Shown: piece after piece, positions 1 to 64,000 of the stretch | Layout: each line of letters begins with the position of its first letter | How positions within the stretch are numbered: the stretch's first letter is position 1 | Assembly (NCBI GenBank): GCA_051294905.1 | Contig: CM119373.1 | Coordinates: forward strand, 498,001-562,000 | Direction: 5' to 3' | DNA: 64,000 nt | DNA from: Botryllus schlosseri | Lineage: Eukaryota | The notes under the pieces: generated by a model | Databases searched by the model: none | Told to the model about the DNA's origin: nothing | What the model saw: only the letters and a program-made list of their open reading frames with translations | Translations under genes and position numbers: made by a program

Positions 1-540
1 CTATCTCTACTTATTAGATTGTTATGTCATGCTGGCTTAAGAGTCACAGCATGACATTGAATAGCTTTGAATCTACGCAATTGGCCACGGACAGACTCGA
101 ACGGACGTAGTTGATTAGCGCTAATACTAAAACATAAGAAGATGTGTGTCAAAGGCCTAGTTATCAACAGGGCATGGTATGGTATGGTATGGAACGACAA
201 TTTTCCATACTCCATACTTGCCTTACTCTCTCCATACCATACTTGCAATTTTCCATACCATACAAACATTGTTCCATACCATACTTGATACATATTCCAT
301 ACTTTCAAATACTTCAATATCATAAGTATAGTACCTTTTCTAGCACCTATATTATTGATATTTCGGATGTCAGTTTTGCTTAAACCGGCCATGATGCGAA
401 TCTAATTCCTGGTGATAGTTTTACAGAGTCTGTCTTGGTGAGGTTTAGTTCACGATGGTGAGTTGACGTGTACGTATACTCTGCAGCTTCCGCGAGCAAA
501 ATGAGATAGTCAGCAGATTGTTATCTAGGACAGTCCATAA

Positions 541-1095
541 AATGGACGGGTAACATACGGCCCGCGGGCCAGATGCGGCCCGCGACGAGGTTTTGTCCGG
601 CTCGCGGACAGTTTCCCTTCTTGCATGATAATGTGGCCCGCGGCCTCAGTCTGCCGAGATTCCCCACTACTTGCCTAAACGTCAAATTTCAGTGACTATA
701 TGTTATTATATAGGTGTGCGCACTGCGCAGCGTGCGAGAGTGGAGCTTACGCGTAAGTTCGTCGAAGCGAGAAGACTTGTATTATCGGCATTTACGATGT
801 ACTCAACCCTAATGAATTGAAATATTGGTAAAATTTGGGTACCGGGCTTTAAACGCTTTAAAATCTTAATTAGGGATTTCACCGTGATTTAGTTGATCAG
901 AGAGAAGTAGACATGGAGAAGCAGACAGTATGACAATGCTGTTCTCAAATCCACATTGCATTGTCATTATCGGCGAGAAATGGCTCTGAACTCTGAAGTG
1001 ACATGTTGCTGTCGATAAAATACATTCATTAAATATGATTTATCCCTTGTATATATGCGCGAATAATGTATCCATTCAGCAATTGCCCGCCCCTG
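541..1095. mobile_element. hAT (Charlie/Buster-like) MITE, family shared with 24838-25975
   Basis: Degenerate TIR CAGGGGCGGGCAAC; TSD GTCCATAA/CTCCATAA; internal homology to the 24.8-kb copy. Confidence 0.85.
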
Positions 1096-1324
1096 CTCCA
1101 TAAGAATATCATCGCATTTCCGGTACATTGGCATGAGGCGCATGCAAGTTTGAAGTAAATACTCGCAAAATAATTTATAATATAGGCGCACCCATAAAAT
1201 GTCCCAGCTACAGGCTATCAATACTGCAGCGATCTGCGTGATTATTAGTACAGTATTTGGTTGAGGTTAGCGTGGCGAGAATTTCAAACTACATCTACCC
1301 CACTCCCTGATCTATAATCCTAAT

Positions 1325-2409
1325 CAGAGATGCCACTGGGATATTTAGGAAAAACCCAGATGTGGAGGCGAAATAAACCCAGAAAAACCCAGATCCTATA
1401 TTTCACTCAAAAGACACGAGATAGCTGTGAAAGTGGAGCCTGATAGTCGTCGCATACACTGATTCAGTCATTGAAGCCTTCGATATTGAATTTACAACAG
1501 TTCATAATACACATTTTGCTTGGTTAAAACTGCGAATCGCACAAAAAAACATGTTGTTTTCCTCTCGACACATTGCAATGAAACAATTGGGGCGCAGCGT
1601 GAATACTTAGTAGTGCACCGGTACTAATTATATCATCGCGCTGCGAAAGTTCAATGCAATGCCATCCATTCCCTATTACTAAGGATGATTTCATGTATTT
1701 TCAGCGAGTTGAACAGCTTGAAAGTAGCTTTCGATTGATTAATCCGACGACAATCACTTTTATTTGGAATAATCACAGACCAATCTATATTGGAAATGAA
1801 TAACTGCCAAATCATGAAATTCAGGGTTAGGGTTAGGTTTCGAATGTGCTGATAACCAATGCCTCTGATTAACTTGCTAGGGGTGTCCAACTATCTAACT
1901 CTCGCTCTCTGAGTGTTCCTGTTGGAACTAAATATACTCAGATAACAATAGGATTATATTAGTCGGATCATCACCTGGTCTGTTCATGTGCTCGCGTGCA
2001 TACCATACAGTTACATGATATATTTATCGATACATGCCGAATTGTTCACCAAGTGCCGAGTTCGCTACTGGCAATCGTCCTATATGAACATGACTTTCTG
2101 CGACCTGGAAGTTACCATTAAACGAAGCTCCATCGCATCAAGCCGAAGCCTCTCATTTTAGTAGTGAAATAGATTCTCAACACTCTGTCGTTACAATAAC
2201 AGCAAAATCCATCGACAATGGCGAACTGAAGTGCGTGCATTTTACGATATTGCGACCATACTAATCTTATAATTAAGTTTCGAGCTAAAAACTGACCTGG
2301 CGAACTGGATGTTGAAAAAACCCCAGATTTCAAGGATAAAAACCCAGAAACCCAGGTGACGCTCAAAAAACCCAGATCTGGGTTGAAAAACCCAGGAGTG
2401 GCATCTCTG
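1325..2409. mobile_element. Non-autonomous hAT element with AAAACCCAG subterminal repeats
   Basis: 13-bp TIR CAGAGATGCCACT; perfect 8-bp TSD ATCCTAAT. Confidence 0.92.
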
Positions 2410-3256
2410 ATCCTAATGTGAGATCGAATGAGGTAGTTGGAGTAGCCCACATTACCAATTATTGCGTCACACGATAGACTTTGCTCGGAGACGTCGTGTC
2501 TAGACTCAATAGAATATCGGATCAACATTACTGTTGTCATTGTTACATCACAAAATCATGTCATTCCAAGTGCTCCTAACACCGTTGCACAAGCGTGTAT
2601 TTGTTCCTACAGAGCATTCAATAGTTCACGTTCACGCATAACAAAAGCGATCGTATTCCGTGAACAGCGATCAACGTACGCTTCATGAAGCTTGCACAGA
2701 TCACGATAAAATGTATAAAATACCTAAGTATGGAAGTATGGAAATGTCGTTCCATACCATAGATCAAAATCTTCCATTCCATACCATACTTGCATTGTTC
2801 CATATTCCATACCAAAATATCGATCCATACCATACCATACTTCCATACCATACCATACCATACCATGCCCTGGTTATCAAAAGATACGAAGGCCTGAATC
2901 ACCTGAAATCGGTGCCATTATACAGAACAGATTCCACAGCAGACATCAATCGTATTAATTTGTGAAATAGTTCGTCGTTGCCGAGATTGCGTATTCGATT
3001 GTTCGCGCGCGTGTTCGTGAATAGCGAATAGTTGATATTGAAGCGGGACCGAGGAATCGCTAATGAACCGCTGGACTCGCTAGCAAGCTTACGCGTACTT
3101 ATACGCGTAAATGCGTCAACACGCTGAAGCTTGTCCTAGCCATGTATTATGGTCAGTTACTGATTTACGCACGTACGTAACGGTAATAAATTAATGCTAA
3201 CTTGATAAATTCGAAACAATTTCAAACCCCCCTTTTTATTCAAACCCCTCCCTTTT

Positions 3257-3589
3257 TCATCTGGCCACCCCATGTGAAAATAAAAGTCGGCGCCTATGCT
3301 TACCATTATACGTTTCTCCATATATTTGTGCCTTATCTTCAGCCATTCGTAGGCCTTCGTCTCTTAGTACGGTGAGCTGTTCAGACAGGACCTTGATCCT
3401 CGTTAACTTTTCCCCGCTTGAAGAACTTAGTTCATCTTTTAAGCGGCTGATAAGCATTCCGTCACCAGCTCCTCCGACTCTAACGAGCTTCAGCATCTTA
3501 TCGGCACAATCATCTATTTCTTCCACCCTCATCTTCACTCTTCTACATTCTTCAACCTCCGCTACATTCGAATCTTGATGGTGTGCCAT
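3257..3589 (-). pseudogene. Divergent ING-family (inhibitor of growth) N-terminal-domain-like ORF; retrocopy/pseudogene or first exon
   Basis: SSSSGEKL...AEDKAQIYGETYNGKHRRRL resembles ING4/5 SLSSEEKL...[22 protein letters not shown] (recalled, not searched). No PHD finger in the window. A possible donor G|GTAAGC follows 3304. Confidence 0.5.
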
Positions 3590-4154
3590 GGCATATCTTT
3601 ATCGATTGCTATTGACTAGGGATAAACACAAACGATTACCCGATAAATTCGATAATTAATTAATCGACTATTAGGGTTCGAGTCAAGTCGAGTATTTCAA
3701 TGTGACATTTAATAACATCATAACATTAGAAATGATGCGGAAAGTTAAGTATGTGCGTCTCTTTCACCACAAAGAATACAATTATTTCCTATCATCCGGC
3801 GTGGGCAACCTTTTCGACCAAAGCGCCACATTCGATTTACAAACCTACCTACTATACCTGATCTTGGATACTTGCGTGGAGGATTTGCGTTTAATCTCGT
3901 GAATCTGCCATGTATTTTAACTTGCCGACGAGAAAATAGAAGTCATTATCACCTCATTCAATGTTGTTAATCCTATAGGCTAGTTAGCTGTTGCCTCCTT
4001 CGATTATATCTGCTAGCGGACATTGCTGTGATATTATCTAGAACCAGTGAGCCATCTTCTGTACCAAGCCGGTATCGTAATTATTATTTGAGTAGGACAA
4101 TGGAAATAAAGTTCTGAATGTTATGCTTGCACAGAAGTTTTGCTTCCTTTATAA

Positions 4155-5134
4155 CAGGGGTCGCCAACTCAAAACAGGTCGCGGGCCACTTTTCAAGTTT
4201 CGAAGCGGCCACGGGCCGCATGAATTCAATATCGGTATAAACTAAGCAACCATCGTTTTGAGACTCTACGTCAGTACGACTCCGTGCTACTTAATTTAGG
4301 CAATGGGCGTAGTGACCACGAAAGAATTAATATTTTATCAAAGGAATACAAATACAACAAAAAATCGTTATCATTAATTTCATTTTATTTTGAAGTCTGA
4401 GCTGTGCACGTTACTGGAAACGCTTTTCAGCGAATAAGGACTCGATATTGGGGCTAGCGAGATAGTTACTAGCTGAAAGACATCTCCACGTAAAGCTTGA
4501 TCTTGTGGGGAAGCCCTAAGCCAGTGGTTCCCAAACATTTTTAGACACGCCCCCCTTATTGATCTGAAAACTTTCGCTCCCCCCTTATCGTCATATCACA
4601 AAATGCAACCAGAATGCTAGCAATCCCGTCGGATAGTTAGATGGCATTGAAGGTTATGACTGTTGATATACACAAAATACACGGACCGTACACAAATTTA
4701 AATTTGATGCAAATCGCGCGGAGCGCAAAAAAATTTTCAGTTGACCGCAGCTCTGCGCCCGCTTCAGATGCTTTCACGCCCCCACAAGAGGGGCGCGCCC
4801 CCCAGTGAACCACTGCAGTATGCCGTTTTATAGGCGTCTCGATCTTGACAGTGTTTTGGCCATTGCACGTCAAGGCAATATGCCCAGCCCATTCAATTCA
4901 GCAGATTATTCTTCCTCGATGGAATGCTGTTGCCATCCCCAAAGCCATTTTAGCTAGTGACGAATAGTGATGTTGGGCACAGGAGAATAGCTTATTTCGA
5001 AACAACAACAACAACAACAACAGCAATACTTGAAACTGCATTTCAAAATGGTTTTCTCAGCTTTCCTCTGAAATCTCAAATCACGTCGCGGGCCGCAAAA
5101 TATGACTTCGCGGGCCGCGTGTTGGTGACCCCTG
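4155..5134. mobile_element. Non-autonomous hAT element; contains a probable small nested MITE at about 4522-4815
   Basis: TIR CAGGGGTC(G/A)CCAAC; perfect TSD CTTTATAA; the paralogous empty site is visible at about 6700. Confidence 0.93.
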
Positions 5135-5451
5135 CTTTATAACCTATACTAAACGTGATAGTTCTGGCCGAGTAATCATAGTGGGAGGATTGGGAATCAA
5201 TCGACCAGGAGGAATTTCCCAATGCTTTGAAGTAATGGATGAGTGAAGTGGAATCAGTTGTGGCGTATGTGGCATATTCCCGACCGTGAGGGAACTCAAG
5301 AAGCATGGGAAAGTGCGTAAACTCCCGTCACCAACTGAGCAAATTGACATCGACCGAGTAATTGGCATTTTGAAGATTGCTTACCACAATCATCATTCTA
5401 TTTGCACTTGTCAGGCGCTTAAATGCTGTGTTCTGTGACATTGGTACTGAC

Positions 5452-6385
5452 AATGATCATTGGTTTATTAGCAATTTTATCAGTTCAATACACCACAAAA
5501 AATGCGATACAATGAAAAGACAGGAAGATGTCGAAGCGACAAGGAGTAGTCTATGGAATCTGACTGACACCCACCTTGGCCTAGGCGATGTAAAGAGGAG
5601 GCATGCACACTGAATGAAAGTAAAGAATATAGTATAGAAAAAGAAAGCGACAAGAAATAGGGCGGCATGTCATGGGAAGCGAGATCGATAGGTCAGTCGT
5701 GGTCCGGTAATCTTGTGGATGGACTGTATTTATTTAGTAGTAATTGCTTGTATTTCGACTTGAATGTGGACATGCTCGTCGACTGTCGGATGGCCGGCGG
5801 GATGCTGTACCACACATCAGGTCCGGCATATTTGATAGAGCGTTGATCTTTCCGGTCGATCATATGATGTTTGGACGACGTGGACGCGCGTGTGTTGTAC
5901 TTGTGCGCTTTTGATTCAGAGGTAAAGAAGTCATTGAAATATTCGGGGCAACGACCGCAGTGAAACTGATACATAAACTTGGCGATTTCTAGTTTCCGCA
6001 TATCTTCTATGTTTAGGACGCCGCATCTCTTCAGCAGCGACTTATTGGATGGGCAGCCAGGCCCCTTTGGGGCTCTAGCTATGATTCGGAGTACTTTATG
6101 CTGTAGTTTCTGCAGTGGCTTGAGTGCAGTTTTACTGGCAGCCCCCCAACTTCGATTGGATTAAGGGTATCAGAAGAACCCATGCTGGCATGAAGCGCCC
6201 AAGGCTGTAGATCAGGCCGCACTACGGTGATAATTTAGTTTCTAGGGACTGAATATGACTCTTCCAGGACATGTTCGAGTCCAGTAAAACTCCGAGATAT
6301 TTGGCATTATCTGTGTTGGAAACGGGCTGACCAGCGATATTAACGGTTAGGTTATTTTTTGAATTTACATACAAATTCGATGTCT
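5452..6385 (-). mobile_element. 5'-truncated LINE (CR1/L2 group), ORF2 C-terminus plus 3' UTR
   Basis: KYLGVLLDSNMSWKSHI, LQKLQHKVLRII, HKYNTR, SIKYAGPDVWYSIP...FKSKYK motifs; AATAAA on minus at 5464-5469. Confidence 0.9.
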
Positions 6386-7273
6386 TAATATGGTCGTATA
6401 AGTGTAGGCTGATCTCGGATACTTGCGTGAAGCACGCTTGCGTTTAATCTCGTGAAACTGTCATGTATTTTAACTTGCCGACGAGAAAATAGAAGTCATT
6501 ATTATCGCATTCAATGTTGTTGATCGTATAGGCTAGCTAGCTGTTGCCTCCTTCGATTATATCTGATAGCGGACATTGCTGTGATATTATCTAGAACCAG
6601 TGAGCCATCTTCTGTACCGAGCCGGTATTGTAATTATTATTTCAGTAGCGCAACGGAAATAAAGTTCTGAATGTTATGCTTGCACAGAAGTTTTGATTTC
6701 TTTATAACCTATACTAAACGTGATAGTTATGGCCAAATAATCATAGTGGGAGGATTGGGAATCAATCGACCAGCAGAAATTTCCCAATGCTTAGAAGGAA
6801 TGGATGAGTGAAGTGGAATCAGTTGTGGCATGGGAAAGTGCACAAACTCCCGTCACCAACTGAGCAAATTGACATCGACCGAGTAATTGACATTTTGAAG
6901 ATTGCTTACCACAATCGTCATTCTATTTCCATGTTTGGGCCACGGCTTAATTGGATTTTAATTTTGTTGTTCCACTTGTCAGGCGCTTGAATGGTGTGTT
7001 CTGTGACATTTGTACTGATGGCATATCTACTTGTGATATCAAACCATTAGGCCTGCCATACCCCAAATTTAGCTGTTTAAATTCGTAACTGATATGAACA
7101 AAATCTGGAATATGTTTGTGCCTCTCTGTCACTGGCAACTCTTTTCTTGGAAAACGGATCTTCCTTTCTTTTTATATGAATATAAACATAGCAATTGGAA
7201 TGGTTTGGGGCATTGGTTTCTCCATCTGAGTGAGAGATACCACGCATACTTTTATGAATATGCTACATCTTTC

Positions 7274-7487
7274 AGGCAGAGCTCCCATTTTGAGTAGCTT
7301 TCTGGTTTTCAGCTGAATGATATCAGACTCCTCAAAATGATTCTCGCAGATATCGGCTCTATTGTAAATTGCTCCAGCTGTTAATTCGGTTGAATTTGAG
7401 ACAGCTGCTAGCTTACGTCTCCAGCGACGTATTGATACGCGGATTATTCACATAGCTACGTCCAGGGATAGCGCAGTTGTTGAGCAC
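7274..7487 (-). pseudogene. THAP zinc-finger domain remnant (probably from a P-like transposon)
   Basis: NNCAIPGRS, then a frameshift, then RRWRRK...DICENHFEESDI...LLKMGALP, matching the THAP C..W..CxxHF..LKxxAxP layout. Confidence 0.75.
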
Positions 7488-8842
7488 AATTGCAGGGGGA
7501 ACTCTATTATTTTTATCTGCGTAAGACGCGAAATGTACAACGGGATATAAGGCAATGCGATGTAGCCTAGTGAACAGAAAGGAAGATGTCAAAACAAATG
7601 AGTACAATCTTCCAATGTAACATCCACCTCGGCCTAATGCCCGATGAAACAGTGTACGATATTGATCTGTCGGAAGTGATAACTTTTTCTTTGCTCTTTT
7701 TCATTCGCTTTCCGTGGGTAGGCTATCCGTTTTTTCATCGTTTGCGTATGCACAGAAAATTGTTTGGTCAGTTCTGTACCGGTATCATCGGCTGTCAACG
7801 GCCACTCCATTATTACCGCATAAAGCCTTATCAATTGTAGCATTGGCTACGAGTTTACGGGATTCGAACACATAGTCGGCCGCGGAGAACTTATCGCTGA
7901 ATAAGGCATTGCGGGGAATTGATTTCAGACGTGTTCTGGGTTGAGGACAGTTGTGATTTTTTTAGTGAGAACATATTGATGCTTCCTCGTAACTTGCAAA
8001 ATTTTAAACGTCTACCTCGAATATTTCCACCCTTTTTCGGCGGTCAAATTCGTCCATGTATTTCCGAAATTCCCTATACTTTTACATGTAAAATAGGACA
8101 ATCGGACTTTCGCGAACGGAATTTCACTGCGCAAAGTCAAGCGTGACGGATCTAAACTGAAAAACAATGAGTCGTCGCTCCATCCTACAATCTCTATAAT
8201 GTAGCCTAGTGAACAGAAAGGAAGATGTCAAAACGAATAAGTAGGCCTACAATCTTCCAATGTAACATCCACCTCGGCCTAATGCCCGATGAAACAGTGT
8301 ACGATATTGATCTGTCGGATGTGATAATTTTTTCTTTGCTTTTTTTCATTCGCTTTCTGTGTGTAGGCTATCCGTTTTTTCATCGTTTGCGTATACACAG
8401 AAAATAGTTTGGGCAATTCTGTACCGGTATCATCGGCTGTCAACGGCCACTCAATTAATACCGCACAAAGTCTTATCAATTATAGCATTGTCTACGAGTT
8501 TACGGGATTCGAACAGATAGTCGGCCGCGGAGAACTTATCGCTGAATAAGGCATTGCGGGGAATTGATTTCAGACGTGTTCTGGGTTGAGGACAGTTTTG
8601 AATTTCTTTTAGTGAGAACATATTGATGCTTCCTCGTAACATGCAAAATTTTAAACGTCTACCTCGAATATTTCCACCCTTTTTCGGCGGTCAAATTCGT
8701 CCATGTATTTCCGAAATTGCCTATACTTTTACATGCAAAATAGGACAATCAGACTTTCGCGAACGGAATTTCACTACGCAAAGTCAAGCGTGAGGGATCT
8801 AAACTGAGAACGAGTATAGATAACTAACCTACGGATAGATAC

Positions 8843-9909
8843 CAGAGATGAGCATGGATTAGGATTAGGATTTGAAAAAAAGGATTTGTGAAATTTTGTC
8901 GGATTTGGATTGGATTTGGATTAGACATTTTTTTCAGAACGGATTAGGATTTGGATTGGATTTACCTATTTTCTGGGAGATTGAAATGTCGTGTGGCGAA
9001 TGGCAATAAACTTTATTCAGATCAGTGATTAATGTACTTATGTTTACTAAGTTGTCTTGAATCAAGTGAATCGTTCTTGTGAAAGACAATTTTCGAATCC
9101 CTCCATTGCATAAATTTGTATTTTTTCTAAATTTCCAGTTAGAATCGGATCTCATCTGTACCTTTACGTACCAATTTATCGCCTTACTACCGTAAGCATC
9201 GAATTTTGCGAGTTAATGAACTATATCGCTTCGAAGTATCGAAAGTTGTTCACAAATATTTCTCCAATAGTCTGCCTTCTGTGTTTGATGACTTTTTCAT
9301 ACCTGCTAAACATGTCCATTCCCATTACACGAGATCCTCGTCTAAAGGAAACATCTACTTACCCCCACCCAATAGCAACCTAACTAAGAGATCTATCGAC
9401 TACTCGGGACCTATCATCTGGAATGCATTACCACCACATATCCGTGAATTGCCTTATAATAGATTCAAAAAAGCCCTACTTGATCACCTCTTATCGTTAC
9501 ACTAACACTGTTGCCCTACCTCGCCCAGACATTGCTTCATTGATCATTTGCTACCATTGTTTGATTTTTTTTCTATTTTCCTTTCTTAACTAAACATTTT
9601 TTTACAGCCAGACTGTTCAGAGTCAAGTGTACCTGTTTGATGCTGGTGTGATCAGACAAGATGACCTTCACGGTCTTATCGATCATTCCTATCTAATACC
9701 GAATACTGTGCACGCATATTTTCTGTACCACCATCACTGCCGTTTGTTATGTATTTTGATTCGATGAAAATAAAGACTCTCTCGCTCTCTCTTAGGATTG
9801 GACATGGACTTGGATATGAAAAAGTTATTGATTAGGATTTTGATTTGGATTTGAAGGTTCGGATTTGGATTGGATTAGGACATAGAAATTTCAAATCCGC
9901 TCATCTCTG
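8843..9909. mobile_element. hAT MITE with GGATT(A/T/G) subterminal repeats, nested in the foldback MITE
   Basis: TIR CAGAGATGAGC; perfect 8-bp TSD ATAGATAC. Confidence 0.92.
9160..9792 (+). mobile_element. LINE (CR1/L2 group) 3' fragment with (TC)n tail
   Basis: ORF 9206-9505 with HSHYTR and SIDYSGPIIWNALP...FKKAL; AATAAA followed by ctctctcgctctctct. Confidence 0.9.
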
Positions 9910-12900
9910 ATAGATACGCAACACCCTTCCTCACGCTTGCTTGCCCGGAGGTAATCACTGCTCAGCAATCTGAACGCAACGTAATTGCCAATCCCATAGC
10001 TGACGACCAGCGCGCTTTAATTCAATAAAGTTGATCTTATTTGAAAGCTACTGTTGCACTGATTCTGAAAACATACATTAAAATCTAATCAGGGCAATGG
10101 AACCCCCTTGAAATACACTTTAAAGTTTGAAAATCGGCATTGTTCTAAACAATCGCAGCGACGCAGCACAATGACCATAACAATGGCCCTTGCGTGGTTG
10201 CGATTGTTCAGAACAATGTTAATTTTCAGACTTTGAGGTGTATTTCAAGAGGGTTTCATTGCCCTTATTAGAATTTAATGCATATTTTCAGGATCAGTAC
10301 GACAGTAGCTTTCAAATAAGATCAACTTTATTGAATTTAAGTGCGCGGGTTGTCAGCTATGGGATTGGCAATTATGTTGCGTTCATATTGCTGAGCAGTG
10401 ATTTCCTCCGGGTAAGCAAGCGTGACGATGGGTGTTGCGTATCTATCCGTAGGTTAGTTATCTATAGAACGAGAACGAGAATGAGTCGTCGCTCCATCCT
10501 ACAATCTCTATAGTGTCGTCAAGCCTACGTCTTCTAGCGAATACAAGTATGGCTCCTAAATTATTGAACCCCCTAAGATTAACATGAAATGCCCACAGTA
10601 ACAAGGGGTATGATCGCTAAAAAGGTTAAGAAGCAATGCTATTACCATGGCTCAATAATGATTTTATTTAAGTTGTTGATATGTTTCAATAATAATCGAA
10701 GGCAAAATCTGACGATGATTTAATTTGACTTAGGCAATCACGACTATATCAAAACCAGAATTAGGCTACACCGCTCAAATGCTCTGATATCAGATCAATA
10801 TTCAGTAGATTTTAAAATAATCTACATAAAATTGTGGCACGTCAAAGGTCGACTATAAGCTGCAATATTATAAACCGACAGTTTTACGATATCATGATTC
10901 ATCCTCTCGCATGATATCAATAATTCATTAATTAAAAAAAATATGCCCGGCAAATAAAAACAATTTTATTCAAATATTTGTAAATGTGATTTATTTTCGT
11001 GTCAAGCGTGAATAGTAGAATTGTAAATTACATTTCCACGATGTTTGTGGAATGCCTGTCTGCAAGGTCCCTTCAAATAAGGAATACTTGGGAAATATAC
11101 ATTGAATATCTGTATTAATGATGCTGCGGCCCGCGGCGTCATCAAAAACCAGGAAATTTGTCCGCGAGCACATTTGAGTTTGAGACCTCTGGTTTAGATA
11201 TTCCGTGTAACTTGGTGCAGTCACTACTGGGTCGCTGAATAATTGCCTAGACTCTTGCATCTGCCTATTCAAGTGCCTTCTATTAGGGACGGTGGAGATC
11301 CCTGATCTATAGGACCCTTTCCGTATTCTTGGACTTAACATCTTAAATTGATGTTGTGATTTCATGGTTGTGTAATTGACTTTTCCACTTATAATTCAAC
11401 TAATTAAGTTTCCTTTTCAAATGAAGGGACTGTGTAGGAGATCCCTGTTATCGTCCAACCATGAAATATAACCGAGAGACATCCTGTCCTAGAGTAATAT
11501 GCCTTTGGTATAAAACTACTGATTCGAGAGAATCAGTAGACTCTTTTGCTAAACCTACTTGTAACAATGTCTGAAACATATTCGTATGTCTTGTGTAATA
11601 TTGGCGTCTTAAGAAGATCTCACCAGGATACAGGATTCCAGGTTAAGTAGTCAGCCAGCTGAACCTATAATACTTTGGTTAGCTATACTTCTACTTCCAG
11701 GAACGATATCTTTGCATTGTTGCAGTGGTCAGACAATAAGGATGCACATTATACTTGTAGCCCTGATACACATGTGCCACTGCTTAAATATCTAAATAAT
11801 TTTCCGAAAAACCTTGGCATAGTCAGCGATGGGCAAGCAGAAAGTGTAACCCAATATCTGAAAATGATGGGGGTAAAAAACCAGAGTAGATTGGAGCTTA
11901 CATATGTTAGCTGACTATTGCTCGAGTATCAAACTAGATAACCCACAGAATTATGGGTTATTCGCGTGAATTTGGACCCTGAAACTCGCACTTTACTTGT
12001 CCTGCAGAAGAAATATCAGTTTAATCAACCAAATAAACCAGTACAAATGGTTATTTGAATTTATCGCAAATATCGATATTCTGGCATGTTTATGCTACTA
12101 CGACTTCCATATTCCCTCTCAGTAGTTTTTAAGCTCCTCTTCTGACTATATTTTAACGGGAAGATCTATATCATTGCAGAACAATTCCGTCGACGACTAC
12201 GACTATCTCAATAATATTGTCGATTGTTCTTGAAGTCATTTGTCAAATGATAGTAGCATGAAATTTACTTCGCTCCGCATTGTTAGCCACTGCTATTGGA
12301 TACTCTTCATGAATGTTCTATTGTGTGCGTGTCGTCCTTGCTGTTACAATAGTATAATACAATATCGAACATTCATCTGTCGAGAACGTTCCTGTCAAGG
12401 TTCGGTTGTACGCTTTAACGACACTGTACAAAATGCCTTCTGATCTGATGAGAGATTAATCTTAAATTGACGATGCCTCGCATTCATACTACTCATTTTT
12501 CTCACCAATAACTATTCAAAGAGACAAGACAGTGTCCGTTTCTGATGCGCGAGGCATGTATCAAGTCCAGTGGCGGCTCGTGACAATATCGGGCGGTGGG
12601 GCAAGGGCTGCGAGCGACTTTTATCAACATGACGTCACAATGGCGTTTTCCAACGTTAAAAAGTAACTTTAATATGATGGTCACATGAATTTCCCGACAA
12701 CAGTGATTTTAACGTAGGTGCCGCGAGAGGTTTGCCGGTGAGCCGTGACTTGAAGTGTGGTAACAAATGTTTTATTCATTTTTTTTTTAATCAAAGGATT
12801 ATTTTACATAATGTACGTGAACTAAGAATCGTCCCTATGCCACGAATCAATTATCAGGTCATCCTTAGTAGCATGCGTTATGATTTCATGGTAGAGTTAG

Positions 12901-12994
12901 AGATTACGCAAATCGATAGGCCGTCCGAAAGTGTTTCGTACACGATCCTGGTGTGTTACGACCACTGAGCTGGTGGTTACGAGTTACGAACAGG

Positions 12995-15979
12995 CAATGG
13001 CGGCTCGTGACAATATCGGGTGGTGGGGCAAGGGCCGCAAGCGACTTGTTATCAATATGACGTCACAGTAGCGTTTTTCAACGTTCATGATGGCCACATG
13101 AATTTCCCGTAAACAATGATTTTTAACGTAGGTGCCGCGAGAGGTTTGCCGGTGGCGTGACTTGAAGTGCGGTAACAAATGTTTTATTCATTGTTTTTTA
13201 TTCAAATGATTATTTTACAAAATGTACGCGAACTAAGAATCGTTCCCATGCCACGAATCAATCATCAGGTTATCCTTAGTAGCATGCGTTATGATTTCGT
13301 GGTAGAGATTACGCAAGCGCCGAGTAAGACTATACCAAAAATACACAGACCAACTACCTACAAAGAGCATTCGCATGACACCTTGTGGTGTTTTAATCGT
13401 TCCATGCTCAGCAATTCTGTAAAGTGCTGCAGCGCCTCCGACCCGATTTGTATATGGATTCTCGTCCCGAAAGCGAGTCAAATCGATTTGCCCTCGTCCG
13501 AAAGTGTTTGGTACACGATCCTGATGCGTTACGACCAGGGGATAGGCAATCAAAGCGGTGGCACCCATAAACGTAAAACATTATAAAAAGCCAGCTGTTA
13601 TCCATGGAAGATTAATTACGAGTCTGCCTGCCATCATTCAAGCAGGAATCAAAGCATTGTGTTAAATTGAAATGCGAGCACATATCGCATTAAACAATTT
13701 AAACAATAGATAGAAATTCAGCGTCAACAATCTCGGTAAACAAATGCTGTAGATAGATGTGATATATCGAATCAAGCACATCATTTTGAATAGTCTTTGA
13801 GGTACCCTTAGCTACTGTCGCGGTGTCGAGATGTTCGCGCAAAATGCTATCAATGGAAGCCGTGTATTTAATTAGATCCAAAAATACCCCCCTATTGAGA
13901 GAGCATTCCTTCTCATCGTGGCCTCGAAGGGGCAATTCATGAACTCCAATAAATTTAATGGCATCAATCACCCGAGAGAGAACATGCCTATTCTTATCTA
14001 CAAGCTCATTGTGCTTGCAGACTGATACGCGATAACTTTCATTGAGCTGCGACATTACATTTACTCTGCCAAACAATTTACATTTAACTGCACTAGCCAT
14101 GTGCACTTGGGATTTTTGGTGCGTTTTCAGACGCTCTGACAAATGCTTCAGATCGCGATAACCAATTTTGTTCCAACAAGAGCCACTGCTTCCGGTACCG
14201 GCACTGTCGAATAAAAGACAGTAAAAGCAAAACAAGGCGTTTTTATCCTCGCCATAAGTAAGTCATTCATTTTTATCGAAATGCGCTGAAGAAAAGGCAC
14301 GAGTGCGTTTTCCTCCGGCGTACGATTGGATCAATGGGCAATTTCTAGGCTGATACGGACCTAGTCGCTTTACCTCTAATTTTTGCTCTAAAGGCAGCTG
14401 GCTAAACGGCGTACGGAGCAAAGATTCAACACGATTCATGTTCGCACTTGACCTGACTACTTATATGCAGAAATGGAAATGACTATAAATCGAGAGATTG
14501 CGTATGCCTAACTGGAAAGGTCAACGAGTTCGGACACATACGCAATTGTTATCTCATAGATTGGACAAGGAAATGTCATATTGAATCCAAAACATCATTC
14601 TGAAGAACTACGGATAGCAGCCTCGGAAATTCGGTCCCGGTACAGCTTGGGAGATTCTGGCCTTGAGGCTGGAGACTGTCACACGACACATACGGCTTAC
14701 GGTCTCTAGTGTCTATATGTCTGCTGCAAAATCGCCTTCGGAAAATATATTACCGAATAAATACGTGGATGAAAGCCGAAAACTTGGTACACTGTTACAT
14801 GAAATCATCGAGAAGTATAGCCTCATGACCGTTTTCGGTATGGTACACTGTCAAAATTAATACGAACAGATCAACGCCGAATTTTGCGTAATATTTACTG
14901 AGGAATCGGCTAATCAAGCGATCAGCTGTTAGCCGCCATCGAAAACGAAACAGCTATCGCGCTTGACAGGGGTTGTAATTGTGAGCAAATGGCCCGAAGG
15001 CCACCATTCCACGGTGAAATTGACATTGGAGAATATAAAATAAAACTAAATAATTGAATGCAAACCGAGGATGTTAGTAAACTGTTTCATGATATCATCA
15101 TCTCATCACCTATCTCAGTATGGAACACAGATACATCGGCTTTTGCGTGAAATCCGCAATGCGTTAGGTAGGCTAAGTGTCAGATCAGCGCACATCTCTA
15201 CCATACTCGAACTTAATAACGAAATTGCTGCCCTAATCATTGAGTGTCAACCTTGAGACTTGGCACAGCGTTCGATACTAAAATCAAGACATACCATGTA
15301 AAAGTTCATGACGGATCTAGCTAAGGAGCATCGTTAAAATCAATGGAGACCAATACCGGCTTTGCGTGAAATATGTTTGCGATACATGACCGATCAGCAC
15401 ACACTCGACTTTGGAAACGGAATTACTACCCTAAACTTTGAGTAGAAACCCTGAAACTTAGGACAGTGTTAAATACCACCATCACGACATGACATACCAA
15501 GTTTCAAGAATTATCATGGTGTGAAACACCATCAAAATCGACCTGTACCAGCAACGGTCGACTCAACGCATATCACGGTATCCGAGTTCAGATATAGATA
15601 CGATTGTTACATCACACCTTAGGGGCGAGCAAGCATATTTGCCCCGGTTGCTCGGCCATTTTACGAATAGGAGAGAGTAAAGCAACGTTTCTTAATTGTG
15701 CGCAGCTTTGAGAGAATAGCTAGTGAAAGCTTGTTATGAGCGCTACCGGGGCAAGCCCCGGCTAGGCATTCACAAAGCGAAAACACAGAAGAGAATTCGA
15801 TTTTCGCGGAGACTTCGCTATGTATGGGCATTTGCAAGCGAAAGCACAAGAAGAACGCGGGTTTCGCTGTGATCTCGATATATATTGAGCGCTGTGCGTC
15901 TATAAATGGTTAAATTGTTATTGAACAGAATTTTAGGTGGGGCAATGCCCCAGTTGCCCTATAGGACGAGCCGCCACTG
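12995..15979. mobile_element. hAT element (inner copy of the same family) carrying a transposase fragment
   Basis: TIR CA(A/G)TGGCGGCTCGT; perfect 8-bp TSD CGAACAGG at 12987-12994 and 15980-15987. Confidence 0.95.
13699..14439 (-). pseudogene. Truncated hAT transposase (ZMYM1-like, TTF-type zinc finger plus DUF4371 region)
   Basis: ATG at 14439; in-frame TGA at 14263-14265 where W is expected; FCFYCLLF, LPLRGHDE, NRGVFLDL, TSKTIQND motifs; stops before the catalytic core. Confidence 0.9.
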
Positions 15980-18004
15980 CGAACAGGTGATAGGCAACCA
16001 AAGCGGAGGTACCCGGCGTACGATTGGATCAATGGACTGGACAATTTCTAGACCTTTAATTTTCGCTCTAAAGGCAACTGCGTAAACTAGCCTACGTACG
16101 GAGCAAAGATTCAATACGATTCATATTCGCACTTGACTTGACCTGACTAATTCCAATGACTAGAACTCGAGAGATTGCGTAAGCCTAACTGCAAAGGTCA
16201 ACGACTTCGGACACATACGCAATTGTTATCTCATAGATTGGGCCTGTCATATTGAATCCAGAACATCAATTTGAATGGTCTTTGAAGAACTAAGGACAGC
16301 AGCCTCGGAACTCGGAACTACATTTTGGCCTTGAAACTGGAGATTGTGACGCAACACATACGGCTTACTGTCTATAAGTCTGCTGCGAAATAGCCGTTGG
16401 AAAATATATTAATCAATAAACACATGAATGAAAGCCGTAAACTTAGCATACTGTTACATGAAATCATCGAGAAGTAGCATTCGCAATCTCATAACCCATT
16501 CCGGCATGGTACACTGTCAAAATCAATACAAACAGACGAACACCGAACTTTGAGTAAAATAGATCGAGGAATAGGCTGATCGAATGATCAGCTGTTAGCC
16601 GACATCGAAAATGAAATAGCTATCGCATTTGACAGGGGATTGTAAGCAAATGGTTTGAAGGCCACAATTTCACAGTGAAATGCACATTGGCGAACATAAA
16701 ATTATGTGAATATTTGAATGCAAACCGAGAAACTTAGTTAGCTGTTTCATGCGATCATCGAGATATACCATTGGAAATATCATCACCGATCTCGTTATGG
16801 AACGCAGACTAGATTAGCACAGACAGACACCGGCTTTTGCGTGAGATCCGCAATGATGTGGGTAGGCTAAGTATCAGATCAGCGCGCATCTCTACCATAC
16901 TCGACCTCGAAAACGAAATAACTGCCTCAATCATTGAGCGTCAACTTTAAGACTTGGCACCGCGTTCGATACTAAAATCAAGACATACCGTGCAAAAGCT
17001 CATGACAGATCTAGGTATGGAACATCGTTAAAATCAATAGAGACCAATAACGGCTTTTGCGTAAATCTGTTAGCGATAAATGAAGAGTCAGCTCTCACTC
17101 GACTTTGGAAACGAAATTACCACCCACATAGTTCAGTGACAAACTTAAAACTTGTTACAGCGATCGATACTAACATTAAGACTTACTGTGCCAAATGTCA
17201 TGACCGATCTCGGTATGGAACGTCAAAATCAATGGAGACCAATGCCGGCTTTTGAGTAAAATCTGTTTGCTGTACAATGTACATGATAGATCAGCACACA
17301 CTGAACTTCGGAAACGAAATTACTACCCTTATCTTTAAGTAGCAAGCCTGAAACTTGGAGCAGTGCTAAATACTACCTTCACGACATATCATACCAAGTT
17401 TCAAGAATTATCATGGTGCGAAACACCGTCAAAATCGACATATACCAGCAAAGGTCGACTCAACGCATGTCATGGTAACCGAGTTCAGATATAGATACGA
17501 TTGTTACATCACACCTTAAGGGCGACAGGCATAGTTGCCCCACTTGCTCGGCCATTTTACGAATAAGAGAGAGTAAATCACCGTTTCTTTATTGTGCGCG
17601 GCTTTGAGAGAATAGATAGTGAAAGCTTGTTATGAGCGCTACCGGGGCAAGCCCCGGCTAGGCATTCACAAAGCGAAAACACAGAAGAGAATTCGATTTT
17701 CGCAGAGACTTCGCTATGTATTGGCATTTGTTAGCGAAAGCACAAGAATAATGCTGGTATCGCTGTGATCTCGGTATATATTGATTGCTGTGCGTCTATA
17801 AATGGTTAAATTGTTATTGAACAGAATTTTAGGTGGGGCAATGCCCCAGTTGCCCTATAGGACGAGCCGCCACTGATCAAGTCATATAGATAGAATGACG
17901 TGAGTCATATGACATGGTCGAGTGAATTGACATAAGTGACTCAAGTCGGGTCATTTTTAATTAATTTTTATCAGTTGATCTATAGTTTTGGGAGTAACGA
18001 CTTC

Positions 18005-18170
18005 CGTAGTAAGATGCTCCTAGCGTGAATTGATCAACTTTGATGACCCTGTTCTATCGAGTCTCCCGCCTATACCTTGCTTTTCTGTATATTGCGTTGC
18101 GGCCAATTGCATTTTTGAAGTGCGTGATATTGAATTGCAATGTTGAAAAATAAACATTCTCTCTCTCTTC
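18005..18170 (+). mobile_element. LINE 3'-UTR remnant with AATAAA and (TC)n tail
   Basis: Tail architecture like 9765-9792. Confidence 0.55.
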
Positions 18171-18361
18171 CTATGATCTTTTTTCTTATTAAATGAATGA
18201 CTAATCTATACTTCGACTGGTTCCTTATATTATTTGAATCGTGTGGTGTTTAGAACAGATCACATTACTAAGAAAACGATTCTGAACACACACGAGAGCC
18301 ACACAAGTAACAAAATTTAATCCAATACAACACAATGCCGTACACGCAAAATAATGTTCAA

Positions 18362-19015
18362 TAAGGTTGTTCGAATATATTTTTTTGAAAAATTCAACTG
18401 GCTAGTTAATAAAAATGTTGGGTTAGCTCCCCCTAAAAAAACGCTACACATCAAATTTGCATCAATTTAAACCTGTAGAAGTGCAGCTTACAGTGTATAA
18501 AATTTTAGATTTATCACAGAAAATTGAAATATTTTATTCTAATACGACTGGTCACTTCAAGAAATTGTTGGGTTGCCCAAAAACATGATACATAGCAAAT
18601 TTAGCTCAATTCCAACCCATGGAAGATACTGATTTTTTGAAAAAATAGTGTTTACGGTAATAGTATTTAATGTCAATAATAGCGATATAATTTCGCACGA
18701 TACTATTATTTTTCAAATCCAAAATCTCGACTCTAAAAATTCGCTAGTTGGAAAATCGAGCGACGATTCTTCGGGCTAGAATTGAGCGATATTTTATCTT
18801 TAATGTTTTTTTTTATGGACAGCCTAACAATTTCATAGAGAAGCTAGTACAATTTGAAAAAAATATATTTCATTTTTATAATAAATTTAAAATAGTTTAT
18901 TCTTACTGCTACAACAGTGGTTAGAATTGAGCAAAATTTGATGTGAACTTTTTTTTATTTGACAACCCATAGTTTCATAGAATACCCAATAAAATCTGAA
19001 AAAACTTATTTTTAA
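18362..19015. mobile_element. Old, degenerate palindromic MITE immediately downstream of the CCDC180 stop
   Basis: caaatttagctcaattccaacc-like motifs mirrored by ggttagaattgagcaaaatttg; resembles 23976-24491. Confidence 0.6.
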
Positions 19016-19030
19016 AAAGCCTCGAATTGT

Positions 19031-19236
19031 TCAAGTTTCGTACAATTCCCGCACATTTTTCACAGACTGCGCCCAATTCTCCATCCATCTGTTTTCCCCA
19101 TCCAGATTAATTTCCTCCTGGCGCGATATCGAACTCACAAGCTCGGAATAGACCTTCAAGAACTGGTCGAAGCATTCGTCTCTCTTCTTGATTGACGATA
19201 TGTGGGACAATGTTGTTTTCTTGCACGGAATATCCT
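19031..19236 (-). CDS. CCDC180: CCDC180 last coding exon (DIPCKKTTLSH...VRELYET*)
   Basis: TTTTACAG| acceptor; TGA at 19031-19033. Confidence 0.9.
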
Positions 19237-22200
19237 CTGTAAAAGATTGTCAAACAGTCTTGTACAAAGTATACTGGGTTTTCAAAATGCATACCTAAAT
19301 CTACAACTAGAACTACTCACTTTTCAAAACGCCTTAACTAGAACTTCAACTACACATTATTCGACAGCTGTAATTAGAACTAGAACTATTCACTATCCAA
19401 GATGAGCAACTATAACTATAACTACAACTACTGGATTTTCTTCAGCAACAACTGCTCACTTCAAGAATATGCAACTAGAACTAGAAGTACTCACTTTTGA
19501 CATTGTACAATTAGAACTTGAACTACTCTCTTTTCAAAATTAGCAACTGGAATTAGAACTAGAGCTATTCAATTTTCAAAAGACGTAATTGGAACTATAA
19601 CTAATCACTTTTAAAGGTAGCAACTGCAATTAGTACTAGAATTACTCAATTTTGAAAACGTGCAACTAGAACTAGAATTACGTAATTTCAAAGGTGGCTA
19701 CTAGTATTAGAACTACTACCTATTAAAAATTTGCAATTGGAACTAGAACTGCTGGTACCCACGATTGAAAAGCAGCAACTAGAATTAGAACAAGATTTAC
19801 CCAATTTTATAAATGTGCGACTAGAATTACAACTACTCACTTATTCAAATTAGCAACTAGAACTAGAACTACTACCTTTTCTATATCTGCATCTAAATTT
19901 AGGACTAGAACTAGTCACTCCTCAGAATCTGCAACTAGAACTAGAAGTAGAACTAGTCAAAACACACTAGATAGTGTTTCAAAATTACAAAACAAAGGTT
20001 CAGCCTTGCAGGTTACTAGTGAACGAAACAAATTCGGTACCTGTTACTTCAGTGACATCATCTTTGGGAAATTCCTTCAATTCCAATCCGTGCCAAACTT
20101 TGGGGCCGCGCAACAAGGAAGGTTTGTACGAGGTGTCGTGCAGATCGATGCCGGCCACTTTTTTTCTCAGCAGAATGCTGGTAGGTTCCTGTTTCACCTC
20201 AATTTCTGCGGAAAGAATACTATTGTAAGAAGGGGTGCTTTCTAATAGACTGTATCCAGAGGTAACTAAGTATTTTTGCCTTACGGCAATATTTTCGCCT
20301 ACACAACACTACTTCAAGTAGTTATGAATTTAATCTACCCTTCATAGAACAGTTTTAAGGCCATAATTCAAGGCATCACTTTTCCTTCTACTTGAGTAGT
20401 AAATTTGACTACTTTTGTAAGGAACAATTGACTCTATGCAGACCTGAGTAGCAAAGCTGACTCCTGTAGTAACTATTAACTCTATGCCAGGGGTTCTCAA
20501 CAAGGGTTGTAATGACTAGAGTCATTTTGGGTCACTCAATTTAACTCGAGTCATTTTTTCAAAGGCGTAAAATTACTTGACTCGAGTCAATTTTTGTATT
20601 GACTCAACTTGTACTTGGGTCATTGTACATGACTCGGACCAAGTCATATGACTCGAGACTAGGACGGCCAAGACAGACAATTCAATGTAACTTGGAAGAA
20701 TAGTAAAGTCACCACAGGATTCCTCTTTTGTCTATCAGCCCTGATACTTGGAAAATACGGCCAAAAACTGTTTAAACTGAGGAAAATTACGATGTTATGA
20801 ATTCAAGGCATTTTATATTTTTTGAACAGAGTTGAAAAAGTCAGTTGAACCTGATTGAACTGAAACCTGAATAGTGAACATAATGACTCAGACTTGAGTC
20901 AAAACACCATGACTCGGACCCGACCCGCTGATAGCTGACTTGGACTCGGACTTGACTCAATGTTGAATTGAAAATGACTCGACTGGACTCGAGTCAAAAC
21001 TATGAAAGTGAGATTGACTTATAACTCAGAACGTTGGGACTTTTGGTTACAACCCTGTTCTCAACCCTTGTTTGGCCGTGGCCCATTTTCCGGTTTGAAA
21101 ATGTTCTGTTCTCTTATCCAAGAGTCATAATCCTGTTCAATGCGCCGATATGCCTATTTCTCTAAAACAGGGGTTCTCAACCCGCGGCCCGCGGGCCGCA
21201 TGCGGCCTGCCGACGATTCTTTTGCGGCCCGCGACATCTTTCAGTATGAACGCAATTACTACTGGTACAGTATTGTTATGTTCTTCCAGTATTGTTATGG
21301 AAGAACAGTTGTTGTAACAAAGCCTAGAAGCTTGAAATGATAGCACTATAGTTTTATCAGGAGTTATACAGTTAGCTTGGTTTCAAGCCCAGCAATCCAT
21401 ATTTCGAGGCATTTTTAAAATTGCCGACGACGTGACAGACGCATTGTTCAAAATTGCTTGGATTATCGATAAACCGAAGAGTCTGCTAGAGAATGTGTGA
21501 CTTCAATATAAATTTGACGTACTGTGCGAATATTCGCTGTTTCCGGAATTTAGCAGCAAGTCCAACATCACCTGACAAAATTCGAGGGTACAGTTGTCTG
21601 ATTCAACAGTCACCAGAAGAGTAACAGCTATCTCAGTCGATCTTTCATCGCATGTTTTGAAACATAGTACGTTGCCACTCATAGACTACTTTAGCCTAGC
21701 ATTGGACGAATCCATCGACTGCACACAGTGCACACACATTGCATAGCAACTTATCCAGGTGCGTTTTATCAGAGTAGACATATTTCCAGAGGAAATGCTG
21801 ACGGGGCAAACGTGGGAAGGGGACCAGTGAAAAACATAAATTTGAAAAAGCTGGCTTCTGTAACTAATGGTGTATGGCTCCAGCCATGGAAGGAAAGGAG
21901 CGAAGAGTTGATTGGTTTGCTCACAAATGTCCCCGAAAATCTGACTTCTTATATCACTGAGAGCTCAAAGTGATAATAACCTCTGTAACGAAAATGTCAC
22001 CGTAATTTTACACTTGCTCGCTCACGCATTGAAACAGCGAGTTCGGTTCTCTGGTGGAAGGGTTTGAAGTGTACATATACCAACATGGAAACGAATAGAA
22101 TGTACGCTCCCTGAAGGGATTTACTTGCGCCACTTGAAGATAAATATCCTCACAAAAAACAGCAACTGCAAACTTACGAACGCTCTCCATTAATGCTTTA

Positions 22201-25200
22201 GAATGCATAAAAATGTACTAAATTCCCGTATAAGACTGGTAAATAGGCTACAGTAGCCTAAATTTAATAGTGGTTCACAAATACATGGTGATAATGTTCT
22301 GCGGCCCGCGGCGCCTTTTAGTGTGAAAATGCGGCCCGTTATACGAGGGAAGTTGAGAACCACTGCTCTAAAATATGCGCATTTGTCTCTTATTAATCAT
22401 ATATAAATGTAGACCTCCAGCGTGCCATAAGTTTTCAAGCTGAATAAATTTCCTCCAACAAACGACCAACAAAGTAATTTCGGGCACCTTCGAGCTTCTC
22501 TCTCAATTTGGGGGTTTGCGGAAGTTACGGCCTTACCAGATCGTAAAACTCTTGTGTACCATGGCCGTTCGTTGTTCCACTCACGTTGTGAAACCCAATG
22601 GCCTAATCCTCACATCCATTGTGTGATTGGGGTTCAAGTTACACTATAGTTGGGAATAATATAACCATTCTGGGCCAGCTTAACAAATCTTAAGTGAATT
22701 GGATATACTACAGAGAATTGGAAAAAAAAAATTTAATTTGCAAAATTCACAAGTTGTACATTGTATATAGTATGTCTTGTACCTGCTGAAGTTACAATGT
22801 CAGAACATTCAATCCAATGATACAATCAATTCTTGTGACTCTCACATTATGTACAATGATTTCAAAGCTTAAAATTTTAAACCGGCTCCAAAGATGAATG
22901 TGTTGCGCTAAAACCTCAATCCATTACGATCCGCTGTGGCGTTGCCGTATAATTTAAGAGGAAGTTTTCCAAATAACTTTGTGACAATCTTAAAATGCCC
23001 CTGGGGCCTAGTGTTTGAGAACCCCTGAACAAGTAGAAAAATTTCAGCTATTCCAGATTTGATTAGGATTAGAATTATAGCTACTAAGACTTTTTCCAAA
23101 CTACATAAAAATTAGAATAATGGCTGCACACTGTACACAGTTATTCCCAAATTGGACTAAAATTCGAATTATGGCTACACAGTTTTATTTCAAATTATAT
23201 TAGAATTAAAATTACAGCTACAAAGTTTTTTACAGAGTAGATTACAATTAGAATGATGGCTACACAGTTTTTTTAGATCATAATTGCAATTACTGAAGTC
23301 ACGAAAAACTTCGACATTGAATCCAGTTCATATTGTTCATCAGTTCATATTGAATCATAATTGATTGTCATAAGCACGAGAATGGCAAATGTCTGTAAAG
23401 CAAGCTTGGCTTGTTTTATATGATACAGTTAGCATTTTCAGGAAAACCGGATTAGAATTAGGTTACTGGCATTTCACTCTAATTAGTCTAATTATTATCT
23501 TGCTGTCCAAGTCTGACTCTATGCCTCAACTTACGTCCTGTGATGACATCGTCAATTGTTATAAAATGGTCGAATTGCTCCAACAGTTTCGAGCTAGTTT
23601 GCGAAATATGCAGCAGATAATTCTTGGCTACGTCGTACGCTTTGTCTTTGAGTTCAAACGCGTTGTCGTGGATTCCCACAATGTTTTCCTCCTGGCATAA
23701 CAAATTATTCGTTACAATGGAAATAGAGAATCAGTGAGAATTTTATGTCATAACAGTGTGAAATTTACACGGAAGTTCAAATATGAACCTTTTATGCGAC
23801 CACAATCAATATAATGGCAGTTGTAATTCACATTCAAGATAATTTGCTATTTTTTCAACTATACCTCTTTCATTGCACTTTATGACAATACTGTGGATTA
23901 TTCACGACTCAACAGATATGTCATTACATGTTCCATATGTTGCTGTACGACCAATCAAAGTGTGCAACTGTGCACCAGGGCTGTTCAAAAACAACTTTTT
24001 TTCCCGGATTCCAGCCATTCACTGATTACATTGTCAGGTTACCCTAAAAAACGCTGCGCACCAAATTTAGTTCAATTCTAACGAGTATAGGACTCCGCAG
24101 ATCCAATTAAAATTTTTCTGTCAACCCCATTAAATTGTTGAGCTGTCTTCAAAGACGTTGCAAAACAAATTTGAGTCAATTCCGACCAGTAGAAGCGGAG
24201 TTATGTGAGTTTTTCGATGATAAATCGCGGATAATCCACCGATCAATGATAATCCTCTCACATAACTCCGCTTCAACTTGTCGGAATTGACTCAAATTTG
24301 TTTTACAACGTCTTTGAAGACAGCTCAACAGTTCCATGCGGTTGGCAGAAAAATTTTAATTGGATCTGTGGAGTCCTATACTCCTTAGAATTGAACCAAA
24401 TTTGGTGTGCAGCGTTTTTTAGGGTAACCTGACAATTTAATCAGTGAATGGCTGGAATCCGGGAAAAAAAAGTTATTTTTGAACAGCCCTACTGTACACT
24501 GTACAGTGTACAGTCTGCCACAGTAGATAATTGTATCCAATCATAGTGGCCAGCGCTAAATGTAAAAGTGATGATTAAAACTAAAAGCAAACCTGGCGTG
24601 TCTCTTCTTTTTTGATCAAATCTTGCAGCATATCTTCCTGGTTGGGATGACCCAGCGTAGGCCGGAGTGTCTTTTTATGGTCGCCCTGAAAATCAAGTCA
24701 TTCTCAGTTGTATTTGGTCATGTTTCAACACAGCTGATCTTTGTAATCGGATCGGATAATGTACTACAATTTCTGACATTTCTGAAATTGCTACGATAGA
24801 ACTGTACCGTGAAAAACAAGCCAAGTTTGCTGTAGAGCAGGGGCGGGCAACATACGGCCTGCAGACAGTTTCCCGTCTTACATTATAATGGCCCGCGGCC
24901 CCCAGTCTGACAAGATTCCCCACTACTTGCTTAAACGTCAAATTTTAGTGACTGTATGTTATTATATACGTGTGTGCGCAGCGTGCTAGAGTAGAGCTTA
25001 TATGCGTAAGTTCGTAGAAGCGAGAAAACTTGCATTATCGACATTTACCATGTACGCTACTCAACCCTAATAGATTGATATGTTGGTAAATTTGGGGTAC
25101 CAGGCTTATCGAACACCTTGAAATCTTAATTAAGGATCGCATCATAATGTCCTATATGGTGTGGACATGAAGCAAATCGCGCGGCTCAGTGAGATTGGTC

Positions 25201-28200
25201 TACATCACACTTTCCATTTGGCTAAAGTCAATTTGACGGTAATTTTTGACCGGTTTGCCGAGCATTAAATTTGATAAAACTGGTATCAATTGAAAGCTAC
25301 CTTGGTACTGATTGCGAAAATATAAATTTGTATTCTGCTCGTGGCCCCGTAACCCCCCAAAATAAGCCTCGAATGCTGCATTGTAACGGAGTTCGGTATT
25401 ATAACGCAACCATACCGTCTGAGTAACTCAGGAGCAAGTGCACACGAGAGGGATAGTGTGATTGCTCAATCGGGTACGTAACAATGGCCAATACGCTTGA
25501 GGTTTGCGCTGCTCTAACTTGCTCCTGACGGCATGGTTGTGTCACAATTCCAAATTCCGTTACGATGCAACATTCGAGGCTGATTTTGGGGGGTTCCAAG
25601 GCAACGAGGAGATTTTTTTTTATATTTTCGCGATCAGTACCGCTTTCGAATGATACCCGTTTTATCAAATTTTGCGATCGGCAAGCCAGTCACTATAGGA
25701 CACCATGATTGCACCGCATGTTAATTGATCAGCGAGAAGCAGACATGGCGGCCCCTGTGTGAAGATGCTGTTCTCAAGTCTACATTATATCTTCGTCATT
25801 ATCGGCGAGAAATGGCTTTGAAGTTACATTGCTGTCGTTAAAATACATTCATTAAATATGATTTATTCCGTGTGTGGCTAAATGGGCGAATAATGAATCG
25901 ATTCAGCTATCCGGCCCACCAAGTACTTAATTTTCCTATATCCGGCCCGCCGACTCGAGAAGTTGCCCGCCCCTGCTGTAGAAACATTCTTCATTCTTGA
26001 ACTTGTGAGAAAGAAATCTGTTTTGATATGAAAACGGTTCAATGTCCAAGTTTTCGCGTGTTCAGTAATTCTAATTCTGATCTGATTTGCAAAAAATGTG
26101 CAGTGATAACTCTAAATCTGATATAATTTGGAAAACATTGTGCAGTTATCATTCTATTTCTAATCAAATTTGTAAGATACTGTGCAGATATAATTTTAAT
26201 TCTAATCTACTTTGAAAAACTGTATGAATATCATTCTAATTCTAATCTAATTTGGAAAAATTTGGGTGCATTCATCATTATATTTCTAATCTGTTTTGAA
26301 AACAAATGCACAGTTATCATTCTAATTCGAATCTAATTTGGAAAATATGTGCAGTTATCATTCTAATTCTAATCTACCTTGAAAAAAACTGTGCGGATAC
26401 CATTCTAATTTTAATCTAATTTGTAAGCTACTGTGCAGTTATTATTTTAATTCTAACCTACTTCGAAAAAAGTGTAGTTATCAGTGTAATTCTAACATAA
26501 TTTGTGCAGTTGCCATTGTAATTCTAATCTAATTTGGAAAGAGTGTGCAGTTATAACTTTAATTCTAATCTAATTTGGATATGCTGAAAATTTTCTAGCT
26601 GTCCCTTTTTAGCCGATACCTTTATTTGACTCCACTGCGATTCCTTAGCGGCGAAGCGATCTTTGATGAGTTGCTGTTCTTCTCGCAGCTTTTTCAAATC
26701 GTTTTGCAGAATTTCTTCCAGCACGATTTGCGGGAGCTCGGCAAAATCCTCTTCCAGCTCTTGAAGCTGTTTTCGGAACTCTGCCGACAATATTGCTTTA
26801 CATTAAATCCAGACCAATACCGGGATTTTTAGTCGGTACCCGTGAAGCTGATAACGTGACACCTATTCATTGATAATCCTGATATATTGAGCCGAATTAT
26901 AGAAATATACATCTAGCGCACATTTCCAAAACTTAATAGCATTTATTAACACAGCTTTACAGCAATTACTGTGTTTGGACATAAAATAAACTAGAAAGAT
27001 TACATCTGGACCACTGCCGTGCTGTGATGTCACGAAAATACGAATATTTCTTCGCCTTTCATACCGATATCCAGTAGATAGATATTCAACTCCAAAAGTT
27101 GAAATGACGTTCTGAAACTAATCTTTTATTGCTAGGATATGACTGAACCATCAAATTTAAAAAAAAACGCTGACAATGTCATGAAGCTTGGTCGGAATAT
27201 CATGAAAATATGCATTTGCAATTTACCTTGTAAGGCGATGTTGTGAAATTCTTTAGTCTGAGCTTCGTAATTCAGCAATTTCGCCACAATCACGTCCCCA
27301 TATTGCTCAAAATTGTCCTGCAAAGCAATAATAATAATAATCTGATATCGTAAAAGAGCATATACGATACTATACTATAGGCTACTATGTATATCGTATA
27401 AATATCTGTATAGTTTAGAATATGATGGTGTAATCATAAACACAAATTGGGTATGGAGCTATTTACTCAAGTAGTTATGTTATACGCTACTTCCTGTCCT
27501 GCTTAACAGATTTCAAACAATACTAACTACATTATAAACTTTGGATTTTAAAAAGTATATGGTAGCATAGTGTCCTATATGGTATGGATACGAGGCAATC
27601 TCACGGCTCAGTGAAATTGGTCTACGTCGCACTTTCCATTTGACTGAAGGCAATTTGACGGTAATTTTTGACCGGCTTGTCGAGCATTAAATTTGATCAA
27701 ACGGGTATCAATCGTAAGCTGCCGCAGTACTGATTGCGAAAATATAAATTTTATTCTGTTTGTGATCCTGGGACCCCTCAAAATCAGCCTGGAATGTTGC
27801 ATTGTAACGGAGCTTGGTATCGTGATGCAGCTATGCCGTCTGGGAGCAGGTGAGAAGCAGCAAAAACCGCAAGCGTATTGGTCATTGTTGCGTAACCGAT
27901 TGAGCATTCACACTCTCACTCTCGTGCGCACTTGCTCCTGAGCTGCTCAGATGCGTCACAATACCAAACTCAGTTACAATGTAACATTCGAGGCTGATTT
28001 TGGGGAGTTCCAGGACCACGAGCAAAAAATTTTTTATATTTTTGCAATCAGTACCGCAGTAGCTTTCGATTGATACCCGTTTGATCAATTTTAATGCTCG
28101 GCAAGCCAGTCAAAAACTATCGTCAAATCGCCTACAGCCAAATGGAAAGTGTCCACACCATATAGGACACTATGACAGTAGTTTTGAGTTTTATGAGCGA

Positions 28201-31200
28201 TACAATTGTAATGTGCATGTAAAATAGCCCACGTATCACGATAAGTGAATATATTTTAAAAGATCTTACCTATTTCTAGCGTCATGAGCTGTTTTGCATT
28301 AATTACGAATGCGCATCTTGCGTTTATAAAGCACCCACCTCCAATTAACTGCGAAAAGTATGCTATTTTTGGAAAAAATCTGCTTTTCGAGACAATTCAC
28401 TTGAATACTTTTCATACCTTTTCTACAGCCATTGGATATCTCTTCTTCTAATTGGAATTAAGTTACTTTAGCTTCTACTAGAAGTAGTTTTGAAATGTCT
28501 CAGGACTAGACAATGCTACTTCAAATCATGTAAAAAATTACAGCATTACTTCCACTTCAACTTAAGAACGCAAAACTGTAGCCTTGTTTGAGCCTAAGCC
28601 AAAATACAATTTACCTGAATATGCTGCGGCCTGGTAACCGACCGTATGCCTTTCTGCTTGTAATAAAACTCTCCCGTAGACAGAAGACCGTCCAAAGTGT
28701 CGTGGAGTATAGCTTTGATCTGAAAATAAGGCAAAACATATATTGACAGCAGTCAGAGGATGACGTCTAAGTCTACTCTCCTATGACAAAAGAAACTAAT
28801 CACATATAAATACGGTTGGTCACCTTTGATTCGAAAAACTCTCCTTGCGGTCTCTCGTTACCAAACACCATGAGTCTGGCTTCGAATTTGGTGTCACGTT
28901 TTCTGTAGTTGCTCGAGTTTGCTCGGCTGAAAAAAAAAGGTTTTAAGGCTCAAATATCATTTTGTTGAACGCAAACTACTGGGTTTCCGAAACTTGCAAC
29001 TAGAACTAGAACTACTCACTTTTCTCAATGCACAGCTACATCTATAACTAGAACTAACGACCTTTAAAAATACGCCATTGATTAAGTAGATCTAGTTGTG
29101 GATTTCTAAAAGTGAGTTGCAGGTTACTAATTCTAGTTCTAGTTGCACTTTGGAAAAGTGAGTAGTTCTAGTTGTAGTTCTAGTTTAACTGCAAGTTTTG
29201 AAAAGTTGGTAATTCTAGTTCTAGTTCTAATTGCGCATTTTGCAAATCCAATAGTTCTACTCCAAGTTGTAGCCTAGTTGCAAGTTTTGAAAAGTGAGTA
29301 GTTCTAGTTCTAGTTGTAGCTGTGCATTTTCAAAATCCAGTAGTTCTAGTTGCAATTCTAGTTGCGATGTTTGCAAAGTGAGTAGTTTTAGTTGCAGGTC
29401 TAGTTGTGCATTTTGAAAATCCAGTAATTCAGTTGTAGCTACGAATTTTGAAAATTGAGCAGTTCTAGTTCTAGCTACGCATTTTGAATATCCAGTATTT
29501 CTAGTTGTAGTGGCTAGTTTCGATAAATGAGTACCGTAGTTCTAGTTAGAATCGCAAGTTTTTAAATGCGAGTAGTTCTAGTTCTAGTTATGCATTTAGA
29601 AAATTGAGTAGTTCTAGTTCTAGTTCTAGTTACGCATTTTGAATATATAGTATTTCTAGTTGTAATTGCAAGTTTTTAAAAGCGAGTAGTTCTAGTTTAG
29701 CATTTTGGAAATTGAGTAGTTCTATATGCAGTTACGGGTTAATAGTTCTGGTTTTGACGCGAGACTAGGCAAAGTGTTATGATATCACAAATGTATATTC
29801 GTTCAACAACTTGAAACATACGCACCTCTCCGGTTCTTTCTTGCGGCCTTTGTCTGAGCTACTGACGCTGCCGGCGATGCTACTTAGAGTACTGCGTCTT
29901 TTAAAGCTGCCTCTTCGAAGCCTTGCTGTGCCAGTCTAGAATGAATCAACAAAATGTGAAGCCACCTTTTCAAAAAAGCACATAATACTCATTGGGATGA
30001 ATGGATGTTGTATTAATCAAGGAAATGTAATTATGCAGATACCTTATTCCATGTATGTAGGTTAGGGTTGTTCAGAATTGACCGACTTTCTAAAAGTCAT
30101 GGTTTTCAGCCCTTTATCATGCCTTATCCCCGAAAAACATATTCTAGCTATTTTTTTCTATAACTAATCCCTTGCATCTGTGTGCATGTTGAGCTGGAAT
30201 TAAAACGATTGGAAATGGTTGATAACCCAAAAATTTGAGTGTCGCGATTTTACTTGCGATGCGAACAATTCGATATCACATAACAGAGTTATGAAAAGTG
30301 GATTTAACAAGACTTTTACGGGAAAATGAGCAGTCAACACAATGACTTGGACTCGTACTCAAGTCATAATACCATGACTCGGACTCGAACCTCTGCTCAC
30401 TCGATTTGACTCAAGTCATAACTGTAAAAGTGAGATTGAATTGTGACTCGGAGCCTGGTGACAACCCTACATAATCCCGATAATTTTCCATTGAAATAGT
30501 CATCATTACATTAACATTGCAATTGCTTGATCATTGGCAGTAATGATTAAATAATGATTGACCCTGATCCAGGTCTGCAATTGTGATACGTATAGCAGCG
30601 ATGTAAATGAGACATACTTGTGATGGAGCAGTTGAAATTGGAGGTCTCGCCGCGCTGGCCAAAAGTGATCTGCCATCGTCTGCGTCCTGATCGTGAACAA
30701 TTTGAGTCCTGATAAAGAAAACACAATGGCGAAACTCAAATTAGTACTTATCACTTTTCAAAATTCACATCTACAACTAGAACTAGAACTACTGATTTTT
30801 CAAGACCCTCACTGCAACTAGAACTATGCACTTTTCAAAATTCACAGCTACAATGAGAATTAATCATTTTCCAAAATCCACAATTGGAACTTGAACTACT
30901 CATTTTCCGTGACACACAACTAGAACTATCCATTGTTCAGAAGTGGAACTACTACAAAACAGTAGTTAAATGCCCGCCAACGACCTACATTGTTAGTTTA
31001 TGTCACCTGGGTACAGCCGTAAGTGACACATGAGTGGCTTAAAAAGCACTCAAAGTGAGAAATTACCAATATACCGACCTTAAAATACTCTTAATCATCC
31101 CGATAGCAGAGTCCTCTTGATGCTGACTCCTTCTCGTGCTACCCCCTGTTAGTAACTCGATGCGACTTGGCGTGAGACCACCCGCGATGGTGCCTTTTCT

Positions 31201-34200
31201 GCCTGTTTTTGGGGGCGACTGAGGCCGGCTTTTTCTGCGTACCGATTGTTTGGAGGTGGGTTGTGAGGTGAGGCTTTGTCTGGAAGGTGGGTTGTCGTGG
31301 ATGGAACGATCCGATAAGTCAACTGCGCTGCCCTGTAGAGATATTACTATTTGAAAATCTTCTTGGAGGTACATAACTTCAATATACAAGTGAATATTAT
31401 ATTCATATTGAAATGAAGATACTACTTCTAAATGAAGATATTACTATGTTGGAGAGACACAACTACCAGATATTCCGCTCTTACATGTTGGATAAGAATT
31501 GGAATTATAGCTACACAGTAATTTCAAAAATTAAGCTACAATTACAATTATAGGTATGCAGTTTTTTCCAAATTAGATCAAAATTAAATTATAGCTACAG
31601 TCTTTTGCCCCGAAGTGGTATAGACATAGCTAATATTGAATGTTTCGGCACCTATAAAACGATATTGCTACACAGTATTTTCCAAAATTAAAACACAATT
31701 ACAATTATAGCTATATAGTTTCTCCAAATTAGGTTAAAATAAAAATTATAGCTACAGTTTTTTTTCCCCGAAGTGGTTTAGACATACCCAAACTAATATT
31801 GTATATTTTGTCAGTTATAGAATCAGATTGCTACACAGTATTTTCCAAAATTAAAATACAATATCACTTGTAGCTATACAGTTTTTTTCCGAATTCCATT
31901 AAAATTGAAATTATAGCCTCAAGTTTTTTCCCCAAGTAGCTTAGACATAACTGATATTGAATGTTTTGGCATTTATAGAATCAGATTGCTACAGAATATT
32001 TTCGAAAACTAAAATGCAATTATAATTATAGCCATACAGTCTTTTCCAAATTAATTTAAAATCAAAATGATTGCTGCAGTTATTTTTTTCCCGAAGTGGC
32101 TTAGATATAATTAATATTGCATGTTTTGGCACTTATAGAAAGAGATTGCTTCACAGTATCGTCCAAAATTGAACTACAATAAGAATTATAGCTATACAGT
32201 TTTTCCCAATTAATTAAAATTAACATTATAGGTTTTAGCTACACTTTTTTCCACAGGTGGCTTAGACATAACTAATATTAGAGATTTTGGCACTTATAGA
32301 AAGAGATTGCTATACAGTATTTTCCAGAATTTAACTACAATGAGAATTATTAGATTAAAATTATATCTACATTTTTTCACCGAGTTGCTTAGACATAACT
32401 AATAGTGGATGTTTTGTCATTTACAGAAAGAGATTGCGCTGTGCTATTGAAAGAGACAAACTTGTATGTTCTACCGGAGGTGGTGCTTCTGACTCATCGA
32501 CTCGAACGTGGCAGTTGAGATAGTCCGCTCGATCCTGCAGGAATTTCATAACTTCATCCGCGTATTGCCGGAGAAATTCGGTGGAAATATCCTACAGACA
32601 AACACAATAATGGAAGATTAGCAATGGAAATTTTGTACAAATTTGAAAATCGCAACAGACTTATGCAGTCAGACTTGTACAAACTACCTAGCTGACGGTC
32701 TTCTAACTGTCGTTTCTTGAGTAGTTCGAGTTTTAGTTGCGTATTCTGGGAAGAGAGAAGTTCTAATTCTAGTTCTAGTTGCACATTTTGAAGAATAGTT
32801 CTAGTTCAAACTGTGAATTTTAAAAACAGAACTTCTTGTTCTGTTAGCGACTTTTGGACAGTGACTAGTCCTAGTTTTCATTGCGAGATTTGGAAAGGAG
32901 TGTGGTTTTAGTTCTAGTTGAACAATTTGAAATGAGAGTAGTTCTAGCTGTAATTGTGAATTTTAAAATGAAAGTGGTTCTAGTTCTAATCTAGTAGCAC
33001 ATTTTGGAATGAGTAGTTCTAATTGTGAATTAGAAAAAGAGAGTAGTTAATTTCTAGTTACAAGTTTTGGACAGTGAGTAGTTATAGTTCTAGATCTAGT
33101 CTAGTTGACATTATGAAAAGAGAGTGGTTCTAGTTCTAGTTCTAGTAGCACATTTTGGAATGAGTAGTTCTAATTGTGAATTATAAAAAGAGAGTAGTTA
33201 ATTTCTAGTTACAAGTTTTGGACAGTGAGTAGTTATAGTTCTAGATCTAGTCTAGTTGACATTTTGAAAAGAGAGTGGTTCTAGTTCTAATCTAGTAGCA
33301 CATTTTGGAATGAGTAGTTCTAATATTGAATTTTAAAAAGAGAGTAGTTCTAGTTCTAATTGTGAATTTTAAAAAGAGAATAGTTCTTGTTCTAGTTGCG
33401 AGTTTTGGAAATGAGTAGTTTCCAGTTCTAGTTCTAGTTGAACATTTTAAAAATAGAGTAGTTCTAGTTCTAATTGTGAATTTGAAAAAGAGAATAGTTC
33501 TTGTTCTAGTTGCGAGTTTTGGAAATGAGTAGTTTCCAGTTCTAGTTCCAGTTGAACATTTTAAAAATAGAGTAGTTCTAGTTCTAATTGTGAATTTGAA
33601 AAAGAGAATAGTTCTTGTTCTAGTTGCGAGTTTTGGAAATGAGTAGTTTCCAGTTCTAGTTCTAGTTGAACATTTTAAAAATAGAGTAGTTCTAGTTCTA
33701 ATTGTGAATTTGAAAAAGAGAATAGTTCTAGTTTCAGTTGCAGATTTTGAAAAGGGAGTAGTTAAAGTTCTAGCAATTGCTTTGACCAATTGAAAGTATC
33801 AATGTCATGGTTTTGGCAAAACTGCTCAAGTATGCAATATGGAAAAAAAATTCATACCATACTTGAAAATTTCCATATTCCACACAGAAATTTCGTTCTA
33901 TACCTTGGTAAAATTGACATTCCGCTCAGATTATGAAATGATGTCTAATGATTTACAGATAAGAATTTGAGTACGGTATATAAATTAAGTATGTTACAGG
34001 CATGCGTTGAACACCCACGCACCTCTTTATCAGGATGTGGATGTTTACAAGCATCTATCCTGGACTTGACGAGCTTGACATGTCGTCCGATGTTGACTCC
34101 CATTCCGTTACAATGCTGGACTTCAGTTTTGATGCGGACTTGCGAGTTTGTGACGAATCTTTGGACTCGCTCGATGAACATCAGGTCGATCATATGATTA

Positions 34201-37200
34201 CGGAATCTTTAACGAGAAAAAACATGAAATGCAGAGTGGGTTTGCCCAAAAATAACTTGCGTTTGTCAAATTTCACAGACTAAATACTGTTTTTAGTACT
34301 GCTAGTTCTAGTTGCGAATTTTATTACAAGACTAGTTCTAATTCTAGTTTTAGTTGCGCATTTTGAAGAAATATTAATTGCGAATTTTGAATAGTTGGTA
34401 CCAGTAGTTCTAGTTCTAGTTCTAGTTAATCATTTTGAAAAATTAGTACCATTTGTTCTAGTTTCAGTTGCAAATTTTTAAAAGTGATTAGTTGTAATTC
34501 TAGTTTAAGTTGATCATTTTGAAAAGGTAGTAGGCCTACACATAGTTCTAGTTCTAGTTTCGGTTGCAAATTTTGAAAAATTAGTAGCGGTAGTTCTAAT
34601 TCTAGTTTAAGTTGCATATTTAGAAAAGCTAGTAGCACTAGCATAGGCGCTGAACTCAGGTATGCTAGGTATGCCGCGCATACCTAGGAATTGTTTTGGG
34701 TATGCGGCATACCCAGAATTCGGTTTGGTCTGTTACTGACTGGCTGGTGAATTGATCGATTTAGAAATAAGCGTTTCGTAGTGCTGCTGAACACGTAAGT
34801 AAACCGGCAGCAATACGTTCAGGCGCTTAACAAAACTCCGTCCTTCAGTTATCAGTTGTCCGTATTTTGTCAGTGTTGCGCGCGGCCACGGCCAATTAAC
34901 CGGAAGCGCGTTTCCAATTTGCGAGAATCGTTTGTGCACAATGTAACGCAACGCGATCTCGACGCTGAGATGATTGCGAAATTAGGTCATTGATTACCGC
35001 GCGCAATCGTCGCAGGCCTGATTTATCGCGTCTCCGTCAGGTCTAGTTCCGCTGGCTTGATGAATCGCATCTGCAATAGGCCCGGTCCGCACTATACCAT
35101 CACTGGCCTGCGCACGATGACATCGTTGGCCTACACAATTGCGTCTGCGTGGTTCGAAGTATACCATTGCCGGCCTAACTATCGCGTCTCCGGCCTAGCA
35201 TGCTTTGGCTCCTATCTATCGGTTGTGATTAAAGATTGATATCACGAAACTTGCTAACATCGAATCTCCGCAAAAATGTGTGACTTGTGCCAACATGCGT
35301 ACTTGATTTCCGTTTAATACTTAAACATAACCAATAACCATCAGAAGATGCGAGTCAAGGCTTGAGTTTTGAGAAAGGTTTGAATCACCTGAAATCGATG
35401 CGGATTCCATTATAGAACATACTCCATAACAACTCGGCTATGCGCCTGAATATTTGAGCAAACGCGAGTTGTCAGAAGACGCAACGCGAGGCAACAAGAC
35501 AGAGAACTCGATACTCAAGATGTCAATTTCTATATGCGCGAAATGTTTCGATTGTCATCTCCTGCTGTGAAGGAACATGATATCTTATGCGCCGGCCGGA
35601 ACTATCGCTCTTCTGTGATTGTGATGTCAGACTGGCTCAGACATTGAACAATGAACATGGACGGAATTGATTGAAATACATACTGACCGTGAACAGACAG
35701 CGGCGTAATTGATTTTGACTAACGCTAATACTAAAACAGAACGATCAGAAAATGTCTTGCAGGCTCTTGATATTGAAACTTCTAACTCCTATGAAATCAA
35801 AGTCACTAATGAATAGAGTCCAGACTTTCTATTTGGGAAAATAATTCCTGCAACCTTATTAGCCGTCGCCGAAGATGCGTATTCGTTTGTTCTCGAGGCG
35901 GATTGATTGAAATCTCCCGATTGTCGGCGCGTGTGTTGGCGAATATGTTGCGGAGATTGCGAGCTCGCTAATTGACTACACAGTCGCACGCGTTGGTAAT
36001 TTTATGGTAGCATGATGTGTCGAGTATATTACACAAGAATGCTGATCCGATCGATGTATTATCGGCATTAGTGCATGTTCTTAACCATAATAAACTGATG
36101 CTACCTTGGTAAATTTGAAATGGATTCAATCAATTCAGCAAGAGGCCGGATGGCTACGCGGCCTGCTTAATCATATCGTAATTTTGTCACCATATGTGCC
36201 AGGTGATATTGAACGCTTGCGAGTCGACTAATTTGCCAATTCTGGCGCACTATGACGTCATCCCTTTGTGACGTCATCGATCTCGCATACCTAGGGAAAA
36301 TTAGAGTTCAGCGCCTATGAGCACTAGTTCTAGTTCTAGTTTTAGTTGCGCATTTTGAAACGTTAGTACCAGTAGTTCTAGTTCTAGTTTTAGAGTTGCA
36401 AATTTTAAAAATGGATTAGTTCTAATTCTAGTCTTATTGATTAGGTCCATGGTATAAGTCGAGTCAACACACAAAGTGACTCAAGTCAATTTGAGTCAAC
36501 ATTCATTTGCAAGAAAATAACCCGAGTGAAGTTGAGTCCAAAATATGGCAAGTGACTTGAGTACAAGTTGAGTCAATAGACAAATTGACTCAAGTCGAAT
36601 AATTTCCGTATGAAAAATGACTCGAGTCATGTCGAGTCTATAAAACATTCCGACGTGAGTCATCACAACACTATAGTTTAGTGTAAAACTATCGTAAATC
36701 TTACCTGTCTTCAAATTTGAGCACAATATCAGTAGCGTGGTCCAAACGCTTCGATTCCATCCCTTCCATGTCCTGCATGATGACGCCTTCAGCTACATCG
36801 ACACGGTGGGACATTTTCTCCAGCTTTTTACGCAATTCCACTGTTTCTTCAGGTGAGAAATTGCCTCCTTGCGAGAACAGTCTGCGATTTATCATAGAGA
36901 AATGTTTGGTAGTTTTATTGATTAGTATCGTGGGCAGGTTTGGGCAGCTGGAAAACGTTCTTTTCTTCAAATTATATTATAATTAGAACGTTAGCAATAA
37001 AGTTTTTTTTCCAAATTATACTAGAATTGGAATGATAGCGACACAGTTTTTTCCAAATTCGATTAGAATTGGAATTATTGCTTCAGTGTTTTTTCTTCAA
37101 ATTAGATTACAATTAAAATGATAGATCCACTGTCTTTTAAATTAGACTAGAATTAGAATTATTGCTACAGTTACTTTTTCAAATTAGATAATTGTTACCA

Positions 37201-40200
37201 TCATATTCATAGCTACACAGTTATTTCCAAATTGGATTAACATTAGAAATGTAGCCACCTTTTTCTTCTAAATTAGAACAGAATTGGAATTACTGAATTC
37301 GCGAAAACTGATATCAATTATCAAGTTTAAATGTGTAAAAATGTGTAGCTACAGTTCTAATTCTGATCTAATTATGATAAAAAATGTGTAGCCACAGTTC
37401 TAATTATAATCTAATTCGGATAAAAAAATGTGTTGCTGCAGTTCTAATTATAATCTAATTTGGATAAAAAATGTGTAGCTACAGTTCTAATTCTAATTCT
37501 GAACTAATTTGGACAAAAAAAATGTAGCGACAGTTCTAATTCTAATTCTGATCTAATTTGGACAAAAAAATGTGTAGCTGCAGTTCTAATTATAATCTAA
37601 TTTGGACAAAAAAATGTGTTGCTGCAGTTCTAATTATAATCTAATTTGGATAAAAAATTTGTAACTGCAGTTCTAATTCTGATTCTGAACTAATTTGGAC
37701 AAAAAAATGTGTAGCTACAGTTCTAATTATAATCTAATTCGGATAAAAAAATGTGTTGCTGCAGTTCTAATTATAATCTAATTCGGATAAAAAAATGTGT
37801 TGCTGCAGTTCTAATTATAATCTAATTTGGATAAAAAATTTGTAACTGCAGTTCTAATTCTAATTCTGAACTAATTTGGACAAAAAAATGTGTTGCTGCA
37901 GTTCTAATTATAATCTAATTTGGACAAAAAATGTGTAGCTACAGTTCTAATTCTAATTCTGAACTAATTTGGACAAAAAAAATGTAGCGACAGTTCTAAT
38001 TATAATTCTGATCTAATTTGGACAAAAAAATGTGTTGCTGCAGTTCTAATTATAATCTAATTTGGACAAAAAATGTGTAGCTACAGTTCTAATTCTAATT
38101 CTGAACTAATTTGGACAAAAAAATGTGTAGCCACAGTTCTAATTCTAATTCTGAACTAATTTGGACAAAAAAATGTGTAGCCACAGTTCTAATTATAATC
38201 TAATTCGGATAAAAAAATGTGTTGCTGCAGTTCTAATTATAATCTAATTTGGACAAAAAAATGTGTTGCTGCAGTTCTAATTATAATCTAATTTGGATAA
38301 AAAATTTGTAACTGCAGTTCTAATTCTGATTCTGAACTAATTTGGACAAAAAAAATGTAGCTACAGTTCTAATTCTAATTCTGAACTAATTTGGACAAAA
38401 AAATGTGTAGCCACAGTTCTAATTATAATCTAATTCGGATAAAAAAATGTGTTGCTGCAGCTCTAATTATAATCTAATTTGGATAAAAAATTTGTAACTG
38501 CAGTTCTAATTCTAATTCTGAACTAATTTGGACAAAAAAAATGTAGCGACAGTTCTAATTATAATCTAATTTGGACAAAAAAATGTGTTGCTGCAGTTCT
38601 AATTATAATCTAATTTGGACAAAAAAATGTGTTGCTGCAGTTCTAATTATAATCTAATTTGGACAAAAAAATGTGTTGCTGCAGTTCTAATTATAATCTA
38701 ATTTGGACAAAAAAATGTGTTGCTGCAGCTCTAATTATAATCTAATTTGGACAAAAAAATGTGTTGCTGCAGTTCTAATTATAATCTAATTTGGATAAAA
38801 AATTTGTAACTGCAGTTCTAATTCTAATTCTGAACTAATTTGGACAAAAAAAATGTAGCGACAGTTCTAATTCTAATTCTGATCTAATTTGGACAAAAAA
38901 ATGTGTTGCTGCAGTTCTAATTATAATCTAATTTGGACAAAAAATGTGTAGCTACAGTTCTAATTCTAATTCTGATCTAATTTGGACAAAAAAATGTGTT
39001 GCTGCAGTTCTAATTATAATCTAATTTGGACAAAAAAATGTGTTGCTGCAGTTCTAATTATAATCTAATTTGGACAAAAATATGTGTTGCTGCAGTTCTA
39101 ATTATAATCTAATTCGGATAAAAAAATGTGTAGCTACAGTTCTAATTCTAATTCTGATCTAATTTGGAAAAAAAAAATGTAGCGACAGTTCTAATTATAA
39201 TCTAATTTGGACAAAAAATGTGTAGCTACAGTTCTAATTCTAATTCTGAACTAATTTGGACAAAAAAAATGTAGCGACAGTTCTAATTATAATCTAATTT
39301 GGACAAAAAATGTGTAGCTACAGTTCTAATTCTAATTCTGAACTAATTTGGAAAAAAAAAATGTAGCGACAGTTCTAATTATAATCTAATTTGGACAAAA
39401 AATGTGTAGCTACAGTTCTAATTCTAATTCTGATCTAATTTGGACAAAAAAATGTGTTGCTGCAGTTCTAATTATAATCTAATTTGGACAAAAAAATGTG
39501 TTGCTGCAGTTCTAATTATAATCTAATTTGGACAAAAAAATGTGTTGCTGCAGTTCTAATTATAATCTAATTCGGATAAAAAAATGTGTAGCTACAGTTC
39601 TAATTCTAATTCTGATCTAATTTGGAAAAAAAAAATGTAGCGACAGTTCTAATTATAATCTAATTTGGATAAAAAATTTGTAACTGCAGTTCTAATTCTA
39701 ATTCTGAACTAATTTGGACAAAAAAATGTGTTGCTGCAGTTCTAATTATAATCTAATTTGGACAAAAAATGTGTAGCTACAGTTCTAATTCTAATTCTGA
39801 ACTAATTTGGACAAAAAAAATGTAGCGACAGTTCTAATTATAATTCTGATCTAATTTGGACAAAAAAATGTGTTGCTGCAGTTCTAATTATAATCTAATT
39901 TGGACAAAAAATGTGTAGCTACAGTTCTAATTCTAATTCTGAACTAATTTGGACAAAAAAATGTGTAGCCACAGTTCTAATTCTAATTCTGAACTAATTT
40001 GGACAAAAAAATGTGTAGCCACAGTTCTAATTATAATCTAATTCGGATAAAAAAATGTGTTGCTGCAGTTCTAATTATAATCTAATTTGGACAAAAAAAT
40101 GTGTTGCTGCAGTTCTAATTATAATCTAATTTGGATAAAAAATTTGTAACTGCAGTTCTAATTCTGATTCTGAACTAATTTGGACAAAAAAAATGTAGCT

Positions 40201-43200
40201 ACAGTTCTAATTCTAATTCTGAACTAATTTGGACAAAAAAATGTGTAGCCACAGTTCTAATTATAATCTAATTCGGATAAAAAAATGTGTTGCTGCAGTT
40301 CTAATTATAATCTAATTCGGATAAAAAAATGTGTTGCTGCAGCTCTAATTATAATCTAATTTGGATAAAAAATTTGTAACTGCAGTTCTAATTCTAATTC
40401 TGAACTAATTTGGACAAAAAAAATGTAGCGACAGTTCTAATTATAATCTAATTTGGACAAAAAAATGTGTTGCTGCAGTTCTAATTATAATCTAATTTGG
40501 ACAAAAAAATGTGTTGCTGCAGTTCTAATTATAATCTAATTTGGACAAAAAAATGTGTTGCTGCAGTTCTAATTATAATCTAATTTGGACAAAAAAATGT
40601 GTTGCTGCAGCTCTAATTATAATCTAATTTGGACAAAAAAATGTGTTGCTGCAGTTCTAATTATAATCTAATTTGGATAAAAAATTTGTAACTGCAGTTC
40701 TAATTCTAATTCTGAACTAATTTGGACAAAAAAAATGTAGCGACAGTTCTAATTCTAATTCTGATCTAATTTGGACAAAAAAATGTGTTGCTGCAGTTCT
40801 AATTATAATCTAATTTGGACAAAAAATGTGTAGCTACAGTTCTAATTCTAATTCTGATCTAATTTGGACAAAAAAATGTGTTGCTGCAGTTCTAATTATA
40901 ATCTAATTTGGACAAAAAAATGTGTTGCTGCAGTTCTAATTATAATCTAATTTGGACAAAAATATGTGTTGCTGCAGTTCTAATTATAATCTAATTCGGA
41001 TAAAAAAATGTGTAGCTACAGTTCTAATTCTAATTCTGATCTAATTTGGAAAAAAAAAATGTAGCGACAGTTCTAATTATAATCTAATTTGGACAAAAAA
41101 TGTGTAGCTACAGTTCTAATTCTAATTCTGAACTAATTTGGACAAAAAAAATGTAGCGACAGTTCTAATTATAATCTAATTTGGACAAAAAATGTGTAGC
41201 TACAGTTCTAATTCTAATTCTGAACTAATTTGGAAAAAAAAAATGTAGCGACAGTTCTAATTATAATCTAATTTGGACAAAAAATGTGTAGCTACAGTTC
41301 TAATTCTAATTCTGATCTAATTTGGACAAAAAAATGTGTTGCTGCAGTTCTAATTATAATCTAATTTGGACAAAAAAATGTGTTGCTGCAGTTCTAATTA
41401 TAATCTAATTTGGACAAAAAAATGTGTTGCTGCAGTTCTAATTATAATCTAATTCGGATAAAAAAATGTGTAGCTACAGTTCTAATTCTAATTCTGATCT
41501 AATTTGGAAAAAAAAAATGTAGCGACAGTTCTAATTATAATCTAATTTGGACAAAAAATGTGTAGCTACAGTTCTAATTCTAATTCTGAACTAATTTGGA
41601 CAAAAAAAATGTAGCGACAGTTCTAATTATAATCTAATTTGGACAAAAAATGTGTAGCTACAGTTCTAATTCTAATTCTGAACTAATTTGGAAAAAAAAA
41701 ATGTAGCGACAGTTCTAATTATAATCTAATTTGGACAAAAAATGTGTAGCTACAGTTCTAATTCTAATTCCGATCTAATTTGGAAAAAAAAAATGTAGCG
41801 ACAGTTCTAATTATAATCTAATTTGGACAAAAAATGTGTAGCTACAGTTCTAATTCTAATTCTGAACTAATTTGGACAAAAAAAATGTAGCGACAGTTCT
41901 AATTATAATCTAATTTGGACAAAAAAATGTGTTGCTGCAGTTCTAATTCTGATTCTGAACTAATTTGGACAAAAAAAATGTGTTGCTGCAGTTCTAATTA
42001 TAATCTAATTTGGACAAAAAATGTGTAGCTACAGTTCTAATTCTAATTCTGATCTAATTTGGACAAAAAAATGTGTTGCTGCAGTTCTAATTATAATCTA
42101 ATTTGGATAAAAAATTAGTAGCTACAGTTCTAATTCTGAACTAATTTGGATAAAAAATGTGTAGCTACAGTTCTAATTCTAATCTAATTTGGATAAAAAA
42201 TTTGTAGCTGCAGTTCTAATTATAATCTAAATTGGACAAAAAAATGTGTTGCTGCAGTTCTAATTATAATCTAATTCGGATAAAAAATGTGTAGCTACAG
42301 TTCTAATTCTAATTCTGATCTAATTTGGACAAAAAAATGTGTTGCTGCAGTTCTAATTATAATCTAATTTGGACAAAAAATGTGTAGCTACAGTTCTAAT
42401 TCTAATTCTGATCTAATTTGGACAAAAAAATGTGTTGCTGCAGTTTTAATTATAATCTAATTTGGACAAAAAAATGTGTTGCTGCAGTTCTAATTATAAT
42501 CTAATTTGGACAAAAAAATGTGTTGCTGCAGTTCTAATTATAATCTAATTCGGATAAAAAAATGTGTTGCTGCAGCTCTAATTATAATCTAATTTGTATA
42601 AAAAATTTGTAGCTACAGTTCTAATTCTAATTCTGATCTAATTTGGACAAAAAAATGTGTTGCTGCAGTTCTAATTATAATCTAATTTGGACAAAAAAAT
42701 GTGTTGCTGCAGTTCTAATTATAATCTAATTCGGATAAAAAAATGTGTTGCTGCAGTTCTAATTATAATCTAATTTGGACAAAAAATGTGTAGCTACAGT
42801 TCTAATTCTAATTCTGATCTAATTTGGAAAAAAAAAATGTAGCGACAGTTCTAATTATAATCTAATTTGGACAAAAAATGTGTAGCTACAGTTCTAATTC
42901 TAATTTTGAACTAATTTGGACAAAAAAAATGTAGCGACAGTTCTAATTATAATCTAATTTGGACAAAAAAATGTGTTGCTGCAGTTCTAATTATAATCTA
43001 ATTTGGACAAAAAATGTGTAGCTACAGTTCTAATTCTAATTCTGATCTAATTTGGACAAAAAAATGTGTTGCTGCAGTTCTAATTATAATCTAATTCGGA
43101 TAAAAAATGTGTAGCTACAGTTCTAATTCTAATTCTGATCTAATTTGGACAAAAAAATGTGTTGCTGCAGTTCTAATTATAATCTAATTTGGACAAAAAA

Positions 43201-46200
43201 TGTGTAGCTACAGTTCTAATTCTAATTCTGATCTAATTTGGACAAAAAAATGTGTTGCTGCAGTTTTAATTATAATCTAATTTGGACAAAAAAATGTGTT
43301 GCTGCAGTTCTAATTATAATCTAATTTGGACAAAAAAATGTGTTGCTGCAGTTCTAATTATAATCTAATTCGGATAAAAAAATGTGTTGCTGCAGCTCTA
43401 ATTATAATCTAATTTGTATAAAAAATTTGTAGCTACAGTTCTAATTCTAATTCTGATCTAATTTGGACAAAAAAATGTGTTGCTGCAGTTCTAATTATAA
43501 TCTAATTTGGACAAAAAAATGTGTTGCTGCAGTTCTAATTATAATCTAATTCGGATAAAAAAATGTGTTGCTGCAGTTCTAATTATAATCTAATTTGGAC
43601 AAAAAATGTGTAGCTACAGTTCTAATTCTAATTCTGATCTAATTTGGAAAAAAAAAATGTAGCGACAGTTCTAATTATAATCTAATTTGGACAAAAAATG
43701 TGTAGCTACAGTTCTAATTCTAATTTTGAACTAATTTGGACAAAAAAAATGTAGCGACAGTTCTAATTATAATCTAATTTGGACAAAAAAATGTGTTGCT
43801 GCAGTTCTAATTATAATCTAATTTGGACAAAAAATGTGTAGCTACAGTTCTAATTCTAATTCTGAACTAATTTGGACAAAAAAATGTGTTGCTGCAGTTC
43901 TAATTATAATCTAATTTGGACAAAAAAATGTGTTGCTGCAGTTCTAATTATAATCTAATTCGGATAAAAAATGTGTAGCTACAGTTCTAATTCTAATTCT
44001 GATCTAATTTGGACAAAAAAATGTGTTGCTGCAGTTCTAATTATAATCTAATTTGGACAAAAAATGTGTAGCTACAGTTCTAATTCTAATTCTGATCTAA
44101 TTTGGACAAAAAAATGTGTTGCTGCAGTTTTAATTATAATCTAATTTGGACAAAAAAATGTGTTGCTGCAGTTCTAATTATAATCTAATTTGGACAAAAA
44201 AATGTGTTGCTGCAGTTCTAATTATAATCTAATTCGGATAAAAAAATGTGTTGCTGCAGCTCTAATTATAATCTAATTTGTATAAAAAATTTGTAGCTAC
44301 AGTTCTAATTCTAATTCTGATCTAATTTGGACAAAAAAATGTGTTGCTGCAGTTCTAATTATAATCTAATTTGGACAAAAAAATGTGTTGCTGCAGTTCT
44401 AATTATAATCTAATTCGGATAAAAAAATGTGTTGCTGCAGTTCTAATTATAATCTAATTTGGACAAAAAATGTGTAGCTACAGTTCTAATTCTAATTCTG
44501 ATCTAATTTGGAAAAAAAAAATGTAGCGACAGTTCTAATTATAATCTAATTTGGACAAAAAATGTGTAGCTACAGTTCTAATTCTAATTTTGAACTAATT
44601 TGGACAAAAAAAATGTAGCGACAGTTCTAATTATAATCTAATTTGGACAAAAAAATGTGTTGCTGCAGTTCTAATTATAATCTAATTTGGACAAAAAATG
44701 TGTAGCTACAGTTCTAATTCTAATTCTGATCTAATTTGGACAAAAAAATGTGTTGCTGCAGTTCTAATTATAATCTAATTCGGATAAAAAAATGTGTAGC
44801 TACAGTTCTAATTCTAATTCTGATCTAATTTGGAAAAAAAAAATGTAGCGACAGTTCTAATTATAATCTAATTTGGACAAAAAATGTGTAGCTACAGTTC
44901 TAATTCTAATTCTGAACTAATTTGGACAAAAAAAATGTAGCGACAGTTCTAATTATAATCTAATTTGGACAAAAAATGTGTAGTTACAGTTCTAATTCTA
45001 ATTCTGAACTAATTTGGAAAAAAAAAATGTAGCGACAGTTCTAATTATAATCTAATTTGGACAAAAAATGTGTAGCTACAGTTCTAATTCTAATTCTGAT
45101 CTAATTTGGACAAAAAAATGTGTTGCTGCAGTTCTAATTATAATCTAATTTGGACAAAAAAATGTGTTGCTGCAGTTCTAATTATAATCTAATTCGGATA
45201 AAAAATGTGTAGCTACAGTTCTAATTCTAATTCTGATCTAATTTGGACAAAAAAATGTGTTGCTGCAGTTCTAATTATAATCTAATTTGGACAAAAAATG
45301 TGTTGCTGCAGTTTTAATTATAATCTAATTTGGACAAAAAAATGTGTTGCTGCAGTTCTAATTATAATCTAATTCGGATAAAAAATGTGTAGCTACAGTT
45401 CTAATTCTAATTCTGATCTAATTTGGACAAAAAAATGTGTTGCTGCAGTTTTAATTATAATCTAATTTGGACAAAAAAATGTGTTGCTGCAGTTCTAATT
45501 ATAATCTAATTTGGACAAAAAAATGTGTTGCTGCAGTTCTAATTATAATCTAATTCGGATAAAAAAATGTGTTGCTGCAGCTCTAATTATAATCTAATTT
45601 GTATAAAAAATTTGTAGCTACAGTTCTAATTCTAATTCTGATCTAATTTGGACAAAAAAATGTGTTGCTGCAGTTCTAATTATAATCTAATTTGGACAAA
45701 AAAATGTGTTGCTGCAGTTCTAATTATAATCTAATTCGGATAAAAAAATGTGTTGCTGCAGTTCTAATTATAATCTAATTTGGACAAAAAATGTGTAGCT
45801 ACAGTTCTAATTCTAATTCTGATCTAATTTGGAAAAAAAAAATGTAGCGACAGTTCTAATTATAATCTAATTTGGACAAAAAATGTGTAGCTACAGTTCT
45901 AATTCTAATTTTGAACTAATTTGGACAAAAAAAATGTAGCGACAGTTCTAATTATAATCTAATTTGGACAAAAAAATGTGTTGCTGCAGTTCTAATTATA
46001 ATCTAATTTGGACAAAAAATGTGTAGCTACAGTTCTAATTCTAATTCTGATCTAATTTGGAAAAAAAAAATGTAGCGACAGTTCTAATTATAATCTAATT
46101 TGGACAAAAAATGTGTAGCTACAGTTCTAATTCTAATTCTGAACTAATTTGGACAAAAAAAATGTAGCGACAGTTCTAATTATAATCTAATTTGGACAAA

Positions 46201-49200
46201 AAATGTGTAGCTACAGTTCTAATTCTAATTCTGATCTAATTTGGACAAAAAAATGTGTTGCTGCAGTTCTAATTATAATCTAATTCGGATAAAAAAATGT
46301 GTAGCTACAGTTCTAATTCTAATTCTGATCTAATTTGGAAAAAAAAAATGTAGCGACAGTTCTAATTATAATCTAATTTGGACAAAAAATGTGTAGCTAC
46401 AGTTCTAATTCTAATTCTGAACTAATTTGGACAAAAAAAATGTAGCGACAGTTCTAATTATAATCTAATTTGGACAAAAAATGTGTAGCTACAGTTCTAA
46501 TTCTAATTCTGAACTAATTTGGAAAAAAAAAATGTAGCGACAGTTCTAATTATAATCTAATTTGGACAAAAAATGTGTAGCTACAGTTCTAATTCTAATT
46601 CTGATCTAATTTGGACAAAAAAATGTGTTGCTGCAGTTCTAATTATAATCTAATTTGGACAAAAAAATGTGTTGCTGCAGTTCTAATTATAATCTAATTT
46701 GGACAAAAAAATGTGTTGCTGCAGTTCTAATTATAATCTAATTCGGATAAAAAAATGTGTAGCTACAGTTCTAATTCTAATTCTGATCTAATTTGGAAAA
46801 AAAAATGTAGCGACAGTTCTAATTATAATCTAATTTGGACAAAAAATGTGTAGCTACAGTTCTAATTCTAATTCTGAACTAATTTGGACAAAAAAAATGT
46901 AGCGACAGTTCTAATTATAATCTAATTTGGACAAAAAATGTGTAGCTACAGTTCTAATTCTAATTCTGAACTAATTTGGAAAAAAAAAATGTAGCGACAG
47001 TTCTAATTATAATCTAATTTGGACAAAAAATGTGTAGCTACAGTTCTAATTCTAATTCTGATCTAATTTGGACAAAAAAATGTGTTGCTGCAGTTCTAAT
47101 TATAATCTAATTTGGACAAAAAAATGTGTTGCTGCAGTTCTAATTATAATCTAATTTGGACAAAAAAATGTGTTGCTGCAGTTCTAATTATAATCTAATT
47201 CGGATAAAAAAATGTGTAGCTACAGTTCTAATTCTAATTCTGATCTAATTTGGAAAAAAAAAATGTAGCGACAGTTCTAATTATAATCTAATTTGGACAA
47301 AAAATGTGTAGCTACAGTTCTAATTCTAATTCTGAACTAATTTGGACAAAAAAAATGTAGCGACAGTTCTAATTATAATCTAATTTGGACAAAAAATGTG
47401 TAGCTACAGTTCTAATTCTAATTCTGAACTAATTTGGAAAAAAAAAATGTAGCGACAGTTCTAATTATAATCTAATTTGGACAAAAAATGTGTAGCTACA
47501 GTTCTAATTCTAATTCCGATCTAATTTGGAAAAAAAAAATGTAGCGACAGTTCTAATTATAATCTAATTTGGACAAAAAATGTGTAGCTACAGTTCTAAT
47601 TCTAATTCTGATCTAATTTGGAAAAAAAAAATGTAGCGACAGTTCTAATTATAATCTAATTTGGACAAAAAATGTGTAGCTACAGTTCTAATTCTAATTT
47701 TGAACTAATTTGGACAAAAAAAATGTAGCGACAGTTCTAATTATAATCTAATTTGGACAAAAAAATGTGTTGCTGCAGTTCTAATTATAATCTAATTTGG
47801 ACAAAAAATGTGTAGCTACAGTTCTAATTCTAATTCTGATCTAATTTGGACAAAAAAATGTGTTGCTGCAGTTCTAATTATAATCTAATTCGGATAAAAA
47901 AATGTGTAGCTACAGTTCTAATTCTAATTCTGATCTAATTTGGAAAAAAAAAATGTAGCGACAGTTCTAATTATAATCTAATTTGGACAAAAAATGTGTA
48001 GCTACAGTTCTAATTCTAATTCTGAACTAATTTGGACAAAAAAAATGTAGCGACAGTTCTAATTATAATCTAATTTGGACAAAAAATGTGTAGCTACAGT
48101 TCTAATTCTAATTCTGAACTAATTTGGAAAAAAAAAATGTAGCGACAGTTCTAATTATAATCTAATTTGGACAAAAAATGTGTAGCTACAGTTCTAATTC
48201 TAATTCTGATCTAATTTGGACAAAAAAATGTGTTGCTGCAGTTCTAATTATAATCTAATTTGGACAAAAAAATGTGTTGCTGCAGTTCTAATTATAATCT
48301 AATTCGGATAAAAAATGTGTAGCTACAGTTCTAATTCTAATTCTGATCTAATTTGGACAAAAAAATGTGTTGCTGCAGTTCTAATTATAATCTAATTTGG
48401 ACAAAAAATGTGTAGCTACAGTTCTAATTCTAATTCTGATCTAATTTGGACAAAAAAATGTGTTGCTGCAGTTTTAATTATAATCTAATTTGGACAAAAA
48501 AATGTGTTGCTGCAGTTCTAATTATAATCTAATTTGGACAAAAAAATGTGTTGCTGCAGTTCTAATTATAATCTAATTCGGATAAAAAAATGTGTTGCTG
48601 CAGCTCTAATTATAATCTAATTTGTATAAAAAATTTGTAGCTACAGTTCTAATTCTAATTCTGATCTAATTTGGACAAAAAAATGTGTTGCTGCAGTTCT
48701 AATTATAATCTAATTTGGACAAAAAAATGTGTTGCTGCAGTTCTAATTATAATCTAATTCGGATAAAAAAATGTGTTGCTGCAGTTCTAATTATAATCTA
48801 ATTCGGATAAAAAAATGTGTAGCTACAGTTCTAATTCTAATTCTGATCTAATTTGGAAAAAAAAAATGTAGCGACAGTTCTAATTATAATCTAATTTGGA
48901 CAAAAAATGTGTAGCTACAGTTCTAATTCTAATTTTGAACTAATTTGGACAAAAAAAATGTAGCGACAGTTCTAATTATAATCTAATTTGGACAAAAAAA
49001 TGTGTTGCTGCAGTTCTAATTATAATCTAATTTGGACAAAAAATGTGTAGCTACAGTTCTAATTCTAATTCTGATCTAATTTGGAAAAAAAAAATGTAGC
49101 GACAGTTCTAATTATAATCTAATTTGGACAAAAAATGTGTAGCTACAGTTCTAATTCTAATTTTGAACTAATTTGGACAAAAAAAATGTAGCGACAGTTC

Positions 49201-52200
49201 TAATTATAATCTAATTTGGACAAAAAAATGTGTTGCTGCAGTTCTAATTATAATCTAATTTGGACAAAAAATGTGTAGCTACAGTTCTAATTCTAATTCT
49301 GATCTAATTTGGACAAAAAAATGTGTTGCTGCAGTTTTAATTATAATCTAATTTGGACAAAAAAATGTGTTGCTGCAGTTCTAATTATAATCTAATTTGG
49401 ACAAAAAAATGTGTTGCTGCAGTTCTAATTATAATCTAATTTGGACAAAAAAATGTGTTGCTGCAGCTCTAATTATAATCTAATTCGGATAAAAAAATGT
49501 GTAGCTACAGTTCTAATTCTAATTCTGATCTAATTTGGAAAAAAAAAATGTAGCGACAGTTCTAATTATAATCTAATTTGGACAAAAAATGTGTAGCTAC
49601 AGTTCTAATTCTAATTCTGAACTAATTTGGACAAAAAAAATGTAGCGACAGTTCTAATTATAATCTAATTTGGACAAAAAATGTGTAGCTACAGTTCTAA
49701 TTCTAATTCTGAACTAATTTGGAAAAAAAAAATGTAGCGACAGTTCTAATTATAATCTAATTTGGACAAAAAATGTGTAGCTACAGTTCTAATTCTAATT
49801 CCGATCTAATTTGGAAAAAAAAAATGTAGCGACAGTTCTAATTATAATCTAATTTGGACAAAAAATGTGTAGCTACAGTTCTAATTCTAATTCTGATCTA
49901 ATTTGGAAAAAAAAAATGTAGCGACAGTTCTAATTATAATCTAATTTGGACAAAAAATGTGTAGCTACAGTTCTAATTCTAATTTTGAACTAATTTGGAC
50001 AAAAAAAATGTAGCGACAGTTCTAATTATAATCTAATTTGGACAAAAAAATGTGTTGCTGCAGTTCTAATTATAATCTAATTTGGACAAAAAATGTGTAG
50101 CTACAGTTCTAATTCTAATTCTGATCTAATTTGGACAAAAAAATGTGTTGCTGCAGTTCTAATTATAATCTAATTCGGATAAAAAAATGTGTAGCTACAG
50201 TTCTAATTCTAATTCTGATCTAATTTGGAAAAAAAAAATGTAGCGACAGTTCTAATTATAATCTAATTTGGACAAAAAATGTGTAGCTACAGTTCTAATT
50301 CTAATTCTGAACTAATTTGGACAAAAAAAATGTAGCGACAGTTCTAATTATAATCTAATTTGGACAAAAAATGTGTAGCTACAGTTCTAATTCTAATTCT
50401 GAACTAATTTGGAAAAAAAAAATGTAGCGACAGTTCTAATTATAATCTAATTTGGACAAAAAATGTGTAGCTACAGTTCTAATTCTAATTCTGATCTAAT
50501 TTGGACAAAAAAATGTGTTGCTGCAGTTCTAATTATAATCTAATTTGGACAAAAAAATGTGTTGCTGCAGTTCTAATTATAATCTAATTCGGATAAAAAA
50601 TGTGTAGCTACAGTTCTAATTCTAATTCTGATCTAATTTGGACAAAAAAATGTGTTGCTGCAGTTCTAATTATAATCTAATTTGGACAAAAAATGTGTAG
50701 CTACAGTTCTAATTCTAATTCTGATCTAATTTGGACAAAAAAATGTGTTGCTGCAGTTTTAATTATAATCTAATTTGGACAAAAAAATGTGTTGCTGCAG
50801 TTCTAATTATAATCTAATTTGGACAAAAAAATGTGTTGCTGCAGTTCTAATTATAATCTAATTCGGATAAAAAAATGTGTTGCTGCAGCTCTAATTATAA
50901 TCTAATTTGTATAAAAAATTTGTAGCTACAGTTCTAATTCTAATTCTGATCTAATTTGGACAAAAAAATGTGTTGCTGCAGTTCTAATTATAATCTAATT
51001 TGGACAAAAAAATGTGTTGCTGCAGTTCTAATTATAATCTAATTCGGATAAAAAAATGTGTTGCTGCAGTTCTAATTATAATCTAATTTGGACAAAAAAT
51101 GTGTAGCTACAGTTCTAATTCTAATTCTGATCTAATTTGGAAAAAAAAATGTAGCGACAGTTCTAATTATAATCTAATTTGGACAAAAAATGTGTAGCTA
51201 CAGTTCTAATTCTAATTTTGAACTAATTTGGACAAAAAAAATGTAGCGACAGTTCTAATTATAATCTAATTTGGACAAAAAAATGTGTTGCTGCAGTTCT
51301 AATTATAATCTAATTTGGACAAAAAATGTGTAGCTACAGTTCTAATTCTAATTCTGATCTAATTTGGACAAAAAAATGTGTTGCTGCAGTTCTAATTATA
51401 ATCTAATTCGGATAAAAAAATGTGTAGCTACAGTTCTAATTCTAATTCTGATCTAATTTGGAAAAAAAAAATGTAGCGACAGTTCTAATTATAATCTAAT
51501 TTGGACAAAAAATGTGTAGCTACAGTTCTAATTCTAATTCTGAACTAATTTGGACAAAAAAAATGTAGCGACAGTTCTAATTATAATCTAATTTGGACAA
51601 AAAATGTGTAGCTACAGTTCTAATTCTAATTCTGAACTAATTTGGAAAAAAAAAATGTAGCGACAGTTCTAATTATAATCTAATTTGGACAAAAAATGTG
51701 TAGCTACAGTTCTAATTCTAATTCTGATCTAATTTGGACAAAAAAATGTGTTGCTGCAGTTCTAATTATAATCTAATTTGGACAAAAAAATGTGTTGCTG
51801 CAGTTCTAATTATAATCTAATTTGGACAAAAAAATGTGTTGCTGCAGTTCTAATTATAATCTAATTCGGATAAAAAAATGTGTAGCTACAGTTCTAATTC
51901 TAATTCTGATCTAATTTGGAAAAAAAAAATGTAGCGACAGTTCTAATTATAATCTAATTTGGACAAAAAATGTGTAGCTACAGTTCTAATTCTAATTCTG
52001 AACTAATTTGGACAAAAAAAATGTAGCGACAGTTCTAATTATAATCTAATTTGGACAAAAAATGTGTAGCTACAGTTCTAATTCTAATTCTGAACTAATT
52101 TGGAAAAAAAAAATGTAGCGACAGTTCTAATTATAATCTAATTTGGACAAAAAATGTGTAGCTACAGTTCTAATTCTAATTCCGATCTAATTTGGAAAAA

Positions 52201-55200
52201 AAAAATGTAGCGACAGTTCTAATTATAATCTAATTTGGACAAAAAATGTGTAGCTACAGTTCTAATTCTAATTTTGAACTAATTTGGACAAAAAAAATGT
52301 AGCGACAGTTCTAATTATAATCTAATTTGGACAAAAAAATGTGTTGCTGCAGTTCTAATTATAATCTAATTTGGACAAAAAATGTGTAGCTACAGTTCTA
52401 ATTCTAATTCTGATCTAATTTGGACAAAAAAATGTGTTGCTGCAGTTTTAATTATAATCTAATTTGGACAAAAAAATGTGTTGCTGCAGTTCTAATTATA
52501 ATCTAATTTGGACAAAAAAATGTGTTGCTGCAGTTCTAATTATAATCTAATTCGGATAAAAAAATGTGTTGCTGCAGCTCTAATTATAATCTAATTTGTA
52601 TAAAAAATTTGTAGCTACAGTTCTAATTCTAATTCTGATCTAATTTGGACAAAAAAATGTGTTGCTGCAGTTCTAATTCTGATCTAATTTGGACAAAAAA
52701 ATGTGTTGCTGCAGTTCTAATTATAATCTAATTTGGACAAAAAAATGTGTTGCTGCAGTTCTAATTATAATCTAATTCGGATAAAAAAATGTGTTGCTGC
52801 AGTTCTAATTATAATCTAATTTGGAAAAAAAAAATGTAGCGACAGTTCTAATTATAATCTAATTTGGACAAAAAATGTGTAGCTACAGTTCTAATTCTAA
52901 TTTTGAACTAATTTGGACAAAAAAAATGTAGCGACAGTTCTAATTATAATCTAATTTGGACAAAAAAATGTGTTGCTGCAGTTCTAATTCTGATTCTGAA
53001 CTAATTTGGACAAAAAAAATGTGTTGCTGCAGTTCTAATTATAATCTAATTTGGACAAAAAATGTGTAGCTACAGTTCTAATTCTAATTCTGATCTAATT
53101 TGGACAAAAAAATGTGTAGCTGCAGTTCTAATTATAATCTAATTTGGACAAAAAATGTGTAGCTACAGTTCTAATTCTAATTCTGATCTAATTTGGACAA
53201 AAAAATGTGTTGCTGCAGTTCTAATTATAATCTAATTTGGACAAAAAAATGTGTAGCTGCAGTTCTAATTATAATCTAATTTGGACAAAAAATGTGTAGC
53301 TACAGTTCTAATTCTAATTCTGATCTAATTTGGACAAAAAAATGTGTTGCTGCAGTTCTAATTATAATCTAATTTGGACAAAAAATGTGTAGCTACAGTT
53401 CTAATTCTAATTCTGATCTAATTTGGACAAAAAAATGTGTTGCTGCAGTTCTAATTATAATCTAATTTGGACAAAAAAATGTGTTGCTGCAGTTCTAATT
53501 ATAATCTAATCTGGACAAAAAATGTGTTGCTGCAGTTCTAATTATAATCTAATTTGGACAAAAAATGTGTAGCTACAGTTCTAATTATAATCTAATTCGG
53601 ATAAAAAAATGTGTAGCTACAGTTCTAATTCTAATTCTGATCTAATTTGGAAAAAAATGTGTAGCTACAGTTCTAATTCTAATCTAATTTGGAAAAAAAA
53701 TATGTAGCTACAGTTCTAATTCTGATCTAATTTTGAAAAAAAATGTGTAGCTACAGTTCTAATTCTAATCTAATTTGGAAAAAAAATATGTAGCTACAGT
53801 TCTAATTCTGAACTAATTTGGATAAAAAAATGTGTAGCTACAGTTCTAATTCTGAACTAATTTGGATAAAAAATATGTAGCTACAGTTCTAATTCTAATT
53901 CTAATCTAATTTGGACAAAAATATGTAGCTACAGTTCTAATTCTAATCTAATTTGGACAAAAAATTGTAACTACAGTTCTAATTCTAATCTAATTTGGAC
54001 AAAAAATTGTAGCTACAGTTCTAATTCTAATCTAATTTGGATAAAAAATTGTAGCTACAGTTCTAATTCTAATCTAATTTGGATAAAAAATTGTAGCTAC
54101 AGTTCTAATTCTGAACTAATTTGGATAAAAAAATGTGTAGCTACAGTTCTAATTCTAATTCTGATCTAATTTGGAAAAAAAAAATGTAGCGACAGTTCTA
54201 ATTATAATCTAATTTGGACAAAAAATGTGTTGCTGCAGTTCTAATTATAATCTAATTTGGACAAAAAATGTGTAGCTACAGTTCTAATTCTAATTCTGAT
54301 CTAATTTGGACAAAAAAATGTGTTGCTGCAGTTCTAATTATAATCTAATTTGGACAAAAAAATGTGTTGCTGCAGTTCTAATTATAATCTAATTTGGACA
54401 AAAAAATGTGTTGCTGCAGTTCTAATTATAATCTAATTTGGACAAAAAAATGTGTTGCTGCAGCTCTAATTATAATCTAATTTGGACAAAAAAATGTGTT
54501 GCTGCAGTTCTAATTATAATCTAATTTGGATAAAAAATTTGTAACTGCAGTTCTAATTCTAATTCTGAACTAATTTGGACAAAAAAAATGTAGCGACAGT
54601 TCTAATTCTAATTCTGATCTAATTTGGACAAAAAAATGTGTTGCTGCAGTTCTAATTATAATCTAATTTGGACAAAAAATGTGTAGCTACAGTTCTAATT
54701 CTAATTCTGATCTAATTTGGACAAAAAAATGTGTTGCTGCAGTTCTAATTATAATCTAATTTGGACAAAAAAATGTGTTGCTGCAGTTCTAATTATAATC
54801 TAATTTGGACAAAAATATGTGTTGCTGCAGTTCTAATTATAATCTAATTCGGATAAAAAAATGTGTAGCTACAGTTCTAATTCTAATTCTGATCTAATTT
54901 GGAAAAAAAAAATGTAGCGACAGTTCTAATTATAATCTAATTTGGACAAAAAATGTGTAGCTACAGTTCTAATTCTAATTCTGAACTAATTTGGACAAAA
55001 AAAATGTAGCGACAGTTCTAATTATAATCTAATTTGGACAAAAAATGTGTAGCTACAGTTCTAATTCTAATTCTGAACTAATTTGGAAAAAAAAAATGTA
55101 GCGACAGTTCTAATTATAATCTAATTTGGACAAAAAATGTGTAGCTACAGTTCTAATTCTAATTCTGATCTAATTTGGACAAAAAAATGTGTTGCTGCAG

Positions 55201-58200
55201 TTCTAATTATAATCTAATTTGGACAAAAAAATGTGTTGCTGCAGTTCTAATTATAATCTAATTTGGACAAAAAAATGTGTTGCTGCAGTTCTAATTATAA
55301 TCTAATTCGGATAAAAAAATGTGTAGCTACAGTTCTAATTCTAATTCTGATCTAATTTGGAAAAAAAAAATGTAGCGACAGTTCTAATTATAATCTAATT
55401 TGGACAAAAAATGTGTAGCTACAGTTCTAATTCTAATTCTGAACTAATTTGGACAAAAAAAATGTAGCGACAGTTCTAATTATAATCTAATTTGGACAAA
55501 AAATGTGTAGCTACAGTTCTAATTCTAATTCTGAACTAATTTGGAAAAAAAAAATGTAGCGACAGTTCTAATTATAATCTAATTTGGACAAAAAATGTGT
55601 AGCTACAGTTCTAATTCTAATTCCGATCTAATTTGGAAAAAAAAAATGTAGCGACAGTTCTAATTATAATCTAATTTGGACAAAAAATGTGTAGCTACAG
55701 TTCTAATTCTAATTCTGAACTAATTTGGACAAAAAAAATGTAGCGACAGTTCTAATTATAATCTAATTTGGACAAAAAAATGTGTTGCTGCAGTTCTAAT
55801 TCTGATTCTGAACTAATTTGGACAAAAAAAATGTGTTGCTGCAGTTCTAATTATAATCTAATTTGGACAAAAAATGTGTAGCTACAGTTCTAATTCTAAT
55901 TCTGATCTAATTTGGACAAAAAAATGTGTTGCTGCAGTTCTAATTATAATCTAATTTGGATAAAAAATTAGTAGCTACAGTTCTAATTCTGAACTAATTT
56001 GGATAAAAAATGTGTAGCTACAGTTCTAATTCTAATCTAATTTGGATAAAAAATTTGTAGCTGCAGTTCTAATTATAATCTAAATTGGACAAAAAAATGT
56101 GTAGCTGCAGTTCTAATTCTAATTCTGAACTAATTTGGACAAAAAAATGTGTTGCTGCAGTTCTAATTATAATCTAATTTGGACAAAAAAATGTGTTGCT
56201 GCAGTTCTAATTATAATCTAATTCGGATAAAAAATGTGTAGCTACAGTTCTAATTCTAATTCTGATCTAATTTGGAAAAAAAAAGTAGCGACAGTTCTAA
56301 TTATAATCTAATTTGGACAAAAAATGTGTTGCTACAGTTCTAATTCTAATTCTGAACTAATTTGGACAAAAAAATGTGTTGCTGCAGTTCTAATTATAAT
56401 CTAATTTGGACAAAAAAATGTGTTGCTGCAGTTCTAATTATAATCTAATTTGGACAAAAAAATGTGTTGCTGCAGTTCTAATTATAATCTAATTCGGATA
56501 AAAAATGTGTAGCTACAGTTCTAATTCTAATTCTGATCTAATTTGGAAAAAAAAAAGTAGCGACAGTTCTAATTATAATCTAATTTGGACAAAAAATGTG
56601 TAGCTACAGTTCTAATTCTGATTCTGAACTAATTTGGAAAAAAAAAATGTAGCGACAGTTCTAATTATAATCTAATTTGGACAAAAAATGTGTAGCTACA
56701 GTTCTAATTCTAATTCTGAACTAATTTGGACAAAAAAAATGTAGCGACAGTTCTAATTATAATCTAATTTGGACAAAAAATGTGTAGCTACAGTTCTAAT
56801 TCTAATTCTGAACTAATTTGGAAAAAAAAAATGTAGCGACAGTTCTAATTATAATCTAATTTGGACAAAAAATGTGTAGCTACAGTTCTAATTCTAATTC
56901 TGATCTAATTTGGACAAAAAAATGTGTTGCTGCAGTTCTAATTATAATCTAATTTGGACAAAAAAATGTGTTGCTGCAGTTCTAATTATAATCTAATTTG
57001 GACAAAAAAATGTGTTGCTGCAGTTCTAATTATAATCTAATTCGGATAAAAAAATGTGTAGCTACAGTTCTAATTCTAATTCTGATCTAATTTGGAAAAA
57101 AAAAATGTAGCGACAGTTCTAATTATAATCTAATTTGGACAAAAAATGTGTAGCTACAGTTCTAATTCTAATTCTGAACTAATTTGGACAAAAAAAATGT
57201 AGCGACAGTTCTAATTATAATCTAATTTGGACAAAAAATGTGTAGCTACAGTTCTAATTCTAATTCTGAACTAATTTGGAAAAAAAAAATGTAGCGACAG
57301 TTCTAATTATAATCTAATTTGGACAAAAAATGTGTAGCTACAGTTCTAATTCTAATTCCGATCTAATTTGGAAAAAAAAAATGTAGCGACAGTTCTAATT
57401 ATAATCTAATTTGGACAAAAAATGTGTAGCTACAGTTCTAATTCTAATTCTGAACTAATTTGGACAAAAAAAATGTAGCGACAGTTCTAATTATAATCTA
57501 ATTTGGACAAAAAAATGTGTTGCTGCAGTTCTAATTCTGATTCTGAACTAATTTGGAAAAAAAAAATGTAGCGACAGTTCTAATTATAATCTAATTTGGA
57601 CAAAAAAATGTGTAGCTACAGTTCTAATTCTGAACTAATTTGGATAAAAAATGTGTAGCTACAGTTCTAATTCTAATCTAATTTGGATAAAAAATTTGTA
57701 GCTGCAGTTCTAATTATAATCTAAATTGGACAAAAAAATGTGTAGCTGCAGTTCTAATTCTAATTCTGAACTAATTTGGACAAAAAAATGTGTTGCTGCA
57801 GTTCTAATTATAATCTAATTTGGACAAAAAAATGTGTTGCTGCAGTTCTAATTATAATCTAATTCGGATAAAAAATGTGTAGCTACAGTTCTAATTCTAA
57901 TTCTGATCTAATTTGGACAAAAAAATGTGTTGCTGCAGTTCTAATTATAATCTAATTTGGACAAAAAATGTGTAGCTACAGTTCTAATTCTAATTCTGAT
58001 CTAATTTGGAAAAAAAAATGTAGCGACAGTTCTAATTATAATCTAATTTGGACAAAAAATGTGTTGCTACAGTTCTAATTCTAATTCTGAACTAATTTGG
58101 ACAAAAAAAATGTAGCGACAGTTCTAATTATAATCTAACTTGGACAAAAAATGTGTAGCTACAGTTCTAATTCTAATTCTGAACTAATTTGGACAAAAAA

Positions 58201-61200
58201 AATGTAGCGACAGTTCTAATTATAATCTAACTTGGACAAAAAATGTGTAGCTACAGTTCTAATTCTAATTCTGAACTAATTTGGACAAAAAAAATGTGTA
58301 GCTACAGTTCTAATTCTAATTCTGATCTAATTTGGAAAAAAAAATGTAGCGACAGTTCTAATTATAATCTAATTTGGACAAAAAAATTTGTAACTGCAGT
58401 TCTAATTCTGATTCTGAACTAATTTGGACAAAAAAAATGTGTTGCTGCAGTTCTAATTATAATCTAATTTGGACAAAAAATGTGTAGCTACAGTTCTAAT
58501 TCTAATTCTGAACTAATTTGGACAAAAAAAATGTAGCGACAGTTCTAATTATAATCTAATTCGGATAAAAAAATGTGTAGCTACAGTTCTAATTCTAATT
58601 CTGAACTAATTTGGACAAAAAAAATGTAGCGACAGTTCTAATTATAATCTAACTTGGACAAAAAATGTGTAGCTACAGTTCTAATTCTAATTCTGAACTA
58701 ATTTGGACAAAAAAAATGTAGCGACAGTTCTAATTATAATCTAATTTGGACAAAAAAATTTGTAACTGCAGTTCTAATTCTGATTCTGAACTAATTTGGA
58801 CAAAAAAAATGTGTTGCTGCAGTTCTAATTATAATCTAATTTGGACAAAAAATGTGTAGCTACAGTTCTAATTCTAATTCTGAACTAATTTGGACAAAAA
58901 AAATGTAGCGACAGTTCTAATTCTAATTCTGATCTAATTTGGACAAAAAAATGTGTAGCTGCAGTTCTAATTATAATCTAATTTGGACAAAAAAATGTGT
59001 TGCTGCAGTTCTAATTATAATCTAATTTGGACAAAAAATGTGTAGCTACAGTTCTAATTCTAATTCTGAACTAATTTGGACAAAAAAAATGTAGCGACAG
59101 TTCTAATTCTAATTCTGAACTAATTTGGACAAAAAATGTGTAGCGACAGTTCTAATTCTAATTCTGATCTAATTTGGACAAAAAAATGTGTAGCTGCAGT
59201 TCTAATTATAATCTAATTTGGACAAAAAATGTGTTGCTACAGTTCTAATTCTAATTCTGAACTAATTTGGATAAAAAATGTGTAGCTACAGTTCTAATTC
59301 TAATCTAATTTGGATAAAAAATTTGTAGCTGCAGTTCTAATTATAATCTAAATTGGACAAAAAAATGTGTAGCTGCAGTTCTAATTCTAATTCTGAACTA
59401 ATTTGGACAAAAAAATGTGTTGCTGCAGTTCTAATTATAATCTAATTCGGATAAAAAATGTGTAGCTACAGTTCTAATTCTAATTCTGATCTAATTTGGA
59501 CAAAAAAAATGTAGCGACAGTTCTAATTCTAATTCTGATCTAATTTGGACAAAAAAATGTGTTGCTGCAGTTCTAATTATAATCTAATTTGGACAAAAAA
59601 TGTGTAGCTACAGTTCTAATTCTAATTCTGAACTAATTTGGACAAAAAAAATGTAGCGACAGTTCTAATTATAATCTAATTTGGACAAAAAAATGTGTTG
59701 CTGCAGTTCTAATTATAATCTAATTCGGATAAAAAAATGTGTAGCTACAGTTCTAATTCTAATTCTGATCTAATTTGGAAAAAAATGTGTAGCTACAGTT
59801 CTATTTCTGAACTAATTTGGATAAAAATTTGTAGCTGCAGTTCTAATTCTAATCTAATTTGGATAAAAAAATTGTGTAGTTACAGTTCTAATTCTGAACT
59901 TGTGTAGCCCTCATTGCCCTCATTCTTGTTTTAATCTGACTTGAAAAAACTGTAGCTATAAATCTAATTGTAGTCTAATTTTGAAAAAAACTGTATTCAA
60001 TCATTGTAATTTTAAACTAATTTTTAAAAACCGTAGCTTTCATTCTAATTATCGGCTAATTTGGAAAAAATGTGTAGCTATCATTCTAATTCTAGCGTTA
60101 TTCACAAAAAACTGTAGCTACAATTCTAATTCAAACCTAATTTTTAAAAAAAATGTTTAGCTATCATTCTAAATTATATCTAACTTGAAATGCAAAAAAT
60201 TTTCTCTTTAGCCAAGTCTGCTACGGCTTTATTTCTCAACGGCTACCAATATATCGACTTCTTCGTACTTGAAAGATTTCAAACACTGCGCGTTTGAGTC
60301 TCGCAAATAACTCAAAGTTCCGTCCAAGGTTTGTCGATATCTTCTCAAAGATGCCTTGATGACTTGCATGTAAGCTTCCAATTTCCCGTGCAGAGATGTT
60401 GTCAGTTCCACCAGTCTGTGAGAAAATACTTTCTGAGATAAATTGATGTATAACACAAATAATGTCCATACTTAGTACTGTATATCATTGATGCCATTGG
60501 TGTTTGAGATACACATTTCTGCTTTGTGGGATAGGATTGAAGCTTGATGTTGACGCTAGTTATTAACATAGATACCAATATTCGTACCGAGGCATACATT
60601 GGCCAGCCGATATAGTAGCCAGGATCTAATTACTACTATATCGAAAACACTCTCTCACTATTTTCCTTACAATAATTCATAGAGTGAACTTTTGTTGTGA
60701 GAGAGCAATTTAAGTTTTTAAAAGAACGAACAAAATTTACCATCAAGACACTCCATGATACTCCAAACCTTTTCAACAACTTTCCAGTTGGCAATCAATT
60801 CGGAAAAGTGGGCATTATGAGGTACTACGCTTAGGATAAGATACAAAGGCTGAAAGCAATTGCCTATGTCTTGTTATAATTAGCAAATTTCCTTCAAAGT
60901 TTATTAGTTGAGCTGTTCAGTTTATTAACTCAAGTCACCAAAAGATTTACCACTAGAAAAACACACAACGTTATAGAAATCAACAAATAAATGGATGGAT
61001 AAGACTGAAACCAATCGTCCTGAGAGTAAAACTAAATTTCTTCCAGAGTTAGTTTCATTTTAGTAACATTTCCTTTAGTAATATTGAGACAGACCACAAA
61101 TATTTGTTTATGGATCAACAAAATAACTTTGAGACTCCTACAATATTACATTGATATCGTGATTATTAATACATTAATTAATACCACACAGCCTTTCTAG

Positions 61201-63835
61201 TTTATTTCATGTACAAGTGTAGCAAGCAGCTCGAATGAATGAGTTAGGGTTTCGAAAATTCGCCTTAAACTAGATGTAGTATCTTATGACTATTGGCCAA
61301 ATATATTGGCCTCTAATATTAATACAGAGCATGCATTAATTTAACGCCTACTTTGCAGCTTTGGTAGAGTTTATAAACACAGTTTCCATTCCCTCGATAT
61401 TGTCACGGAATTCAGCAGCTAACGTTTCGTGTTCCTTCGTCATTTCCGAAAAGCCTTCTTTCAGACCCAGCAGGGCTGCAGAAATACCTTTGCAATGCCT
61501 GGAAACGCGCTCCTTGTGCAGGACAAGCTCGGCTGGTAAAATCAAAGGGAAGAGATTTCAAAAAATAAGTCAATAGATTTGGGTTTGTACATTTTGTAAA
61601 AACTGCTGATTTAGTCAGTTGGCAGTCATTTAACCACTGTTTTTTGAGTAGTTCTATTACTAGTTGCATATTTTCAGAAAGTGAGCAGTTCTGATTCTAG
61701 TTTTGGATATTAAAAAGCGAGTAGTTGTAGTTTTAGTTGTGAGTTTTGAAAATGAGTAGTTCTAGTAGGCTACTAGTTGTAATAGCTAGTTTTAAAAAAT
61801 GATAAGTTCTAGTTGTAATTGTGGTTTTGAAAAGTGAATGTTCTAGTTCTAGTTCTAGATGAGAGTTTTGTAAAGCAAATAGTTCTAATTCCACTGGCTA
61901 GTTCTGAAAAGTGACTAGCTGTAGTTCTAGTGGCGGCTTTTGTAAAGCGAGTAGTTCTAGTTCTAGTTCTAGTTCTAATTGCGAGTTTTGAAAAGTGAAT
62001 AGTTCTAGCTCTAGTTACGACTATTGTAATATGAGTAGTTGTGGTTCTGGTTCTAGTTCTAGTCCCGAGTTTTGAGAAGTGAGTACCAGTAATTCTAGTT
62101 GTAATTGCTAGCTCTAAAAAATGATTAGTTCTAGTTGTAATTGTGGTTTCGAAAAGTGAGTAATTCTAGTTCTAGTTGCAGCTTTGGAAAAGAGAGTTCT
62201 AGTTCTGGCTGCGAATTTACAAAAGTGAAAAGATCTAGTTCTAGTTGGGACTATTGTAAGGTGAGTAGCTCTAGTTCTAGTTGCTAGTTTTAAAAAAGTG
62301 AGTAGTTGTAGTTCTAGCAATTTGAAAATCCAATAGTTTATCAAAGTCAGATTCCAGTGAGTATTACAATGAATGCAAATGTCACCTGCTCTCACGTTGC
62401 GCACGTCAACTTCGATACGTTTCGCTCTAGGCTGATGAAGGTGTTTCCGCAGGTCGAGTTCCGAGGCGAGTTCTTCTCGTTTATCGCGCGACAAATCTTC
62501 CGCCTTGTTGATAATCTGCTGGCTCCACAGCTCCAGATGTTCCAGGAATTGCAAGCGAATGCTGAACGAAATGCAGATGGATTTGAAAGCTGAGATGCGC
62601 ATCAAAAAGATATCGTTTTTAATAAATATCTTGTACGGTAGGCCTAACGATGGCTACATACAAGCTGAGATTATAATTACGATTTTTTTAATCAAAAAAA
62701 CAGAAGATTTTGACCAAAAAAAATCAAAATTTTTACATATTTTGACTTTAGAAACTTCATTTTGACAAAATTTTGACCTCATGTACGTAAATTAGGTGTT
62801 TTCTCACATAATGTTGGAATTGTACCACTTATCTTCATTTCTGGGTGGAATTGTCTGTCATTACAAAGTGATTTAGCCTGGAAAAACTTTTTTGACTTAA
62901 TACAAACACATTTTTTTATAAAAAAACTTTATTTTAATGAAGAATTCCAGTAGCTACATCACGCATTACGGTACAAATAATAAAATTTTTGTCGTAGCAC
63001 AACGAAAGATACTTTCCTACATTCTCGGGTAGAAAGTGTCTGTCCTTACTAACTAATGAGTAGCTTGCCAAGAATGGAGAAAGAACATTCAACGGCAGCA
63101 GTTGTTGGCTGACAACACTGAAGTTTTGGGTACACAGCTGGTGACAAACCGTGTTGCTTCTTTCTGAAAATGGTGTTTACATCGCAATTTTTCATCATGC
63201 GCTTCTTGATATAAGAACCATGCAATTCCCTCGCAGTCATGCTTCAGTTAGGATATTGCGGTACATTGAGCGTAACGCCATGACAACCTATTTGTTTCAT
63301 TTAACAATTTACGATTCACAATGAGCAGACAATGGGCCGTCTGCAACGGTAGGCCTATAAAGTAGGCTACAACCTGTAATATGTCAAATGATAAGATCTC
63401 CGACAGTGCAAACATCTACGATACAAACGGAATGCAGGTTGCAAATTTTTTTTTACTTTGTACACAATTTTGACAATGTTTTGACCTAAAGCTACGATTT
63501 TGACAATATTTTGACTTATTTTGATATGTCAACAAAAATCGCCCTTATTATAATAAACATACTTCTACAATGGATATTGTGATGAGAGAAATTACAATAG
63601 CACTTTTCCCTCGCACAGTGAAAGAATTCTGGTACAGATATTGTCGGATTTGTTTGAAAAGCTTGGAATGGATATTGTGAAGTGAACAATTTTCATAACA
63701 CTGACCCACGGAACAAAAAGCGAAATGAAAACCCGATAATTTCAGATAAAACTCACTGTTTCTTGTACTCAAACAGCGCTTCCGACGTCATGAATACTCT
63801 GCTGACATGAGACGATAGCTTCTTTTCGCCAGAAT
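19031..63835 (-). CDS. CCDC180: Coiled-coil domain-containing protein 180 (CFAP76-like), 3' portion, 18 coding exons; 5' end outside window
   Basis: 18 exons with GT-AG sites join in one frame (2597 nt including 2 nt of a split codon and the stop). The peptide contains motifs I recognise from CCDC180: [51 protein letters not shown] and C-terminal RWMENWAQSVKNVRELY*. Confidence 0.93.
19270..19975 (-). repeat. TTCTAG-family minisatellite (about 36-42 bp units)
   Basis: gcaactagaactagaactactcacttttcaaaa units. Confidence 0.9.
20041..20205 (-). CDS. CCDC180: CCDC180 exon q (IEVKQEPTSILLRKK...RGPKVWHGL...)
   Basis: TTTCCGCAG| acceptor, |GTACCG donor; phases 1/1. Confidence 0.88.
20502..21057. 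mobile_element. hAT-type MITE with GACTC/GAGTC internal repeats, inserted in the TIR of another hAT end (20488)
   Basis: Ends AGGGTTGTAA...TTACAACCCTG; 8-bp TSD TTCTCAAC; related fragments near 17880, 30290-30470, 36455-36670 and 63950. Confidence 0.85.
21168..22365 (+). mobile_element. hAT (Charlie/Buster-like) deletion derivative with decayed transposase
   Basis: TIR CAG(G/T)GGTTCTCAAC; perfect TSD CTCTAAAA; relic peptides LSDSTVTRRVTAIS and YFSLALDESID. Confidence 0.92.
23050..23295 (-). repeat. TTCTAA-family minisatellite (diverged, inverted)
   Basis: aattagaattatagctacacagttttttccaaa units. Confidence 0.8.
23535..23691 (-). CDS. CCDC180: CCDC180 exon p (EENIVGIH...ITIDDVITG)
   Basis: GCCAG| acceptor, |GTAAG donor; TIDDV motif. 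Confidence 0.9.
23976..24491. mobile_element. Palindromic MITE with ~250-bp arms, 8-bp TSD
   Basis: AGGGCTGTTCAAAAA... long inverted repeat, centre near 24240; TSD CTGTGCAC/CTGTACAC. Confidence 0.9.
24593..24685 (-). CDS. CCDC180: CCDC180 exon o ([14 protein letters not shown]...EETRQ)
   Basis: TTTTCAG| acceptor, |GTTTG donor; LRPTLGHP motif. Confidence 0.92.
24838..25975. mobile_element. hAT MITE (family of 541-1095) with a nested foldback MITE
   Basis: TIR CAGGGGCGGGCAAC; TSD CTGTAGAG/CTGTAGAA. Confidence 0.9.
25143..25707. mobile_element. Palindromic MITE (CATAGTGTCCTATATGG family), degenerate 7-bp TSD
   Basis: Homologous to 27566-28174; ATCGCAT/ATTGCAC flanks; a single ATTTCAC at the uninserted site in the sister element near 876. 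Confidence 0.85.
26065..26580 (+). repeat. TTCTAA-family minisatellite (about 40 bp, diverged)
   Basis: attctaattctaatctaatttggaaaa..tgtgcagttatc units. Confidence 0.9.
26620..26780 (-). CDS. CCDC180: CCDC180 exon n (EFRKQLQELEE...QWSQIK)
   Basis: GGCAG| acceptor, |GTATCG donor; coiled-coil character. Confidence 0.9.
27227..27317 (-). CDS. CCDC180: CCDC180 exon m (DNFEQYG...FHNIALQ)
   Basis: TTTGCAG| acceptor, |GTAAAT donor; phases 0/1. Confidence 0.9.
27566..28174. mobile_element. Palindromic MITE (CATAGTGTCCTATATGG family)
   Basis: TIR CATAGTGTCCTATATGGT; long inverted arms; flanks ATGGTAG/ACAGTAG. Confidence 0.88.
28615..28719 (-). CDS. CCDC180: CCDC180 exon l (IKAILHDTL...FYYKQKGIRSVTRPQHIQ)
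   Basis: TTTTCAG| acceptor, |GTAAAT donor; VTRP motif. Confidence 0.9.
28824..28926 (-). CDS. CCDC180: CCDC180 exon k (RANSSNY...MVFGNERPQGEFFESK)
   Basis: TTTTTTCAG| acceptor, |GTGACC donor. Confidence 0.87.
28975..29750. repeat. TTCTAG-family minisatellite, short inverted segment followed by a long forward segment
   Basis: aactagaact units to about 29060, then agtagttctagttctagttgc units. Confidence 0.9.
29826..29935 (-). CDS. CCDC180: CCDC180 exon j (TGTARLRRGSF...KKEPE)
   Basis: TTCTAG| acceptor, |GTGCGA donor; phases 0/2. Confidence 0.8.
30618..30708 (-). CDS. CCDC180: CCDC180 exon i (TQIVHDQD...STAPSQ)
   Basis: TTTCTTTATCAG| acceptor, |GTATGT donor; bridges phase 2 to phase 0. Confidence 0.78.
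30745..30985 (-). repeat. TTCTAG-family minisatellite with conserved terminus
   Basis: aactagaactact units ending aaaacagtagttaaatgcccgccaac. Confidence 0.85.
31079..31332 (-). CDS. CCDC180: CCDC180 exon h (Ser/Arg/Pro-rich; GSAVDLS...MIKSILR); alternative donor would end the exon at 31067
   Basis: TACAG| acceptor; two phase-2 donor candidates (GTCGGT, GTAATT). Confidence 0.8.
31490..32435 (-). repeat. TTCTAA-family array organised as a ~160-bp higher-order unit (about 6 copies)
   Basis: ccgaagtggcttagacata-like marker recurs near 31610, 31768, 31931, 32091, 32251, 32380. Confidence 0.85.
32475..32591 (-). CDS. CCDC180: CCDC180 exon g (DISTEFLRQY...RADYLNC...APPP)
   Basis: TGTAG| acceptor, |GTAGAA donor; phases 0/0. 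Confidence 0.82.
32690..33790 (+). repeat. TTCTAG-family minisatellite including a near-perfect 120-bp higher-order repeat
   Basis: Lines starting 33481 and 33601 are offset copies; about 3 near-identical 120-bp units. Confidence 0.92.
34023..34206 (-). CDS. CCDC180: CCDC180 exon f (FRNHMIDLMFIERVQ...HPHPDKE)
   Basis: TTTTTCTCGTTAAAG| acceptor, |GTGCGT donor. Confidence 0.9.
34285..36435 (+). repeat. TTCTAG-family minisatellite split by the hAT insertion at 34642-36319
   Basis: Units at 34285-34641 resume at 36320-36435. Confidence 0.85.
34642..36319. mobile_element. Non-autonomous hAT-type element
   Basis: Perfect 16-bp TIR CATAGGCGCTGAACTC; perfect 8-bp TSD AGCACTAG. Confidence 0.95.
36705..36881 (-). 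CDS. CCDC180: CCDC180 exon e ([12 protein letters not shown]...LKFEDR)
   Basis: CGCAG| acceptor, |GTAAG donor; in frame with exon d across the 23.4-kb intron. Confidence 0.92.
36965..37300 (-). repeat. Diverged TTCTAA-family monomers in inverted orientation at the left edge of the satellite
   Basis: tttttccaaattagattacaattagaat...agctacacag units are the reverse complement of the array monomer. Confidence 0.85.
37337..59900. repeat. About 22.5-kb tandem satellite, 43-50 bp monomers (e.g. GTTCTAATTATAATCTAATTTGGACAAAAAAATGTGTTGCTGCA), roughly 490 copies, with higher-order repeats
   Basis: Directly visible uninterrupted array of a few recurring monomer variants, inside the CCDC180 intron 36882-60268. 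Confidence 0.99.
59900..60185 (+). repeat. Diverged TTCTAA-family monomers at the right edge of the satellite
   Basis: ctaatttggaaaaaatgtgtagctatcattctaatt-type units, same orientation as the array. Confidence 0.85.
60269..60415 (-). CDS. CCDC180: CCDC180 exon d (LVELTTSLHGKL...QCLKSFK)
   Basis: CACAG| acceptor, |GTACGA donor; phases 2/2 fit. Confidence 0.9.
61352..61532 (-). CDS. CCDC180: CCDC180 exon c (AELVLHKERVSRHC...STKAAK)
   Basis: ACCAG| acceptor, |GTAGGC donor; phases 1/2 fit. Confidence 0.92.
61615..62340 (+). repeat. TTCTAG-family minisatellite with conserved terminus
   Basis: gttggcagtcatttaaccactgtttttt followed by agtagttctagttctag units. Confidence 0.9.
62386..62561 (-). CDS. 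CCDC180: CCDC180 exon b (IRLQFLEHLELW...DVRNVRA)
   Basis: TTCAG| acceptor, |GTGAC donor; conserved LHQPRA motif. Confidence 0.92.
62660..63555 (-). mobile_element. Decayed hAT element with a C-terminal dimerisation-domain relic
   Basis: LQCCQPTTAAVECSFSILGKLL (PxTxAxVERSFS-like) at about 63050-63130; ATTTTGAC repeats on both sides; termini not resolved. Confidence 0.65.
63757..63835 (-). CDS. CCDC180: CCDC180 exon a (SGEKKLSSHVSRVFMTSEALFEYKK)
   Basis: CACAG| acceptor, |GTGAGT donor; phase 2 joins the next exon. Confidence 0.8.
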
Positions 63836-64000
63836 CTGTGCGATACCACGGACAAGATAAGACAGGGGGTATACAGGGGGTCAAATATAGCCTCCAGAAT
63901 TTGGTGCTTCATCAATTCAATGGAGGGTATAGGCTTTTATAGTAGTTAACAGGCTTGTAATCAAGACGGAGTCACAAGTCAATCTCACTTTCATAATTTT

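Follow-up and report, generated by a model that had tools for sequence, protein, structure and literature searches.

Hypervariable intronic minisatellites and VNTRs are locus-specific, lie near a chromosome end, carry interspersed variants and block duplications, and differ in length between individuals. The expansion of minisatellites seeded by transposons is a known process. In PMC4079207, the internal tandem repeats of Tetris/TIR-220, a non-autonomous transposon of Drosophila virilis with terminal inverted repeats (TIRs), are described as giving rise to kilobase-size satellite-like arrays; Tetris is a foldback element, with ~220-bp units in long TIRs, and was amplified in beta-heterochromatin. 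In addition, DTC84 of Donax trunculus, pearl and DINE-1 are presented in PMC3879986 as tandem-repeat MITEs and as a proposed source of satellite DNA; their target duplications are AA, they include a microsatellite module, and their units number at most five or six. Tandem-repeat-filled introns that are removed by splicing are found, moreover, in the axonemal genes kl-3 and kl-5 of Drosophila, which are Y-linked, have megabase introns of simple satellites amounting to >99% of the locus, take about 90 h to transcribe and depend on dedicated RNA-binding proteins, according to PMC6508621 and PMC11207136. Gigantism of this type involves days-long transcription that is specific to spermatocytes and forms loops. 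A literature search for an ascidian MITE-derived minisatellite in an intron found no paper.

The stretch analysed here (the window) comprises 64,000 nucleotides of Botryllus schlosseri contig CM119373.1, positions 498,001 to 562,000, in which an initial annotation had noticed a satellite-filled intron in a CCDC180/CFAP76 gene. The best explanation, which we regard as probable, is that the 42-bp repeat of a truncated MITE grew in place, recently and in some alleles only, and that the resulting array is tolerated and serves no dedicated function. The locus offers a traceable case of a transposon subterminal repeat that became a 22.5-kb locus-specific satellite inside an intact gene, and alongside it are seen the ancestral element, tracts of intermediate length (0.1 to 6 kb) and what is probably a short allele.

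The gene was located by tblastn with Styela and Phallusia proteins, followed by a spliced model. Exons 14-31 (of 31) occupy 19031..63835 on the minus strand (tblastn, spliced model, Pfam), while exons 1-13 and the ATG lie beyond the right end of the window, up to 21.8 kb away (G000:C3 583,791). The 31 exons of the model encode 1,540 aa with a terminal stop only, as had been claimed for the reconstructed reading frame, and zero frameshifts, and all 30 introns are GT-AG. Over the whole, colinear alignment the protein is 60% identical to that of Styela clava and 47% to that of Phallusia. Among 24 exon frames searched against Pfam, DUF4455 was found in nine upstream and DUF4456 in three downstream frames; the domain order is thereby N-terminal DUF4455 and C-terminal DUF4456, and the length falls within the ~1,500-1,600 aa expected for CCDC180. 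These domains also back the annotated orthology with FAP76, since PMC6548120 places FAP76 and CCDC180 in one entry and gives DUF4455 and DUF4456 for FAP76, and PMC12297659 locates CCDC180 at the C1 central-apparatus projection in mouse sperm. Judged by sequence, the host gene is CCDC180/CFAP76, an axonemal gene, and a central-apparatus role in Botryllus is predicted. The exon-17 region has one match in the genome, as a single-copy gene should, and the locus measures 66.8 kb, of which 93% is intronic. In the window the remaining introns span 104-3,329 nt, matching the 0.1-3.3 kb reported for them, but intron 1, outside the window, reaches 4,928 nt; the median of all introns except 17 is 1,142 nt (n=29).

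Intron 17 (36882..60268, minus strand; 23,387 nt, GT-AG, phase 2; spliced model and RNA contig X15) separates exon 17 (60269..60415, minus strand; 147 nt, donor at 60268; RNA contigs X15 and X17) from exon 18 (36705..36881, minus strand; 177 nt; RNA contigs X15 and X8), the exons d and e of the initial annotation. The best match of exon 18 is Styela CCDC180 (81%), and X15 and X17 match exon 17 exactly, linking it to exon 16. That the two exons join in frame, as asserted earlier, is borne out by the phase-2 model, by the junction F-K|L-F, which aligns without gaps to residues 932-935 of Styela clava CCDC180, and by X15, a contig of 482 nt spanning exons 16, 17 and 18, whose end at 36881 is identical, letter by letter, to window positions 60269-60298. 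The 60269/36881 junction was read from this one contig, since the intron exceeds 20 kb; a lack of junction reads, which the initial annotation had named as refuting its view, is thus not what the data show. The exon 17/18 junction is therefore spliced in the species, on another exon-18 allele: X15 and X8 carry a variant at 36851 that is found on an X5 haplotype and is absent from the window, so the X15 junction does not demonstrate splicing of the long allele. In the sampled fractions of the raw RNA runs X23 (6%) and X21 (3%; single-cell), depth on exons 14-17 was zero, a result given no weight here. The long allele would be spliced by ordinary exon definition, and its tolerance is suggested by the intact frame, the single observation on which this point draws.

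Most of intron 17 is one array (37337..59893, minus strand; 22,557 nt; TRF), without which the intron would measure 830 nt. The array comprises 493 monomers of 42-51 bp, with a mean substitution identity of 94% to the commonest monomer. An earlier description as about 96% one homogeneous satellite holds for the proportion, since the array fills 96.5% of the intron, and needs qualifying in two respects: about 60 variants form a mosaic in which the ten commonest account for 75%, and the repeat is part of a transposon rather than a free-standing satellite. Exact, non-adjacent block duplicates of 0.8-1.8 kb are observed within it, the longest being 1,804 nt. An exact 48-mer from the array has 55 matches in the genome, 55/55 at this locus, and a dispersed satellite family was ruled out, as the array variant is confined to this site. 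Growth in place is indicated by this confinement, by the exact duplicates of up to 1,804 nt and by 28 unique 21-mer runs in the array. Its position near a chromosome end, interspersed variants, block duplications and apparent large length differences resemble those of minisatellites and VNTRs, from which it differs in being AT-rich (27% GC) and traceable to a transposon terminus.

The array monomer is the subterminal 42-bp repeat of an abundant hAT-type MITE, which has an 18-bp TIR at both ends. This TIR has 1,676 exact matches in the genome (reversed control, 0). In 16 TIR pairs chosen among the first 100 TIR matches listed, an 8-bp target-site duplication (TSD) was exact in 9, 7/8 in 2 and ≤5/8 in 5; such an 8-bp duplication is a hallmark of hAT elements. 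The element is uniform in length (930-938 nt in 5/16 pairs), tracts of 3-10 units of 42 bp follow the TIR in the paired copies, and both tracts of intact MITEs have the same orientation. A possible autonomous hAT partner, a 4.4-kb copy at C3:4.15 Mb, has the TIRs of the MITE, a 7/8 TSD and a broken frame with Pfam Dimer_Tnp_hAT, although this frame may be nested, as other inserts share its start point. The MITE may already be present in the repeat libraries of the genome paper. Like Tetris, the Botryllus array is kilobase-size tandem growth inside a non-autonomous TIR element, but its element has an 18-bp TIR and same-orientation 42-bp tracts, and the 22.5-kb array occupies an intron, the host gene being intact. 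With DTC84, pearl and DINE-1 (PMC3879986) it shares high copy number and a few tandem units whose number differs by copy, and it differs in having 8-bp TSDs and 493 units at one site.

Two truncated copies of this MITE lie head-to-head in intron 17, each keeping its left TIR only. Copy A (59894..60220, minus strand; blastn, TRF) begins 48 nt past the donor with its left TIR at 60220, of which 21/26 letters are identical to the young MITE, and continues in old degenerate units of 41-42 bp; positions 1-222 of the young MITE match 60220-60003 at 74% (blastn), and the core and right end are absent. The main array is continuous with this TIR and these degenerate units and is the expanded inner part of the copy A tract. 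Copy B (36935..37336, plus strand), in the opposite orientation, has its left TIR at 36935 (19/26 letters match), 53 nt upstream of the acceptor, followed by degenerate units; positions 6-224 of the young MITE match 36940-37161, and the copy is truncated ~25 nt inside its core, where the array starts. The flanks of the two copies agree at 2/8 positions, with no TSD common to both. A foldback element was ruled out, since the arms are two left halves, their flanks agree at only 2/8 and the tracts of the family have the same orientation; this too sets the mirror layout apart from Tetris. We infer that a deletion fused copies A and B and that the copy A tract, at first a few units long, reached 493 through repeated block duplication. 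Such growth would proceed as it does in other minisatellites, through unequal sister exchange or repair of the slippage type.

It is highly improbable that the assembly over-expanded a much shorter array. The longest exact internal repeat, 1,804 nt, is resolvable by long reads, the window contains no N, and in X1, the best-matching DNA run, the array bins from 37436 on have 200-420x locus depth, one dispersed-copy bin excepted; X1 is possibly the assembly's own sample and thus tests the assembler rather than an independent animal. In favour of over-expansion, three array-edge X1 contigs show 0.7-0.8 of the assembly-expected depth, two of them matched to particular variants by the analyst's assignment. 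Summed contig depth is no copy number, and ratios were used instead; an absolute count was dropped, because a unitig simulation (181 k expected against 39 k background-corrected letter-units) over-counted via unitig overlaps, so that hundreds of array copies in X1 are supported as an order of magnitude only. A gross assembly artefact is unlikely.

The one other DNA-like run compared, X5, comes from another sample and another study and carries exon variants. In the two most array-specific bins X1 reached 358x and 203x locus depth, against 36x and 10x locus depth per haplotype in X5, whereas in dispersed-MITE bins the X5/X1 ratio was 0.8-1.4 (median 1.3). The X5 animal appears to lack the expansion, with a tenth or less of the X1 array-specific depth, a rough proxy, and array length is probably polymorphic in the species. 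If long and short alleles coexist, a comparison in testis would show what a new satellite intron costs a sperm gene, a question that underlies the origin of gigantic introns in axonemal genes.

Tracts of the MITE repeat of 0.7-6.1 kb were found at 18 other loci. Several start directly behind the MITE TIR, at C3:4.15, C5:12.27, C8:2.48, C3:20.7 and C4:26.56 Mb, still joined to the element end. A Pfam-recognisable host was found for 8/18, the other 10/18 having no Pfam-supported host: tracts sit among exons of NSRP1, TPR-GoLoco, AIF and methyltransferase (weak matches), collagen IV, ankyrin-repeat and LDL-receptor-type (LRP-type) genes, and the eighth host is CCDC34, which we take to be the only ciliary gene of the eight. 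One ciliary host in eight is a small sample, compatible with mild ciliary enrichment. Two genome searches scored 39/2,179 and 40/2,290 candidates and both missed the intron-17 array itself, which leaves tract sizes and host classes poorly sampled across the genome; a search with the consensus pattern of the repeat gave 0 matches. The intron-17 array is 3.7x as long as the next tract found anywhere. Across 744 kb of C3 (98,001-842,000), it is the only one of 111 tandem arrays to reach at least 2 kb, and it is 24x as long as the runner-up among the 44 MITE-repeat tracts there, which argues that it did not arise by chance.

As an observation that runs against a passenger reading, the array is an extreme outlier in length and sits in a motile-cilium gene.

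A functional gigantism, in which a long intron is kept to time or regulate CCDC180 in spermatocytes as in kl-3 and kl-5, is very unlikely. The central-apparatus protein described in PMC6548120 and PMC12297659, the intact CCDC180 frame and the longest tract of the MITE repeat found would all suit it, and with kl-3 and kl-5 the gene shares an axonemal identity. However, 23.4 kb is far from the hundreds of kilobases to megabases that define gigantism in PMC11207136, and 93% of a 66.8-kb locus is intronic rather than the >99% of PMC6508621. The second animal is apparently without the array, whereas for the Drosophila genes and for dystrophin size is described as conserved across species (PMC11207136), and 7/8 recognisable hosts of the smaller expansions are non-ciliary. 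The kl-3 locus measures at least 4.3 Mb against 67 kb here, and the Botryllus filler consists of 42-51 bp MITE-derived units in one 23-kb, probably polymorphic intron array. At a transcription rate of 1-4 kb/min, the 22.5-kb array would add minutes, against ~90 h for kl-3. The suggestion of an incipient kl-3/kl-5-type gigantism is not supported, given the 67-kb locus, the transposon-derived repeat, the second animal's depth of ≤1/10 and the non-ciliary hosts; its fallback, a simply tolerated expansion, is supported.

On its sense strand the array lacks GTRAG donors, AGGT recursive sites and AATAAA, which makes pseudo-exons unlikely, and recursive splicing was ruled out on the first two counts. 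The same strand has hundreds of acceptor-like AGs, 161 of which score near the true acceptor (6.3 against 6.5, with a crude matrix built from 29 introns), and nine ATTAAA sites. Copy B pairs with the donor-side copy A at -179 kcal/mol (-83 +/- 8 in 20 shuffles), with the nearest array units at -183 kcal/mol, and with any array part at -174 to -183 kcal/mol (about -80 shuffled). End-to-end pairing as a splicing aid was set aside, as a specific loop-out is unsupported when the nearest array units pair equally well; a search of the literature for stems within large introns found no paper. It is improbable that a segregating allele with a 28-fold longer intron (0.83 to 23.4 kb) has its array looped out by complementary MITE-half ends and belongs to arrays favoured in cilia or sperm genes, such as this one and CCDC34; if true, satellite intron gigantism would be seen here at its very beginning, as a polymorphism comparable allele against allele in one animal.

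Equally doubtful is a recent, mildly harmful segregating allele that selection has not yet purged, whose decoy acceptors, variant poly(A) sites or copy B pairing would reduce CCDC180 splicing or elongation. The hundreds of AGs, the nine ATTAAA sites and the ability of copy B to pair with any array part fit it, as does the presence of the window's exon-18 letter at 36851 in 0/2 junction-side RNA contigs; both contigs, however, are from other samples, so that a missing allele says little on the source animal, and the array has neither donor nor recursive motifs, while the 31 exons are free of stops and frameshifts. Tolerated growth from a truncated MITE remains the preferred reading. Elsewhere in the gene, intron 27 holds an unexpanded tract of the source MITE (26068..26604, minus strand; TRF and sequence comparison), and intron 29 a near-complete old copy (23026..23515, plus strand), to which MITE positions 7-222, 391-448 and 860-937 match.

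The array lies in an intact CCDC180 (CFAP76) gene on the minus strand, in a window whose contig, 38.4 Mb long and part of a 495-Mb assembly, ends about 0.55 Mb away. Of 11 candidate proteins, exon 18 matches three; each carries a CCDC180-like name and the best (81%) comes from Styela clava, which suggests an ascidian source. A tblastn search with the Styela protein against the window and 80 kb upstream recovered colinear minus-strand exons. The spliced model has 31 exons and 30 GT-AG introns and encodes 1,540 aa with zero internal stops, at 60% identity to Styela over the whole alignment; exon 14 was positioned from splice sites and frame, and Styela carries ~44 extra residues between model exons 12 and 13. 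Pfam places DUF4455 in the upstream part and DUF4456 in the downstream part, the pair given for Chlamydomonas FAP76, equated with CCDC180, in the relevant section of PMC6548120, while the corresponding passage of PMC12297659 locates CCDC180 at the C1 microtubule in mouse sperm. Intron 17 (36882-60268) measures 23,387 nt, and the remaining 29 introns 104-4,928 nt (median 1,142). The repeat tract at 37337-59893 makes up 96.5% of it, leaving 830 nt, an ordinary size. Together with the exon junction described below, these results confirm the satellite-filled 23.4-kb intron in an intact CCDC180 gene reported by the initial annotation.

Splicing across intron 17 is documented by a single 482-nt contig from the sequencing run X15, whose type was assigned to RNA by guess. 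This contig spans exons 16, 17 and 18, its loose end at 36881 being an exact copy of window 60269-60298. In another run, X17, exons 14 to 17 are joined at the modelled sites, and an X8 contig is confined to exon 18, with a loose end that consists of exon 19 sequence. Because X15 and X8 read T at position 36851, as does one of two exon-18 haplotypes in X5 (a run from a different sample and study), and the window and X1 (the best DNA run for the locus, perhaps the assembly's own sample) read A, the exon 17/18 junction is established at the level of the species, not of the long allele. Around exon 18 (36672-36925), the second X5 haplotype carries 12 differences from the window in 213 letters, and at a likeness threshold of 94% it does not align to the intron past 36884; alleles at this locus are strongly divergent. 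Separately, an X17 contig of low depth (3) lies within intron 16 (60766-60948), over a 51-aa open frame without a Styela protein match.

The array consists of 493 monomers, mainly of 43, 44, 49 or 50 bp, with a mean identity of 94% to the commonest. No fixed higher-order period was detected in it (best autocorrelation 0.18), and it holds blocks of 0.8-1.8 kb that recur exactly at non-adjacent positions, along with 28 unique 21-mer runs, the pattern expected from block duplication in place. An exact genome search with an array 48-mer returned 55 matches, all within the array. In the 744 kb around the locus the repeat forms 44 tracts with a median length of 130 nt; the second longest reaches only 954 nt, and the array is therefore a true outlier.

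The monomer can be traced to a dispersed MITE. A motif taken from the end of the degenerate flank has 131 matches in the genome, and the element, defined from 20 loci (21 matches), has an 18-bp terminal inverted repeat (TIR) with 1,676 exact genome matches. Among 16 inward-facing TIR pairs drawn from the first 100 matches listed, an 8-bp target duplication, the hallmark of hAT elements, was exact in nine, 7/8 in two and at most 5/8 in five; five of the 16 measure 930-938 nt and carry 3-5 units of the 42-bp repeat behind each end. A 4.4-kb copy (L046:9043 to L047:3443; G000:C3:4,152,543-4,156,943) has both TIRs and a 7/8 target duplication; its left TIR is followed by a young 2.1-kb array (94% matches), and it encloses a broken, frameshifted hAT transposase, its own or nested. 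It may be an autonomous relative or a nested insertion. Several MITE copies (L009-L028) have other inserts at about one position, which suggests an insertion hot spot in the core.

Intron 17 contains two left halves of this element facing each other. Copy A, on the sense strand, starts at 60220, 48 nt past the donor, and its tract continues past old degenerate units until it becomes the array; copy B, on the opposite strand, starts at 36935, with 53 nt between it and the acceptor, and is truncated at the array start. A single foldback element as the origin of both was rejected, because their flanks agree at only 2 of 8 positions. Two MITE copies would have inserted head to head and lost their inner parts; the inner end of the copy A tract probably homogenised and expanded via repeated multi-unit block duplication, a mechanism proposed from the observed pattern of duplicates. 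Several other CCDC180 introns hold unexpanded tracts of the MITE repeat in both orientations, including a 0.8-kb tract in intron 12 (L001:969-1802), just past the window's right end.

The sense strand of the array contains no GTRAG, AGGT or AATAAA; it does contain nine ATTAAA. Acceptor-like AGs number in the hundreds, and 161 of them score 6.3 on a crude matrix, versus 6.5 for the true acceptor. As there are no donors to pair with, these AGs would be unlikely to define exons. In the pre-mRNA, copy B is predicted to pair with nearby array units no less well than with the donor end, so a special loop-out is not implied.

The window has no N, and the longest exact repeat inside the array is below 2 kb. 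In X1, array bins from 37436 on reach 200-420x locus depth, except one dominated by dispersed copies. The two most array-specific bins stand at 36x and 10x per haplotype in X5 versus 358x and 203x in X1, and ten copy B bins, which collect dispersed MITE, have X5/X1 ratios of 0.8-1.4. Of the seven bins from position 37402 onwards, three give a less clear result (0.54, 0.65 and 0.86), as expected where there are matches to dispersed copies too. With summed contig depth as a rough proxy and one animal compared besides X1, the depths indicate that X5 lacks most of the array expansion.

Two genome DNA searches (39 of 2,179 and 40 of 2,290 candidates scored, the array itself in neither listing) yielded at least 18 further loci with tracts of 0.7-6.1 kb. 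Pfam scans of hand-picked nearby frames (44 and 30) supported hosts at eight of the 18: NSRP1, TPR-GoLoco, AIF, a methyltransferase (weak matches), collagen IV, an ankyrin-repeat protein, an LDL-receptor-type protein and CCDC34 (29.8 bits, below the cut-off of 35). Of these, only CCDC34 is known to be ciliary, and a mild enrichment in ciliary genes would be compatible with these eight hosts. Near the second longest array found, of 6.1 kb (L048:8133 to L049:4219; G000:C1:39.800-39.806 Mb), the same scan recognised no host; one frame there (L048:7596-7769), without a Pfam match, looks cyclin-Y-like. At G000:C3:1.79-2.12 Mb, at least eight similar tracts of 0.6-0.8 kb (84-85% identity) probably belong to a segmental or tandem duplication.

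The initial annotation had also raised an incipient intron gigantism of the Drosophila kl-3/kl-5 type, or else a simply tolerated expansion. The pertinent parts of PMC6508621 and PMC11207136 describe for kl-3 a span of at least 4.3 Mb, of which >99% is satellite-rich intron, and transcription over about 90 h; intron 17 resembles such genes neither in size nor in filler, and gigantism of this kind is not supported. The array works like Tetris/TIR-220 and repeat-bearing MITEs, as outlined in the corresponding sections of PMC4079207 and PMC3879986, and on these accounts is a fresh instance of the same process. A literature search found no paper joining ascidian, MITE, minisatellite and intron, a result of low weight with repeat libraries sitting in supplements. 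The array is most likely a minisatellite expansion of recent date, seeded by a transposon, tolerated in the intron and probably polymorphic; its remaining value lies in a natural pairing of long and short alleles of a sperm gene.

Other CCDC180 introns are filled by a second abundant family of 36/42-bp repeats (19470-19946, 29127-29697, 32913-33772, 34283-34636 and 61773-62340), which reaches 1.7 kb in one tract (L144-L145) and is weakly similar to the unit of the MITE. In intron 20, a 158-bp composite tandem unit (31510-32350, 5.3 copies) has the 42-bp MITE repeat embedded. Downstream of the gene, open frames at 5696-6443 and 13702-14460 resemble the tail of a LINE reverse transcriptase and part of a hAT-type transposase.
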